Below, one piece after another: positions 1 to 64,000 of a stretch of 64,000 nt of DNA. Position numbers and translations under genes: made by a program. The notes below the pieces were generated by a model, which saw only the letters and a list, made by a program, of their open reading frames with translations, did no database searches and was not told the origin of the DNA. Source of the DNA: Candidatus Latescibacterota bacterium (lineage in GTDB: Bacteria; Krumholzibacteriota; Krumholzibacteriia; WVZY01); NCBI GenBank assembly GCA_963791045.1, contig CAWBQK010000011.1, positions 64,001-128,000 of the forward strand, read 5' to 3'. Each line of letters starts with the position of its first letter. The stretch's first letter is position 1.

Positions 1-1284
1 GAAGCGTACGCGTGGGCTCTTCCAAATATCGACGGCGCGATCATGTTGAGTTTAAAAATTAGAAACACAGGGACGCAAACTCTCGAAAACGTACGAGTGG
101 GTTCGTTCTTTGAAAAAGAAGGACCGTTCTACTGTTCGAACTGGGTGGTCCAACTCCCCGGATCGCCGCGGGCCAGCGCGCTTGTTTGTGAGGATCTGCA
201 CGGGACGCATGTGGGAATGATTATATTCCCCGGCATTGAAGATGCGAAAGATACATGGACGGGGGGATGTGTTGCCGGTGAGGAAAACCCAAGCACGATT
301 TTCCTCGACCGCCTAAACGATCCCGCATCGGAGGATTTCGGGAAGTTCCCTGAGCCCACGGTTGAGACGGCCGCTCCGGGCGCGTCTGTTCTGAAGTCCG
401 GTGAAACACGAATCGATGAAAAGGCCTGGGTGTACGAGCTCTCTCCAGTCGTTGGATCGCTGGGTCCGGATGAAGAAATCATGGTCAACCTTGCGTTTTT
501 TGCGGTTGCCGAAAAGAATAATCTCGAATCGGCGGCAATAAACACGCTCAAGACATACAACGGTGACGGTATTCACCGGTACCTTCCGCCGCCGGTTTCA
601 ATGACCCCGCGGGTTGTCTGGGGGGCATACCGGCCGTTCGAAACCGATGACAAGGGTGTCAAACGCGTCGCTGTTGATATTGAAGACCTCGGCGCCGAGC
701 CCATTACTCCCGGCAGGATTTCTTATTTCAGTGGAATTGATCCGAGCGCCGTGGAGCGTGTCGAGACGGAACCAGGTGTCGAACAGCTCGTTCTCCGGGG
801 CGAGATGGTCAGAAAGGCCGCTCGCAAAGGGGAACGGATTGTATTGAAAGGCCGTCTCGATGATGGTGAATTCTTCGAAGCGATCTTAAGACCCGAAGAA
901 AACGCCTTCGCTTCACAAATGTCATTTGAAGACGCGAGAGAATTTTGGAAATCCGCGGGCCGGCTGGAAATGGATCTTCTTAGCAGTTCGCCCAACCCTT
1001 TCCGTGACGCGACGACGATTTATTATGAGATACCGTCACTCATCGAACAGGAAAACGGGAATCGCATCGAGTCCCGTGAACCCGTCGAGATGAGCGTTAA
1101 GGTTTACAATGTCGTCGGCCGCCTGGTGAGCGTGCTCTCCGAGGATTTTGTTTCGCCGGGTGTGTACACGACGCAGTGGCGGGCCGTCGACGAGAACGGA
1201 AACGCGGTTGCGAGCGGCGTGTATTACGTGCGGCTTCTCATCGGAAACAAGTACATCACACAGCGACTGATTCTTCTAAAGTAG
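1..1284 (+). CDS. Secreted protein with C-terminal FlgD-Ig / T9SS type A-like sorting domain (5' partial)
   Basis: Frame is open from base 1. C-terminus PNPFRDATTIYY...VYNVVGRLV...W...G..VASGVYYVRL...RLILLK is a typical CTD. Confidence 0.85.
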   Translation, partial: EAYAWALPNIDGAIMLSLKIRNTGTQTLENVRVGSFFEKEGPFYCSNWVVQLPGSPRASALVCEDLHGTHVGMIIFPGIEDAKDTWTGGCVAGEENPSTIFLDRLNDPASEDFGKFPEPTVETAAPGASVLKSGETRIDEKAWVYELSPVVGSLGPDEEIMVNLAFFAVAEKNNLESAAINTLKTYNGDGIHRYLPPPVSMTPRVVWGAYRPFETDDKGVKRVAVDIEDLGAEPITPGRISYFSGIDPSAVERVETEPGVEQLVLRGEMVRKAARKGERIVLKGRLDDGEFFEAILRPEENAFASQMSFEDAREFWKSAGRLEMDLLSSSPNPFRDATTIYYEIPSLIEQENGNRIESREPVEMSVKVYNVVGRLVSVLSEDFVSPGVYTTQWRAVDENGNAVASGVYYVRLLIGNKYITQRLILLK

Positions 1285-1307
1285 ATCAGCCGAGTCATCA
1301 CGAAATG

Positions 1308-1338
1308 GAAAAGGCCGCCCCTTTAGGGCGGCCTTTTC
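1308..1338. terminator. Bidirectional rho-independent terminator
   Basis: gaaaaggccgccc-cttta-gggcggccttttc hairpin between convergent genes. Confidence 0.8.
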
Positions 1339-1414
1339 TGTGCTCGCTAACCCGGCACGGCTGCGTCCGTAGCAACGCCTGCGATCTGCCTTGGGCTCGC
1401 ACTACGCTGCGCTA

Positions 1415-1494
1415 GGGTCCTGTCATCGGTCACCCCGCGCGTGCTCACTATCGTTCCGCGCGCGACGGGGGCCCCACCAATGCCACCCGTGCCT
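1415..1494. repeat. Structured dispersed intergenic element, copy 1
   Basis: Blocks 1415-1450 and 1466-1494 match the reverse complements of 19379-19414 and 19236-19264. Confidence 0.8.
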
Positions 1495-1505
1495 ACGATA
1501 GGTCA

Positions 1506-4500
1506 TTACTTCAGCAGGACCATTTTCTTCGTCAGTGTCGCCTGGTCGGTTTTCAGGCGGTAAAAGTACACGCCCGATCCTACCGGGTTGCCCCTCATAT
1601 CGCGTCCATCCCAAACCGTATCGTGAAGCCCGGGCGTCCTGTCGCCATCGATAAGATTGCGGACACGTGCGCCGGTCACATCGTAAACAACGAGCGACAC
1701 GTGTTGGGTTGCGCCCTGCGGCACCACGAAATCGATTCGGGTCGTCGGGTTGAACGGGTTCGGATAGTTCTGGTGCAGCGCCGCGTGGGTCGTCGACACG
1801 TGTGGTGATTCATCGTCCTCGATACCCGTGGGCACCTCAAACCCGTAAAAACCATTCCGGTGCGAGTTGGCCTGATAGGTCGGCCAGGGCGCCAGATTTT
1901 CGTCATAGGTGCCGGTCAGGTCGAAGAAGTAAATGTTCTGATCCCAGCTGTGGATGACCATATCGATATCGCCGTCCTGATCGACGTCATCCAGGACGGG
2001 AGTGGATCGGACGGCGTCCTGCGCGGCGATCGGGAACCCGGGCGCGATATTCCCGTTGATGTCCCACGCGTATATATAACGCGTTTCGTCGCCGAGGACG
2101 ATATCGAGTCCTCCGTCTCCGTTGATATCGGCTACGGCGAGCGACGCATTATCGGTGAAATCGTTCGAAAGGACCTTCGGCCATCCGGGGTAGTTGCTGC
2201 CAAGGTGGTTGAAGATCCAGATCTTAGTCTCAATCCCATCCCAGGCGTAGAGAACGCATTCCAGATAGCCGTCATTATTGAAATCGGCAAGCGCGGGCGA
2301 CGGTGTAAAGAATATGTCGGCGATTTTCGCGTTTCGCGGCCAACTACCGGCGGCCAGCGTACCATCGTGGTTTATGAGGTACGCTTTACCAACGAGACCC
2401 TTTGTTTGTGCGAGAAGCTCGATGTGTCCGTCGTTGTCGATGTCTCCGGCACAGATGCTCCCCGCGATATCATTGTTCAGTGCAAACGGGAAGCCGGGTA
2501 CCGACGATCCGTCTTCGTTCAGAACCCAGATACTATCGGCGCGGGTTCCGAGGATAATTTCATCCTTGTAGTCGCCGTCGATATCACAAATCGTCGGTGT
2601 TTCGAAGTGGGTGCTAACGACGGGGGTTCTGAAGAACACGCCATCCGTTCGACGGGTTGTCGTCACCGTCACGGTACTCAGTGCCGTCGGAATTCCATGC
2701 GTAAATGACGCCTCGCACGTCAACGGCTACGACCTCGAAGAACCCATCGCCATTCAGGTCGGCCGCCGCTGGGGCCGCCCGGAACATGTCTTCAGCTTGT
2801 TTCGGCCACCCGGGAAGCGCGTCACCATTGAAATCGACGCAGTAGACCATCTCGGTCCAGAGGTCGGCGGCAATAATGTCGAGCCCCGGCTTGTTGTCGA
2901 GGTTGGCAAGCGCGATGGGCGCCGTGAACTCATCGCCCGCGGTTGTGAGAACGCCCCACGTTTGCGGATCGCCGTCACCATCCTTGAGTTCGAGCCCGTC
3001 GTGATGCCAGGCATAGACGTACTGGTTCCCGCAGACGATCTCGAGATCACCGTCCCCGTCGATATCACCGACAACCGGTGAACTCGTTGTCTGGGTTTTC
3101 ATCTGGATCGGGAACCCGGGCATCTGCGGCGGGTTGGTGCTCGCCGAGAATTCGCCGGATATGACGCTCTCGTTACCGGAAAAGTCGATCGTTGTGACGA
3201 CATAGTAGTAGATCGTGTTGGCGGACAGACCCGTATCCAGATAGACGGCGTGGTCCAGACGGATCGACATTAACTTTTGTGTATGGCCCGCCGGGGTCGG
3301 AAGCTGATACACGTTGTAGCGTACGGCGTCGGGCGTCGTGCTGTGGGTCCACGCGACTTGAAGCCGGTCGAGCCCGAGACTTGGATCGATTTCGAGAGCC
3401 ATGGGTGGATCGGGGACTCTCAATTCGATTGTGTCCTGGTACACATGACCAAAGAGATCGGTCACCGCCACTTCGACAAGATTCTCGACACTCGTATTGG
3501 TCTCCTCGAGGTGGAATCCCGCCAGATTCTCATCGCCGACAAATGGGAACATGTCCGAGTAAGCGTCCGTCCCGTCATGTACGGTTACCTGGCCGCTCAA
3601 GTCGGTCACGACGGCCGTCAGATCCGACGCCGTTCCCGTTCCGTAGTTTTTCAGACCATAGAAGAGGAGGAACTCCTCGTTGTCTTCGTTGACGCCGTTT
3701 CCATTCCCGTAAGGAGGATCGTCGTAGATACGCAACGTCGTGAGCGCCAGGTCGGGCGCGTGGACTTCCCTGCGGAACATGTCCGCCCATGTGGGACTCC
3801 CGTTGTTCTGGATAGAGAGGTCGAACTCTACCGACTGTTCATCGACGATGGCCGCATCAAAAATACACGGACCGGTCGGATGCCGCCACATTTGAACTCG
3901 TTCCGATCACGCCAAACGTTGCCGTGCTGTCGAGGACCGTCGCCAGAGCGTCGTCGCAGCGGAACTTTGCCGTCACGTTGCCCGACGAGGTTCCGCCGGT
4001 GTTTGTCAGTTCGAGTGTGAAGTCGATCGTCTCACCGGCATCGATGATGCCGTCGCCATTGCCGAACGTTCCACCGCTCTGGTCGTCATCGACCGTGAGC
4101 GACGCGAAGTTCACATAGGCGCCGGCGGACGGGATCGACGGTGATCGTGTCCCTGGTGGCGGACGAGGTTCAACCCGGTCACCACAACGGTGATTTCACC
4201 GGGACTCTCCGCCGTAAAATCGAAGACGACGTTGCCGACCGCGTTGGTCGCACCATACTGGTAATCGTCATTATCCTTGGAGAGACAAACAAATGCCGAG
4301 TCGACGGGCACGCCGCCCGAAGTGACATTTACAAGAACACTCGACGTGCCGAGGCCAACATTCGCCACGTGAAACACATCGATGTCTTTCGCCTGTGCAG
4401 TATAGAGCGGCATCTCCGGGTCGGCGAGGAGCGTATAGATATAGTGCGTCCACAGATCGACATTGTCCCCGGCGATGGCGACCGGTGTTCGTGGCAGTCG

Positions 4501-6262
4501 TGAACGGGCGAAGGTCTCGCCGATATGGACGACGTTATCGTTGAACAAGAGTTCGTAATACTCGTTCATATAATTGGACGAAGAGTTGGGGTAGGCGCTC
4601 TCGTTGGCCCCGATTACCGAAACGGCGCCGCCGTTGGGGTTGGCGAGAAAGTGTTCGGCAAGACAGAAGAACTGATATGCCGCCGCGGTGCAGTTGAGCA
4701 TGTAGAGATTCGTCAACCGGCAGCCGTTCGTCAACAAATCGACGTCGGAGTTCTCGACGCTGGCGTTGGCCGTGGACATCGTAAACCGGAAACCATGGCC
4801 GATATGATTGACATGATTGAACCCGACGTCCATGGAGTCGAGGGCGGCCTGTTTTGTTTCGGGCACCGCGTTTGTGAAGAGCCAATCGGTCTCATACATC
4901 TTTATAATATCGATCGGTTTGCCCTGGAGACTCGTCGCATAGATGAACTCGGCGAAGTCGGCGCCGTTTAGGCTCAGAGGCAAGTCCGGCCACTCGAGTG
5001 GGAAGAGAACTTCGGCAAGAAACATATATCGATTGAGGTAGTCCGCATCGCATGGCGTCTCATAATCGATGATCTTGTCGATCATGAGCGAGACGTCGGC
5101 GAGGTCGGACCGCGCTATGCGGCCGTTGTAGACTTCCGCGTAGAGATCGGGGTTGTCATATGGGACGAGTTTGAAGCCCTCGCCCCAGTACTTGTCGTGA
5201 GTGTCGTTCCACGAACCGTCGAGACACCCGAAATACATATCGGCGGTGAGTTGTGTGCCGTTTAGATGGTATCGACTGAGCGCGTACCTCGGCGGCATGA
5301 TGTCTGTGTCACCGCCAAGAAGAACGTATGTGATTCCCCACTTGGCGTATGCGTCCTGGATAAAGAACCGTATCGTCTCCTGGAGATCGACACCGTTGCG
5401 CGTATTTGCCTCGATCCACTCCACCGTCCGCACCACCGTCGGCACGCCCTTTGTCGTTTTCCAGTCGGCGAGACGCTGGTACTCGCCCGCCAAAGCGTCG
5501 GTCGTAACGATCAAGATAATCGACGGGGCTTCCCTCGAGCGACGGATAGGTCGTCGGCTGAAAGCCGCCCTTCTCCTTCTCCACCGCCACCTCGTCGAAC
5601 ATGTAGCGCCCGTTCATCTCCGGGTTCACCACAAACGCTTCGAGCATCGACTCCACGCTCTTCTGGAAGCCTTCGCGGAAACGCTCGCGGACCACTGGAA
5701 CATCCGTAGCCAGCGTCGTCGTGATCTCGACCGTCACCTTCTCGGTGAGAACCAGGTCACCCGAATCGACACGAACCGGAAAGACGGCAAACGAAGCGAT
5801 CGCGCGTCCGTGGAGATAGCTTGTACCAAGGTAGCGCCCGAGCGCTTCGGGGAAAACCGTCCCCGCATCGGACGCGGCGGCAAGCGGCTCACCCCGGCCC
5901 ACCGTGCCATCCTCGGCGACCATAGGGCCCGCCTGGGCGATTGCGGCACGGCGGAGCATTGTCAGCACGGGACCGTCGGCCGTGAACCGGAACGACTCAA
6001 CCGTGTCCCCCTGCGGGAGAAGCACACTGATAATACGGTATGGAAGCTCGGGCGATCCTTCTTCCGCCAACAGATCGTAACCGGCGGCCGAGACCTGAAT
6101 CGTCGCCACACCGGCGTCGGTCAGGACGGTTACGTTTTCTCTGGGGAGTTGGATCAGAAACGACAGTTTCTCCGCGAAGGTTGTGGAAGCAATAGATGTG
6201 CACAGGAGAATAACAATCAACCCAATGGCGAATCCCGGTCGCCGGCGGGGAGTTCGATGCAT
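1506..6262 (-). CDS. C25 (gingipain-family) cysteine peptidase with propeptide, Ig/FnIII, FG-GAP repeats and FlgD/T9SS-like CTD; ~1580 aa, split by frameshifts
   Basis: Five consecutive ORFs (5309-6262, 4111-5514, 3857-4114, 2614-3891, 1506-2723) join into signal peptide, propeptide, YVLLGGD..HIGHG..LNC catalytic domain, FnIII, GDIDGDG repeats and QNYPNPFNP...SGVYFYRL...KKMVLLK. RBS gaggaggg. Confidence 0.85.
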
Positions 6263-6446
6263 GAGTCCCTCCTCGGTGAGACACCACCAACGAATGACAG
6301 TGGGCGTACGCAGTACGACACTCGTCAGCTGTTATTAGCGGATGTGAACGAAAACGATCGGTGCACTAAGGCGGTAGCAGTGTAGGTAGGTCCGCTCCTT
6401 GAGGGCGCGCTGCAATCAAAGCGACTTTTCCAATTGTCAGGCGGCA

Positions 6447-6475
6447 AGTTTACAACATTTCTTGGCAAATGTCAA
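6447..6475 (-). promoter_or_regulatory. Sigma70 promoter for the C25 gene
   Basis: Minus strand TTGACA-17 bp-TAAACT. Confidence 0.65.
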
Positions 6476-6532
6476 GACGCACGCCCACGGGGGGCGTGCG
6501 TCTTGCGTTCTCATGATTGGAGCGAGTCGGGC

Positions 6533-7039
6533 CTAGTCGCCGTTTGGATCTTTGTACAGTTGGACGATTTCGCCCTTCATCCCGTATCCGTTTATGAGGT
6601 ATCCCGTCACCTTGCCCTCGGTATTGACCGCGTACACATATCCCGTTTGACCGGGCACACATGCGGCGCCGTTGACGGGCTCGATGCGACACAGATAAAC
6701 GGGATTCTCGAGGAGCATCCCTTCGGGGAGCAGATCGATAAACGTATCGCCAGCAGGCGTCCTTTGCGCCGAATCGTAAGGGTAGTATCCGCCGTTGGCG
6801 GCGGCAAACTCCTCGACGGCGGCCTGGACGATGAGACAGTTCTCGAGGACCTTCTCTTTGAGGGACATAGGAAGCTCGAGTTTCTCAACGTCGCTATCCT
6901 CAGGCAACACGACCCGCGACGCGTCCATCACCTCATTGGGCAGGGTTGGCGCCAGCGGCGCATACTGCGCGGGCTCCTCATCGCATCCGACGACAACCAG
7001 CGCAACTACAAATATTGAAATCAAATACAGCCGGTTCAT
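6533..7039 (-). CDS. Lipoprotein with pilin/pseudopilin-like globular domain
   Basis: Lipobox VVGC, RBS ggagg; ENCLIVQAAVEEFAAANGGYYP...LLENP resembles the C-terminal helix of pilins. Confidence 0.7.
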   Translation of the reverse strand: MNRLYLISIFVVALVVVGCDEEPAQYAPLAPTLPNEVMDASRVVLPEDSDVEKLELPMSLKEKVLENCLIVQAAVEEFAAANGGYYPYDSAQRTPAGDTFIDLLPEGMLLENPVYLCRIEPVNGAACVPGQTGYVYAVNTEGKVTGYLINGYGMKGEIVQLYKDPNGD

Positions 7040-7236
7040 TCCATGGCCTCCGGGTTATTGTGTTCTATAATATCGCACGCAAGCCGTGAGCCAAACTGTA
7101 TCCGGGGAGGCCGATGGCGGCCAAATTGAGCGATTGGGGGATTCGCGGGAAAGTCCGTCGCGGTGTGGATTCCACTCAGAAGGCGTGTTATATTTGGAGA
7201 AATGAACGACTTCGGTCGCCGCGCAAAGAGAGTTTA

Positions 7237-7791
7237 ATGAACCGGATTGCCCGCATACTTCTCGTCCTGATTGTCGCCTCGTCATGTTCGAAATCCGCCA
7301 ACCCGGACAACGTCCTAACCGACCATGGCTACACTTTTTTGTACGATGAGGTGTTCTACGTTGATATTGAGATTTCATATGAAGATGCGTGGTTCAACAT
7401 CCTCTACGCGCTCGAAGATTACGAGTGGCCTATCGAATACGATTCGCAAACATCCGGGACAATCACGACGGAGTTGACGGATATCGGCACCAACCGGGAC
7501 AGGTACGCGTGCCGGAACTATCTGGATTCCCGAACCCGGGTTGACGCGATGGCGTGCAAGCTTCGGGTTCAGGTATCGCCGGTCAACGAGATCGTGACCC
7601 GAATTCGGATTCAAGCAGAAATCCGCGGGCGCTACGTATACGTATCGTCGCGGGGAGACGAGCGCGTCGGTGGATGGTGGGAGTGCACTTCGACCGGCGA
7701 GATCGAAGGAGAGATTTTCGATTCTTTCCTGTCACGCGTGGAGCCAATAAAATATGTGGCTCCGATCTACCGCCCATGGTCCCCGGATTGA
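7237..7791 (+). CDS. Lipoprotein, BamC/NlpB-like domain
   Basis: Lipobox ASSC; SYEDAW..ILYAL...WPIE.DS.SG.ITT pattern. Confidence 0.65.
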   Translation: MNRIARILLVLIVASSCSKSANPDNVLTDHGYTFLYDEVFYVDIEISYEDAWFNILYALEDYEWPIEYDSQTSGTITTELTDIGTNRDRYACRNYLDSRTRVDAMACKLRVQVSPVNEIVTRIRIQAEIRGRYVYVSSRGDERVGGWWECTSTGEIEGEIFDSFLSRVEPIKYVAPIYRPWSPD

Positions 7792-7854
7792 TAATCCCAG
7801 TTTAGTTCCAGACAACAATCTCGACCCCATGCATGGGATTAGCGCGTAACTTGA

Positions 7855-9144
7855 TTACTCCTCTTGTTCTTTGAAGCCTCCCGCCACCTTCTGGAAAGCG
7901 ATCATAATAAAGATGGCAAGAACGAGGTGCGCCGCCAGGGTGTACCAGACATACTCCGGCTTGCCCATGTCTCCAAAGTAACCGTAGAGCGACGTGTAAA
8001 GAACGCCGCTTGTCGCGCCGCCAATCCCCACCGCCAGAAAGTTCGTTCCCATATACAGTCCGGCTTTTTCTTTGGGCGCGATCCAGGTGATGTATTCCTG
8101 GATTCGCGGCGAGGCGATCATCTCCCCGACGGCAAAGAAGAATATTCCGAGGAAGACAAAGGCGGCGGAAGAAACATTGGCGAATCCCAAAATCATAAAA
8201 CCGATGGCGGCGACCAAAAGTCCAACGAGAAAAGAAGGAATCGCCGGAAGTTTCTCAAAACCTCTCGAGATGAAGACCTGGATGATCATGATGATGTATC
8301 CGGTGTGCGAAATAGTTTCGCCAAGAACACGGCGCACGCCGTCTTCTCCTTCGTGTGAAAAGAAATTCGCGAACCCCGTCCCGAATACCGCCTGGATATT
8401 CATGTAGAGCTGCGCCGTGTCGATGTTTCGATCCACGTAGATGGCGCACAGGTTAAAAAACGCCCAGAACGGAAGCCAGAAAAACAAACCCAGAATAATG
8501 AGAAACGCGGAAAACTTGATATCTGACAGGGCAACGCCAATGTCTCTGAACTTTTCTCCCAGGCTCGCTCCCTCGATTTCACGTTCGGGTTCTTTGTAGA
8601 AAAAGATCGTAACGAGAAGCATGAAAGCGATTGAAATCCCGGCGGCGATAAATGCGTAGTTCCAGGAAATAGCCCTAAGTTTGCCGGCAACGATGGGACC
8701 AAACGACCCGCCGACGTTTACCATGGCATAGAAAATCCCAAACCCCAGGGTCTTGTTCGACGAGTTGGTTACCGCCCTGACGGTGCCGGAGACAAGTGGT
8801 TTGAAGATGCCCGCGGCGAGCCCGATGCTGAGCATCGTCAGCGCGATCCCCGAAAACGATTTCGTTACAATCAAAAGCAGGATCGAGGGCAGATATGCCA
8901 GGTATGACACGATGAGAACTTTTTTGAATCCATAACGATCCGCGAAGGTCCCCGAGATCAAGGGGACGGTGTATGAAATCAATAGGAAGAGACTTTGGAC
9001 GATGCCGAGCTGAGCCCGGGTGTATCCAAGGTACTCCATGTAAATCCCGAAGCCGAAGTAGATGCCGTAATACGAAAACCGCTCGAGAACCTCGATGAGG
9101 TTCGCCACCCAAAACACGGGCGGGAATGGCGTCCGCTGCTTCAT
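7855..9144 (-). CDS. MFS transporter, POT/peptide-transporter-like
   Basis: ExxERFxYYG motif (EVLERFSYYG), GxxADRxG, ~12 TM segments, RBS aggagg. Confidence 0.9.
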   Translation of the reverse strand: MKQRTPFPPVFWVANLIEVLERFSYYGIYFGFGIYMEYLGYTRAQLGIVQSLFLLISYTVPLISGTFADRYGFKKVLIVSYLAYLPSILLLIVTKSFSGIALTMLSIGLAAGIFKPLVSGTVRAVTNSSNKTLGFGIFYAMVNVGGSFGPIVAGKLRAISWNYAFIAAGISIAFMLLVTIFFYKEPEREIEGASLGEKFRDIGVALSDIKFSAFLIILGLFFWLPFWAFFNLCAIYVDRNIDTAQLYMNIQAVFGTGFANFFSHEGEDGVRRVLGETISHTGYIIMIIQVFISRGFEKLPAIPSFLVGLLVAAIGFMILGFANVSSAAFVFLGIFFFAVGEMIASPRIQEYITWIAPKEKAGLYMGTNFLAVGIGGATSGVLYTSLYGYFGDMGKPEYVWYTLAAHLVLAIFIMIAFQKVAGGFKEQEE

Positions 9145-9554
9145 GTGTTCCTCCTGGGCTGGATGGATACTCGAAAATTGCCGGTACGTATTGTACCATG
9201 ACCTCCCAATCGACACCAACCACCAGTGCTTCTCGTGTCGGGCGCGGGTTCTCATGCTCTGAGGCTTCAACAACCAAGAACGCGAGCCGCCACCCGCGCC
9301 CGGCAGTTGAGCATGTGGGGTGTAAAGTTTTTTATTTACAATTGATTAGACGCGGGTTTGAGATTCAACCGGCTCCGTCGTTGGAGCTGTACGCATCGCG
9401 ACGGGCAATAATTTCTCGATTTCGGGTTTTTCTTGCGGTATAATATCGTCGACCGGTCCCGGACCGGTTCGATTCGCCTGTTGGTATGTTTTTTCGACCG
9501 TGAGTGCCCACGTAGCGTTGAAGCCTCGTGGACATAACACGTATGGAGGTTTCG

Positions 9555-9842
9555 ATGAAGATCTACGTGGGAAATCTTTCGTTTTCTACAACGGAAGACT
9601 CGCTTCGTACCGTGTTCGAAGAGTTCGGTACGATTGAAGAGGTAACGATCGTCGAGGATCGCGAAACGGGTCGTTCGCGTGGGTTTGGCTTTGTGACAAT
9701 GTCCGATGCCTCGGCGGGGGCTGCCGCGATCGAAGCGGTCAATGGTCGCGAAGTTGACGGTCGTGCTTTGAACGTGAACGAAGCGCGCCCCAAAAAACAA
9801 GGCGGTGGTGGCGGCGGTGGTGGCGGTTTCAGACGTCGCTAG
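9555..9842 (+). CDS. RRM (RNP-1) RNA-binding protein with Gly-rich tail
   Basis: IYVGNL (RNP2) and RGFGFV (RNP1); RBS ggagg; TATAAT at 9439-9444. Confidence 0.95.
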   Translation: MKIYVGNLSFSTTEDSLRTVFEEFGTIEEVTIVEDRETGRSRGFGFVTMSDASAGAAAIEAVNGREVDGRALNVNEARPKKQGGGGGGGGGFRRR

Positions 9843-9867
9843 AGGCCATCAGCCTTGAACATCTTCA

Positions 9868-9905
9868 AACGGGATCCGCCAGGTGCGGGTCCCGTTCTTC
9901 TTTTC
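9868..9905 (+). terminator. Rho-independent terminator
   Basis: aacgggatccgc-caggt-gcgggtcccgtt followed by T-rich tract. Confidence 0.7.
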
Positions 9906-9995
9906 GATCCCGCTCCATGCTGGTTTGTGCCCCGTCGCCGTGCTATACTGTCAATGCCTGCATGATCCCTGACAACCCAGACAGGTGGTGATAAT

Positions 9996-10754
9996 ATGCA
10001 ACACCGACGTGCTGCCTCGGTTATCCTGGCGGCGATCCTCATCCCCTGCATTTGGATCACCATCGGCTGTGATTCTTCAACAAGCCCTTCGAAGCAAGTA
10101 AGTTCCATTTTTGATCTGACGCCCCGGGATAATCCCGAGGCGGAAGCCGCCGCGTTGTGGCTCTCCGGTGATCTGGTGGCGCCGACGGATCTCTATGAAG
10201 AACTCTTCAGTGGTTACTCGCGAATCCGGGGCGCTTATGCGGACAGCATCCCCGAACTCAACCAGGTGACCTTTGTGTCACCCTGGATGCCGGGTGAACT
10301 CCTGCTCAAGCTCACGGATGACGCCATTGCCGAATTGAGACGCGGCGAGTACCACGATCTCGATTCTTTGAATACCTACTATCGTGTTGCCGAGATCGAC
10401 ACGCACCTTATTGATTTCATCGGGTGGATGCATCTGATTTTCGAAGGCCGCCTTCACCCCGAACGCCTGGCAGAAGAATACGGCCAGGTACCGTCACTAC
10501 TCATGGCCGAACCCAATGGTACATGGAGCAACCAGGCTGACAATTATCCATGGTTGATTGATGGTGGAATCAGCTACCTGTTCCGATACGGGTGGGGTGA
10601 TTGCCCGGCCGGTTGTATCTACAACCAGTTTTGGTATTTCAAGGTCCGGGAGATATCGGGCTACGTGGAATACCTGGGGACGTTTGTTTCGGGAGAGGGT
10701 CCCGAACCCGACTGGTGGGCCGAGGCGAGAGCCGCCTACGACGCCAAGCACTAA
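9996..10754 (+). CDS. Hypothetical lipoprotein
   Basis: Lipobox TIGC; GWGDCPAGC motif. Confidence 0.8.
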   Translation: MQHRRAASVILAAILIPCIWITIGCDSSTSPSKQVSSIFDLTPRDNPEAEAAALWLSGDLVAPTDLYEELFSGYSRIRGAYADSIPELNQVTFVSPWMPGELLLKLTDDAIAELRRGEYHDLDSLNTYYRVAEIDTHLIDFIGWMHLIFEGRLHPERLAEEYGQVPSLLMAEPNGTWSNQADNYPWLIDGGISYLFRYGWGDCPAGCIYNQFWYFKVREISGYVEYLGTFVSGEGPEPDWWAEARAAYDAKH

Positions 10755-11056
10755 TTCCCTCCTCCTTTTCGACAGGCGATTCGTGCTGGCCCGTGTCTTT
10801 TTGGCACGGGCCTTGTATCCCTTCCGAAGTTTATGTCTCCAATTCATGTGTTTTGATAGGCCGTCCCGAATTGTGCTAAGGTGTTACATCTGAGCATGAT
10901 AGAGGGTATGTGAGCAGGATTTGACGGATGTCTTTCAAAGAAATGATAGTCAGAAGATTCCTGGAAATCGCGGTGCGAGTGCATAGCCCGCGACAGCTGC
11001 GGGTATGGCAGCGCAGATTCTTCAAGGCCAGGTTGATCGCATCGGAGGTAATGCGG

Positions 11057-11593
11057 ATGGACAACGCGCTCATCATTTATCATTCTGATACCGGCAACAC
11101 GGAGAAGGTGGCGTTGGCTATCAAAAGGGGGATCGAAAGAGCGGGATGGTCGGCTACGCTCGAAACCGTTGAGGAAGCGAAGGGCACCGATCTATACGAT
11201 TACGATCTGGTCTGTATCGGCTCCCCGGTGATTCACGCCCTGCCGCCAAAGAAAGTTTTTGATTTCATCGAAGCGAACGACATCCGGTATCGCGAAGAAC
11301 GAGAAGTCATGCTGGCTTCGCCCAAACTCATCAACAAAAACGCGGTTGTGTTTTGCACGTACTCGGGGCCGCACTGCGGGATCAATGAAGCGCTCCCAGT
11401 CGGAAAATATATCCGCCAGTTTTTGGAGCATTTTGGATTCGATGTGAAAGACGAATGGTACGAAGTTGCTCAGTTCAACGGGTGGGACGAGGGCAGCACA
11501 AAGGGAAGGCTCGGGGACATTCGTGAGCGCCCGACAGAAGATGATTTGCTGCTCGTTGAGCTCAAGGCGGCGCAACTGACCAGATCCCTTTGA
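11057..11593 (+). CDS. Flavodoxin-like protein
   Basis: IIYHSDTGNTEKVA FMN-binding loop, YDLVCIGSP, VFCTYSG; RBS ggagg. Confidence 0.85.
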   Translation: MDNALIIYHSDTGNTEKVALAIKRGIERAGWSATLETVEEAKGTDLYDYDLVCIGSPVIHALPPKKVFDFIEANDIRYREEREVMLASPKLINKNAVVFCTYSGPHCGINEALPVGKYIRQFLEHFGFDVKDEWYEVAQFNGWDEGSTKGRLGDIRERPTEDDLLLVELKAAQLTRSL

Positions 11594-11803
11594 GAAACCG
11601 GCATTGATCAGCTGGAGCAGGATGAGCCTGATTGTCCTCTTGTCCTCTCGCATCGTTACATTCCTTTCTTGCGTTGTTGCTTCGGCGGCAGCCCTCCCAA
11701 TCTGCGATTGTTTACCTGTTGCTTGATATTCTCCAAATAGACACATTGATGTCATTCATAAATTAGCTTGATACATAGCTTTAACCTATGTATGGTTTTG
11801 GTG

Positions 11804-13465
11804 ATGAACGTCTGGACCGCATTGCTTGATGTCTTGATCATACTCGCCGCCGCCCTGGTCCTGGGAGGTGTGTTCGAGCGCTTCAAGCAGAACGCAATAC
11901 TCGGCTATCTGCTCGCCGGCACGTTGGTCGGCCCCCATGCGCTCGACCTGATCCCGAACCACGAGGCCTTGCAAGCGCTCACGGAGCTTGGCGTTGCTCT
12001 ATTGCTCTTCGTGATTGGGTTGGAGTTCTCGTGGCGGCGACTGAGAAGCCTCGGCGCAGTCGCTTTGGGTGGGGGCGCCTTTCAAGTCATCGTAACAACG
12101 TTTCTGGCAACCGTTGCCGCGGTGATGATCGGCCTGGACGCGAGACCGGCCTTTGTTGTTGGCAGCATCATTGCATTGAGCAGCACGGCCGTCGTGATAC
12201 GGCTGCTCGCGGACCGCGCGGAAATCGACAGCGTCTACGGTCGAAATACCCTGGGAATCTTGCTGTTCCAGGATATTGCGGTCGTCCCGATCGTCCTTGC
12301 CGTATCAGTTCTTGGGGGAGACGGGACTGTTTCCCAGATCCTTTGGGCGGTGGCTCGAGCGATCGGTGCGGCACTGCTTCTCACGGGGACTCTATATCTG
12401 CTGCTAATTCACATCGTGCCGAGACTATTTCGGTCCAGAGAGGCGACGAGAAACCGTGACCTACCGGCATTACTAACCATGGTCGCTGCCATTGGAAGCG
12501 CATGGGCTGCCCACGCGCTGGGAATTTCCCCGGTGCTTGGTGCGTTCGTCGCTGGCGTCATGCTCGCCGAATCACCGTTTGCCACGCAAATACGATCAGA
12601 CATTACCCCCTTGAAAACTCTTTTTGTGACCCTGTTCTTCAGCTCGATAGGGGCTTTGATAAATCCCGTTTGGGCACTGGAGCACTGGGTCACGGTAACC
12701 GCCGTGATGGCGGCAGTCATTTTAGGAAAAATCATTGTGACGGCCGCTGCGGGTCGTTTGTTTCGCGTGTCACTCGGATATTCCATCGCCACGGGTTTTT
12801 GTCTTGCACAGGTTGGCGAATTTTCATTTATGATAGCCGCCGTCGCGCGCAATGGCGGTGTGATCAGCCGCGGCCTGTTCGAACTGATGACTACGGTGGC
12901 CGTCACGACTCTCATGGTCACGCCGTATCTGGTCGCGGCCGCTCCCAGGATCGCCCGAGTTGTGACAAGCGTCAGACTCAAGGGTGCCCGGCGTGATCCT
13001 GGCGAAAACCAACGGGCCGATCATGGCGAACCCCCGCGCCGAAACCACATCGTGATCGTCGGCTTCGGCCCGGCGGGCAGACAGGTTGCAGAAGAGTTGT
13101 TGAAAGAAAACCACCCTCTCGTGGTGATCGAGCTGAATCCGAGACCGGCCGCAGAAGCCTCGGCGCTAGGCATTCCGCTGGTGGTTGGCGACGCGACACG
13201 TTGGGAGCTGCTGGAGCGCGTGGGAGTGGCGTCTGCGAAAGCCATTGCCGTGACGGTGCCCGACCCGGTTACCGCAAGGCAGATAACTGCACAAGTGCGT
13301 GGGGCGGGTGGCAATGCATTTGTCGTCGCACGCTCACGATATCACCGATATGTTCCGGATTTGATACGTGCGGGAGCAGAGGTCGTGGTCGATGAGGAGA
13401 CCGAAGTCGGTTTTCGAATTGCCTCGGCGGTACGAAAGGGTTTAGGAGAGCCGCCCGCGCAGTAG
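11804..13465 (+). CDS. CPA2 monovalent cation:proton antiporter with TrkA-N (KTN) domain, KefC/YbaL-like
   Basis: ELGVALLLFVIGLEFS, LSSTAVV, LLFQD, LAQVGEFSF, IVGFGPAG. Confidence 0.92.
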   Translation: MNVWTALLDVLIILAAALVLGGVFERFKQNAILGYLLAGTLVGPHALDLIPNHEALQALTELGVALLLFVIGLEFSWRRLRSLGAVALGGGAFQVIVTTFLATVAAVMIGLDARPAFVVGSIIALSSTAVVIRLLADRAEIDSVYGRNTLGILLFQDIAVVPIVLAVSVLGGDGTVSQILWAVARAIGAALLLTGTLYLLLIHIVPRLFRSREATRNRDLPALLTMVAAIGSAWAAHALGISPVLGAFVAGVMLAESPFATQIRSDITPLKTLFVTLFFSSIGALINPVWALEHWVTVTAVMAAVILGKIIVTAAAGRLFRVSLGYSIATGFCLAQVGEFSFMIAAVARNGGVISRGLFELMTTVAVTTLMVTPYLVAAAPRIARVVTSVRLKGARRDPGENQRADHGEPPRRNHIVIVGFGPAGRQVAEELLKENHPLVVIELNPRPAAEASALGIPLVVGDATRWELLERVGVASAKAIAVTVPDPVTARQITAQVRGAGGNAFVVARSRYHRYVPDLIRAGAEVVVDEETEVGFRIASAVRKGLGEPPAQ

Positions 13466-13515
13466 AATGATGTTCGCCGAGCCGGGCGAGCGGGCGATAT
13501 ACTGAATTAAACATC

Positions 13516-13947
13516 ATGACACAAAAAAGAAAACATCCTCCCTTCTTTTGGATTTACATGCTCGAGTGTGAAAACGGCGCGTACTATACGGGCTACTCGA
13601 CCAATCTTACCCGTCGTTTCAGACAGCACGTCGATGGCACGGCCAATGTGAAGTACACGCGCACCCATAAGCCCGTGCGAATCGCCCAGTGTTGGCGGCT
13701 GTACGACGCGGTTGGGACTGCTCTGAAGGTGGAGAGGGCGATCAAAACAATGGGGCGGAAGGCAAAAAACCGTCTCGTTGGAGAACCCATGGCGATCAAA
13801 AAACTGGTCGCGGCACGCCTGGGCACCGAACTCGATATTTACACGTTTGATCCGGTGAAAGTAGAAAAGGCGGCGAGGTCGCTTCCCGCCGATGATATCA
13901 AGACCGCCGAGGATCCGATGGCGGCAATGCCGCCGGGCGACTACTGA
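13516..13947 (+). CDS. GIY-YIG nuclease family protein (UPF0213-like)
   Basis: IYMLEC.NG.YYTGYSTNL.RR..QH..G...KYTR..KP. Confidence 0.9.
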   Translation: MTQKRKHPPFFWIYMLECENGAYYTGYSTNLTRRFRQHVDGTANVKYTRTHKPVRIAQCWRLYDAVGTALKVERAIKTMGRKAKNRLVGEPMAIKKLVAARLGTELDIYTFDPVKVEKAARSLPADDIKTAEDPMAAMPPGDY

Positions 13948-13979
13948 CTCGATCGGCCCTCGACGCAACGGCCGGATTT

Positions 13980-15098
13980 CTAGTACAAACTTACGTACTT
14001 GTATTCCATCATATAGGGTCCGTAACAAATCGACATGTAGTAGCTGCCGGTTGGGAAATACTCCTCGTTCACGTCATCCCAAAATTTGTACCGAATCAAG
14101 CGGTTCTTCCCCGGCAGAGAATTCTGGAACAGGTCGTCCACCACGCGGTCGCCGCATGTCACGTCTTCCCACCACCAGAATGTTTCCTGAAGGCTGATTC
14201 GAGTGACAGCCGTCTCGGAACCTCTGAATAGCACATACATCGTTTCCCCAACACCGACACTGGCGGGGAACGCCCAGAGAATCTCTCCGAATTTCAGGCC
14301 GGCGGTGAGGTTTGACAATTCCGACCAGTTGTCTAACTCGTCGGCGACCTTCATTGCGAAAAAGAAGTTCTGGTTGTACAACCCCGTCACAACAAAAGAT
14401 TCCGCTTCGCCCGATGGCTTTGGCGCCATCGAGTTGGGAATCGGTACGGCGCTATTCCATTGGGTCTCGTTTTCAATGGGTCGAATCGAGTAACGGATCT
14501 CATAACGGCTGGCCGTGCCCGAATAGAAGTCGTCGCCCGTCGCCGTCCACACCAGCACGAACGATGTGTCATTCGGAGCCTCGGCGTAGAGGTCCGAGAT
14601 GGGCGCCGGCGCGAATTCCTCCATCTGAGTTGTGCCGTCACAACAGTTGGACAGGGCGGATTCATTGCCTTCCTCGTCGGACGTCTTGAGCGCGAAGTGA
14701 TACTTCGTGTTGGATTCGAGACCGAGGATCACAATCGTCTCGATACTGCCCGCGGGCCTGGGCGTGGGTATCAGATTGGGGTCGATAGAGGTCGCCAAAT
14801 CCCATTCGTCATTGATAATCGGGTTCTGTGAATACCGAATGTCGTAACTATCCGCGGTCCCCTCGTGTGCGTCATCCCCGGGCGCGGTCCAGACCAGCGC
14901 CATGGACTGGTAGGTGTGCGTGTTGGTGCGGAGATTGGCGACCGTTGAGGGTGGGATGGAGTCGGGTTGTGGGTTCACAACAACGCCGTTTACAGGTGGC
15001 CCGTCGTCGTCGCCGCCGCAGTTTGAGATGGTAAGCGAGGTCAAAGCTACGAATGTTGCGAGGACGAGGAGAAAAAGAGAGCCGCATGGATTTCTCAT
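13980..15098 (-). CDS. Lipoprotein with two fibronectin type III domains
   Basis: Lipobox-like ISNC; two repeats of LVWTA.GDD...GTA..Y.IRYS...FA.K..DE..N.S.LSN. Confidence 0.85.
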   Translation of the reverse strand: MRNPCGSLFLLVLATFVALTSLTISNCGGDDDGPPVNGVVVNPQPDSIPPSTVANLRTNTHTYQSMALVWTAPGDDAHEGTADSYDIRYSQNPIINDEWDLATSIDPNLIPTPRPAGSIETIVILGLESNTKYHFALKTSDEEGNESALSNCCDGTTQMEEFAPAPISDLYAEAPNDTSFVLVWTATGDDFYSGTASRYEIRYSIRPIENETQWNSAVPIPNSMAPKPSGEAESFVVTGLYNQNFFFAMKVADELDNWSELSNLTAGLKFGEILWAFPASVGVGETMYVLFRGSETAVTRISLQETFWWWEDVTCGDRVVDDLFQNSLPGKNRLIRYKFWDDVNEEYFPTGSYYMSICYGPYMMEYKYVSLY

Positions 15099-15529
15099 CG
15101 TTGTCTCTGCCCTTGTTGGAGTCGGACGCGTACCAAATAATTATAGCATATCTCTGGTGGGGTAGAAGGCCGTACAACTGTATATACGGCGGATCCCGCG
15201 TCAATGTTTCCGGAGCTGTGTCGCCACTCCACCCGGCGAAGCCTGACTTTCTGCGCGAAGTTTACAAACGGGCTCCAACCTTTTTGGGGAATTCCCCCAG
15301 AATTCGATGTCACAGGCTTGCGTATGGTTCCTCATCACGGCGAGTAATCCCTTTAACATAAACACATTACGAAGTTTACCCCGGGCGAGCCAGCGCCCGG
15401 CAGGGGTCTTGCAGTTGTATTTCAACGGCAAGCCCACTTTTTAATATTGATGTTAAGCGAAATCGGGATCGGTCGCTAATTTGGCCGGGGTAAAGGTCCC
15501 CGATCAAACGCCGAATCTTTAAGCGTCAC

Positions 15530-15865
15530 ATGCCGCGGGAAAGGAGTTTCAAGTTGGTAATTATTCGTGGCCAGGTTCATCCGAATCGGCTCAAAAACGC
15601 ACGCAACAAGCTCGCGTCCCTTTTCGGGCCGGGACGGTGGAAGATCGAATACACGGTGCGGGACCATATTGGCGAACATGTCGACAAAGGCAGCTCCAGA
15701 GCACAGTCGAACGGGTGTTTTGCGCTCACCGTCGACGCGCGGGGACCCAGTACCGTCGAGGTCCGGGTCAAGGGAGGAACCGCTTACCTGGACGACTTCT
15801 GTACCGTTGAACTGAACTCCGGTACCGATATAGTCAATTTGCCTCGCAGGCTGTATCCCAAGTAA
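15530..15865 (+). CDS. Small hypothetical protein
   Basis: 111-aa ATG ORF with plausible composition in an otherwise empty gap; no family recognised. Confidence 0.4.
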   Translation: MPRERSFKLVIIRGQVHPNRLKNARNKLASLFGPGRWKIEYTVRDHIGEHVDKGSSRAQSNGCFALTVDARGPSTVEVRVKGGTAYLDDFCTVELNSGTDIVNLPRRLYPK

Positions 15866-16187
15866 CTCGTCAGATACACGGCCGGCGCGTCGAACCGGCA
15901 CGTCAGACAAAAATTGCCGACACGCCGTCCCGCAACGGATGTGTGGAATGTTGCCTGCATGACCCGTCAGGATTCACTTCAGTCCGGGGGGCGTTGTCCC
16001 GCGCCCCCTTTGGTCTGGCAAAAAGTGTCCACCATCACCCGTGATTCCCCGCGGACGCCCGCCAGGTCCCCCGCTGCGATGGGAAATTTCAACTCGATTT
16101 GATATACTCTTTATAGAAATCACATCCGTCGCCTTGCACCTGTTTCGACTTTCACTCCCCACGCCATCTCCTTTCGTTAGGGCAACA

Positions 16188-18071
16188 ATGCAAGGAAGAA
16201 CGCGCACGTTTCTGAACTCACTTCGCCTCGCACTCTTGCTGGTGCTCATGACGACGTCTTGCAGCGATGACGGCGTCCGTCCACAGGAGGGTGCAGCCAC
16301 TAAGCCCGGGCTCTCCGGCTGGTTCTGGCAAAACCCGCTTCCGCAACAAAACACACTCCGCGATGTTTGCGCAATTTCCGCCGATGCTGTCGTGGCGGTA
16401 GGGGATATCGGTACCGTCATTATGACGATGGATGGGGGCGACACATGGCGGTCGCTCGTGACTGGAACTCCCAGAGATCTTTTTGGTGTGTATTTTATGG
16501 ACGCCAATCGGGGGTGGGTTGTGGGAGACGCCGGAACGATTCTTTGTACGACAAACGGCGGAACGTCCTGGTCGGATCAGACGAGTTTTCCCACGATCAG
16601 ACTCAATGCCGTCTTTTTTGCAGACGCGCTGACCGGTTGGGCGGTCGGCAATCGAGGCGCCATTCTCGAGACGCCCGACGGAGGGGAGACGTGGGCGCTT
16701 TTGCCGAGCGTGACGGTTTCCAATCTCCACGATGTTGTTTTTGTGGATACCCAGACAGGCTGGGTCGCTGGTGACAACGGCTCGGTTTTCAAAACGACGA
16801 ACGGCGGCGATACCTGGACGGGCGGTTTTGCCGGTGGGTCGGCGGGCGCGTTTCGCGCCGTGGCATTCGTTGACAAGAACAAAGGCTGGGTCGTCGGTAC
16901 CGGCGGAGACATTCTGAGTACGGTGGACGGCGGCGGCGAATGGACGGCGCAAGATAGCGAGACGTCGACCGAATTGACCGGGGTGGATTTCGCGGACACA
17001 ACGATGGGATGGGTGTGTGGGGTGGCGGGCTTGATACTCCAAACGGTGGACGGCGGCGATACGTGGACGTCGCGGGCCACCGAATCAGGTGAAGACTTTT
17101 ATGAAATCGACATGACGGGCGACGCAGGGTGGATCGTGGGCGTGTCGGGAGAAATTTTGACCACGCAGAATGCGGGTGAAGCCTGGGAAACCCGGAAGAA
17201 CGGGGAGGAGGATGATCTGCGTGGAGTGTGCGCCGCGAGCGAGACCCACGCGTGGGCGGTTGGAGACGGCGGCCTGATACTCTCCACAACCGACGGCGGT
17301 TCGGAATGGCTCCCGCTCACGAGTGGGACGACAATCGATCTCAACGACGTGTATTTCGTCGGGACTCAGACGGGATGGGTGGCCGGCGCCGAAGGTTATA
17401 TCGCCTCAACATCGGATGGGGGTGTTACGTGGACCGGGCAGGACAGCGGAACCGATCTCAACCTCGTCGAGGTCTGGTTCCTGGACGATGATTTTGGATG
17501 GGTGATTGGCGGATTGTGGACGGGTTCCGCTACCGCACAGGTGATTCTGAAGACAATCGATGGCGGGGAGGAATGGACTCCCATTGAAACAGGGTCAAAC
17601 TGGAAACCCAATGGCGTTTACTTTGTCGACCGAAATGTTGGTTGGATTGTCGGCATCGGCGGAAGGGTTCTCACCACGGTAAACGGCGGAGAGGACTGGG
17701 TCGTCCACAAGTCGGGGACTTACAAACATCTCTACGATGTCTGGTTTGCCGACGAGAGAACCGGCTGGGTCGTCGGAGACAGGGGAGCACTTCTTCGTTC
17801 GGACGATGGCGGGAATACCTGGGTCCCGCAGTTCAGTGGAGGTGACATCGATCTCCTCGGCGTGACCTTTGTCGACGCCAACACAGGTTGGATTGCCGGG
17901 GCGGGTGGCCTGATTCTAAAGACCGAAAATGGGGGGGCGACGTGGGACCCTCAGTTCTCAGGAACGATCAATAATTTCCAGGAAGTGTGTTTCGTCTCGC
18001 CGGATAAGGGATGGGTGGTGGGCCGCTATGGAATTATCTTGAAAACGGTTACGGGCGGTGAATTCAAATAG
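16188..18071 (+). CDS. YCF48-related / BNR Asp-box beta-propeller lipoprotein
   Basis: Lipobox TTSC; ~14 repeats of V.F.D...GW.VG..G.IL.T.DGG..W. Confidence 0.9.
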   Translation: MQGRTRTFLNSLRLALLLVLMTTSCSDDGVRPQEGAATKPGLSGWFWQNPLPQQNTLRDVCAISADAVVAVGDIGTVIMTMDGGDTWRSLVTGTPRDLFGVYFMDANRGWVVGDAGTILCTTNGGTSWSDQTSFPTIRLNAVFFADALTGWAVGNRGAILETPDGGETWALLPSVTVSNLHDVVFVDTQTGWVAGDNGSVFKTTNGGDTWTGGFAGGSAGAFRAVAFVDKNKGWVVGTGGDILSTVDGGGEWTAQDSETSTELTGVDFADTTMGWVCGVAGLILQTVDGGDTWTSRATESGEDFYEIDMTGDAGWIVGVSGEILTTQNAGEAWETRKNGEEDDLRGVCAASETHAWAVGDGGLILSTTDGGSEWLPLTSGTTIDLNDVYFVGTQTGWVAGAEGYIASTSDGGVTWTGQDSGTDLNLVEVWFLDDDFGWVIGGLWTGSATAQVILKTIDGGEEWTPIETGSNWKPNGVYFVDRNVGWIVGIGGRVLTTVNGGEDWVVHKSGTYKHLYDVWFADERTGWVVGDRGALLRSDDGGNTWVPQFSGGDIDLLGVTFVDANTGWIAGAGGLILKTENGGATWDPQFSGTINNFQEVCFVSPDKGWVVGRYGIILKTVTGGEFK

Positions 18072-18090
18072 CCGAGTGCGCCGATATCGA

Positions 18091-18132
18091 AAAGAGGCCC
18101 CGGCGGTTTTGAAGCCGGCGGGGCCTCTTCTT
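18091..18132. terminator. Bidirectional terminator
   Basis: aagaggcccc...ggggcctctt stem between convergent genes. Confidence 0.75.
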
Positions 18133-18147
18133 GTCGTCAACCGTGGT

Positions 18148-19170
18148 CTACGGTTCGTCGGTTACGGACGGAGCGCTGGTGACTTCGATCTTCTCCCATG
18201 TGGAGATCTCATCGACAAACCGCTGCGACAGAACGGCGAGGTCAACCGCTTCGACATCGAACTCTTCGAGAACGAGTTCGATACGACTCAGATTGGCGGC
18301 CGCTTTGAAATTCGATTCGTCGGCATCGACGGCGATCCGATAGACATCTTCGGCGGCGCGGTAACGGCCGGTGAGTTCCAGCGCCATCCCCAGGTTGTTG
18401 CGGAACATCGCGACGTCGCCCTTGAGTTCAACAGCGCGGGCGAGTGGTGGAAGCGCCTTGTCGTACATTTCTTCCTGGAGATAGATCATTCCGAGGTTGT
18501 TCATTGACCAGGCGTCCTGGTCGTCGATCTGAATCGCGCGCCGATATGCTTCGACGGCCTGCGGGTTTTGGCGAACCTGGCGGAACATGCGGCCCTTGAG
18601 ACGGTACGCGGCGTTCGATTCGGGATCGACGGAGAGCGCGTCATTGATTCTGTCGAGAGCGTCCATCGGGCGGCCCCTGTCGAGAAGCACGCGGCTCAAG
18701 TTGAGGTTGCTCTTGACGTGATCAGGATCGAGTTCGAGCGCGCGCTCGAATGCCTTTTCGGCCACTTCATAGTCACCGGATTTCCATGCGGAGAGCCCGA
18801 GCATGTAGTGTCCCCACGGATTCTCGCCCTTATGATGTGTATACGCGGTGAAAAGTTCGGTCGCGTCTTCGTAACGCCGCTCACGGTAGGCCGTCTCAGC
18901 CTCTTCGTAGGTCACTTCACGCGGTGGTTCGAATTTGGCGACCATGGTGTCTTCGCGTTCATCCTGCGCGACACTCGCGACTAGTTCGTCCTCGAGATCG
19001 ACAGTCGCCGGCAGTGACGGAGTGGAACGCTCCGTCGTCAACAATGCGACGTCTTGGGGTGACGTGTTCTCGTCACCGGTCCAGTCATATACGGCGATGA
19101 AGACGAGGGCCATGGCAACGGCCGCCGCTCCCAGTATCAATACACTTCGTTTCTGCAATGCGCTCATCAT
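18148..19170 (-). CDS. Membrane-anchored tetratricopeptide repeat protein
   Basis: N-terminal TM, ~6 TPRs (e.g. AWSMNNLG, FRNNLG); RBS aaaggagg. Confidence 0.9.
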   Translation of the reverse strand: MMSALQKRSVLILGAAAVAMALVFIAVYDWTGDENTSPQDVALLTTERSTPSLPATVDLEDELVASVAQDEREDTMVAKFEPPREVTYEEAETAYRERRYEDATELFTAYTHHKGENPWGHYMLGLSAWKSGDYEVAEKAFERALELDPDHVKSNLNLSRVLLDRGRPMDALDRINDALSVDPESNAAYRLKGRMFRQVRQNPQAVEAYRRAIQIDDQDAWSMNNLGMIYLQEEMYDKALPPLARAVELKGDVAMFRNNLGMALELTGRYRAAEDVYRIAVDADESNFKAAANLSRIELVLEEFDVEAVDLAVLSQRFVDEISTWEKIEVTSAPSVTDEP

Positions 19171-19235
19171 GATGAGCCTCCTTTCAAGTACCTGTCCTGT
19201 GGCACGTGCTCGGATCGACAGACGCCTTCGGCGCC

Positions 19236-19419
19236 AGGCGCGGGTGGCATCGGTGGGGCCCCCGAGGCGGCGCAGCGTCGCGGAGTGCGGGTGGCGTGCA
19301 CGGCGCTTTTGTCGACGACCGAGTGGTCGTTTCGTGACCGGTGCTGCTATCGGCGAATCAGCGATCCGCACGAAGCGTTAGCGAGCACGCCTGGGGTGAC
19401 CGATGACAGGACCCGTGCC
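19236..19419. repeat. Structured dispersed intergenic element, copy 2 (long interior)
   Basis: Shares both terminal blocks with 1415-1494 in inverted orientation. Confidence 0.8.
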
Positions 19420-19554
19420 GCGCCGCGTGCCTATAGTATATGGCAAGCTGGAGGACCGAAAGGATACACATTCGAGCCCAAAACATAAGTCAGTATAGAT
19501 TAATCAGATAGGGCGGCGGTGTTGCTGATTGAAAAGGATAGAAGGGAGGAAGAT

Positions 19555-19606
19555 GTGTCCATGTGGACACGTTTGTTGGGACGCGAATATGTGTCCAATT
19601 GGACAC
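19555..19606. promoter_or_regulatory. Tandem palindromes GTGTCC-N4-GGACAC, candidate enhancer (UAS) of the adjacent sigma54 activator
   Basis: gtgtcc-atgt-ggacac (19555-19570) and gtgtcc-aatt-ggacac (19591-19606). Confidence 0.6.
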
Positions 19607-19611
19607 AGCGT

Positions 19612-20967
19612 CTAAGAGCGCTTGATGTCGTGGCGGCGCATGATTTTCAGAAGGCTCGCGTGGTCGGCCAGGCCGAGCGCTTTTGCCGTCTGCGTGATAT
19701 TCCACTCGTTTCGTGCGAGCGCCGCCGTGACGATGCGCCGCTCGGCGTCGGTCTTGAGCTCCTGAAAAGTCTGGGCTTCGACCGCGTCGCTTTGTGTTTC
19801 GGCGCGGCGAATTTCGTGCGGGACTTCACCGGTTCCGATCATCGCGCCGTCGGTTGCGATGACCATTCGTTCGATGATGTTTCTCAATTCGCGGACGTTG
19901 TTTCGTCTCCAGTCATAAGCGGCCAGAATCTCCGCGGCTTCGGCTTGAATCCGCTTCTTCTTGATTCCATAACGCGAACAAATCGATGTGAGAAAATGAT
20001 CGGTGAGTTGCGCGACGTCGGAGCGCCGGTCACGAAGAGGAGGCACGTGGACGATGTGAACATTCAAACGGTAAAAGAGATCCTGCCGGAACCGCCCGCC
20101 TTCGACTTCTTTTTCGAGGTCGCGGTTTGTTGCGGCGACGACACGCGCGTCGACCTGAAACGTCCGCTCTCCGCCGACGCGGGTGACTTCTCGCTGCTCG
20201 AGAACACGAAGCAGCTTGGCCTGCCCGGCAAGCGGCAGTTCCCCAATCTCATCGAGGAATAACGTCCCGCCGCCGGCGCGTTCGAAAGCACCCCGCCGCA
20301 TCTGGTTGGCGCCCGTGAACGCCCCGCGTTCGTGCCCGAATAGTTCGCTTTCGACGAGGTTCTCAGGCAGTGCGGCGCTGTTTATCGCAACGAACGGCTT
20401 TTTGTCACCAAAGCCGACACGGTGGAGTTCGCGCGCTACGATTTCCTTGCCCGTTCCCGTTTCGCCCGTGATGAGGACGGGACTCGGAATCGGCGCAACG
20501 CGGCCAATCTGTTCTTTGAGTTTTTGCATGGCGGGACTCGAACCAACGAGCGGTGTGTCCTCTCCGAGATCGCGTTTGAGCGCCTGGATCTCCATCGCGA
20601 GCAGCGCACGTTCGAGGACGTTTTCGACTTCCTGAGCGACGCGTTCCATGGATTCGGATTTGTCGATAAAGCTGTACGCGCCGAGCTTGATCGCTTTGAC
20701 ACAGCGCTCGAAGTCGCCGGTGCCCGTGTAGACGATGACGGGCACATCGAGGTTTTGTTTTTTGATTCTTCGGAGCACTTCGAAGCCGTCGATGTCAGGC
20801 ATTTCGAGATCGAGGATCACGCAGTCGACGGCCTCGCTCGCGATGGCGTCGAGAGCCGCTTCGCCGCCGGTGGCGACGATGGTGTTGTGCCCGCCGACGC
20901 GCTTGAGATCGTACGCGTACTGTTCGGCGAGCGTTTTGACATCATCAACGATCAATACGAGTGCCAT
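19612..20967 (-). CDS. Sigma54-dependent response regulator (NtrC/ZraR family)
   Basis: REC domain, GETGTGKE Walker A, ESELFGHERGAFTGA, LFLDEIGE, Fis-type HTH. Confidence 0.95.
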   Translation of the reverse strand: MALVLIVDDVKTLAEQYAYDLKRVGGHNTIVATGGEAALDAIASEAVDCVILDLEMPDIDGFEVLRRIKKQNLDVPVIVYTGTGDFERCVKAIKLGAYSFIDKSESMERVAQEVENVLERALLAMEIQALKRDLGEDTPLVGSSPAMQKLKEQIGRVAPIPSPVLITGETGTGKEIVARELHRVGFGDKKPFVAINSAALPENLVESELFGHERGAFTGANQMRRGAFERAGGGTLFLDEIGELPLAGQAKLLRVLEQREVTRVGGERTFQVDARVVAATNRDLEKEVEGGRFRQDLFYRLNVHIVHVPPLRDRRSDVAQLTDHFLTSICSRYGIKKKRIQAEAAEILAAYDWRRNNVRELRNIIERMVIATDGAMIGTGEVPHEIRRAETQSDAVEAQTFQELKTDAERRIVTAALARNEWNITQTAKALGLADHASLLKIMRRHDIKRS

Positions 20968-20993
20968 GCAATAATTCCTTCCTGTGCCCGCGC

Positions 20994-22755
20994 CTACATC
21001 GGGGGTGCGAGGGGCAGGTCGATTTGGAAACGGCTTCCTTGTCCAACCTCGCTTGTGACGTCGATTGTGCCGCCGAGATCCATGACAAGGCGGCGCACGA
21101 TCGACAACCCCAGGCCGGTGCCCTTTTCCTTTGTCGTATAAAAGTCATCGAAGATCCGTGACACCTGGTCGGTGGACATTCCCGATCCAGAGTCGGTGAC
21201 CGTGACACGAATGATTTCGTCGCCTTCGCGTGCCGCGCGCGCGGTTGTTACTACGACGGTGCCACCGTCGCCCCCAAGACTATCGATCGCGTTGTCGATT
21301 ATATTCTCGAGAATTCGCCTGAGTGACAACGGATCGCCAAGAACAGTGCCGCGTCCGAGGTCGCCGGGTTTGACGTCGAGTTCGAACGCGTCGCCCGGAC
21401 CCTTGAGACTGGCAACAACGTTCCCAGCGATTTCATTTATGTCGCAGGGCCGTCGTTCACTTCGCGGAGAGATCCGTGCATAATTTGTCGCGAGCGTTTC
21501 GAGATATGAAATGCTCGACTCGATTGTGTCCTCCCGATCCTTAAAAACTCCGGGCATCCTGCCGGGATCGTCCGATGCCATTTGCGTCAGGTGACGAAAT
21601 ACATTCCGGATCGGAGTGAGACCGTTCTTGATATCGTGGTTGACCTGCCGGGCCATTTCGCCGAGTGTGGCGCGGCGTTCGGCGTCTTTGATATGCGTGG
21701 CGCTCGCGCGGATCCTCGTTGTCATGGCGCCGAGCACCCGGGTGAGTGTGCCTATTTCATCTTTGCGTTTTGATTTAAAATCAACATCCAGCCGGTCGAG
21801 ATCGACGCGCGATGTCTTATCGGCAAGTTCAGCGATCGGGCGGCTGATTCTCGCCGCGGTCCAGGCCACGAGAATGACGGCGAGGAATGGCGGTCAAGAC
21901 AACGGCGATCAGAAACCACCGATCGATACTCCGGCGAAGCGAATTCAGCTCCGCGAGATCATGGCTGACACGAAAAGCAGCTTCCCTCGCATCTTTCTGG
22001 GAGGGATCGATGAATGCGATCTTCACATCCCGGACGAGCGCGCTCGCGACCGTTCGATCAATCAAGGAATCGCTTCGCGCCGATCCGGATTCGCGTTTTT
22101 CTTGTATTGTGGCCGGATCGCTTTCGCCGGAAGACTGCAGCACACCGCCCTCGTAAACAAGATCAACAGTGAGGTCCGCGTCACGTGCGAGCCCCGCAAG
22201 AAAACGTTGGTCTATTTTCACGCCTGCGATAATGGCAAATTGTTGATCGCCCATGACTAATGATCCGATCGAGGCAAGCGCGAGAAAAGGCGCGTCCGGC
22301 GCGCGGACACGAATCAATGCCGTTCCATCGGGCGCGGCGCCGAGAAGACTCGGCAGGACGGGATCGATGCGGTCGTACTCATTCCTGAAATGCCCCGAGC
22401 TGACGATTCGACCTGTCTCATCCTGGATTTGCAGCATCGAAAGCCCGGAGAGCCGCATCGCGTTACCCGCGTAATCGAGAAGATAACGCCGATCGTTTTC
22501 AGCACGATCAACGGCGGCGCGTCGGAACCGGTTGTCGCTGAGAACGTCCTCGCGAAGCGCATCGAGCGCAGCGCCGATCCTTTGGCGCTCTTGTCCGAGG
22601 TCATCTTCAATCACCTCGACGAGTGTTGCCACCCGCCGTTCGTACTGAGCGGTGAGGCGTCCGGTCATCTCTCCGCGGACAAAGAACACGAGCGCCGCCA
22701 TCGGGATCAAAACGATCGCAAGAAATATGATCAACAACCGTCCGCGAAACGACAT
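20994..22755 (-). CDS. HAMP-domain sensor histidine kinase (frameshift near 21884)
   Basis: ORF 21829-22755 (TM plus periplasmic domain) joins 20994-21869 (HAMP, HDIKN H-box, N/G1/F/G2 boxes) if one C is removed. Confidence 0.88.
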
Positions 22756-22764
22756 TTCCGCCGA

Positions 22765-24237
22765 TCACTCCTCTGGCGTGTCATTGACGATGACAAGGTT
22801 GTTATACCAGTCCACGTACAAACCAAATTTGTCTTTTCTCGCAATTGCGTGTGACCGAGTTTCAACAAGCGGAACCAGCGCATCAAGGAAGCCGGTTCCA
22901 AGAACGGCCAACCACGGCACGCGATCAATGAACTCCTTCGCCTCAAAACATGGAATTGGTGTTCGCCGCGGGAGCGCCAGTATGTATGCGAAATCAGAAC
23001 CCGCCCGGAGGCTCATGCCAAACTGTCCTTTTGTTACACCCTCCGAGACGGTGGTGTTCCCGTCAAGCTCAAGCCCGGGGAGCGCTTTGTCGATAGCGTG
23101 GGCCTCGGAGGACGATTCGGGCCCCGCCGCGGCGAGCGCGACGATTCGCTCCGCGAGGCCTCTTGCCACGGGATCATCCGACTCATAAAGAATTCGTCGA
23201 ACATCCTCGCCGTCATCTGTAGAGGGCAATCCGGCCGACACCTCTGAAATCAAACCCGGCAACTCGGTGCATTCGCGAAGATCATCCCACCACGCCGGCG
23301 GGTTGTACCCGCGAGCAACACCACGAACGGCGTCTCGGGCGAGCGCGTTCGACAAGTCATCGTCATATGAATCAAACGAGCGGCCGTTTGTGATTTCACG
23401 TGCGCGTGTTGTCGAAATGAGAACATATATCTTGTCCCATGAAAGTTCGATGGCGGCAAACACCGGTTTGCCCGCCGCGTATTCGATCACCGCGGGGTCG
23501 GAGGTGATCATTAGGTCTATCTCGCGTTCGAGAAGATTGCGAGCGTCATCCGGCGATGATCGAACGAATCGAATCACCGGCCCGACCGCGCCATCTATTG
23601 GAACGAGAGGGATGATGGGCGGCGAGATGCTCGACGTGTTGTGCACCGAATCGTCAAACTTGTAGCGCCCGGTCCCAATGTGCCATCGGGAGTCGGGGAG
23701 CCGCTTTGATACGGCAAACGCCGGTGCCGACATCGCGCGGGGAACATCTTTTGTGGGCTTGTCGAGATAAACCGCGATGGTGTGTTCGTCGAGCGCCGCG
23801 GCGGAGTCGACGATTGTGTGAAGCCTTAAGGCGTCCTCCCATCCGTTTATTATTGCGTGCGCGCCAACGCGTGTGCCGTCCGACCAGGTGGCGCCCTTAC
23901 GGAGCGTAAATATCCATCGGCGTCCTCGATCCTCGCGTTTCCAGGACACGGCGAGCCCCGGCCGGACTCTGCCGTCGCAGTCGATACCAATGAGCGTTTC
24001 ATAGAGCAGGAAGAAGAGTTGTTGTTCGCCGGGGTTATGCCCCCAGGGAGCAAACTCGGGGACGGCAGTGTCGAAAATCGCGATGGTGACCGTGTCTGCT
24101 CCGTCGTCAGGAACCTCGAGTAGTTCGCAGGAGGACGGGGGATACCAGTCCGTCGTCGCCGCCGGTGGCCCACCACACGAGGACAAACCGAGGACAACCA
24201 ACAAGCCGACCAGGAATGGGATTCTTGTAATACGCAT
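22765..24237 (-). CDS. ABC-type family 5 substrate-binding-like lipoprotein
   Basis: Lipobox LSSC; LLYETLI..D..G...PGLA.SW......W.FTLR.GA.WSDG. Confidence 0.8.
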   Translation of the reverse strand: MRITRIPFLVGLLVVLGLSSCGGPPAATTDWYPPSSCELLEVPDDGADTVTIAIFDTAVPEFAPWGHNPGEQQLFFLLYETLIGIDCDGRVRPGLAVSWKREDRGRRWIFTLRKGATWSDGTRVGAHAIINGWEDALRLHTIVDSAAALDEHTIAVYLDKPTKDVPRAMSAPAFAVSKRLPDSRWHIGTGRYKFDDSVHNTSSISPPIIPLVPIDGAVGPVIRFVRSSPDDARNLLEREIDLMITSDPAVIEYAAGKPVFAAIELSWDKIYVLISTTRAREITNGRSFDSYDDDLSNALARDAVRGVARGYNPPAWWDDLRECTELPGLISEVSAGLPSTDDGEDVRRILYESDDPVARGLAERIVALAAAGPESSSEAHAIDKALPGLELDGNTTVSEGVTKGQFGMSLRAGSDFAYILALPRRTPIPCFEAKEFIDRVPWLAVLGTGFLDALVPLVETRSHAIARKDKFGLYVDWYNNLVIVNDTPEE

Positions 24238-24384
24238 AGTTTGTTCTGGGTTGCGACCGATGTCTGCCTGTTCTCAGGATTGTTGTTTGTCGCCGTTGTG
24301 TCAATCTTTACCATATTAAAGGTGAAATCATTCACAACTCAAAGAAAAATAATAGGTTAAATCAAAAGAAACAACCCCTGCAGT

Positions 24385-24402
24385 AATTGACATTTGTCAA
24401 TT
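24385..24402. promoter_or_regulatory. 18-bp palindrome AATTGACATTTGTCAATT (candidate operator overlapping a -35 box)
   Basis: Identical copy at 52092-52109. Confidence 0.65.
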
Positions 24403-24503
24403 TTAGGCTAGTATTCATATATACGAAATCAGATGGATAACAAATATACACATCTGATGACCCTTATCGATTCTACCAACTAAGACAGCCAAGGGGGGCA
24501 ATC

Positions 24504-25928
24504 TTGGGCAAAAATAGCACATCAACTCTCGACGGTAAAACGGTCGTCCTGGACGACGCCGTCGTCGAAGAGTTCAAAGGTCAAATCGCCGGGACGGTTT
24601 TCGAACCCGGTGACGAGGGATACGACGACGCCAGGCAAATATGGAACGCGATGATCGACAAGCGACCGTCGTACATCGTTCGCTGCAGCGGTGTGGCGGA
24701 TGTGATGCGCTCGGTCGCATTCGCGCGTCAACACGGCCTTCTCACCGCGGTTCGCAGTGGCGGACACAATATCGCCGGGAACGCGATATGCGATGACGGA
24801 TTGGTGATCGACCTGTCAGCGATGAATACCGTACGCATCGACCCATCGGCTCGACGCGCGCACGTCGGCCCCGGTGCCAGCCTGGGCGACTTCGATCACG
24901 AAGCGCAGGCGTTTGCGCTCGCCACCCCTTTGGGAATCAACTCGACGACGGGTGTGGCCGGCCTGACGCTCGGCGGCGGTTTTGGTTGGCTCAGCCGAAA
25001 GTACGGAATTACCGCTGACAATCTGGTAGCCGCCGATGTGGTAACCGCCGACGGCAAATTCGTCACCGCTAGCGAGACCGAGAACCCGGACCTTTTCTGG
25101 GCGCTTCGTGGCGGCGGCGGCAACTTTGGCATCGTGACCCGTTTCGAGTTCGACCTGCATCCGGTCGGCCCCGAGGTCTTTGCCGGCCTGATCGTCTTCC
25201 CATTCGAGGAAGCCAGGAGTGTTCTGAACAAGTATCGCGAGTTTGTGCTGACACTCTCCGATGAAGCAAGCGTATGGGTGGTGCTCCGCAAGGCGCCGCC
25301 GCTTCCGTTCCTTCCCGAGGATGTTCACGGCAAGGAAGTTGTTGTGCTTGCCGTCTGTCACGCTGGCGATCCTGCCGAGGCAGAGAAGACATTTGCGCCT
25401 CTTCGTGGTTTCGGAACTGCCCACGGTGAACATCTCGGTGCCATGCCCTTCAAAGCCTGGCAGGCAGCTTTCGACCCTCTGCTCACTCCGGGTGCACGCA
25501 ACTATTGGAAGTCGCACAACTTTACCGAATTGAGCGACGGCGCCCTCGACACCGTCATTGAGTACGCGGGGAAACTCCCTTCTCCCCAGTGCGAAATCTT
25601 CATAGCACAAATGGGCGGCCAGACGAATCGCGTTGAAGCGACGGCCACGGCATACGCTCATCGAGAAGCCAATTTCGTCCTGAACGTCCACGGTCGATGG
25701 GATGAGCCGGGTGAGGACGAACACTGTGTGGCGTGGTCCCGATCGTTTTTTAATGCCGCCGCGCCCTTTGCGACGGGCGGTGTCTATGTGAATTTTATGA
25801 CTGATGAGGAAACCGATCGAGTCCGGGCGGCCTACGGGCCGGCATACGATCGGCTCGCCAAGGTCAAAGCGAAGTACGACCCGGACAATTTTTTCCGTCT
25901 GAATCAGAACATTAAGGCGGGCTCGTGA
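24504..25928 (+). CDS. FAD-binding oxidoreductase, berberine-bridge-enzyme/VAO family
   Basis: RSGGHN, TGVAGLTLGGG.G, LFWALRGGGGNFGIVT, YVNF...KYDP.N.F..NQNI; TTG start. Confidence 0.95.
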   Translation: MGKNSTSTLDGKTVVLDDAVVEEFKGQIAGTVFEPGDEGYDDARQIWNAMIDKRPSYIVRCSGVADVMRSVAFARQHGLLTAVRSGGHNIAGNAICDDGLVIDLSAMNTVRIDPSARRAHVGPGASLGDFDHEAQAFALATPLGINSTTGVAGLTLGGGFGWLSRKYGITADNLVAADVVTADGKFVTASETENPDLFWALRGGGGNFGIVTRFEFDLHPVGPEVFAGLIVFPFEEARSVLNKYREFVLTLSDEASVWVVLRKAPPLPFLPEDVHGKEVVVLAVCHAGDPAEAEKTFAPLRGFGTAHGEHLGAMPFKAWQAAFDPLLTPGARNYWKSHNFTELSDGALDTVIEYAGKLPSPQCEIFIAQMGGQTNRVEATATAYAHREANFVLNVHGRWDEPGEDEHCVAWSRSFFNAAAPFATGGVYVNFMTDEETDRVRAAYGPAYDRLAKVKAKYDPDNFFRLNQNIKAGS

Positions 25929-26018
25929 CGTGAGCCGGGCTTGACGTTCATAAATTGATGTGTCAACTCGACACTTTTACGAACAGTGCACAACCGTAAA
26001 CAAACGGAGGTTCCAGAT

Positions 26019-26579
26019 ATGTCAGAACAGACACAGAAAATCACCAAAGTGAACGGTGTTAATGTGACCGCCATGGGCGAAACCGTCGAGGCGATTCAGG
26101 GCAAGCCGGAATTGGCGAAGTTCACGTTTCGCGCGTCCAACAAGTGGTTGACGTGTGGCAACAACCAGACGAGCGTTAAAGGATTTTACGGCGCGGGCCA
26201 GGAATTCTCGCACGTCAAGCCGTTTACGCTCGACGCAGATGAGCCCGAAGTGCTGCTGGGCGAGGGCGTGGCACCCGGGCCGGCCGATTATGTGTTGACG
26301 GCGCTCGCCGCGTGCATGGCCACATCGGTCGCGTATCATGCGGCCGCTAAGGGCATCAAAGTCGAGAGTGTCGAATCGTCGCTCGAAGGCAACATCGACC
26401 TTCACGGTTTTCTTGGCCTTTCGACCGAGGTTCCGAAGGGGTTCCAGGACATCACCGTGTCGATGAAGATCAAAAGCGATGCGACGGTCGAGCAGCTCAA
26501 GGAACTCGCCAGTATGTCACCCGTTGCCGACACATTGACGAGGGCGATTCCGGTCAAGATCAATATCGATAAGGCATAA
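26019..26579 (+). CDS. OsmC family protein
   Basis: ADEP..LLG....P.P..Y.L.ALAAC, EG.IDL.GFLGL; RBS ggagg. Confidence 0.9.
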   Translation: MSEQTQKITKVNGVNVTAMGETVEAIQGKPELAKFTFRASNKWLTCGNNQTSVKGFYGAGQEFSHVKPFTLDADEPEVLLGEGVAPGPADYVLTALAACMATSVAYHAAAKGIKVESVESSLEGNIDLHGFLGLSTEVPKGFQDITVSMKIKSDATVEQLKELASMSPVADTLTRAIPVKINIDKA

Positions 26580-26737
26580 TACCGACCGAAAAATGCCGAG
26601 ATCGAATGGCAATCCGGCGTGGGTTCAAACGAGCCCGCGCCGATTGTTTTTGAACCCGTCCTCCGCCGCAATTCAATTTTGTCGCAAACCGTGCGTCCCA
26701 AATGGCGACTTCAAAAGGCCGTGTCAAAGCGAATCGA

Positions 26738-26766
26738 TTGACATCTCATCCCCGATCTGGTAAAAT
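26738..26766 (+). promoter_or_regulatory. Near-consensus sigma70 promoter
   Basis: TTGACA-17 bp-TAAAAT with extended -10 TG. Confidence 0.75.
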
Positions 26767-26915
26767 GTTCCTCCACAGTAATATACTCGGATTGGTCAGG
26801 CCCTCGAACTTCAAGTTTGCGGCACGGCACTTTGAATTCGGGGATGGGGGGTAGAGTATGTGCCTGTTGTGTATGGGCTTGTGTTTGGTCTAAGTATATG
26901 CTCAGGAGGCGGACT

Positions 26916-27641
26916 ATGAAGAAAGCAGCGATTGTTTTTGCAGTTATGTTTGCGTTAACGTTGTTCGCCGGTGCGTCCTTCGCGGGGCCACCCTTGAACG
27001 GTGACTACGATTCAGATGATATCGGGGGCCCGACCAATGTTGGTCGGTACACTGAATCGTTTGTGGCTCCAAACGGATCTCTTCTTGCCGGAACCACATT
27101 GAACGCGGAATCGTGGGACGGCATGAATCTCGGTCTTCAGTGGCGGTACTATTGCTCCACTCAGTTTGTCGATCCAATTCTTCTCATTGACACCGTCAAC
27201 TCGAGCGGCAATGGGAATCGGACCTACCAGAAGACATTTGTCGGCGGTTACATCTGGTTGAGCGGCGCCGGGCCATGGGGCAACGGAGACGCCGAATACG
27301 CCGGACCGATCGATACGTACTACGAGTTCGAAACGATTCAGTACACGAACTGGGTGCGGACTCACGCCGTCACCAATATTCAGGCGACGGCGCATTTTGA
27401 CAACTACCCGACGACCTGTATGGTCTTCTCGGTTGGCAATGGTCTTGAAATCGGCAGCACCGATTTTGGTGACGTGAAGCCGGCGACCTATCCTGATTTG
27501 CTTCAGGAAGGAACATGCGCGCCGGTTATGACAATGGGTGGCTGGTGGGATTTCTTCACCCTCACCTTGTCGATCACCGATTGTACGGTTCCGACGCAGG
27601 ACACGACGTGGGGCGCAATCAAGTCGCTTTACACGGACTAG
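26916..27641 (+). CDS. Secreted protein with C-terminal TWGAIKSLY tail
   Basis: Sec signal MKKAAIV...ASFA, RBS aggagg, ends VPTQDTTWGAIKSLYTD. Confidence 0.9.
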   Translation: MKKAAIVFAVMFALTLFAGASFAGPPLNGDYDSDDIGGPTNVGRYTESFVAPNGSLLAGTTLNAESWDGMNLGLQWRYYCSTQFVDPILLIDTVNSSGNGNRTYQKTFVGGYIWLSGAGPWGNGDAEYAGPIDTYYEFETIQYTNWVRTHAVTNIQATAHFDNYPTTCMVFSVGNGLEIGSTDFGDVKPATYPDLLQEGTCAPVMTMGGWWDFFTLTLSITDCTVPTQDTTWGAIKSLYTD

Positions 27642-27700
27642 GGTAGATCGAGCTTCCGCGCCGCTGGTCCACCGTGCGGACCCTACGGCAACGGACGTTG

Positions 27701-27741
27701 AAAAAGAACCCGGCGGGCTGATCGCCCGTCGGGTTCTTTTT
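27701..27741. terminator. Rho-independent terminator
   Basis: aaaaagaacccggcgggc-tgatc-gcccgtcgggttcttttt. Confidence 0.85.
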
Positions 27742-27903
27742 GCCCCGTATTTCCATGACCAGAAGAGATGATCGAGCGCTCCCGCGACGCGGCCCGCCGG
27801 CGAGATTTCTGCATATCGGCGTAACCCGTTGCCGGTGTATTCGTATGTATTTTCAGAGGCTATACTGCGGCCGACGACCATGCCCGGTTTACAGGAGCTG
27901 CAA

Positions 27904-28815
27904 ATGCGTTCAAGAATATTCAGCTGGATTGTCTTCTCGACAATGATGTGTTGTCTGAATTCTCCGGCGGTCACAGAAGCGTGTTCGATTTTCTATCTCG
28001 CCCGCGGCGAGAAGGTTCTCGCCGGGCAGAATCAGGACGCCAATAATCCCAATTCGAAAATGTGGTTTATTCCCGCGTCGGAGGATCAGCACGGGCGTGT
28101 TTTGTTCGGTTTCGACAAGGAATACAAGATTGCCGAGAGCGGGATGAACGATCAGGGACTTTTTATCGGCGTGAATGCCCTCGACAGCGAAACGGGGTGG
28201 AAACCATCGCCGGACAAACCGGATTGGGAAGACTGGGAGGGTTGGTATGTCACGGGTGTTCCCGACGGCGTCCTCGCAAAGTGCGCGACGGTGGATGAAG
28301 CGGTGGCGATATTCGACACATATAATCTGCTGATGTTTGCAAAAGTGAAGTACCTGATCGGCGACAAGACGGGCAGGTCGGTCGTCCTCGAGTGGAGCGA
28401 GAACGGACTCCAGGTTGTTGAACGATCGGGGGATTATCAGATTTCCACCAATTTCGTGACATCGAATTTTGCGCGTGACGACTATCCGTGCGAGCGCTAT
28501 GAAATCGCCGATCGCATTTTTAGTAGTAGCGACGGCGAAGCGTCGATCGATCTGATCAGATCGGTATTGTCGGCGACGTGCTTTGAATACTTTATGTTTA
28601 CGCCGACATTGTACTCGGTTCTTTACAATATCGAGAACGGACGCTTCTACTTGAGTTTCTTTCACAATTTTGAGGAAATTATAGAGTTTGACCTCGGCGC
28701 AGAACTCGAGAAAGGCGCCGCGCGCTACCGGCTCCACGACCTGTTTTCGCAGCATTCATACGCATATGGTCTCTATTTGAAGAAAGCGGGAAAGCTCGAC
28801 CCCGCCCCTCAGTAA
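27904..28815 (+). CDS. Secreted Ntn hydrolase (choloylglycine hydrolase / C45-like)
   Basis: Signal peptide, then N-terminal nucleophile Cys (A|CSIF...GQNQD), GMNDQGL, STNF, TLYS..Y. Confidence 0.85.
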   Translation: MRSRIFSWIVFSTMMCCLNSPAVTEACSIFYLARGEKVLAGQNQDANNPNSKMWFIPASEDQHGRVLFGFDKEYKIAESGMNDQGLFIGVNALDSETGWKPSPDKPDWEDWEGWYVTGVPDGVLAKCATVDEAVAIFDTYNLLMFAKVKYLIGDKTGRSVVLEWSENGLQVVERSGDYQISTNFVTSNFARDDYPCERYEIADRIFSSSDGEASIDLIRSVLSATCFEYFMFTPTLYSVLYNIENGRFYLSFFHNFEEIIEFDLGAELEKGAARYRLHDLFSQHSYAYGLYLKKAGKLDPAPQ

Positions 28816-28958
28816 GGGCGCCCCGGCACTCCACTGTGAAAATTCGAAACATCCGCGGCTCCGGTCTTGTCCTACTGGACAACGGGCAATCCCGCGCCCA
28901 GTAATAGTGTGGTGCGGGTCCTGTCGTCCTCTCAATGTGACGTGCAAGGAGAAGAATA

Positions 28959-30176
28959 ATGCGGACATTCATAATCACGGTCGTGCTACTGGTTGCCATG
29001 GTTTCCACGTTGTACGGTGGCGAAAGTGCCACTGTCGAGCAGCGAATCAAGGCTGTTGAGAACGGGCTCATCGAATTCACGGCTCCGGCGAACATGCTCG
29101 CGCCCGCCGCGGACGGCGCCGGCACTCACGCGTTGGCGGAGAGAATGGCGCATTACAAGATCCCCGGTGTGAGTATTGCGGTCATTAACGATTTCAAGAT
29201 CGAGTGGGCAAAGGGATACGGCGTGACCTGGGTCGGTGAGGGGACGCCCGTGACAACCGGGACGCTATTCGAGGCCGCGTCGACAAGCAAGCTCGTTGTC
29301 TCCGCCATTACACTTCACTATGTCGAGAATGGACTTCTCGATCTCGATGAAGACGTAAACAAGAAGCTCAAATCGTGGAAAATCCCCGAAAATGATTTCA
29401 CCAAAAAAGAAAAGGTGACGCTTCGGCGGCTTCTGACCCACCAGGCTGGGCTCAACCGGCCCGATGGCGGGTTTTCGTGGGAAGAGGGACGCATGCCCAC
29501 ACTCGTTCAGACGCTTAGCGGCGAGGCGCCCGCGGAAAATGATCCCGCGGTTGTTGAGGTGGCTCCGGGCACGGAGTGGCGGTACTCGAACCTTGGGTAT
29601 ATCGTCATTCAACAGCTTCTCGAAGATGTGACCGGCCAGCCGTTTGCCGACATTGCGCGTGACGTGATTTTTGAGCCGCTCGGGATGACATCGAGCACGT
29701 TCAAAGTTCCTCTCGATGCGGGCGCGAAGCGGAAGAAAGCCTTGCCCCATGACCCCGAAGGATCCGCGCACGACCCCGAGATGCATGTCAACGCCGTCGC
29801 CAATGGCGGCCTGATCACGACACCCACCGATCTGGCCATCTTCACCAACGAACTGATTCTCGCCTGGCACGGGAGATCCGACCGAATACTGTCGCAAAAG
29901 ACCGCCCGCGCGATGTTCGCCAGTGAACTTGATATCGACCCGGTGGTTCTCGGTGTACCTCTGAAAGAGGGCCTTGGCGTGCTGCTCTTCGGAGACGGCG
30001 CCGCCCGGGTGTTCCTCCATCCCGGCGACAATGCCCCCGGAACGAGCAGCTGGCTCATGGGCTACCCCGAGACGGGCAACGGGATTATTGTCATGGCGAA
30101 CGGCGCAATGGGAAACCTCCTCGCGATGGAGATTGTCGCTGCCGTCATCACCACATACGCCTGGCCGGTTGATTAG
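28959..30176 (+). CDS. Serine hydrolase, beta-lactamase/AmpC-like family
   Basis: SxxK (ASTSK), LLTHQAG, YSN.GY, HPG; signal peptide. Confidence 0.92.
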   Translation: MRTFIITVVLLVAMVSTLYGGESATVEQRIKAVENGLIEFTAPANMLAPAADGAGTHALAERMAHYKIPGVSIAVINDFKIEWAKGYGVTWVGEGTPVTTGTLFEAASTSKLVVSAITLHYVENGLLDLDEDVNKKLKSWKIPENDFTKKEKVTLRRLLTHQAGLNRPDGGFSWEEGRMPTLVQTLSGEAPAENDPAVVEVAPGTEWRYSNLGYIVIQQLLEDVTGQPFADIARDVIFEPLGMTSSTFKVPLDAGAKRKKALPHDPEGSAHDPEMHVNAVANGGLITTPTDLAIFTNELILAWHGRSDRILSQKTARAMFASELDIDPVVLGVPLKEGLGVLLFGDGAARVFLHPGDNAPGTSSWLMGYPETGNGIIVMANGAMGNLLAMEIVAAVITTYAWPVD

Positions 30177-30484
30177 TGTCTGTTTAGGCGGAAAAACCAC
30201 GACATAGTTGATCAGCCCGGCGAAGGTTGATCCCACTCCCCTGTTTCTGCTAAAATGCGCCGTAGCTGGTGTTTCTCGCTATCCATATGCAAATATTTGT
30301 CGGCATTTCTGAAGTGTTCGGCCGATCGACCCGGACGACATCTTGCTATCGCGCGATCAGTTGCCCGTGACGCAATCGCAGGAGTTGGCTGTCACGGTTT
30401 GTTACCCACGCGAAATCAAACCGAAAAACAACCACTACCGAACACGTGTTCGGTAAAAACTCAATATCGGATTCGGAGGATCAC

Positions 30485-32254
30485 ATGAAACGATTCTCGA
30501 GCCCCGCGGGACTGCACGTGGGAATTCTGGTCTTTATGCTGGTGGCCCTGGCTGGGGTTGTTTGTTCACCGCTTGCCCAGGAGACGGCCGCACCCACCGA
30601 GGGTCAGGACCTCCTCACGGAAGTTCCCACCGACTCGCTTGGGAAGGACGCGGCAAAACTGGTCGAAAGTATCAAGCGGGCCATTGATATCGGTGATGAA
30701 GTTCAACGGAAGCTGGCCACGGCAAATTACGAGGACAGTTTGGTTTTTCGGCTCCGACTGTCGAATTTGACGATCCAGGTCATGGATGACGTTCACAAGC
30801 TGGCCGACGTTTTAATCGCGATGGAGGAGAAGGGGCCCCAGGACGAACTCAGGGCCGAGGTCGTTGAGTTGTACCGATTCGCCACGCCGAGAATCTGGCG
30901 GTACATTGACGTTCTCCGACACGAAATCGATGAGAACCGGGGGAGGAGGCATTCGACAACGGGAGCGGCGCGTCTTGCCGTCGAAGACCGGGTCGAGCTG
31001 CTCACGGATCGCCTCAACCAGGGATTCGAGATCGGACATGTTCACATCGAAAAGATGAACGAGCTCGGGCTGGACACTGCTCGGGCAACCAGTGAATTCA
31101 AAGCCGTTCTGATCGATCGGTCGCACGAGTTATCCGGTCGGATCGATCTTGCGATCGAACGGGTCGATGAACTGACCTCTCGTGTAGAGGATGCGCCGGA
31201 CGATGGAGATCTTCGCATTGAGCTCATTGCGGCGCACACGAGTCTGGACATCAACACCTCAAGCATGACGGTTGTTCTCGGTATCATGGATGCGTTCACA
31301 CTTCCGACGGCGGTTTACCGTGCCCAGTTGGTGTCGGCCACGCGCGATCTCGCGACGGGCCTGCTCGACAAGGATGTCGCGGCCGGGCTGGTGGGCCAGG
31401 CCGTGACGAGGGTCAAGGACTGGCTCGTCGATAGCGGTCCCGGATATCTCGTCAAGTTGCTGCTGGTTTTCGCGATCCTCTTTGTTTTCAGAGTCCTCGC
31501 GAGACTCGTGCGCACCGGCGTCGATCGGGCGATCGATGCGTCCAAGCTGAATGTATCGATGCTGCTCAGGCGAATGATCCTCTCGTCGGTCTCGAACGCC
31601 GTTTTTCTCCTCGGCTTGCTCATAGCTCTCTCGCAGGTCGGTTTCACGCTGGGGCCGCTTCTCGCCGGGCTCGGTGTCGCCGGTTTTATTGTGGGCTTTG
31701 CGCTCCAGGACACGTTGGGTAATTTCGCAGCCGGCATGATGATCCTGATCTATCGCCCGTACGACGTTGGTGATATGGTCGAGGTCGGCGGCGTTTTTGG
31801 AAAGGTCGATCAGATGAGTCTCGTCTCGACCACGATTCTGACGATTGACAACCAGACGATAGTCATTCCCAACAACAAGATCTGGGGCGACGTGATAAAG
31901 AACGTCACCGCCCAGGCCGTCCGCCGCGTCGACATGGTGTTTGGCATCTCGTACCACGATGACATCCAGAAAACCGAAGGGATTCTCGAGGACATTCTCC
32001 AGAAGCATGAAAAGGTTCTCGACGATCCCAAGCCCGTTGTCAAGCTGCACACCCTCGGCGAGTCCTCGGTCGATTTCGTCGTCCGGCCGTGGGTCGCCGT
32101 GGGAGATTATTGGGAAGTGTACTGGGACGTGACGCGGTCGGTGAAGATGCGCTTTGATGAGGAGGGTATATCGATTCCTTTCCCACAAAGGGACGTTCAT
32201 ATATACGAAGAACAGATTGCAAACAGACAGGAGGTCGAGCGGAGCGATGATTAG
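30485..32254 (+). CDS. MscS-family mechanosensitive channel with large periplasmic N-terminal domain
   Basis: LLAGLGVAGFIVGFALQDTLGNFAAG, RPYDVGD, IPNNKIWG, ISIPFPQRD. Confidence 0.93.
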   Translation: MKRFSSPAGLHVGILVFMLVALAGVVCSPLAQETAAPTEGQDLLTEVPTDSLGKDAAKLVESIKRAIDIGDEVQRKLATANYEDSLVFRLRLSNLTIQVMDDVHKLADVLIAMEEKGPQDELRAEVVELYRFATPRIWRYIDVLRHEIDENRGRRHSTTGAARLAVEDRVELLTDRLNQGFEIGHVHIEKMNELGLDTARATSEFKAVLIDRSHELSGRIDLAIERVDELTSRVEDAPDDGDLRIELIAAHTSLDINTSSMTVVLGIMDAFTLPTAVYRAQLVSATRDLATGLLDKDVAAGLVGQAVTRVKDWLVDSGPGYLVKLLLVFAILFVFRVLARLVRTGVDRAIDASKLNVSMLLRRMILSSVSNAVFLLGLLIALSQVGFTLGPLLAGLGVAGFIVGFALQDTLGNFAAGMMILIYRPYDVGDMVEVGGVFGKVDQMSLVSTTILTIDNQTIVIPNNKIWGDVIKNVTAQAVRRVDMVFGISYHDDIQKTEGILEDILQKHEKVLDDPKPVVKLHTLGESSVDFVVRPWVAVGDYWEVYWDVTRSVKMRFDEEGISIPFPQRDVHIYEEQIANRQEVERSDD

Positions 32255-33353
32255 AAATCGAAGAACAGTCCCGATCGGAGTGCTTTTGTTTGTCGTCAGC
32301 CTTGTCGTTTTGTCGGGGTTCGCTCCCACCGCGACCGCCGAGACCTGGCAGCCCCCCGAGCCAAATGCCGAAGAGAGAGACTGGCTCAAGATGAAATCGG
32401 GTGAGTGGTTGTGGGGAGATCTAAAAAGTCTCAGAGATAAGGACCTTGAATTCGACAGCGAAGAATTCGACCTGCAAAAACTGGACTGGGGCGATGTAAC
32501 CGAGTTTCGGTCCGCGCGCATCCTCACTTACCGATTTGAGGATACCGGGGTGTATACCGGGACGGCGGTAGTCAAAGATGGTATCGTCAAAATTCAGACC
32601 GGTACGGGCTTGCAGGAGCTTCCCCGAGAAGACCTCATCATGATTCTCGAGGGAGCGCAGAGAGAGATCGACTTCTGGTCGGCGAAGATGACGCTTGGAT
32701 TTGTCGGGCGGAGCGGCAACTCGGACCAGACGGATTTCAACACAGCGATCAAGATACGGCGCCAGTCACCGAAAGCCCGCTGGGACAACAAGTACGTCGG
32801 GAACTTCGGAGAAGTCAGTGGGGAAGAGAACATCAACAATCACGATTTCTCGTCGGCGTTGGACATGCTCCTCCGGGCGGGATTCTTTGTGACGCCGGGG
32901 GCTCTGAATCTGTTTCATGACAGATTCCAGAATATCGATTTGAGGACGACGATTGCAGCCGGTATGGGTTACTTTATCATGCGCGGCGGCGACATCGACT
33001 GGTCTGTCGGATTGGGCGCCGGGTATGTGAACACAAAATTCGGGTCGGTTCAGGAAGGAGAGTCGGATACCGATGACACTTTCGCGATGATCCCGACGAC
33101 CGGTGTCGAGTGGGATATTACCGGCGACATCGAATTCGACTTCAACTACAGGCTGCAATTGGCCGTTCCCGAGACGAGAAACTCGTTCCATCACGCGGGG
33201 GGAACGTTATCATTCGATATCTGGGGTGACATTCTCGACCTTGATTTATCGCTTACATGGGACCGTGTGGAGAGCCCGAGAGCCGACGCGGACGGAAATG
33301 TGCCGCAGAGGGACGATTTCCGGAGTACGATCGGCATCGGAATAGATCTGTAG
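32247..33353 (+). CDS. DUF481 (YdiY-like) outer-membrane beta-barrel protein
   Basis: Signal peptide; D.L.MKSGE.L.G N-domain; RSGNS.Q.D; DRFQNI; amphipathic strands. Confidence 0.8.
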   Translation: MIRNRRTVPIGVLLFVVSLVVLSGFAPTATAETWQPPEPNAEERDWLKMKSGEWLWGDLKSLRDKDLEFDSEEFDLQKLDWGDVTEFRSARILTYRFEDTGVYTGTAVVKDGIVKIQTGTGLQELPREDLIMILEGAQREIDFWSAKMTLGFVGRSGNSDQTDFNTAIKIRRQSPKARWDNKYVGNFGEVSGEENINNHDFSSALDMLLRAGFFVTPGALNLFHDRFQNIDLRTTIAAGMGYFIMRGGDIDWSVGLGAGYVNTKFGSVQEGESDTDDTFAMIPTTGVEWDITGDIEFDFNYRLQLAVPETRNSFHHAGGTLSFDIWGDILDLDLSLTWDRVESPRADADGNVPQRDDFRSTIGIGIDL

Positions 33354-33381
33354 CCTTCCTCTACAAAAGGAGCGAATCGCC

Positions 33382-34494
33382 GTGGAAAATTCAAAGGGGT
33401 CTCCCGGAAACCAGGACTACCTGGCGAAATCCCTCAACATCGCGGTCCACCTGTCGATAGTCGCAATCATCCTCTTCAGCAGTTTGAAGATTATCAGTCC
33501 GTTCTTGATGCCGGTCTTGTGGGGGGTATTGATTGCCGTCGCGCTTCACCCGCTTTTTGAAAAGATGAAGTCGGGGCTCGGCGGCAAGAGCAAACTGGCC
33601 GGTGCGATATTCATAGTGGTGGGCTTGCTGTTGTTGATCGCGCCCACGGTGTGGCTCGCCGATTCGCTTGTCGGCGGCGCGCGTGAGATCGGTGGACAAT
33701 TAGAACAGGGCACCTTAAAGGTTCCGCCACCGGACGCCTCGGTCAAGGAATGGCCTGTAATCGGGGAGTCGGTTTACCAAACCTGGACCGATGCTTCGGT
33801 GAATCTTGAAGGTACAGCGACAAAGCTCGCCCCTCAACTCAAAGCACTCGGCACGCGATTAGCGGGATTTGTTGCCGGCATAGGAGCGGCGTTCATTCAA
33901 AGCTTGTTTGCGATCGTAATCGCCGGAATATTACTCATCAATTCTACGGGGGCGGGAAGAACGGCGCGGGCGATTGGCCGCACTCTGGCGGGGGAGACGG
34001 GCGTCGGGCTGGTGAACATATCAACCGCGACCATTCGCAGCGTGGTGAAGGGAGTGCTTCTTGTCTCTGTGATTCAATCGCTTCTTGCCGCGGTCGGGCT
34101 TGTAATTGCCGGTGTGCCGGCCGCCGGCCTATGGTCCCTTCTGGTTTTGATTGTGGCAATCATGCAGCTGCCGCCGGTCTTGATTCTCGGTCCGATTGCC
34201 GTCTGGGTGTTTTCTTCGAATGACAGCACGGTTATCGCGGTTTTCTTTTTGATCTACAGTTTGGTTGTCAGCGGGGCCGACGGTCCTCTCAAAGCGGTAC
34301 TTCTCGGACGCGGGGTTCAGATCCCAATGGTAGTCATCCTCATCGGCGCGATCGGGGGAATGCTCGGCGCGGGGATCATAGGATTGTTCGTCGGCGCGGT
34401 GATCCTTTCGATTGGCTATCAGCTCGTCACGGAGTGGATCGATTATGCTTCCGAGAAGACTGAAGAAGACTCTCCGGATACAACGAGCGCTTAA
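33382..34494 (+). CDS. AI-2E family transporter (YdiK-like)
   Basis: PF..PVLWG..IAVAL.P, LK.VLLGRG...PM.VILIGAIGG....GIIGLFVG. Confidence 0.9.
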   Translation: MENSKGSPGNQDYLAKSLNIAVHLSIVAIILFSSLKIISPFLMPVLWGVLIAVALHPLFEKMKSGLGGKSKLAGAIFIVVGLLLLIAPTVWLADSLVGGAREIGGQLEQGTLKVPPPDASVKEWPVIGESVYQTWTDASVNLEGTATKLAPQLKALGTRLAGFVAGIGAAFIQSLFAIVIAGILLINSTGAGRTARAIGRTLAGETGVGLVNISTATIRSVVKGVLLVSVIQSLLAAVGLVIAGVPAAGLWSLLVLIVAIMQLPPVLILGPIAVWVFSSNDSTVIAVFFLIYSLVVSGADGPLKAVLLGRGVQIPMVVILIGAIGGMLGAGIIGLFVGAVILSIGYQLVTEWIDYASEKTEEDSPDTTSA

Positions 34495-34519
34495 TTCAAC
34501 TATGTATCAGGAGTGAGAC

Positions 34520-35665
34520 ATGTCAGACGACAGGAATGCGCAAGAACAGCCGTCGCCCGCGTCCGATTCCGTCAGCGCCGGCGACACGGCCACACCTAAA
34601 AAGGACCCGATCCGACGGATCACCGGGATCGTTCTCGGCGTGTGTCTCGTTATATTGACCTGGTACATAACGGCGGATCGACTTGCCCCGTACACCGATC
34701 AGGCGAAGATCGTCGGGCTCGTCGTCCCGGTGGTGCCCAGGGTTTCCGGGTATTTGACCGATGTCAATGTTCGGCTTCACAGCGTGGTCGACGAGAACGA
34801 CGTCCTTTTTCAGATCGACAAACGACCGTTCGAACTGGCCGTGAAAAACGCCGAGGCGAACTTCGACCGCGCCGCGCAGCAGGTGGGCGCCCGTACGGCG
34901 ACCGTAAAATCCGCCATGGCAAGCGTTGGGGTCGCACGGGCTCAACTCGACCGCGCCCAGCGTAACTTCGATCGAACGCAGCAGGTTCTCGAAAACAATC
35001 CCGGGGCATTGTCGCAGGCGGATCGCGACCGTTCCGAAACTGGGCTGGCACAGGCGGTGGAACGGGTGGCGTCGGCGGAAGCCAATCTCGAAAAGGCACA
35101 GGAACAGTTGGGTGCGGTTGGCCCGGACAACCCCGATCTTCGGGCCGCGATGGTGGCGCTCGAGCAGGCTCAGCTCGATCTTGCTTTCACTACGCTGTAC
35201 GCGCCGTCCCGCGGAGTGATTGAGAGTTTTAACGTCGATGTGGGCCACTACGCCGCGGCGGGACAGCCGCTTGCCACATTCATCACGATCCACGATGTGT
35301 GGATCCAGGCGGACATGCGCGAGAACAACATCGCGAACATAAAACCCGGTGCGCGCGCGGAGTTTGTTCTCGACGTCGCGCCCGGACGTGTCTTCAGCGG
35401 AACCGTTAGAAGCGTGGGGTTTGGCGTTGGATCACAGGGAGGAACGTCACGCGGTGAGCTCCAGACCGTTTCGAGTTCGCAGGGGTGGCTTCGGGACCCG
35501 CAGAGATTCCCCGTGATCATAGAGATCGAACCGGGCGAAGCCGCGGGTCTGCTGCGCGTGGGAGGACAGGCCGACGTTATTGTCTATACGGGAAACCATC
35601 ATATTTTGAACGCCATCGGTTGGGTGAATCTCCGGATAAGGGGGCTCCTGTCATATGTCCGTTAG
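34520..35665 (+). CDS. HlyD family membrane fusion protein
   Basis: PYT.QA, V.PRVSG, LFQID..PF, coiled coil, L.APS.G, QRFPV. Confidence 0.92.
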   Translation: MSDDRNAQEQPSPASDSVSAGDTATPKKDPIRRITGIVLGVCLVILTWYITADRLAPYTDQAKIVGLVVPVVPRVSGYLTDVNVRLHSVVDENDVLFQIDKRPFELAVKNAEANFDRAAQQVGARTATVKSAMASVGVARAQLDRAQRNFDRTQQVLENNPGALSQADRDRSETGLAQAVERVASAEANLEKAQEQLGAVGPDNPDLRAAMVALEQAQLDLAFTTLYAPSRGVIESFNVDVGHYAAAGQPLATFITIHDVWIQADMRENNIANIKPGARAEFVLDVAPGRVFSGTVRSVGFGVGSQGGTSRGELQTVSSSQGWLRDPQRFPVIIEIEPGEAAGLLRVGGQADVIVYTGNHHILNAIGWVNLRIRGLLSYVR

Positions 35666-36731
35666 GACTGCCGCATGCGAAAGTTGGCTGGGAACCGGAG
35701 AAGCCTACTTGCGAAATCTCCGAATTCTTCGGTACGCGGCGGGCTCAGCTCTGGCAATGGTGGTGGCGATGGGATTTGGTTGGTCGTTGTCGTACCTGAC
35801 ACCCGTTCTTGCGCTCAGTTTTTTTGCGTTACCCAAGCCGCGACCGTCACTAAAAGATGGGGTCACGTTTGTTTCAGTGATCGCCGTTGCGTGCATCGCC
35901 GGGCTGTTTGTCGGCCAACAATTGATTCCGTATCCGTTTGTGTTTATCCCAATCATGGGTCTTCTCCTTTTTCGTCTTTTCTACGCAAAGTCAGGCGGTG
36001 CGCCGCCGCTTCTCGTTACATGGCTTATGATCGCCTTTCTGGTAATCCCGCTTATCACGCTGCAGTCACCGGCCGTTGCCAAATGGCTCGCCGCCGGGAT
36101 ACTCATCGGCGCCGCGGCGACAATACTCGTCGTCTGGCTCGCCTTCGGTCTTCTGCCCGATCCCGCCGGTGCTCACGCGGCGCCGTCTTCTCAGCCAAAA
36201 AGCGACGCCCCGGCGGCTCCATCGACCGGACAGCGCCTCCGTGATGCGGCTCTCAGCACGGTTGTTGTTCTCCCGGTCGTAGTGCTGTTTTATAGCCTCG
36301 AGTTTTTGAATTCAATCCTGATCATGATTTTTGTCGCGCTTCTCTCGATGCAACCCGGCTTCGCCAAAAACTTCAAGGCGGGCGCCGCGTTGATCGTTGG
36401 CAATGTCATCGGCGGGGCCGCGGCGATTCTTTTCTACAATCTGCTAGTGCTCGTTCCCGAACTCTATTTTCTTGTCATACTGACGTTGCTCGCCGGGTTG
36501 TTTTTTGGCACGCGTGTGTTTTCGGGTAAACCCACCGCGCCGTTGTATGGAATGGCCTTTTCGACGGTCCTCCTTGTTATCGGATCGGTGACGAGTGGAG
36601 AGGGCGATGCGGGCACCAAGGTGTATTCGCGGGTTCTCCAGATCATGATTGCCGTGGGGTATGTTGTGGTGGCCTTCGGGTTGGTGGAGCGCATATTCAA
36701 GCCCAAGGGGGGTGCGGCATCAAGCGGTTGA
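35655..36731 (+). CDS. DUF2955 / FUSC-like inner-membrane efflux component
   Basis: LR...G..LA......W.LSYLTPVL; multi-TM; lies between HlyD and OMF genes. Confidence 0.75.
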   Translation: MSVRTAACESWLGTGEAYLRNLRILRYAAGSALAMVVAMGFGWSLSYLTPVLALSFFALPKPRPSLKDGVTFVSVIAVACIAGLFVGQQLIPYPFVFIPIMGLLLFRLFYAKSGGAPPLLVTWLMIAFLVIPLITLQSPAVAKWLAAGILIGAAATILVVWLAFGLLPDPAGAHAAPSSQPKSDAPAAPSTGQRLRDAALSTVVVLPVVVLFYSLEFLNSILIMIFVALLSMQPGFAKNFKAGAALIVGNVIGGAAAILFYNLLVLVPELYFLVILTLLAGLFFGTRVFSGKPTAPLYGMAFSTVLLVIGSVTSGEGDAGTKVYSRVLQIMIAVGYVVVAFGLVERIFKPKGGAASSG

Positions 36732-38116
36732 TATTAATATTGGCGTTGCTAACCGCGGCGGGTTGCACGATGGGCCCCGACTACGAACGCCCGCCAATTG
36801 ACGAGCCCGTGGCATACCGCGACTCAATACCCCCGGGAGAGACGATCGCCTCGCTGCCCTGGTGGGAACTCTTCGGGGATCCGGTGCTGTTGGACCTCAT
36901 AGAGAAAACGCTTGCCAACAACCGCAACCTCCGTGCGTCGATGGCGCGGATCGATGAGGCGAGGGCGATCCTCGGAATCGTCCGATCCGACCTTTTTCCC
37001 CGTCTCGATTATTACGCCGACGGATCATATGACGGCTCATCGGCCGGTGACGGGAGCACATCGTCGAGCGCCCTTGCTTCGCTGAACGCGAGCTACCAGG
37101 TGGATCTTTGGGGCCGGATACGACGGGCCAATGAAGCGGCGGCCCAGGAGCTTCTCGCAACCGAAGAAGCGTATCGCGGCGTGACAATCACACTCGTCGC
37201 CGAAGTTGCCAACGCCTATCTTCTGATCCTCGATCTGGACAATCGGCTTTTGATTTCCGAACAGACTGTCGACACCAGGCAGCAAAGCCTGGATGTGGTC
37301 CGGTCGCGGTTCGATGCGGGGATGGTTTCGGAGGTTGACGTCAATCAGGCCGAAATCCAACTCGCAGAGGCGGAAGTGTCGGTGCAGACGTTCGAACGGC
37401 TCCGCGCGCAGACGGAAAATGCGCTCAGTATTGTGATGGGTGTGCCGCCGATGTCGATCGAACGCGGGTTGCCCCTGACGGAACAAGTATTGCCGCCCGT
37501 GATTCCCGCCGGTCTTCCGTCGGATCTCTTGATTCGTCGTCCGGATATAATTGAAGCGGAACGAAAACTTCACGCGCAAACAGCGAGGATTGGCGTGGCG
37601 GAGGCGCTCAAATTTCCGCAGTTCAATTTGACCGGTGACCTGGGAGCGCTTTTTGATGATGAGACGAGCGGTTTCTTTGGTCTTGGCGCGGAGTTTTTTG
37701 GGCCGTTGTTCAATGCGGGGGCAAATCAGCGCCAGGTCGATGTAGAGGTCGCGCGGACAAAACAATTGTTGAATCGGTACGAGCAAACCATTCTCGACGC
37801 CTACCGCGAAGTTGAAGACGCGCTGGTTTCAGTCCGCACCTATGGCGTTGAGTACGAGGCTCGCAAGCGTCAATTGGTGGCCGCCGAGAATGCGGCTGAT
37901 TTGTCATGGGTGCGTTACGAGGGCGGTATGACAAGTTATCTCGAAGTGCTTGATTTGCAGAGGTCGTTATTCAGCTCACAGCTCAAGGCGTCTGAAACCC
38001 GACAACTGCATCTGACCTCGGTAGTGCGACTCTATCAAGCGCTGGGTGGAGGTTGGGTGGCCGAGCAGGATACAACGACGACGCCCGGCAAAAAGGCACC
38101 GGATACCGATGAGTGA
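36719..38116 (+). CDS. NodT/OprM family efflux outer-membrane lipoprotein (start codon uncertain)
   Basis: AGC.MGPDY.RP, WW..F.DP.L, RRPDI..AE, SYLEVL, LY.ALGGGW. ATC at 36719 sits where ATG is expected; alternative TTG at 36728. Confidence 0.92.
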   Translation: MKRLILILALLTAAGCTMGPDYERPPIDEPVAYRDSIPPGETIASLPWWELFGDPVLLDLIEKTLANNRNLRASMARIDEARAILGIVRSDLFPRLDYYADGSYDGSSAGDGSTSSSALASLNASYQVDLWGRIRRANEAAAQELLATEEAYRGVTITLVAEVANAYLLILDLDNRLLISEQTVDTRQQSLDVVRSRFDAGMVSEVDVNQAEIQLAEAEVSVQTFERLRAQTENALSIVMGVPPMSIERGLPLTEQVLPPVIPAGLPSDLLIRRPDIIEAERKLHAQTARIGVAEALKFPQFNLTGDLGALFDDETSGFFGLGAEFFGPLFNAGANQRQVDVEVARTKQLLNRYEQTILDAYREVEDALVSVRTYGVEYEARKRQLVAAENAADLSWVRYEGGMTSYLEVLDLQRSLFSSQLKASETRQLHLTSVVRLYQALGGGWVAEQDTTTTPGKKAPDTDE

Positions 38117-39950
38117 CATGGACCCAAAAAAAGGCGACAGGATGAAATTGCAACGAGTTCTTTGTTGGTTATCTGAACGACGGGGCGTCGCGGGACTACT
38201 CGTCGTGTTGTTGCCGCTTCTCGTCGTGATGGCGGTCGGCGCGCCATCGGCCAAGGAGGGAGCGGCCGACTCCGCAGAGAGTCAAGTTCAAGTGGCTCCC
38301 GTCGACACCATCCCACCCGACCTCGTGCGTGCACGCGAAATCCTCGGACAAATGGAAGCGACTCTCGACAGTATTCAGACACTCGAAGAACGGATGACGG
38401 GAAAAACCGAATCGCAAAAGGCGATCATACGAGTTCAGGGACGGCAGCAGTTCATAATTTTGAATGACTTGCAGCCCGATCTATTGAAGCTCATACCAAA
38501 ACTCAACGAGGCCGGGGTGCCCATCGACGACTTAATGAGCGGTTTTCAAGTGGTCGTGACGACATCAATGGACTACTACATACTAGCCCTCGATTCGTGG
38601 AACAAAGAAATTGACAGGTTGAGAAAACAGCGCGCGACGGTTTCCGCCGAAGACGTCGACGAGCTAGAAACGGAGATTGGCGAGGCAAGAGTCAAGCTCG
38701 ACAATATTTATGAGCTTCAGATGCACACGCTGACCGCCGGTGACTCTCTGAGGCTGGAGACGGGTGAGGAATGGGAGAACCTGGAGAGAGCCTTGAAGGA
38801 ACGCGCGGAGACGCTTGTCGGGCGGCTTCAAATCGCGGTAAAGGCCCGGGATAAGCTTGAGGAAAAAATCAAAGACGAGCAACGCGCGGGCGCCACTGAA
38901 GCGGAGATCGGCCCTGATCGGATTCGATTACAGCTTGCGAAGCGGCGGGTTGCGGGTATTGCCAAGAGCCTCGAGACCACGACGGACTTGCTCGGACAGA
39001 GGGGTTTTGAGACGACGCAGTACCGTCAGTTCGCGATCCAGACCACGGGAGAGATCACCAAGCGTATTCTCGATCCAAAAGTGTTTATAGGGCTGGTGAC
39101 GGACGGGGTGGGCAATCTCTGGGGATGGTTCAAGGATGCCGGGCCGATTTTATTCGTTAAACTCCTCATCTTAATTATATTCGTCATTGTTTTTCGTCTG
39201 GCGTTCATGCTGGCCTGGTGGATTCTTCGTTTCGTACGCGTGATTCGAGTGTCGCGTCTCATGGCCGACATAGTAGGCAGAATGTTGAATCCGGTGGCGA
39301 CCACTCTTGGTATTCTCACGGGGCTGTGGTTTGTCGGAGTCAACCCGACAACACTTCTCGCCGGCGTTGGCGTGCTGGGCGTTGTCGTTGGTTTGGCCCT
39401 TCAGGATTCTCTGGCCAACCTCGCTGCCGGCTTCTTTATTTTGGTCACACAGCCGTTCGACGTAGACGATACGGTGGTCGGTGGCGGCGTTTTGGGGACC
39501 GTGAAAACGATGGGGCTTGCCAACACGACCATCGTTACATTTGACGGCCGTCGGGTGATGGTTCCCAACCGCAAGGTTTGGGGGGAAAACATTGAAAACC
39601 GCTCGGCGGAATTTATCCGGCGGGCCGAAATTACGGTCAAAATAAGCTATGACGAGGATATCGACAAGGCGCTGGAGATCATACGTGATCTGATGGCATC
39701 GGAGGAACGCGTGCTCGAATCCCCCGAGCCGCTAATATTTGTATCCAATCTGGCCGACTCCTGGGTGGAAATCGCGGTGCGTCCGTGGACGGCGAATAAG
39801 GACTGGTGGCCGCTTCTTACCGATCTGCCTCGCCTGGTTCGCAACCGTTTTGCGGAGCGTGGTATTGAGATACCGGTTCCAAGAAGAGATGTTTCGATCG
39901 GACAGGACGGCAAAAACGCCCATGATGACGCGGGCAAGACGACAAAATAG
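38109..39950 (+). CDS. Second MscS-family channel with periplasmic coiled-coil domain
   Basis: LLAGVGVLGVVVGLALQDSLANLAAG, PFDV.D, VPNRKVWG, IEIP.PRRD; alternative start 38142. Confidence 0.9.
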   Translation: MSDMDPKKGDRMKLQRVLCWLSERRGVAGLLVVLLPLLVVMAVGAPSAKEGAADSAESQVQVAPVDTIPPDLVRAREILGQMEATLDSIQTLEERMTGKTESQKAIIRVQGRQQFIILNDLQPDLLKLIPKLNEAGVPIDDLMSGFQVVVTTSMDYYILALDSWNKEIDRLRKQRATVSAEDVDELETEIGEARVKLDNIYELQMHTLTAGDSLRLETGEEWENLERALKERAETLVGRLQIAVKARDKLEEKIKDEQRAGATEAEIGPDRIRLQLAKRRVAGIAKSLETTTDLLGQRGFETTQYRQFAIQTTGEITKRILDPKVFIGLVTDGVGNLWGWFKDAGPILFVKLLILIIFVIVFRLAFMLAWWILRFVRVIRVSRLMADIVGRMLNPVATTLGILTGLWFVGVNPTTLLAGVGVLGVVVGLALQDSLANLAAGFFILVTQPFDVDDTVVGGGVLGTVKTMGLANTTIVTFDGRRVMVPNRKVWGENIENRSAEFIRRAEITVKISYDEDIDKALEIIRDLMASEERVLESPEPLIFVSNLADSWVEIAVRPWTANKDWWPLLTDLPRLVRNRFAERGIEIPVPRRDVSIGQDGKNAHDDAGKTTK

Positions 39951-39965
39951 CTGAAGGAGTTTCGT

Positions 39966-42900
39966 ATGTACCGGCTTCGAAAGACATTTGTCACGGTGTT
40001 CGCGGTCGCCCTGGCCCTGGCGTTTGCGGCGGAAGCACAGGAACGCCGCTCGCCCGGTGAAGGCGGCGAAACCTACTCATTGGGTCTTCCCGGCCGGAAC
40101 CTCGCCCACGGGGGAATTACCGGAGGGGCGTATCTTCGAGGTGATAACAAGGACTTTGTGTCCTATGCGACAATTGCGACGTACAGGGACTTTGCACACC
40201 CGGCGTACACAATTATGGGTTTTTGGGGCGAACTTTACGGTGGTTACAGAGACTCTCGGGGTGGTGGGGAGATTGATGGAGGCGCGAGAGCGATGGTCAT
40301 GGCGCCAGCATTCAAGATCGGCGGCGGGGTTGATTACAACGTCCTCGATGGCACCATGGACGCGATCTTCTCGCTGGTGCTCCCGCTTCGGCGCGGCGGA
40401 ATCCTGGGTCACGGGAGTGCGCTCCGGGTCGACTGGCTTCCTGACAGGGGCCACTCGTTCAATATCGGTATTGATATGGCACTCCAAAGGTATGCGGGCA
40501 AGACTCGTCCCGACAAAGACCATGTCAAGTTCTCCAAATCAAGATCGCTCCCTGTTGATTATACGGTTACCGACCCCAATCTCGAAGACGCGCTGACAAA
40601 CATCGGCGATGCGGCGCACTGGATCAACCGGCTCACCGTGCCGTTTCTCGATCACAAGGGTTTCAAAGAAAAGAGTGGGATCGAACAGTTCCGCGAAGGA
40701 ACTGGACGCGATGAAAACACACATGGCGTCGACCAATCCACTGTACCCGAACGGCCGGACGATTCACGAAGAGGTCAGGGTGTATCACGAAGAGCTGGAC
40801 CGGGCGTTTTCGATTGCCGCGTCGGGGGAAACCTTCGTCCCCGGCAAGAGAATGAACTTGGTCGGATGGTGTCGACAGGGCGCTCGAGAAATTCTTTTTG
40901 AGGAGATCATCCTCCGATACGACCGACTCCTCGGTCAGAGAAAGAAGAACGACAGTGTGTTTGGTCTGGGCGTCAACGCCCGGGGGCTTTTCTCGCGTTG
41001 GGTCAATACGGAGACCGCTGTGGATGATGAGAATATCGACGCGGTACTCTCAGTTTTCGAAACGCTCATCGAGATCGTGGAGGAGAATCGGGCGTGGGCT
41101 AAAGACAAGTGGGAGGACTCCCGGCTCGTGTGGATACCGATGCAGTATGCGTTGCGGCCCGAGCAACACGACACGCAGGCGGAGATGGACCTTTTGGTCG
41201 AGCAAGCCACCCGGCACGCTTTCACAAACGGAAATGAAGTCTATCTATATTATCAATGAACAGTTCCAATTCGAGGTTCAGAAGCAAATACTCGCCGCCG
41301 AAGACTATCACGTATTGTGGATACATGATTTCCGTGGCGTGGATGGCGCCGGGGACCCGGACCTCGTTTCTTTCGCGCAAGTTGTGACGTCGTATTTCAA
41401 GGCGATGACCGATCGGATCCGTGCCTACGATGACACGGGTAAGTTTCCCGTCTATCTGATTGTCCAGGATCAGTTCTACTACGAGAACAATAAGAGCCGC
41501 CGGTGGCACAAGCTTCTCATGGATCCAATGGGTCACAAGATTAATCTGCCCAAAGATTTCAAATGGATGGAAGCAGCGATCGACAGCGCGCAAACCGAGC
41601 TTCGTGATGCCGTGGCGAACTCGCAACTCCTCCAGGCGGAGGCCCGTGAGTACGGGGACGACTGGCTTGAGAATCGGATAAAGGTGCATGTGAGTATCAC
41701 TCAGCCGGCGGATATGTCGTTTTGGAGTCACACCGTGCTGCCGGTTCTCGGTCTCCACGACAACTACGTTCGCGACCACCGCAAGATTTCGTTCTATGAT
41801 GTCACGGAAGACGATCCGTTCAAAGGCGGCGCCATCTATACGGGGATGGGAATCGGTGAGCACTACATGGGGGCGTCATGGGAGGATCGCGCCATTCTGG
41901 CCAAGGGGCCGGCGCTTCTCGATTTGAAAGGAGCGTGCGTGCAGCTTCTCCAGCAGAACGGGTTTGAAGACGATGAGATTCCGCATGTGCTTCGTTCGAA
42001 GCCCAAGCCGTGCAACTACGACGAAATGGTCGCGGCGGGCGCTTCTCCCGAGAATTCCGCCCGTGCGGTCGAACTCCACAATGTCGTCGGGTTCGGGCCA
42101 AAGAGGATCAGCGTTTTCAAGGCGATGATATACACGCTCATGCCCCCGGGTTCTGTGCTGCTCATGCCCGATTTCGTATGGCAGAGTCCTCTATGGGGAT
42201 CGATGGCGGTCGGCGGCGCGCTTCGCGGGACGAGATCCTTGATCGTATTTCCGTCACTTCCCAACCAACCGAGCCCTTCGGGTATTCCACAATCGAGGGC
42301 GCGTGAACTATTCCGCCGCCTGATCCAGGTTCAGCATTTCTTCAAGGAAGAATTTGCGGGGAGCGGCGGCATGTTAAAAACGGGTTTCTACGACCTGGAC
42401 ATGGATGTCAGGGATCTTCGCGCCCGCGTGGCGAAGTCGGCCAACTCTTTCAGGAAATATCCGTTTCTTCTCGAACTCGTACACGGGGAAGGGGTTGACC
42501 TCGACAAGTTCGAAGCGTCGCTTCAGCAACTGCTCGACGATGAAGGGTTCGAGATTCACCATTCGGTCGATGACGCGTTGGTCCGGCGCCCTCAACTGCA
42601 CATGAAGGCCCAGTTTTATGCATCTTCCGAAGCATGGGATACATTTTTCTCGCTGCGGGATGAGACATTGGCGTCTCGTACCTACCTCATGGCCTGGGCG
42701 CGGCAGCTGCGCGACGGCGTGAGCGATCCCAGCCAGTTCCACAAGGAAATGGCGCCTGTGATCGAAGACTTCATGAAAAAGGCCGAGGGACGGCTTAGTA
42801 GCGAGACCTGGGAGAAAGCAATTATTTATCTCAGTGTCGGATCGCAAAACATGGATTACCGGGGAATGTTCCTCGACGGCGAAGTTGTTTTCGTTGCGAG

Positions 42901-43051
42901 CCGCGGCGGCGTGCTGACCGGCTTATTCGATCTGATGCACGTAATGGGTTCATCCGATTGGGTTGACGACGAGGCTCAGCTCGATCATTACATGGGGTCG
43001 TACGGGTGGTTTACGCGTCACATATCGCGCTGGGCGACACCTTTACAGTAG
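39966..43051 (+). CDS. Large secreted phospholipase D superfamily protein with N-terminal beta-rich domain; ~1027 aa, two frameshifts
   Basis: ORFs 39966-40901, 40609-41259 and 40898-43051 join at ~40691 and ~41243. HRKISFYD (HxKxxxxD), HMK, GSQNMDYR...DGE. Confidence 0.75.
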
Positions 43052-43144
43052 GTTTGGGTTCAAACAGGAGAGTTTGCGCATTCGGAAAATACCGTGTTTA
43101 GTGTTTTTGTGTCGAAACCCGTATCGGATAAACTCAAAATCATC

Positions 43145-44491
43145 ATGAGCCAAATTTCCCTTAGATCGTTGTTTGTGCACGTTGTGTGCACGCTCCTTCT
43201 GTGCGGTTCAGCCGCCGCGCAGGATTCCCACTACTGGTCCGAGAAGTACGGCACCCGCTCGGAACTGCTCGGGGGCGCCGTTGTCGGGAGTCCGCAGGAT
43301 CTCAGCACGACGTTCTACAATCCCGGCGGCCTTACTCGCCTCGAAACGCCATCCTTTCTTATTAGCGCGCAAGCATTCGAGTACCAGTGGCTCGATGTCG
43401 AAGATCCAACCGGCAATTTTGAGGATTTGTGGACGGACAGGTTTGGAGTGGCGCCGACTCTTTTTGCCGGTACTTTCCCGAGGGACTGGGTGTCGGGGAC
43501 GCTCGCCTATTCGGTGCTTACGCGGCAGAAGTCAGAATTCCGGATCGACAGCTGGGGGAACGGGGCCGATCTGGACTCGGACGGTGAGACCGTTATCGCC
43601 AATATGCTGATCGACACGAAGTCGACGGAAACCTGGGGTGGGCTGACGTGGGGGGGAGATGTCGGGGCGGTTGGAATCGGCGCCTCGTTGTATGGAGCCT
43701 TGCGAAACCAGCGGGGGCGTTTCGAGTATCTGTACCAACCGATGCCAACCGGGGCGCCCGGGCTGGTTCTGGCCTCGGTCGATGACTACAGTTACTGGCA
43801 TGTTCGCATGCTCGCGAAGGCGGGCGCTTATTGGCAGCGGGATCGCCTGAGTCTTGGGATCACGCTTACCACACCCGGACTTCCTCTTTTTGGCAGCGGC
43901 GATGCGGCTTACTATCGAAGTCTCGTTTTCACCGATTCGACAGGCGTGCCGGAGATCACCGAAGGCGGCGCGCCGGACGACGTCTCAGTAACGTATCGTT
44001 CACCCTCGTCAATCGCGATCGGGACGCGTTACGGGAAGCCAGGGAACGCGGTCTACGTCACAATCGAGTGGTTCCACTCCGTGGATCCTTATCAGGTTCT
44101 GTCTACGCCCGACGCGCCGGAATCAGGTCTAGGGTCGACTCTCCGCTCCAGGACCACACAGGAGTCGGCGTCCGTGGTCAACGTCGCGATCGGGTATGAA
44201 TACTCTCCTCGCAACCGGCTTACTTTTTTTGGAAGCTTTCTGACGAACTTCACAAGTGCGGTTGATAACCGTGCCGCGTCGCATTCGGTTTCCACATGGG
44301 ACATTTACCAGTTTACGATAGGAACCGCGTTCAAGGCGGCTTCTGTTGATTTTACGCTGGGGGGATCGTTTGCGTTTGGGAACGACGAGATTACGCGGTT
44401 GACCGATATTCCGGAAATGCCACTTTTTGATATCTCGCAGGTCCGTTACCGGAAACTCAAGGTGTTCATAGGGTTTGAGTTTGGGAGCTGA
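43145..44491 (+). CDS. Outer-membrane beta-barrel, FadL/TodX-like
   Basis: Signal peptide; G.RS..LGGAV.....D....FYNP.GL; C-terminal FIGFEF. Confidence 0.75.
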   Translation: MSQISLRSLFVHVVCTLLLCGSAAAQDSHYWSEKYGTRSELLGGAVVGSPQDLSTTFYNPGGLTRLETPSFLISAQAFEYQWLDVEDPTGNFEDLWTDRFGVAPTLFAGTFPRDWVSGTLAYSVLTRQKSEFRIDSWGNGADLDSDGETVIANMLIDTKSTETWGGLTWGGDVGAVGIGASLYGALRNQRGRFEYLYQPMPTGAPGLVLASVDDYSYWHVRMLAKAGAYWQRDRLSLGITLTTPGLPLFGSGDAAYYRSLVFTDSTGVPEITEGGAPDDVSVTYRSPSSIAIGTRYGKPGNAVYVTIEWFHSVDPYQVLSTPDAPESGLGSTLRSRTTQESASVVNVAIGYEYSPRNRLTFFGSFLTNFTSAVDNRAASHSVSTWDIYQFTIGTAFKAASVDFTLGGSFAFGNDEITRLTDIPEMPLFDISQVRYRKLKVFIGFEFGS

Positions 44492-44537
44492 GCGGCGTGT
44501 CAAATAGAATCCGGCCGGGAATCATAAGGGACAAAGA

Positions 44538-44960
44538 ATGAGCATGAATCTGGAAACAACCGTTGATGAAGGTTTTCTTCGTGTCCACGTGACCGGAGAA
44601 TTTGTCTTCGAGGAAGCGAACGATTGTTTAGTCACCGTTTTCGAGGCCATCGAGCAGCACAAACTTCAAAGAGTTCTGGTGGACTGCCGGCAGCTCTCTG
44701 GAGAACCAACGACAATCGAGCGCTTTTTCCACGCGACATTTGCCGTTCGCGAGATGGACAGATTCGCCGACAAAGGCGTCTTCCGCGGAACTCGATTTTC
44801 GTACCTCGGTCACGAGCCGTTGATTGACCGAAATCATTTTGGCGCAACCGTCGCCACCAACAGAGGCCTCATCGTGAAGGTATCCATGAACGAACAGGAT
44901 GCCTTGCAGTGGCTCAAAGCAGAATCAGTCGACGAAACTGCCCAGGACGATTCGAACTGA
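44538..44960 (+). CDS. Hypothetical protein, STAS/SpoIIAA-like fold
   Basis: L.V..TG.F, RVLVDCR.L, F...VA.NRG..V, EQDALQWL. Confidence 0.7.
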   Translation: MSMNLETTVDEGFLRVHVTGEFVFEEANDCLVTVFEAIEQHKLQRVLVDCRQLSGEPTTIERFFHATFAVREMDRFADKGVFRGTRFSYLGHEPLIDRNHFGATVATNRGLIVKVSMNEQDALQWLKAESVDETAQDDSN

Positions 44961-45013
44961 TTCCATCCCGAGCAGCTTGCTGATGAACATTCGAGCCGTT
45001 CGAACGAGCCGGT

Positions 45014-45703
45014 TTACTCGCTGTCTTTACCAATAAACCGGTATACCACCGCGCCAAGAACGCCGCCGACGATCGGCGCCACCCAGAACAACCACAACTG
45101 AGCAACGGCCCATCCGCCGACAAAAACGGCGACACCGGTGCTCCGTGCCGGGTTCACGGACGTGTTCGTCACCGGGATGCTGATCAAATGGATGAGAGTG
45201 AGGCAAAGACCGATCGCGATGGGCGCGAACCCCTGTGGAGCGCGTTTATCCGTCGCGCCGAGAATGACAACAAGGAACATCATCGTCATGACGACTTCTG
45301 TGACGAGCGCCGCGAGCAGCGAGTAGCCGCCCGGCGAGTGCTCGCCGTATCCGTTCGAAGCGAAGCCCGCCGACACATCGAAGCCGGCCGTGCCGCTCGC
45401 TATGATAAAGAGGACTCCCCCCGCGGCGATCCCGCCAAGGACCTGTGAGACGATATACGGCGCGAGTTGACCGCCGGGAAAACGGCCGCCCGCCCAGAGC
45501 CCGATCGAGACCGCAGGGTTGAGGTGGCACCCCGAGATATGGCCGATGGCGAACGCCATGGTGAGAACGGTCAGACCGAACGCGAGGGCGACACCGAGCA
45601 GGCCAATCCCCACTTCGGGAAACGCCGCCGCCAGAACGGCGCTGCCGCAGCCGCCGAGCACGAGCCAGAATGTACCAAAGAACTCAGCCCCATACTTGTT
45701 CAT
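45014..45703 (-). CDS. aqpZ: Aquaporin Z
   Basis: [43 protein letters not shown] aggagg. Confidence 0.97.
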
Positions 45704-45861
45704 GGAAGCCTCCTGTTTAAAGTGGTGTTCACGGGGGAAGTTTTGCAGAGGCGCGGTCAGGACGTCAAGTTGAACAAATACGGAGCGGGAGAGCACGACG
45801 CCACAAGCTGTTATATAATAACACTATACGGTCCTTCTGCTGCGATCCAGGAGGTTTGCGG

Positions 45862-46125
45862 GTGAAGCTTCTATGTTGTTTTTTGATTATCGTTTCGTGC
45901 ATCGTCACGGCGGGGATTGTGTGTGCACAGCCTCATCAAATCGGGATATTCAATGATACGCGCGGCTGCCCGTGTGAAGTCACCGACTATGCTCCGGGGA
46001 TCATCACGATGTCCGTTCTCCATCTCCAATCCCCCGGCGCCAAGGCGGTGCGGTTTTCGGCGCCGAAACCCTACTGCTTCAACGCGATCTGGTTGACGGA
46101 CACAATAAAGTCTCTTTACGAGTAG
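45862..46125 (+). pseudogene. Internally deleted secreted protein of the TWG-tail type (or a mini-protein)
   Basis: RBS aggagg, signal peptide, IGIF.D..G..C...D..PG...FSAP.P.CF...WL.D, then directly IKSLYE*. Confidence 0.55.
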
Positions 46126-46167
46126 CCGCCGCCGCGATGGCCGGACCGAACATACCCTCTGCACGAT

Positions 46168-47539
46168 TTATTTGCCGTTCAACAAAATACTCCGTCCCCT
46201 CTCGACGACCACGTCGCGTCCGCTGTAGATGTCTTCCCGCGACGGATAAACTTCGACATCGGGCCTGATGCCGATTCCCGCAAAATCCCGCTTGTCCGGG
46301 AAGAGCGCTTCGAAGGTGGACACTGAAAACTGTCCGCCGCCCGGAAGCACGGAAACAAGCCCGTGTCCGGCGCCGCCGCACGTTTGAGTCCCCACTACCG
46401 TCACCCGTCCGGTCTGCTGAAGTTCAATGACGAGATCTTCCGCCGAACTATTGGTGCCCCCGTCAACGAGAAGAACCAGCGGCCCCAGGTATCTTTTGCC
46501 GTCGCGCGGGGCGACCGTGGAATGGTCGATCGGACCACTTGGGCTCATGCCCCCAGGCCTCTTCGGCTGCCGAGTAGTGGCGGTATCGCATCAACGGAGA
46601 ATCGACCATGCCTTCGATCAGGCAGCTCACGATTCCTTTTGTAACAGTGCTATTGCCGCCGAGGTTCGAACGGACGTCGATAATCATTCCTTTTATGGCG
46701 GCGGTATCGGTCGTGTCGATCAATGCCCTGAAATCCTCTTCGATCCGGGTGTGTTCGAAATTCGGGATCGACACGTAGAGGACGTCTCCATCCAGCATTC
46801 TGGCCTCGATGGTCTCGGCAAAGAGTTTTTCCACGAAACGGTACATGAACGGCGCCCCGCCGTTTGAGAAAGCGTTGCGCGTTAAGGTGACATCCCTGAC
46901 GTTTCCGTCAATCTCCCTGATCTGCAGATCGACTGTGTCGCCTGCGGGGCCGAACAAGAGGTAGACGGTGAGGATCGCTTCGTCTCCCTGCGGAGATCCC
47001 TGTGTGTGATACTTGAGTACGTTGTCATCAAAGTAATCACGCACGGGAATCCCCTCGCCGACTTCCAGTATCTCGAGGCCGGGGCGGATGTTCTGCGTTT
47101 CGATTTCATCGCCGGTGCCGACACGCGTGATGATAAAGCGACCGTCGAGGACATTTACCTCGATCGGCGGCAGATCGTATCCCGGTTTGAAGTGACCCCA
47201 GGGCGGAGTGATGCGTGTGTGCGAATCCTTGAGGAGCGCGACGAGTTCCTGAAGGACGAGATAATAGTCGTCCATGGTTTCGGCCGCGATGACGCGGGGG
47301 AGATACTGCTGAACGGTTGCGTCCCAGTCGAGATCTGGCCGTTTGTCGAAGTGGGGAAACGCGTACTTCGTCTCCGCCCATATCGTCATCAATCCCCACA
47401 CTTTTTGTTCGACCGTGCCCGTCCATTCTGCGCCGTCGCCCTTCGCGGGGTCCTCGGCAAATCCCGGCGAGGCAAAGCAGGTTGTCACGACAAGAAAAAT
47501 CAACAGAAACCGCAAGACATATCGACCGGTCGTGCTCAT
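46168..47539 (-). CDS. S41 family peptidase (frameshift near 46533)
   Basis: IIDVRSNLGG in ORF 46463-47539; LLVDG.T.SSAE and VVG..T.G in ORF 46168-46548; joined by removing one C. Confidence 0.88.
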
Positions 47540-47625
47540 GACTCTGACCCTTCCATTTCTATATGAATCTCAGTGGGTTCCTTAGCTGTAAGTTCTTCTT
47601 AGTCTCTACGAATCGGATGTGGTGA

Positions 47626-47655
47626 TGGTTGCGGCGTCCGGGCTCGAACCTGCGA
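47626..47655 (-). other. Degenerate tRNA 3'-end fragment (initiator tRNA-like), possible att remnant
   Basis: TCGCAGG-TTCGAGC-CCGGA-CGCCGCA-A-CCA has exact T-arm/acceptor/CCA spacing. Confidence 0.4.
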
Positions 47656-47726
47656 AAAGCCGGGGTGTCATGGAATCCAATTGTACTGGTTAACAGAATA
47701 ATATCACTCCCGCAGCGGGAGTTAAA

Positions 47727-47739
47727 AATCAACGACTTA
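47727..47739 (+). promoter_or_regulatory. IHF-consensus-like site
   Basis: AATCAA-CGAC-TTA matches WATCAANNNNTTR. Confidence 0.4.
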
Positions 47740-47927
47740 GTGCGGTCTCCGGCGATTCGCTCGAGACTGCACGAATTCGGTTATGGGTTTATCCAAAAAA
47801 TTGCGGTATTTTAGAAACGCAGAATGTAACTGCGGTCTGACGTTCGATGGGGGGCAAAGATGACTGGCGCGTACACGCGTTGGTTCCCCGCGTGGCAAAT
47901 CCATATCAATCTCAAAAGGAGACGCTC

Positions 47928-48650
47928 ATGGGTGTGACCAATAAGGAGTCTGGGACCCGTATCGATGAAGTCTCTGATGGAATCTACCGGATAAGTACGC
48001 CTTTCAGTGAACTCCCTGGAGGGTTCTCCTTCAACCAGTATCTGATCAAAGATGATCAGCCGTTACTCTTTCACACGGGACCAAGGCAAATTCACGCTTT
48101 GGTCAAGGAAGCGATTGCCAGTGTTCTTGATATCAAGGAGCTGCGGTTCATAGGGTTTTCTCACTATGAATCTGACGAGTGCGGATCGCTTAACGAATTC
48201 CTCGCCCTTGCTCCGGATGCGGCTCCGTTGTGTGGACAGATAAACGCGATGATCAATGGCGATCTGTTTGACAGGGGGGCGCATGTTCTCGCGAACGGTG
48301 AGATGCTTTCGCTTGGGAGTCATAACGTTCGCTGGTTCGACACGCCGCACCTGCCCCACGCATGGGAGTGTGGCTATCTCATGGAAGAGAAAACCAGAAC
48401 ACTTCTATGCGGCGATCTTTTTACTCAAGGCGGTGCGGACAATCCACCCGTGACGTCAAAGGACATCCTCGAGTCGAGCGAGGCTTTCCGGAAACAGATG
48501 GACTACTACTCGCACACAAAAAATATTCGTCCGCTAATGGCTGCCCTGTCGGCGGCCAAGCCAACGATCCTCGCTTGCATGCACGGCAGTGCCTGGGAGG
48601 GGGACGGTGAGACGCTACTCACCGAACTCGCCGATTCGTTGGATGCCTGA
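47928..48650 (+). CDS. Metallo-beta-lactamase fold protein (FprA/ODP-like di-iron domain)
   Basis: FSFNQYLI, LFHTG, SHYESDECGS, TPHLPH.W, CGDLF, MHG; RBS aaggag. Confidence 0.88.
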   Translation: MGVTNKESGTRIDEVSDGIYRISTPFSELPGGFSFNQYLIKDDQPLLFHTGPRQIHALVKEAIASVLDIKELRFIGFSHYESDECGSLNEFLALAPDAAPLCGQINAMINGDLFDRGAHVLANGEMLSLGSHNVRWFDTPHLPHAWECGYLMEEKTRTLLCGDLFTQGGADNPPVTSKDILESSEAFRKQMDYYSHTKNIRPLMAALSAAKPTILACMHGSAWEGDGETLLTELADSLDA

Positions 48651-48662
48651 GCCCGAAGCGGT

Positions 48663-48800
48663 CTATGCCCTGGTGGTGAAACACATGTTTGGCGCGCCCA
48701 TCACGCCGGCGTTTTCCATGGCTTCTTTTGGCCTGGCGCTATTGACGAACGCATTTGCCGCATCCATATCGGCGAATTCGTGATAAATCGTTACCTCATT
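48663..48800 (-). pseudogene. 3' remnant of a paralog of the 51694-51963 gene
   Basis: Translates NEVTIYHEFADMDAANAFVNSARPKEAMENAGVMGAPNMCFTTRA* versus NEVTLYHEFGSMDAAKAFVGSPRLKEVMESAGVTGAPDMWFTNKA; in-frame stop just upstream. Confidence 0.85.
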
Positions 48801-48892
48801 TGTATTGGATAGACACGTCTTTCATCGAACGGCTTCGAGACGCTTTCCTTGGAGATTCTAGCCAGGCGGAGTGATTTGATGCGGGGATCGCT

Positions 48893-49108
48893 CTAGTAAT
48901 CGTAATGGTATAAGACTTTCAACTCGCTACTGCTCAGTGAAACAATTTCCATTCGATAAGAAATTGTCCCACCCCAGTAGCCAACTTCTATTTCCAGCAT
49001 ACTCTCTGACAGCGTCGTCCATTCCCCCTCGTAATTCGCATACGTGATGGGCGGCGTTCCGCAAGGACCGGAGTTTTTTCGCTCGGTTTCGGTTTGCCTG
49101 GTTGCCAT
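48893..49108 (-). pseudogene. Probable C-terminal fragment of a lipocalin-like beta-barrel protein
   Basis: ERKNSGPCGTPPITYANYEGEW...YWGG...MEIVSLS..ELK looks like the 3' half of a longer protein; no signal peptide. Confidence 0.5.
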
Positions 49109-49154
49109 CCTTGTCGAAAGTTGAAGCGGATCACTATGGAGTGGCCGGGGAGCC

Positions 49155-49910
49155 TCACCGATAAAGTTGTTTGACACTGCCCCAGGTCCTGGTCTCGACG
49201 CCGACAACACAGTCATTCGGAATCGCGGAAGAAATAAAGGCGATCGTTTCGTTTGTGCCGCAGAACAACGATGTCACCTCGGTTATGGTCCCGTAGAGAA
49301 GAACCCGTGTCCCGGAGTTGATGTAGGGCGTGACATCCGGAGACGTGTCAGCGAAGAGAAGTTCAGGAAAACACTCCTGGTAACAATTCCACACCTCCTG
49401 TCTGTAACTCTGCCCGCAGCCGCCTGGTCCTCCGTACAAAGTACCGTGGCCCAGCAACGCGATACCGTGTGTTGCAGTGCCGAGATAGGCATCCTGGTTT
49501 TCGGGGATTGCGTTGCGATCCGCATCCACGGCCCGGGCGTGGTACATGTACCCATGATTTGGCGCCGCCGTAACATCCACGAGTTCGAACGATAAGTGCG
49601 GCCCGCCACCCGGATCATCCACCCAATTCCACGCCACGGGCTCATTCGTGATGCGTTCCCATGCCCCGCATTCGACGCCAATGTCGCTCCGGTACACATC
49701 GATCCCGGTCGGAGTTGCTGTCCACGCGTTAACGCTCCATGGGTTCCCGTCGAGCTGGATCTGCAAGTGCAACCCACCCGGTTCTACCGAACCGAGCAAT
49801 CGTCCGTCAAAGACGAAGTAGGCGGGATCGCTCTGTACGGATGTGGGGGAGAACAGAAACAAAAAGCAAAACAAAAGGGCAGAAAAGAACGTGGTCAGCA
49901 GGAACCGCAT
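49155..49910 (-). CDS. Secreted protein with C-terminal TWGSVKQLY tail
   Basis: Signal peptide, FnIII-like VYRS...W.RI....Y.Y.ARAVD, ends VGVETRTWGSVKQLYR. Confidence 0.88.
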   Translation of the reverse strand: MRFLLTTFFSALLFCFLFLFSPTSVQSDPAYFVFDGRLLGSVEPGGLHLQIQLDGNPWSVNAWTATPTGIDVYRSDIGVECGAWERITNEPVAWNWVDDPGGGPHLSFELVDVTAAPNHGYMYHARAVDADRNAIPENQDAYLGTATHGIALLGHGTLYGGPGGCGQSYRQEVWNCYQECFPELLFADTSPDVTPYINSGTRVLLYGTITEVTSLFCGTNETIAFISSAIPNDCVVGVETRTWGSVKQLYR

Positions 49911-50197
49911 AAAGCACCTTCTTTTTATTGCGCCAAGATAAGTACATCATGGGGAAACGACTCTGGGGATAATTATATCATATTTAAAGGGTTAAACGAA
50001 CAAAGACGTCATGCAGCCTTGTTGGCTTCGCGTTTCAATAATCGAGAACAAATCGCCCTCAAAGGAATTGTATTGGCTCTCCAGAGTAAGCGAATTTGGA
50101 ACTGGTCTTATCGGAGATGTTGCGCTATTGATTAGGGCAAAGAGTAAGATCGCAACATAATACAGATTCAGACGACAGAAATTGGAGTATAGAGATT

Positions 50198-50902
50198 ATG
50201 CGACGATTCGCCGTGACTTTGATTCTTGTCGTATGGGTTGGTTCAGCGGCCGCGAGTGACCTGACTTGTGTCATGCCTTTTTCGTTGGTTGATCGCTGGA
50301 CGGACGCCAACGGCAACGCGATGTACGATGATGGAGAAGCGTACGATCCATTGCTGACGGGTTTTGTCGCGCCCGCTGATGCGGGACTCTCCCTGACGCT
50401 CACGGCCTCGATTCCGCAACAGGCTCTTATCGCACAGGCCTATTTTCTGGTTGCGTTGCCCCCGCTTGGACAGGGAACTCCGCCGCAGACGGGTGAGACC
50501 TGGCTGCGCAGGTGGGTATCCGAGTGCGCTCCCTACGGTGTTTCGAGTGGGGACAGTTTGTTGATTGATCCCGGCAAGCTCTTTCCGGCGTTGCTCGAAG
50601 AGTTGAACGAGTTGATCGCGGCCGACCTGAACGCGTACTGGGATGACGAAACCAATACTGTCAAGGGCTCTGCGTTCAACGTAACGCCGCGACTGCTCGC
50701 CGTCTCATGCTTTGATCCGCGTTATCCACCGACATCCGGCGAGCAGTATGCCGTGGTGACGAAGATCGCCGTTGTGTTTCTGGAGTCGACCACGGGACCG
50801 ACGGCAGTGCGAGTTCGTTTTGTTGACAACGCAACCGAGACCGTGGCAACCAGACCCACCACCTGGGGTCGGATCAAGAGCAAGTATGGCGGGCGAGAAT
50901 AG
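50198..50902 (+). CDS. Secreted TadG-like domain protein with C-terminal TWGRIKSKY tail
   Basis: Signal peptide; PF...DRW.DANGN..YD.GE.YDP..TG, LIA.D.NAYWD, PR...V..FDP, VTKIA..F.E; ends VATRPTTWGRIKSKY. Confidence 0.8.
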   Translation: MRRFAVTLILVVWVGSAAASDLTCVMPFSLVDRWTDANGNAMYDDGEAYDPLLTGFVAPADAGLSLTLTASIPQQALIAQAYFLVALPPLGQGTPPQTGETWLRRWVSECAPYGVSSGDSLLIDPGKLFPALLEELNELIAADLNAYWDDETNTVKGSAFNVTPRLLAVSCFDPRYPPTSGEQYAVVTKIAVVFLESTTGPTAVRVRFVDNATETVATRPTTWGRIKSKYGGRE

Positions 50903-51045
50903 ACTTGCAGTGTCTCCCCGGTCTCCTTCATGAAGACACGCACCGCCGCCGGTTTGATCCTTTGCAGTCTTTGGTTCGGGATGTCGGCGCCGCGTCGGTT
51001 CTTGGAAAGCGTCTCGAACGTCTCAAAATGTCGGGGAGGTCGGTA

Positions 51046-51654
51046 ATGACAAAGAAACACTATGCAATAATTATCGCGGTGGGAGTGTTGGTTGCCGTCG
51101 GCTCGTTCTGGCCGATTCAGATGAGGGCGGTGGATAGCGCGGTTGCCGGGGAAAAGGACAAAAAAGAAACCGGCGAGAAGGAAATCAAAACGGGCCTGGT
51201 CGTGGAAAAGATTGCCGTGAGTAACGCCAAGGGGGTCGACATTAATGAAGCAAAGGTGATTCCGAAGATAATCAAGTTCGATCCGCCAAAGTACCCCGAG
51301 CTGGCGAAGGTTCGTGTTGCAGAGGGAACGGCGACTTTGAATATGCTGATCAATCCCGAGGGCAGGATCGACTCGATGACGGTCACGGTCGAATCAGACG
51401 AGGAATTACAAAAACCGTTCGAAGAAGCAATACTTGCCACGCGGGAAAGCTGGCTTTTCGAACCGGCCAGGGATGAAGACGGTAATCCTGTCCCCTCGTG
51501 GGCCCAAACGAAGATCAAATTCAGGCTAAACGGCGCGGGCGATGGTACGCCTCCGCCGCCCCCGAAGGCGGAAAAGCCACCTAAGGCGCCTAAAGCTGAA
51601 GCCGATCCGCCGCCGCCTCCGCCAAAGACGGAGAAAACGTCGGACGACTCCTGA
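51046..51654 (+). CDS. TonB C-terminal domain protein with Pro/Lys-rich tail, preceded in frame by an M56 peptidase remnant
   Basis: N-terminal TM; P.YPELA....EG...L...I..EG.I, W.FEPA...G.PV......I.F.L; RBS ggagg. Confidence 0.85.
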   Translation: MTKKHYAIIIAVGVLVAVGSFWPIQMRAVDSAVAGEKDKKETGEKEIKTGLVVEKIAVSNAKGVDINEAKVIPKIIKFDPPKYPELAKVRVAEGTATLNMLINPEGRIDSMTVTVESDEELQKPFEEAILATRESWLFEPARDEDGNPVPSWAQTKIKFRLNGAGDGTPPPPPKAEKPPKAPKAEADPPPPPPKTEKTSDDS

Positions 51655-51693
51655 GTTCAACCGGTGGAACGAGAGCGATGTGGGAGGACCCGC

Positions 51694-51963
51694 TTACGCT
51701 TTATTGGTAAACCACATGTCGGGGGCGCCCGTCACGCCGGCGCTCTCCATGACTTCCTTCAGTCTGGGGCTTCCGACAAACGCCTTGGCGGCGTCCATGC
51801 TGCCGAACTCGTGGTAGAGCGTGACTTCGTTTGGATTCTCCTCGGCCTGGAAAACACCGTGAGCGGTGACACCCATGGTCTCGCGCTCGGCGTCAAAAGC
51901 GTCATACGCCGCTTTCCATGTGCCGAAATCCTTCACTTCGTGCCGGACAAATAGTATGGCCAT
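51694..51963 (-). CDS. Small dimeric alpha/beta-barrel (ABM/cyclase-like) protein
   Basis: LFVRH.V.DF..WK..YD, NPNEV..YHEF...AKAF..SP.LKE.M..AGV.G.P; RBS aaggag. Confidence 0.85.
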   Translation of the reverse strand: MAILFVRHEVKDFGTWKAAYDAFDAERETMGVTAHGVFQAEENPNEVTLYHEFGSMDAAKAFVGSPRLKEVMESAGVTGAPDMWFTNKA

Positions 51964-52091
51964 CTCTTAACTCTCCTTAGAATATTCACTTCCGGAGGCG
52001 CCGTGCCTCGCTTGACAGTGAATTATGTGATGGGGGGCATCTGATTCCCCAAAACTCCCCAACGCCTGTTATTGACTAAATAACGTTCAAG

Positions 52092-52109
52092 AATTGACAT
52101 TTGTCAATT
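52092..52109. promoter_or_regulatory. 18-bp palindrome AATTGACATTTGTCAATT (second copy)
   Basis: Identical to 24385-24402; lies between divergent genes. Confidence 0.65.
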
Positions 52110-52370
52110 AGTTATCCCTAACTTTTGGCTCGCAACGGCTCGAGAGTGAATCCTCACTCACGAACGGATCGAGCTCGTGATCTCTTTGGCGCCAGAGGGA
52201 GGGCGTCAGACCGTCGGGCGTTTTCTTATTTATTTTTACCCACTTGCGGGTCCGCAATTTGTTAATATTATATAGGAAGGATCAGGCGGGCCCCGAGAGC
52301 CGGGGCATATTAACCCCAACGAGGGGGTGCGTTACGAGAAAACACGTTCGAAGCCGGAGGATGTTCATAA

Positions 52371-53663
52371 GTGGTTAAGGAGCAAAAGTTTGCCCCTCAT
52401 GACAAGCTCGTTGAGAGGGCCTATCTGGTTGGCGTAAGTCTGCCGGACAGCTCGATCACAAAGGAAAACGAGCATCTCGATGAGCTTGCCCAGTTGGCGA
52501 CGACCGCCGGCGCCGTGATTGTTGGTCGAACGGTTCAGGGGCGGACGCGGATCGACGGGGCGACTTTTATCGGAAGCGGCAAGGTCAAGGAGCTGAAGGA
52601 AGAGTGCGAAAAGCTCGAGGTCAATCTCGTCGTGCTCGACAGCGACCTCTCTCCTGCGCAGGCGAGAAACCTGGAAAAGACACTCGAGATCAATGTAATC
52701 GACCGGACCGAGCTCATCCTCGACATCTTCGCGCGGCACGCCAAGACCCAGCAATCCAAGACCCAGGTCGAACTCGCCCAGTTGAACTACGCGCTTCCCA
52801 GGTTGACGAAGCTTTGGGACCATCTCTCCCGCCAGCAGGGTGGTATAGGGACACGCGGCCCCGGTGAAACTCAGCTCGAAGTCGACCGCCGCCGTATCCA
52901 CGAACGGATCGCCCGCCTCAAGCGACAGCTGAGTAAATTTCAGCAGCGAAAAGACGTTCTGCGTCGGTCGCGTGACGGCATGCCCGTTGTCGCGATGGTC
53001 GGCTATACGAACACGGGCAAATCGACTCTGATGAATGCGATGACCGGCGCGGAGACGCTGGCCGAGAACCAGCTCTTCGCGACACTCGATACGCTCACAC
53101 GCAAAATCGAAAACAATAACAACACATCGATCCTTCTCGTCGACACGGTCGGATTTATCCGCAAACTCCCGCACCACCTGGTGGAGAGTTTCAAGGTAAC
53201 CCTCGGAGACATCGCTCGCGCGGATCTCTGGCTGCATATTGTCGACGCCTCGCACGCTGCTTTCACTGAACAAATGATCGTCACCGACCAGACCCTTCAA
53301 TCAATAAAAGACACCGAAGTCGATACGCTCTACGTGTTCAACAAAACCGACCAGGTGGATTCCGACACGCTTATCGGTCTCGAGCGAAGGTATCCGGATG
53401 CGGTGTTTATTTCGGCGAAGACAGGAGACGGGCTCTTCCTGCTCGAGAAGCGAATCCACGAGTTGCTTCTTGGAAAGAACATACGCGTCGAAGTGAAGGT
53501 TCCCGCGACCGACGGCAAAAAGATCGCGATGATAAAGAGTCTTTTGAAGAATTCAGAGGATGTCATCGAGAACGGCTACTATATTGTGGCTGGAACCATC
53601 GAGAGTAAAACGACCGCTGACCTCGAGCGCATCTCCGGCGTGCATGTCCGCTACTTGCTCTGA
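52371..53663 (+). CDS. hflX: GTPase HflX
   Basis: IDRTELILDIFA.HA, GGIGTRGPGETQLE.DRR, VGYTNTGKSTL, LFATLD, DTVGFI, NK.D, ISA. Confidence 0.97.
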   Translation: MVKEQKFAPHDKLVERAYLVGVSLPDSSITKENEHLDELAQLATTAGAVIVGRTVQGRTRIDGATFIGSGKVKELKEECEKLEVNLVVLDSDLSPAQARNLEKTLEINVIDRTELILDIFARHAKTQQSKTQVELAQLNYALPRLTKLWDHLSRQQGGIGTRGPGETQLEVDRRRIHERIARLKRQLSKFQQRKDVLRRSRDGMPVVAMVGYTNTGKSTLMNAMTGAETLAENQLFATLDTLTRKIENNNNTSILLVDTVGFIRKLPHHLVESFKVTLGDIARADLWLHIVDASHAAFTEQMIVTDQTLQSIKDTEVDTLYVFNKTDQVDSDTLIGLERRYPDAVFISAKTGDGLFLLEKRIHELLLGKNIRVEVKVPATDGKKIAMIKSLLKNSEDVIENGYYIVAGTIESKTTADLERISGVHVRYLL

Positions 53664-54970
53664 CCCTGTTTGTCTTCTCCGGAACCACTTTCAACTTTTT
53701 TGTTGGCCGCCTCGTACTCGGCGACGAGGTCGATTCTCATCCCTATGATCTTGGGCGACGCGGAGAGCTGTTCGTAGTTCCGGTCGAGATGAACGATGAT
53801 GAACTGCGCCAGGAAAACAAAGAAGAGGGGCGCCAGGTAGGGGAGGAAGCGACGCCACTGTCGTTGGTATAAGAGGCGTGAGGCCAGGACCGTGCCCGAG
53901 GAGAGAATCATAATAAAACCGACGGACACAAGGTAGAGATAGCGGATGTTGAGCCAGTCATCGGGAAAGTCAAAAAAGCAAAATGGAAGAACCGTGATAT
54001 ACGTCCACGCGATAAAGAACCGAATAGTCCGGTTTCCAAAAACAAAACCAAAGACGCTGTAAGACAGAATACATAAAAACGTTATGAGACGGATTTCGGT
54101 AGCCATTCGATAGACGAACTGGACAATCGGTCCGGAACCGGAGACCAGTTCGGTGCCGTGGATGGGAAACACCATCCGTACGAGGTAGCTCCCAAAAATA
54201 CGGAAGATTCTGAAGCTCAAGAAAGCAAAGTCTTCCTGCCCGGAGAGATCGGGGACGAAGCTTAGCTTTGCCGCAAGCGCGGCGAAGGCGACGACCGCGA
54301 CGACAAGAAACGACCTGTTGAAAATCGGTTTTTTGGTCTCCGCGCGGAAGAAGAAATGAAAGGCGAGCATGCACCCAAGAATACTGAACGACGTCGCCTT
54401 GGTGAGCATGCTGAGGACAAAGAACGCGAGGGATCCCAAAAACCAGATCGAACGGATTCGCCCCCCTTTTTCCAGCTCGTTTTTGAAATACAACAGCAGC
54501 GTCATCAGCGTGAGATTGGTGATGAGAAGGTCCCCAATCCCGGAGACGACCATCACCGCCTTGCCGTAATTTCCCACAGCGCAGGCGAAGAGGATCGCGG
54601 AGAGCAAAGCGATCGCCTTGTCCCTTATCAGCGTAATCACAAGAAAATAAACAAGAAACGCATTAATCGAATGAATGAGAATGTTAAAAAGATAGTATTT
54701 TTTGGCGTGGAGCCCGAAGAGCTTGTATTCGACGTAGAAGACTAACTTCACAAGCGGCTGAAAGGGCTGAAAGGGCGCCGACTCGAAGAGGCTTTCCCAT
54801 GAATTGTCGACTTCGATCGATTCTTTGAGGAGAAGAAAATCGCCGGAATGCCAGAACGTATTATCGCGGACGAGCGAAAAGAAGGTGAGACTAATAATGA
54901 GCAGAAGCCCGAATAGGAGAATTTTGTTTCGCACAGAGTGAAGACCTCGGCCGATTCCCCCGGAAGACAT
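53651..54970 (-). CDS. GT-C fold (GT39/PMT-like) multi-TM membrane protein
   Basis: F..DF loop, F.PL, N...H..NA.LV..L, LSMLTK, RYLY.....GF. The 5' extension in the ORF track is antisense to mqnA. Confidence 0.7.
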   Translation of the reverse strand: MSSGGIGRGLHSVRNKILLFGLLLIISLTFFSLVRDNTFWHSGDFLLLKESIEVDNSWESLFESAPFQPFQPLVKLVFYVEYKLFGLHAKKYYLFNILIHSINAFLVYFLVITLIRDKAIALLSAILFACAVGNYGKAVMVVSGIGDLLITNLTLMTLLLYFKNELEKGGRIRSIWFLGSLAFFVLSMLTKATSFSILGCMLAFHFFFRAETKKPIFNRSFLVVAVVAFAALAAKLSFVPDLSGQEDFAFLSFRIFRIFGSYLVRMVFPIHGTELVSGSGPIVQFVYRMATEIRLITFLCILSYSVFGFVFGNRTIRFFIAWTYITVLPFCFFDFPDDWLNIRYLYLVSVGFIMILSSGTVLASRLLYQRQWRRFLPYLAPLFFVFLAQFIIVHLDRNYEQLSASPKIIGMRIDLVAEYEAANKKVESGSGEDKQGQSK

Positions 54971-55255
54971 GTTTAACCCCCGTTTCGTCAACGCTAAGCA
55001 AGTGATAGAAGAATTCGGCGTCCATGTCCAGAAAAATGTTAGACATCCAAAAGTCACGACAATCGTGAGCCACGAAGGCAGGTCGGGGCACGTTAATTGC
55101 AAAACAAGAGAATAGTTCTTGCAAGAATTTCGAGTTGAATGATATAAGAAGCGCGTCGGTTGTCCGCCGCATACCGGGCAACGGATATCGCCGTAAAAAC
55201 ACAGCTTGCGTGTCTCCATGGGTCCGAATGGCAATCTTCGAAAGGTGCTGTCACG

Positions 55256-56071
55256 GTGAGTAAGATTCGAATCGGTGTACCTCAACATCTGGCCGCACGG
55301 CCGCTCATCTTTGGCCTTGCCCAACACTCCGATGATAGTGTCACCCTCTCTTACGACGAGCCGGGGGCGTTGGCTCTGTCGCTCGAAAGAAGAGAAATCG
55401 ACGCGGCGTTGATCCCGAGTATCGAGTATTTGAGAGGTGTTGGCAGGTTCTCCGTCCCGGGACCGGCACTGGTGGCCACCGGGCCGACAAAAAACCTCCT
55501 TCTCATTTCGAACAAGCCTCTTGCGCGGGTTCGACGCGTCGCGGTGGATGATTTCAGCCGTACCCCGCTCGTCGCGCTCCGGGTCGTCCTGGACAAACTC
55601 TACGGGATCCTTCCCGATATCTGTGTCTTGAAGAGGAAGCCGCAGGCCTCCTGTGACTGGTGCGAGGAGTTCGACGCACTGCTTCTCACGGGCGACGAGG
55701 GTCTCCACTATTGCTCGCGCGAGTTGACCGCGGATGAAACCTGTCACGATATAGGAGAGCTGTGGAGGGCGCTGTATTCGAAGCCGCTCGTGCTGTCGCT
55801 GTGGGCGTACAATGACGAGCGTCTGGGAAAGCAGTTGGAAGCCATCCTGAATGCGTCGAAGAATTACGGCGTGACACACCTCTCAACGATTTCCAGAAAT
55901 CTGGCGGAGACGTCATCCTTCGACGGGGAGTCCCTTCGCCGGTACTTTGAGGCGGGATTTGGTTTTAATTTGGGTGTGGACGAGGAGGAAGCGCTTCTGT
56001 GTCTCCAGGACGCGGCGTGTGAGTATCAACTCCTGCAAAGCCGTCGCCTGGACAAAGTTCTGGTGGGGTAA
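55256..56071 (+). CDS. mqnA: MqnA/MqnD-family protein (chorismate dehydratase-like, divergent)
   Basis: RIG....L..RPL..GL, D.P..LA..L....ID.ALIPSIEY, SRT...L, A.LL.GD, DIGE.W......P.V...W. Confidence 0.75.
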   Translation: MSKIRIGVPQHLAARPLIFGLAQHSDDSVTLSYDEPGALALSLERREIDAALIPSIEYLRGVGRFSVPGPALVATGPTKNLLLISNKPLARVRRVAVDDFSRTPLVALRVVLDKLYGILPDICVLKRKPQASCDWCEEFDALLLTGDEGLHYCSRELTADETCHDIGELWRALYSKPLVLSLWAYNDERLGKQLEAILNASKNYGVTHLSTISRNLAETSSFDGESLRRYFEAGFGFNLGVDEEEALLCLQDAACEYQLLQSRRLDKVLVG

Positions 56072-56109
56072 TCGCCGCTTGTGTCGGCTACCCGCCGCTA
56101 CCGCTTTTT

Positions 56110-56137
56110 ACGCCGGCCTCGAGCCGGCGTTTTTCTT
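56110..56137 (+). terminator. Rho-independent terminator
   Basis: acgccggc-ctcga-gccggcgt followed by T tract. Confidence 0.7.
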
Positions 56138-56269
56138 GTCCGAGGGCCCAGTCGTGTATAGATCGTATCCGCATGATTCAAACGGTTGTAATCGTGGCCC
56201 TTGTCGGTTTATTATTCCACGACACCGAGGTCCGGACTTCAGTTCAGTCGACTCAAGGGTAGCCGATAC

Positions 56270-57923
56270 ATGGTCAAAAAGAAACCGGTATCCAGAAAAC
56301 AGCCGCAGCAAGGCGTGCAGGCGGCGAGATCGACTTCGGCCGATCGTTCAATCACCATCCTGGCCGCCGCCCTCGTCGTCTTCATCATTTCATGCCTCCT
56401 CATGATGCCGTTTGTCCCCGAGGACTCTTATATCTCGTTCAGGTACGCCGAGCATTTCGCCGATGGCGAAGGATTGACCTTCAGCCGTGGTGAGACGGCC
56501 GTCGAGGGGTACAGTAACTTCCTGTGGCTCGTCGTGTGCGGGATCATCTACAAAATGGGTTTCCATTTGCCGACGGCAACGCCGTATGTCGGCATGATTC
56601 TCGGGATACTCAACCTCATCATGCTGTGGTTTCTCTTCAAGCGCCGCGAAATCCCGCCGCTCCAGATGATGCTTCCGCTTCTCGTCTTTGCCACGTCGGG
56701 CCCCTTTGTGATGTACGCCGTGTCGGGGATGGAGATGACGCTGTTCTCGCTTCTCCTCTTGTCGATGATATTTTGGGCCGAAGAATATATGGGCAAGACA
56801 TCGCTAACCGGGCTGGCGGGGTTGACGGTTGCGGGGCTTCTTTTGGCGTTGTGCCGGCCGGAGGGCGTGATTCTTCTGCCCATCGCAGCGGCGTTTATTT
56901 TCTGGAAATCACGTCACACCCCCGGGCAAAAAAAGGTATTCAACCATCTCATAATTGTCGGAGCGGTGTTCGCCATTTGTATGGTGGTGTATCACCTGTG
57001 GCGTTACAGCTATTTCAACGAGTGGCTTCCTCCTCCTCTTTTGTCAAAGGGTGGTGGCGGTCGCAGCGTTTTCTTCGCGTGGAAAAGAAACCTCGTAATT
57101 TTCTTTTATACAAAGGGACACACGTTCCCGCCCGGTCGGTTACTACTTCACCGTTCTCTCGATGTTTGCCGCGCTTGGTGTATGGCGGTCACGGGCGAAG
57201 GAAGCACTCCGGGATGCCGAACAACTTTCACTCGTCATCATCCTCGTTTTGATGATGGTGTACTCGGTCTTTATCGACTGGATGCCCGGCGGACGTTATC
57301 AGTCGGTTCTCGTCGGGTTGCTGCTCCTGCCCGCCGTCCACGTCCAGTGGGTGTTCCCCGACTTTTTACGCCGCGCCGAATCCCGGCGAAGTCTTTTTCG
57401 CTACTGGGCCGTGGCGGCGATCGTGCTTCTGTTGAGCTACTCGGTTTTTGCGAATCTCAAAGTAATCGGCAAAAAACTCGAAGTGGGCAACCAGGAGTGC
57501 TTGATCCCCCTGGGGCATTGGCTTCGTGACGTGATGCCGAGCGGGTCTCTTCTTGCGATGAGCGATGTGGGCGCGGTTCCGTACTATTCACGGCTCCGGA
57601 CTGTAGATATCCATGTGGAATCACTTACCGACCTCGAGATCGCCAAAAACGGTTTCTCGATCGACTACGTTCTCGCGCAACGCCCCGACGTCGTTGTGTT
57701 GTCCGCACGGAGCATCTACTCGGTCAAGATGGACCCCAATCACTACTCGCTCTACAAGCATCCGGGTTTTGGCGGGATGTTCCGTTTTGTGGGGACGGTG
57801 CGGTATATCTGGTATGAGGATCGGTGTTACTGGGTGTTTGTACGAAGAGACATGGCGTTGACAAAGAGCCAGATCGAAGCGTTTCCCCATGGGATAGGCA
57901 CCATGCGCAGGTTGGAGAGTTAG
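56270..57923 (+). CDS. GT-C glycosyltransferase-like (AftB/arabinofuranosyltransferase-like) membrane protein; frameshift near 57132
   Basis: EDSYISFRYA, VEGYSNFLW, SGME, RPEG, DWMP..RY, D.GA.PYY; ORFs 56201-57529 and 57162-57923. Confidence 0.8.
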
Positions 57924-57926
57924 TCC

Positions 57927-59570
57927 ATGATGACAACGGATGTTCAAACAAAAAATGTTAACGGCAATTCGATTGTTGGGTTCGCCGCGGTTATCGTTGC
58001 GGCCGTCGTCCTCTTTGTCGTCTGCGCCATGATTGTGATGCCGTTTGTTCCCGACGATTCATATGTCACTTTTCGATATGCCGAACGGCTTGTCCAGGGG
58101 AACGGGTTTGCCTACAACACCGGTGGAACACCGGTCGAGGGATACAGCAATTTTCTCTGGGTGATGGCTGCCGCCGCCGCCCACAAGAACGGAATGAATC
58201 TGCCGACGGCGATGCCGTGGATCGGTGTGCTGCTCGGGGCGTTGAACGTGCTTCTTCTTGCCGCGATATTTCGCCGCGGCGGTTTTGATTGGAAGCAGTC
58301 GGTCGTCCCGCTTCTTCTGTTTGCCAGCGCCGGCCCTCTCGTCACATGGGCGGGGAGCGGGCTGGAGACGCCGCTGTACTCGTTTATCCTCCTGTTGTCG
58401 ATCATGTGTTTTGACGGGGTGGCGACACGGGGAAGTATTTTCTGGTACATCGCGCTTGGTGTTGCCGGAATCCTCGCCGCACTTTGCCGGCCAGAAGGAG
58501 TCCTCGTTTTTCCCGCGCTCGTGTTGATGCTGGCCCTGGTGCGCGGGGGAAGCGGCGGTGGGGCCGTGTATTCGCTTCCGCGCCGAACGGGGATGACGAT
58601 ATCGGTTGCAGTTTTTCTTGTCGGGGTAATCGCATATACGGTGTGGCGCGTCGGTTATTTCGGCGAGTTGGTGCCTGCGTCTTTCGGCTCACGTTTCGGA
58701 GTCGATGGTTCGCTCCCCCGGGTGTGGCTCGTCAATTTCCTCGCATACTTCTATCTGCACGGCAACGACTTCATGCCCTCGGGACCCTACTACCTGGCGT
58801 TGTTCATCGCGGCGATTATTGGACTCACGGTGACTCGTTCCGATGTGAACCGGCGGCGAACCGAAATGGCGGCGTTGTACCTGGCCGCGGCCTATGCGGT
58901 TCTCTATTTCAACTTTATGGATCCCATGCCCGGCATGCGTTACCATGCGCCGCTAATCGGCCTGCTCTTTATTCCCGCCATACACGTCCAGGCCGGTATC
59001 GTGGAAATCCTGAAAAGAGAGGGGGGGCGCCGTCGGTGGATCAATTTTGCCGCCGGAGCTCTTGCCGTTCTCCTTATTGGTTTCTCATGGATCGCGAGTA
59101 TCAAAATGGGAACGACGCGTGTCGAAGAGGGAAACCAGGAATGTTCGGTGGCCCTCGGCGAATGGCTAAAAGAAGTAATGGAGCCCGACACGCGGCTTGC
59201 GATCAGTGACGTGGGCATCGTTCCCTATTACACGGAATTCAACACGCTCGACATTGCTTTGAGGCCGGTGACAAACAAGAGAGCCCCCGATGCCGCGGTG
59301 TCCGACAAGTGGTTCTTTGACTGGTCTCCGCGGATTGTCATCTTTATCTTTGACGGCATGTTCCGCGCGAATCCCGATCCGAAGTACCGCCGCTTGATAG
59401 AGTCACAACCGTTCCAGGATGGGTATCGTCTCTTTGCCGTTCTTCGTCATGACTGGTATAAAGATCGAAGTTACTGGATCTATATTCCGCAGGATCTGCC
59501 GCCGTTTGACAAATCCGCCATCGAAAGTATGCCGATGGGGATCGGTAGTGTCGGACGGATCAACAAATAG
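57927..59570 (+). CDS. Tandem paralog GT-C glycosyltransferase-like membrane protein
   Basis: DDSYVTFRYA, VEGYSNFLW, SGLETP, RPEG, DPMPGMRY, SDVGIVPYY. Confidence 0.85.
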   Translation: MMTTDVQTKNVNGNSIVGFAAVIVAAVVLFVVCAMIVMPFVPDDSYVTFRYAERLVQGNGFAYNTGGTPVEGYSNFLWVMAAAAAHKNGMNLPTAMPWIGVLLGALNVLLLAAIFRRGGFDWKQSVVPLLLFASAGPLVTWAGSGLETPLYSFILLLSIMCFDGVATRGSIFWYIALGVAGILAALCRPEGVLVFPALVLMLALVRGGSGGGAVYSLPRRTGMTISVAVFLVGVIAYTVWRVGYFGELVPASFGSRFGVDGSLPRVWLVNFLAYFYLHGNDFMPSGPYYLALFIAAIIGLTVTRSDVNRRRTEMAALYLAAAYAVLYFNFMDPMPGMRYHAPLIGLLFIPAIHVQAGIVEILKREGGRRRWINFAAGALAVLLIGFSWIASIKMGTTRVEEGNQECSVALGEWLKEVMEPDTRLAISDVGIVPYYTEFNTLDIALRPVTNKRAPDAAVSDKWFFDWSPRIVIFIFDGMFRANPDPKYRRLIESQPFQDGYRLFAVLRHDWYKDRSYWIYIPQDLPPFDKSAIESMPMGIGSVGRINK

Positions 59571-59574
59571 ACCG

Positions 59575-61791
59575 CTACACGCCTTTATCGGTTTGTGGGG
59601 TTTTTGAGTTGCGGGTCTCGATCAGGTCGTCGAGGTTGTCGGGGATGCGGATGATGAAGGTCGTGCCCTTTCCTTTTTCGCTCGTCACCTTTATATCGCC
59701 CCGGTGGGCCTTGATGATCTGATAGCATATCGAAAGTCCCAGCCCAGTTCCCACGCCGACGCCTTTGGTGGTGTAGCCTGGATCGAATATCCTGTTAATC
59801 TCCTCTTTCGAAACCCCCTTGCCGGTGTCTCTGATTTCGATGGTCACATTGCCGTCTTCGTGACGGGTCGTTATTGTTATTTCTCCGGTGCCTTCTATTG
59901 CCTGGCCCGCATTGACGAGAATGTTGACGTACACCTGGTTCAGCTGTCCCGGAAAGCACGAAATCGGTGGAACGTTTCCAAAATCCTTCGTGATCGTCAC
60001 GTGCCGTTTGAGTTGATGGTGGACCAGCATCAGTGTGTCTTCGATCCCCTCGTGGATGTCGACCTTCTTGATCTCGGCCTCGTCCAGTCTTGCAAAACTT
60101 CGAAGCCGTTTTACGATGTCTGTGACGCGTTCGGTTCCGGAGTTAATAACCGAATTGGCGTCCTCGATCACCTTGAGGGCGTTTGTCACATTTTTATCTT
60201 CAGTGGTTCCGTCGGGGCAATTGCCCATGATGGCTGTTTTTAGTTTTTCGATCGCCCGTGTCATGGTGTTGTGCATGCTGCTGATCGCGCCAACGGGGGT
60301 GTTGATTTCATGGGCGACGCCGGCGACGAGATTTCCCAGCGACGCCATCTTTTCCGACTGGATCAGCTGAGACTGGGTCTCTCGAAGTTCCCTGTTTGTC
60401 GCGGCGAGTTCGTCCATGACCTTCTGCCGTTTGTGCGCTTCCTCGAGCTCGATTTCTTTGAGGGCGTTATCCGCCTCGAGACGCATTCTTGTCTTTTCCT
60501 GTTCCAGGGATATGTCCGAAAGCTCGCGGATCTGGACGACCTGCCGTTCGAGTTTCTTTTTGTTGTGCGCATGGGTTCGGGCCAGGTACATCGACATGAA
60601 TAAGAGCATGACGAACAGTCCGTGGATATAGAGCTTTTCGGTTACGTTGGGAAGTATTCCGAACGCCATCGATATTTGAACTGTCGTCGCGAGAATAAAC
60701 GCGGAGCAACCGACGGCGATAATCCAGGAGGACGGCTTTTTCTCCGCGACGGCACACCCCAGCACCCTGATATTTTCCACAAAAACAACCAGACAGTAGA
60801 CAAAAACTTGTGTCATCGGGCCCTTCCAGGCCGGTATGGCGGTGGCGACAGCGAGGAGCGCCCAAAGCCAGAAGATCTTCGGGAGTTTGGGATAAAATAC
60901 CGAGTAGAGAAATCGAATTCCGAACAGCGCAACCAGGATGATGGCAAACTGCATGATCCTGATGTTGCGAACCATGTCCGAAATATCCGTGGACTTCGTT
61001 ATAAGAAGCGGGTAGAAGCAAATAATTCCGGCGAAAAAGGTAAAGATCGAATAATAGAGATTGTCTTTCGATTTTGGATAGAACACAAAGAGAAGCAAGT
61101 GCAGGAGGCTGAAAGCAAGGGCGAATGAGCCAAAGAAAACATGCGTTTTTGTCTCGGCGAGGATTTGTTTCTCGTGGGATGTGACCGCATCGATAGGGTC
61201 GCGAAGGGAGAGTCCTATTCCAATGCGATGGTGGCTGTCTCCGAAAAATTTTGAGCCAAAGTGATAAGAGAAGCGAATCGCGAGAACGTGGACGGCGCGT
61301 TCGTCAAACTGAATGGGCAGGATCGTTGAAATCGAGTGAGAGAGAAAAATCTTCTCGTCGCCACCCTCACCCATGACACGGCCGAGCGAATGTATCTTGC
61401 GGCCGTCGAGATAAATTTCCGAAGCCCCCCAGTGGGTTACCGACAGCGCCAGGGGGAAATTGTGAAGTTCGGGGTCGACGCGGAGGTGAAGCCGGAACCA
61501 GCCGTTTCCTTCAAAACCGGGGGGCAGTTCATCCGCGTAGAAATCGGGTTTGGCGACCGGCCATTTCGAATCATCGAACGAGGGGTCCGCCCATGCGATA
61601 TCGTCACCCGCCTGGAATTTCCACGGGCCGTCGAGTTTGACCCCGCCGTCGGCGTTCAGCCCGGCGCGCGAACACGCAACCACATTGTCCTCCGACGCAG
61701 CGGGCGATGCCGCCGAGAGCAGAGCTGCGATGACCAGAAAAACAGCGGCACTCAGGCCATGTCGATTCCAACGATTGTTATGTCGTCCCAT
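59575..61791 (-). CDS. Sensor histidine kinase with galactose-binding-like / 7TM-DISM sensor
   Basis: L.G.WKF..GDD..WA.P.FDDS.W, GWFR, ~7 TM, QSEKMASLG.LVAGVAHEINTP, TTK.VG.GTGLGL. Confidence 0.92.
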   Translation of the reverse strand: MGRHNNRWNRHGLSAAVFLVIAALLSAASPAASEDNVVACSRAGLNADGGVKLDGPWKFQAGDDIAWADPSFDDSKWPVAKPDFYADELPPGFEGNGWFRLHLRVDPELHNFPLALSVTHWGASEIYLDGRKIHSLGRVMGEGGDEKIFLSHSISTILPIQFDERAVHVLAIRFSYHFGSKFFGDSHHRIGIGLSLRDPIDAVTSHEKQILAETKTHVFFGSFALAFSLLHLLLFVFYPKSKDNLYYSIFTFFAGIICFYPLLITKSTDISDMVRNIRIMQFAIILVALFGIRFLYSVFYPKLPKIFWLWALLAVATAIPAWKGPMTQVFVYCLVVFVENIRVLGCAVAEKKPSSWIIAVGCSAFILATTVQISMAFGILPNVTEKLYIHGLFVMLLFMSMYLARTHAHNKKKLERQVVQIRELSDISLEQEKTRMRLEADNALKEIELEEAHKRQKVMDELAATNRELRETQSQLIQSEKMASLGNLVAGVAHEINTPVGAISSMHNTMTRAIEKLKTAIMGNCPDGTTEDKNVTNALKVIEDANSVINSGTERVTDIVKRLRSFARLDEAEIKKVDIHEGIEDTLMLVHHQLKRHVTITKDFGNVPPISCFPGQLNQVYVNILVNAGQAIEGTGEITITTRHEDGNVTIEIRDTGKGVSKEEINRIFDPGYTTKGVGVGTGLGLSICYQIIKAHRGDIKVTSEKGKGTTFIIRIPDNLDDLIETRNSKTPQTDKGV

Positions 61792-62966
61792 TTGTGATCC
61801 TTCTTGGCAAACGCCCGGCTCGAGTCGAGAAGCGCGACAAAAAGCTCGTCACCCTTTGAATCCTTGTGTTTTGTGAGAGTTTTTTCAAGCTCCGACGCGT
61901 CGAACTGCTCGCCGGACTCGTTTTCCACCTCGCTCAGGCCGTCGGTGTAGAGAAGCAGCGTGTCATGGGTGTCGAGTTTGATAGTCATTTCTTCGGCTAC
62001 CGGATAAAGGCTGTTGTCAACGATACCCAAAATGAAGCCCGAGGTTAAGATATGTTCGCCTTCGCGGCCGGCGCCTCTAAGCCGGTATGGATGGGGGTTA
62101 CCCGCGTTTACAAGCCGGCACTCGGATGACGAAGGATCGATTACGGCAACCAGCGCGGCGGCAAACGTATCGCGGGGGAGCCCCTCGAAGAGGATCCGGT
62201 TCATCCCGCGGACGATTTCCACCGGCTCGGCTTCGCCGTGCGCGAAGCTCGAAAACGCGAACTTTACGATCGCCGTACTGAGCGCCGCCTGAATCCCGTG
62301 TCCGGTGGCATCGGCGACGAGCACGCCGAGGCGATCCCCGGCAAGCGGGATGACGTCGTAGAAATCTCCCCCGATCTCGAGCGCGGGAATGTACCTGGCC
62401 GCCATGGAGATGCCGTTGATGTTTGGGAGCGTCTCGGGAAGCATACTGTGCTGGAGCAGGCGCGCCTGGCGAAGTTCCTCGTTAAGGATTCCCTCGCGTG
62501 TTTCCAATCGGGCGCGGTCGAGTAATACCTCGTCGAGTTCGTGAATGCGTTCGGCAAGTGTCTCTTCGAGTGTTTTTGCCCTTATCGCATTGTGTATCGC
62601 CAGAAGAATCTGGTCGTTGTCCCAGGGTTTCTCGATGTACTGAAACAGTCCGACTTCGTTTATCGCCCGGATCGCATTCTCTTTGTCCGCGTAACCCGTG
62701 AGCATGATACGTGGGACTTCGGGGCAAAGCTTTTTGACCTCCTGGAGGAACTGCAGGCCGTTCATTTCCGGCATCAGGAAGTCGGTAATGACAAGATCCA
62801 CCGGCGTGGAGTTGAGGAACTCGAGAGCGTCCCTGGGCGCCTGGGACTCGATGATCCGGTACTCGGTCTCGAGCGATAGAAACGCGTTGAGACTGCGGGT
62901 GACAACGGCGTCGTCGTCCACGATAAGGACGGTCGCCTGCTTTCGAGATTTGTCGTGGGAGGTCAT
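61752..62966 (-). CDS. Response regulator with PP2C/SpoIIE phosphatase domain (RsbU-like)
   Basis: LIVDDD, TDF.MP, KPW; IGGDFYD, ADATGHG, NAG.P.P, LYTDG..E, DDIT. Confidence 0.93.
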   Translation of the reverse strand: MTSHDKSRKQATVLIVDDDAVVTRSLNAFLSLETEYRIIESQAPRDALEFLNSTPVDLVITDFLMPEMNGLQFLQEVKKLCPEVPRIMLTGYADKENAIRAINEVGLFQYIEKPWDNDQILLAIHNAIRAKTLEETLAERIHELDEVLLDRARLETREGILNEELRQARLLQHSMLPETLPNINGISMAARYIPALEIGGDFYDVIPLAGDRLGVLVADATGHGIQAALSTAIVKFAFSSFAHGEAEPVEIVRGMNRILFEGLPRDTFAAALVAVIDPSSSECRLVNAGNPHPYRLRGAGREGEHILTSGFILGIVDNSLYPVAEEMTIKLDTHDTLLLYTDGLSEVENESGEQFDASELEKTLTKHKDSKGDELFVALLDSSRAFAKKDHKWDDITIVGIDMA

Positions 62967-63220
62967 GTGCTCGTATGGTTAAGATTTAAGAATTCGCCGG
63001 GCGCGGCATTTCAGCCGCAACTCGTTACTCTATCATAAGTTTTTCGCCCGTGGATGACAACTTCAAACCAGGGCGGCGACTCGGTCGGGACCACAAAAAC
63101 GGCCGAGTTTCGGGGGTGACAAGATCGGACAATTGTGAAAACATAATCAAGCAGTGGCGTACGCACCAGGGGAGGATGTGTCAACTCGGCAGAGAACGCT
63201 CGGCACGCTTCGATAATTCA

Positions 63221-64000
63221 ATGCTAAAAAGACTATTCTTGATTTCGCTCATATTTTGGGCAGGCACTATTTCGACGGTCTCGAGTGAAGAGGTCGACAA
63301 GCGTCCTCGTGTCGGTCTTGCGCTCGGCGGCGGCGCGGCTCGGGGCTTCGCCCACATCGGTGTTTTGAAAGTTCTCGAAGAGGTCGGAATGCCGGTGGAT
63401 TATATCACCGGTGTGAGTATGGGGAGTGTGATCGGCGGGCTCTATGCGTTGGGATACAGTACCGGTGACCTCGAGAAAGTGGCGTTCGATACCGATTGGA
63501 ACACGCTCTTTTCCGACAGAGAATCCCGGCGGGTTCTCAACATGCAACAGAAACGCTGGGACTCCCGGTTTTTGACGACGCTCTCGATCGACAAGTGGAA
63601 GGTCCGTGCCCCCTCCGGTTTGATCGATGCCCATAACATCAGCGGTCTGTTGTCGAGTCTGAGTCTTCCGTATCAGAAATCCGAGGATTTCAAGGCCCTG
63701 CGAATCCCCTTTGCTTGTGTGGCCACCGACATTGCCAACGGTGAAGGCGTCCTGCTCGATCACGGGTTTCTACCCGAAGCAATTCGCGCGAGTATGGCAA
63801 TACCGACCGTTTTTACTCCCGTCGAGATCGACGGCCGTCTGCTTGTGGACGGCGGGCTGGCGCGGCTTGTGCCCGCTGAGGACGCCCGCGTCCTGGGCGC
63901 CGACATCGTGATCGGGGTCAACGTGGGGCGGCGGGTGTACACCAGGGACGAGTTGGAATCACTCGTCAACATCTCAGATCAGGCAATGACTTTGATGCTC
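63221..64000 (+). CDS. Secreted patatin-like phospholipase (3' partial; possibly PlpD-type)
   Basis: Not in the ORF track because it runs off the end: MLKRLFLIS...VGLALGGGAARGFAHIGVL, GVSMG (GxSxG), RASMAIP, VDGG. Confidence 0.92.
   Translation, partial: MLKRLFLISLIFWAGTISTVSSEEVDKRPRVGLALGGGAARGFAHIGVLKVLEEVGMPVDYITGVSMGSVIGGLYALGYSTGDLEKVAFDTDWNTLFSDRESRRVLNMQQKRWDSRFLTTLSIDKWKVRAPSGLIDAHNISGLLSSLSLPYQKSEDFKALRIPFACVATDIANGEGVLLDHGFLPEAIRASMAIPTVFTPVEIDGRLLVDGGLARLVPAEDARVLGADIVIGVNVGRRVYTRDELESLVNISDQAMTLML

Follow-up and report, generated by a model that had tools for sequence, protein, structure and literature searches.

The 64,000-nucleotide stretch analysed here (the window) encodes three exported proteins that end in the same short tail, together with the remnant of a fourth such gene and a split peptidase gene next to it:

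26916..27641, plus strand: P0001, a 241-residue exported carrier of the tail with a closed beta-barrel-like core; it ends VPTQDTTWGAIKSLYTD, the tail lying at 27588-27638.
45856..46125, plus strand: a remnant, made of the N-terminal half of a family-1 (cohesin-like) carrier and the last six residues of a tail, IKSLYE.
46171-47539: a split S41 peptidase gene, adjoining the remnant.
49155..49910, minus strand: P0002, a 251-residue exported carrier of no known family; it ends VGVETRTWGSVKQLYR, the tail lying at 49158-49205.
50198..50902, plus strand: P0003, a 234-residue exported carrier; it ends VATRPTTWGRIKSKYGGRE, and its divergent tail, TTWGRIKSKYGGRE, lies at 50843-50899.

The sequence-only reading of the window had described the three carriers as non-homologous proteins with Sec signals and a common C terminus, and this was reproduced: all three N-termini are signal-peptide-like, and outside the tail no carrier matches another. 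The AF2 model of P0001 (mean pLDDT 91) has a core that extends to residue 221, a linker at residues 222-231 (block pLDDT 62) and a helix at residues 232-239, WGAIKSLY. Foldseek found nothing in the PDB for this model at E<=0.001, and structural alignment identified the core as a beta-barrel, with a best VIA Z of 8.6. P0002 matched no model in Pfam or NCBIfam. Over 186 residues the core of P0003 shares 36% identity with the C-terminal portion of a 376-residue paralog without a tail (C18_116492); an ESM Atlas look-up of P0003 gave no usable match. The remnant aligns with positions 5-79 of 182 in the family-1 profile (E 1.6e-23) and is probably an internally deleted family-1 gene, in line with the earlier recognition of a fourth, residual tail ending IKSLYE at 46125.

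The family is much larger than first noted. About 49 genes in the 3.66-Mb genome that holds the window carry the tail, the three window proteins and the remnant among them. The tail is some 16-18 residues long and has the consensus C-x-T-V-P-[TV]-x-[ED]-[ST]-T-W-G-x-[IV]-K-x-L-[YF], followed by 1-4 residues and the stop. When the whole genome was scanned in six frames for WG..K..[YFW], 67 matches resulted, 52 of them within five residues of a stop codon, which bears out the expected C-terminal enrichment; nowhere in the genome do more than 26 residues follow the motif. A codon pattern for the tail matched 49 times and the reversed pattern not once. These two results exclude chance as the origin of the tail. 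In loci from other genomes the motif was terminal in 113 of 125, 29 of 30 (within 7 residues) and 13 of 13 cases. Within the tails, W, G and K are each present in 49 of 49, V and P of the V-P-[TV] element in 36 and 37 of 49, and in 35 of the 49 the W is preceded by a Cys at a distance of 4-16 residues; in a separate count for this genome the aromatic position is Y in 44, F in 6 and H in 1. The 1-4 residues after the aromatic differ from tail to tail in number and character and are mostly polar or acidic. No Pfam model (43 carriers) and no NCBIfam model (P0001-P0004, E<=1) matched the tail, which leaves it outside the curated families, as had been supposed. The published literature searched, at the level of listings, abstracts and passages of PMC11285876, contains no description of it.

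By an in-house, crude heuristic, signal-peptide-like N-termini are present in 32 of 39 called tail ORFs versus 1064 of 3450 other ORFs (Fisher p 7.6e-11), and the enrichment for exported proteins foreseen from the window carriers thus holds genome-wide. The carriers are small, mostly 180-300 residues, with a median of 224 versus 793 residues for proteins with a type IX secretion system (T9SS) C-terminal domain (CTD). When tails and signal peptides were removed, all-against-all BLASTP resolved 44 cores into 22 components, and Pfam matches in 8 of 43 carriers comprised BACON, CHRD, Beta_helix, CARDB and LTD. The carriers therefore make up no fewer than 22 sequence families, whose folds are unrelated (cohesin-like, beta-barrel, BACON, CHRD, CARDB, LTD and beta-helix). 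AF2 models of two carriers have differing cores, a beta-barrel and a cohesin fold, and each ends in a low-pLDDT linker and a helix. In these models a floppy segment joins the folded core to the short helix, in which confidence is moderate to low (block pLDDT 82 and about 55). The tail is thus predicted to form a short amphipathic helix of 8-9 residues behind a flexible linker of consensus C-x-T-V-P-[TV]-x-[ED]-[ST]-T, and the models agree in this respect with the amphipathic helix proposed at the outset. Judged from sequence conservation, the tail is under strong purifying selection. Relatives of three carrier families retained it in 120 of 120 listed, in the 120 listed for P0001 (strict tail in 107, point variants in 13) and in all 22 for P0002, query included, as the tail or a point variant at the end.

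An indication of what the tail may do comes from homologous cores that carry other signals. The top 20 rows for a family-1 AF2 model, aligned with VIA against 48,161 chains, were all cohesins (Z 12.6-8.1, 116-139 aligned residues, rmsd 2.5-4.8), and the modelled family-1 carriers have the nine-stranded jelly-roll fold that defines cohesins; at the level of sequence there was no Pfam Cohesin match, and the family profile found no cohesin among PDB sequences. C1_23372_24568, a protein with a T9SS CTD at its end, shares 35-48% identity with five of the cohesin-like cores (T05, T07, T08, T09 and T36), and the tail-less C13_117240, whose signal is of the lipoprotein type, shares 29-37% with other cores of family 1. 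Three CTD proteins match T52, the beta-helix carrier. Homologous cores can thus bear the tail, a T9SS CTD or a lipoprotein signal, which makes a role of the tail in sorting or anchoring probable. Tail and CTD never occur on one protein in this genome, where FlgD_ig/T9SS-type CTDs are present elsewhere, and none of 168 motif occurrences sampled from other genomes stands directly before a T9SS CTD; the coexistence and mutual exclusion anticipated by the sequence-only reading were both observed. Its comparison of the tail opening with the EVPTGIED linker of a C25 protein did not stand: the likeness is weak, as V-P-[TV] belongs to the tag consensus and the recurrent motif before CTDs in this genome, by eye, is instead [ST]-G-I-[GE]-D.

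Like the T9SS type A CTD (TIGR04183/PF18962, FlgD_ig-like), the tail is a C-terminal signal on Sec-exported proteins of the FCB group and on homologs of the same cores, and tailed genes are linked in the genome to a PorU-like C25 peptidase. However, that CTD is a folded, C-terminal Ig-like beta-sandwich of about 70-100 residues that models detect (86 residues here), borne by large proteins, whereas the tail is a predicted linker and one short helix on small ones. The five genomes compared, from the tail-variant genus g68 and from tail-rich genera, have similar T9SS parts; T9SS presence therefore does not track the type or number of tails.

The tail resembles several other known signals in part. 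In cellulosomes, anchoring cohesins (single-cohesin scaffoldins, for example) terminate in a sortase signal or SLH domains, and in family-1 carriers the tail sits where those cohesins carry their cell-surface anchor. These carriers adjoin proteins with dockerin-type repeats. They differ from anchoring cohesins in lacking sequence similarity, in belonging to a diderm organism and in outnumbering their would-be partners (15 cohesin-like genes versus 4 dockerin-like proteins found). With the tripartite signals (LPXTG/sortase, PEP-CTERM/exosortase, GlyGly-CTERM/rhombosortase and MYXO-CTERM/myxosortase) the tail shares a short C-terminal signature on dozens of unrelated exported proteins per genome and, as with MYXO-CTERM, a Cys that is often just upstream. 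Those signals continue into a hydrophobic transmembrane stretch and a basic cluster; the tail instead has neither, only 1-4 residues following the motif, and no NCBIfam match. The beta-signal of outer-membrane beta-barrels places a terminal aromatic at the very C terminus, where it closes an alternating last strand, and the tail departs from it in having 1-4 residues after the aromatic, a helical W/I/L-Y spacing and an AF2-predicted helix. A further analogy is offered by C-terminal amphipathic anchors and docking peptides, namely the membrane anchor of PBP5/6, the secretin S-domain that binds a pilotin, and the cargo-loading peptides of encapsulins, in all of which a short terminal helix or peptide after a flexible linker places a folded protein. 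The tail differs in the size of its helix (only 8-9 residues), in its roughly 50 carriers per genome and in its presence in several phyla. The near-invariant W, K and aromatic suggest a specific protein partner rather than lipid.

Of 208 genomes in the window's phylum (labelled Krumholzibacteriota or Latescibacterota), 206 have the tail, which also occurs in Eisenbacteria and in genomes labelled Gemmatimonadota. Genomes of genus g68 have 0-4 W-G tails each. The genus was considered as a natural tail-less control and ruled out, because each of the four genomes searched has 12-41 tails of the form [ST]-W-[ST]-x-V-K-x-L-F; in one, G109, a hand count gave 26 F and 5 Y at the aromatic position. The genus has switched nearly all of its tails to the W-[ST]...F form, and such a lineage-wide switch argues for a shared reader.

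The best candidate for this reader, as yet unproven, lies outside the window:

C3:97431-100838 of the same genome: PorU2, a second PorU-like C25 cysteine peptidase with its own FlgD_ig CTD.

Its C25 domain (PF01364, 198 bits, residues 393-824) keeps the catalytic His and Cys, whose columns are conserved in all 9 aligned C25 proteins, and PorU2, which has motifs of its own, belongs to peptidase family C25. Against the PorU model NF033707, the region C3:97479-99488 scored 154 bits, below the curated cut-off of 420; the true PorU of the genome is at C7:200398-203730 (554.7 bits). PorU2 represents an orthologous group apart from PorU, found in three phyla. A tail gene lies within 8 kb of PorU2 in 12 of the 17 genomes in which both had been located, some tail lists being partial and genomes within a phylum not independent. 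In the genome of the window, 6 of the ~49 tail genes adjoin PorU2 and two more adjoin another C25 gene. The PorU2-syntenic tail genes examined are cohesin-like carriers, and the linkage may therefore concern that family rather than the tag. Phyletic profiling did not discriminate, PorU2 being almost universal in both phyla: 205 of the 208 genomes from the window's phylum have it, as do 148 of 151 sampled Eisenbacteria, including many with only 0-5 tails. Weak PorU2 matches in tail-rich genomes turned out to be effects of divergence or of scoring caps; an N-terminal PorU2 query from Eisenbacteria had one match in each of 9 genomes, that in G221 being weak and confined to positions 280-371. Since PorU2 bears a CTD it should act outside the outer membrane, a role that does not account for the passage of tail proteins across that membrane. 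We put the odds that PorU2 is the reader at well below even.

Altogether, the tail has the appearance of a label, so far undescribed, that addresses proteins to the cell envelope or anchors them there. We propose that it is a modular C-terminal sorting or anchoring tag, a reading to which we assign a probability of roughly 0.6, with PorU2 as the leading candidate for its reader. A carrier would be exported by Sec and fold, and a single reader common to all carriers would then bind the exposed helix W-G-x-[IV]-K-x-L-[YF], steering the protein to the outer membrane or cell surface or fixing it there. The tail would thereby do the job that a T9SS CTD or an N-terminal lipid does on homologous cores. 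PorU2 might dock the helix; alternatively, it might cut within the linker and pass the protein on to an acceptor at the surface, in the way that PorU handles CTD cargo; we infer both the final location of the carriers and any cleavage. A bolder version, which we consider rather unlikely as a whole, would make the tail the signal of a second sortase-like surface branch, in which PorU2, as a dedicated C25 transpeptidase, reads a linker-helix tag of 16 residues rather than a folded CTD and fastens some fifty proteins per cell, including the anchoring cohesins of a diderm cohesin-dockerin system, in at least three phyla.

A minority possibility, which we take seriously, is that the tail is a retained, non-covalent docking helix read without proteolysis by a receptor other than PorU2, such as a PorV-like shuttle barrel, another outer-membrane protein or LPS. 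The linker and free helix modelled in two unrelated carriers, and the constancy of W, K and the aromatic, as for a specific binding site, are consistent with it; so are the several PorV-like paralogs in the genome (7 matches) and the distance of most tail genes from PorU2. However, no receptor emerged from neighbourhoods in this genome or at 120 foreign tail loci, where nothing recurs apart from CTD proteins, sigma-54 activators and MacB-like ABC or RND parts; genomes of both tail variants have similar numbers of PorV-like proteins, and the acidic tail ends of this lineage disfavour plain LPS binding. A complex prediction for three copies of residues 21-183 of a family-1 carrier, which addressed docking of the tail in trans, scored 0.00 with no verdict and speaks neither for nor against such binding. 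It is improbable that the tail is instead a hitch-hiking tag that binds a CTD-bearing carrier, PorU2 or another, in the periplasm, the folded complex then leaving through the T9SS; we know of no documented piggy-back export by this route. The small size of the tail proteins, their lack of any CTD, the domain types typical of surface proteins and the CTD of PorU2 would suit such a passenger. The sole large recurrent family among 221 neighbouring ORFs in this genome, with 15 members, is joined by T9SS-type CTDs, and a single CTD query can find counterparts at as many as 25 of the 120 foreign loci; yet the density of CTD genes near tails is not clearly above background (by a rough estimate, ~13% expected versus 21% seen), and no carrier came to light with a module evidently suited to binding the tail.

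We give still less credence to a periplasmic retention, quality-control or degradation tag read by an S41/Prc-type or PDZ protease, an idea that draws on the extreme C-terminal position of the tail and on the presence of S41 genes, one of them the split gene beside the remnant. A PDZ reader depends on the final residues of its target and their free carboxylate, and the last 1-4 residues here vary. The retention of the tail in essentially all members of conserved families, and its alternation with surface-sorting signals on homologous cores, also fit an address label better than a degron. The notion that the tail is the last structural element of one divergent fold common to all carriers would account for their fairly uniform size and for the Cys that often precedes the W, and is already contradicted by the 22 BLAST components, the five unrelated Pfam domain types and the two differing AF2 cores, in both of which the tail is detached behind a low-confidence linker; we attach next to no probability to it.

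C-terminal sorting signals tell which proteins reach the cell surface and by which machine. The alternation of the tail with T9SS CTDs and lipid anchors makes its reader testable, and PorU2 is a concrete candidate. A portable tag of 16 residues could also serve surface display. Since no annotation model sees the tag, which marks roughly 1-2% of genes in whole uncultured phyla, the surface proteomes of these bacteria are misread as 'hypothetical secreted proteins', and a profile for it would improve their annotation at once.

Translation reproduced the three window proteins that the sequence-only reading had described as non-homologous, Sec-dependent carriers of a common ~16-aa C-terminal tail, together with the fourth, remnant carrier proposed there. 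The tail comprises a linker (C-x-T-V-P-[TV]-x-[ED]-[ST]-T), a predicted short helix (W-G-x-[IV]-K-x-L-[YF]) and one to four closing residues. The full carriers are:

26916-27641, + strand: P0001, tail carrier with a signal-peptide-like N-terminus
49155-49910, - strand (a strand left unstated before): P0002, tail carrier with a signal-peptide-like N-terminus
50198-50902, + strand: P0003, tail carrier with a signal-peptide-like N-terminus

None of the three matched NCBIfam at E≤1, and Pfam returned nothing meaningful. The remnant (45856-46125), which ends in IKSLYE, is the N-terminal half of a gene of family 1, the largest carrier family. It is directly adjoined by an S41 (tail-specific-type) peptidase gene (46171-47539, - strand) whose split into two overlapping ORFs, at 46171-46548 and 46466-47539, points to a frameshift or a pseudogene. 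A TonB_C-domain gene (50905-51654, + strand) begins 3 nt past the P0003 stop, a spacing that suggests co-transcription of the two.

The predicted C-terminal enrichment of the motif was borne out across the source genome (3.66 Mb, 21 contigs), where a six-frame scan found 67 matches to WG..K..[YFW], 52 of them within five residues of a stop. Removal of three matches without a plausible gene left ~49 tails, and a codon-level tail pattern gave 49 matches vs 0 for the reversed control. Counting from the Trp in these 49 tails, Cys is enriched at -11 to -9 (and present between -16 and -4 in 35), followed by T at -8, V at -7 (36), P at -6 (37), T/V at -5, Q/K/E at -4, E/D at -3, T/S at -2 and T at -1 (42). 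W and G are invariant (49/49 each) and lead into K/A, I/V, K (49/49), S, L and Y (44) or F; the one to four closing residues mostly finish in E or D.

Carriers are typically exported and small. Signal-peptide-like N-termini, called by our own crude heuristic, occur in 32 of 39 called tail ORFs vs 1064 of 3450 other ORFs (Fisher p 7.6e-11), as had been expected of an export tag, and several of the seven tail ORFs missed are frameshifted fragments. [quoted passage not shown] Outside the tail the carriers belong to many sequence families: 44 cores, with signal peptide and tail cut off, fell into 22 BLASTP components (15, 5, 3, 2 and 2 members and 17 singletons), and Pfam matched 8 of 43 carriers, with unrelated domains (BACON, CHRD, right-handed beta-helix (4), CARDB and LTD). 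Within families the tail is well retained: among the 120 listed P0001 relatives, 107 keep it and 13 show point variants, and all 22/22 P0002 relatives and 120/120 family-1 relatives have it. The P0001 family, of ~240 aa, is well conserved (55-84% identity over 120 listed relatives).

That the tail might be part of one domain shared by all carriers was contradicted by AlphaFold2 models of two unlike cores. The P0001 model (102 relatives, mean pLDDT 91) has a beta-barrel-like core up to residue 221, a linker at 222-231 (block pLDDT 62) and a helix at 232-239 that is exactly WGAIKSLY. The model of a family-1 carrier (107 relatives, mean pLDDT 89) has a beta-sandwich at 24-160, a linker at 161-172 with pLDDT dropping from 67 to 58 and a helix at 173-181 (pLDDT ~55). 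As modelled, then, the tail is a detached linker plus short helix in two different folds, and so not part of a shared domain. The P0001-family model is closed and beta-barrel-like; Foldseek found no PDB match at E≤0.001, and VIA-align returned generic small barrels only (best Z 8.6).

For the family-1 core, the top 20 VIA rows match cohesin modules (Z 12.6-8.1, 116-139 aligned residues); a search for a cohesin signal at the sequence level found none. A tandem array on contig C3 (91242-96375) holds six family-1 genes; on either side of it lies a protein in which dockerin-type calcium-loop repeats are duplicated, and one of these two matches Pfam Dockerin_1 (E 8e-4). A 623-aa tail carrier (L013, C4:22801-24672) is scaffoldin-like, with three BACON domains between two cohesin-like modules; 10 residues rather than 1-4 follow its motif. 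In another carrier (T36, locus L030, C13:24555-25484), a cohesin-like core and a dockerin-like segment (residues 239-287) share a single protein with the tail.

Homologous cores in this genome bear different signals. The protein C1_23372_24568, with a terminal T9SS CTD, is 35-48% identical to the cohesin-like cores of carriers T05, T07, T08, T09 and T36; C13_117240, without a tail, is 29-37% identical to other family-1 cores and has a signal (VFVGC) that we read as lipoprotein-type; and three CTD proteins are 28-31% identical to the beta-helix carrier T52. Such a distribution is classical for interchangeable sorting or anchoring signals. The anticipated mutual exclusion of tail and CTD holds here, since at most 26 residues follow any motif and none therefore precedes a CTD. 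Among the 46 CTD-type matches in the genome, roughly twelve have [PV]-T-G-I-[GE]-D 10-25 residues ahead of the CTD, marking a possible region of cleavage or attachment by PorU in this lineage. The window also holds a T9SS-type cargo cluster (43-6262):

43-1281: FlgD_ig-CTD protein
1509-2723: FlgD_ig-CTD protein with FG-GAP repeats
2614-3891: FG-GAP ORF
4114-5514: C25 peptidase, neither PorU nor the PorU2 described below, overlapped by an upstream ORF (5309-6262)

Of the 208 genomes in the window's phylum, 206 have matches to the W-G tail pattern, and reversed controls gave close to 0. When species genomes were scanned globally, at least 120 loci came up, and among those listed the titles were Eisenbacteria (most), Krumholzibacteriota, Latescibacterota, Gemmatimonadota, Fibrobacteraceae and Poribacteria, with apparent chance matches in Proteobacteria and others; 113 of 125 motif occurrences in the listed loci lie within 5 aa of the stop, typically as LYR-stop. 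By coordinates, the Latescibacterota-, Krumholzibacteriota- and Fibrobacteraceae-titled genomes reached belong to the window's own phylum, so these labels are not independent phyla. Loci L085, L098 and L060 and genomes G105, G200 and G041 carry these three titles within this single-class phylum, and depositor labels for the group are thus inconsistent; family-1 relatives are likewise named Latescibacterota or Krumholzibacteriia. Elsewhere, 147 of 151 sampled Eisenbacteria have at least one W-G tail (0-84 per genome), and the counts are 29-48 in three genomes that are Gemmatimonadota-labelled or related and 1 in a Poribacteria genome.

One genus of the window's phylum, g68, has just 0-4 W-G matches per genome. 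It is not tail-less: its P0001-family homologues end in [ST]-W-S-x-[IV]-K-x-x-[FYH], and the W-[ST] pattern gives 12-41 matches per genome in four g68 genomes (controls 0-1). All 13 sampled matches (11 from g68, 2 from G145) lie 1-2 residues from the stop. The aromatic position is 26 F and 5 Y in G109 (hand count of listed tails) and 44 Y, 6 F and 1 H in the source genome. Dozens of non-homologous genes have changed in concert, which argues for one shared reader. Both forms coexist in G145 (75 W-G, 19 W-[ST]) and G213 (30 and 29), and such a reader would therefore accept either.

The families that recur beside tail genes (221 source-genome ORFs, 120 foreign loci) are limited to CTD proteins, sigma-54 activators and ABC or RND components. 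The source genome has SprA and a PorU (554.7 bits vs a cut-off of 420) adjoining a PorV-like gene. The suggested profiling against T9SS parts did not single out a partner: they do not track tail type in three g68 and two tail-rich genomes, all of which have PorU-PorV, 4-7 PorV-like matches and at least 40 CTD-type matches.

The only lead for a reader is PorU2, a 1135-aa C25 peptidase (Pfam C25, 198 bits) with a FlgD_ig CTD, encoded away from PorU, just downstream of the C3 family-1 array and ahead of the second dockerin-type flanking protein. It keeps the catalytic His and Cys in motifs (QGHAN and G-[ML]-G-C-H) unlike those of PorU. Eisenbacteria and Gemmatimonadota-labelled genomes have orthologues that are closer to PorU2 than to PorU (summed tblastn bits, PorU2 v PorU: 365 v 164, 257 v 165, 277 v 135, 270 v 194 and 190 v 89). 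Of the 17 genomes in which the positions of both were available, 12 have a tail gene no more than 8 kb from PorU2 (present in the source genome, G109, G114, G145, G212, G105, G220, G210, G213, G215, G239 and G256; absent in G214, G347, G226, G116 and G287), a non-random sample with some partial tail lists and non-independent relatives. As many as 205 of the 208 genomes in the window's phylum have PorU2, as do 148 of 151 sampled Eisenbacteria, genomes with 0-5 tails among them, and phyletic profiling of its presence against tail number over both phyla did not discriminate. In tail-rich genomes seemingly without PorU2, an Eisenbacteria query gave one match in each of 9 genomes (weak in G221). 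In one genome with ~3 real tails, PorU2 has in-frame TGA codons and is without the catalytic Cys stretch, which may reflect an assembly error.

Literature searches found no description of the tail, and Pfam and NCBIfam hold no model of it. Taken together, the tail is a genuine tag, modular and under strong selection, at the C-terminus of exported proteins. Most likely it serves to sort or anchor them at the envelope by way of one common reader; in the best but unproven mechanism, PorU2 would dock or transfer the tailed proteins.
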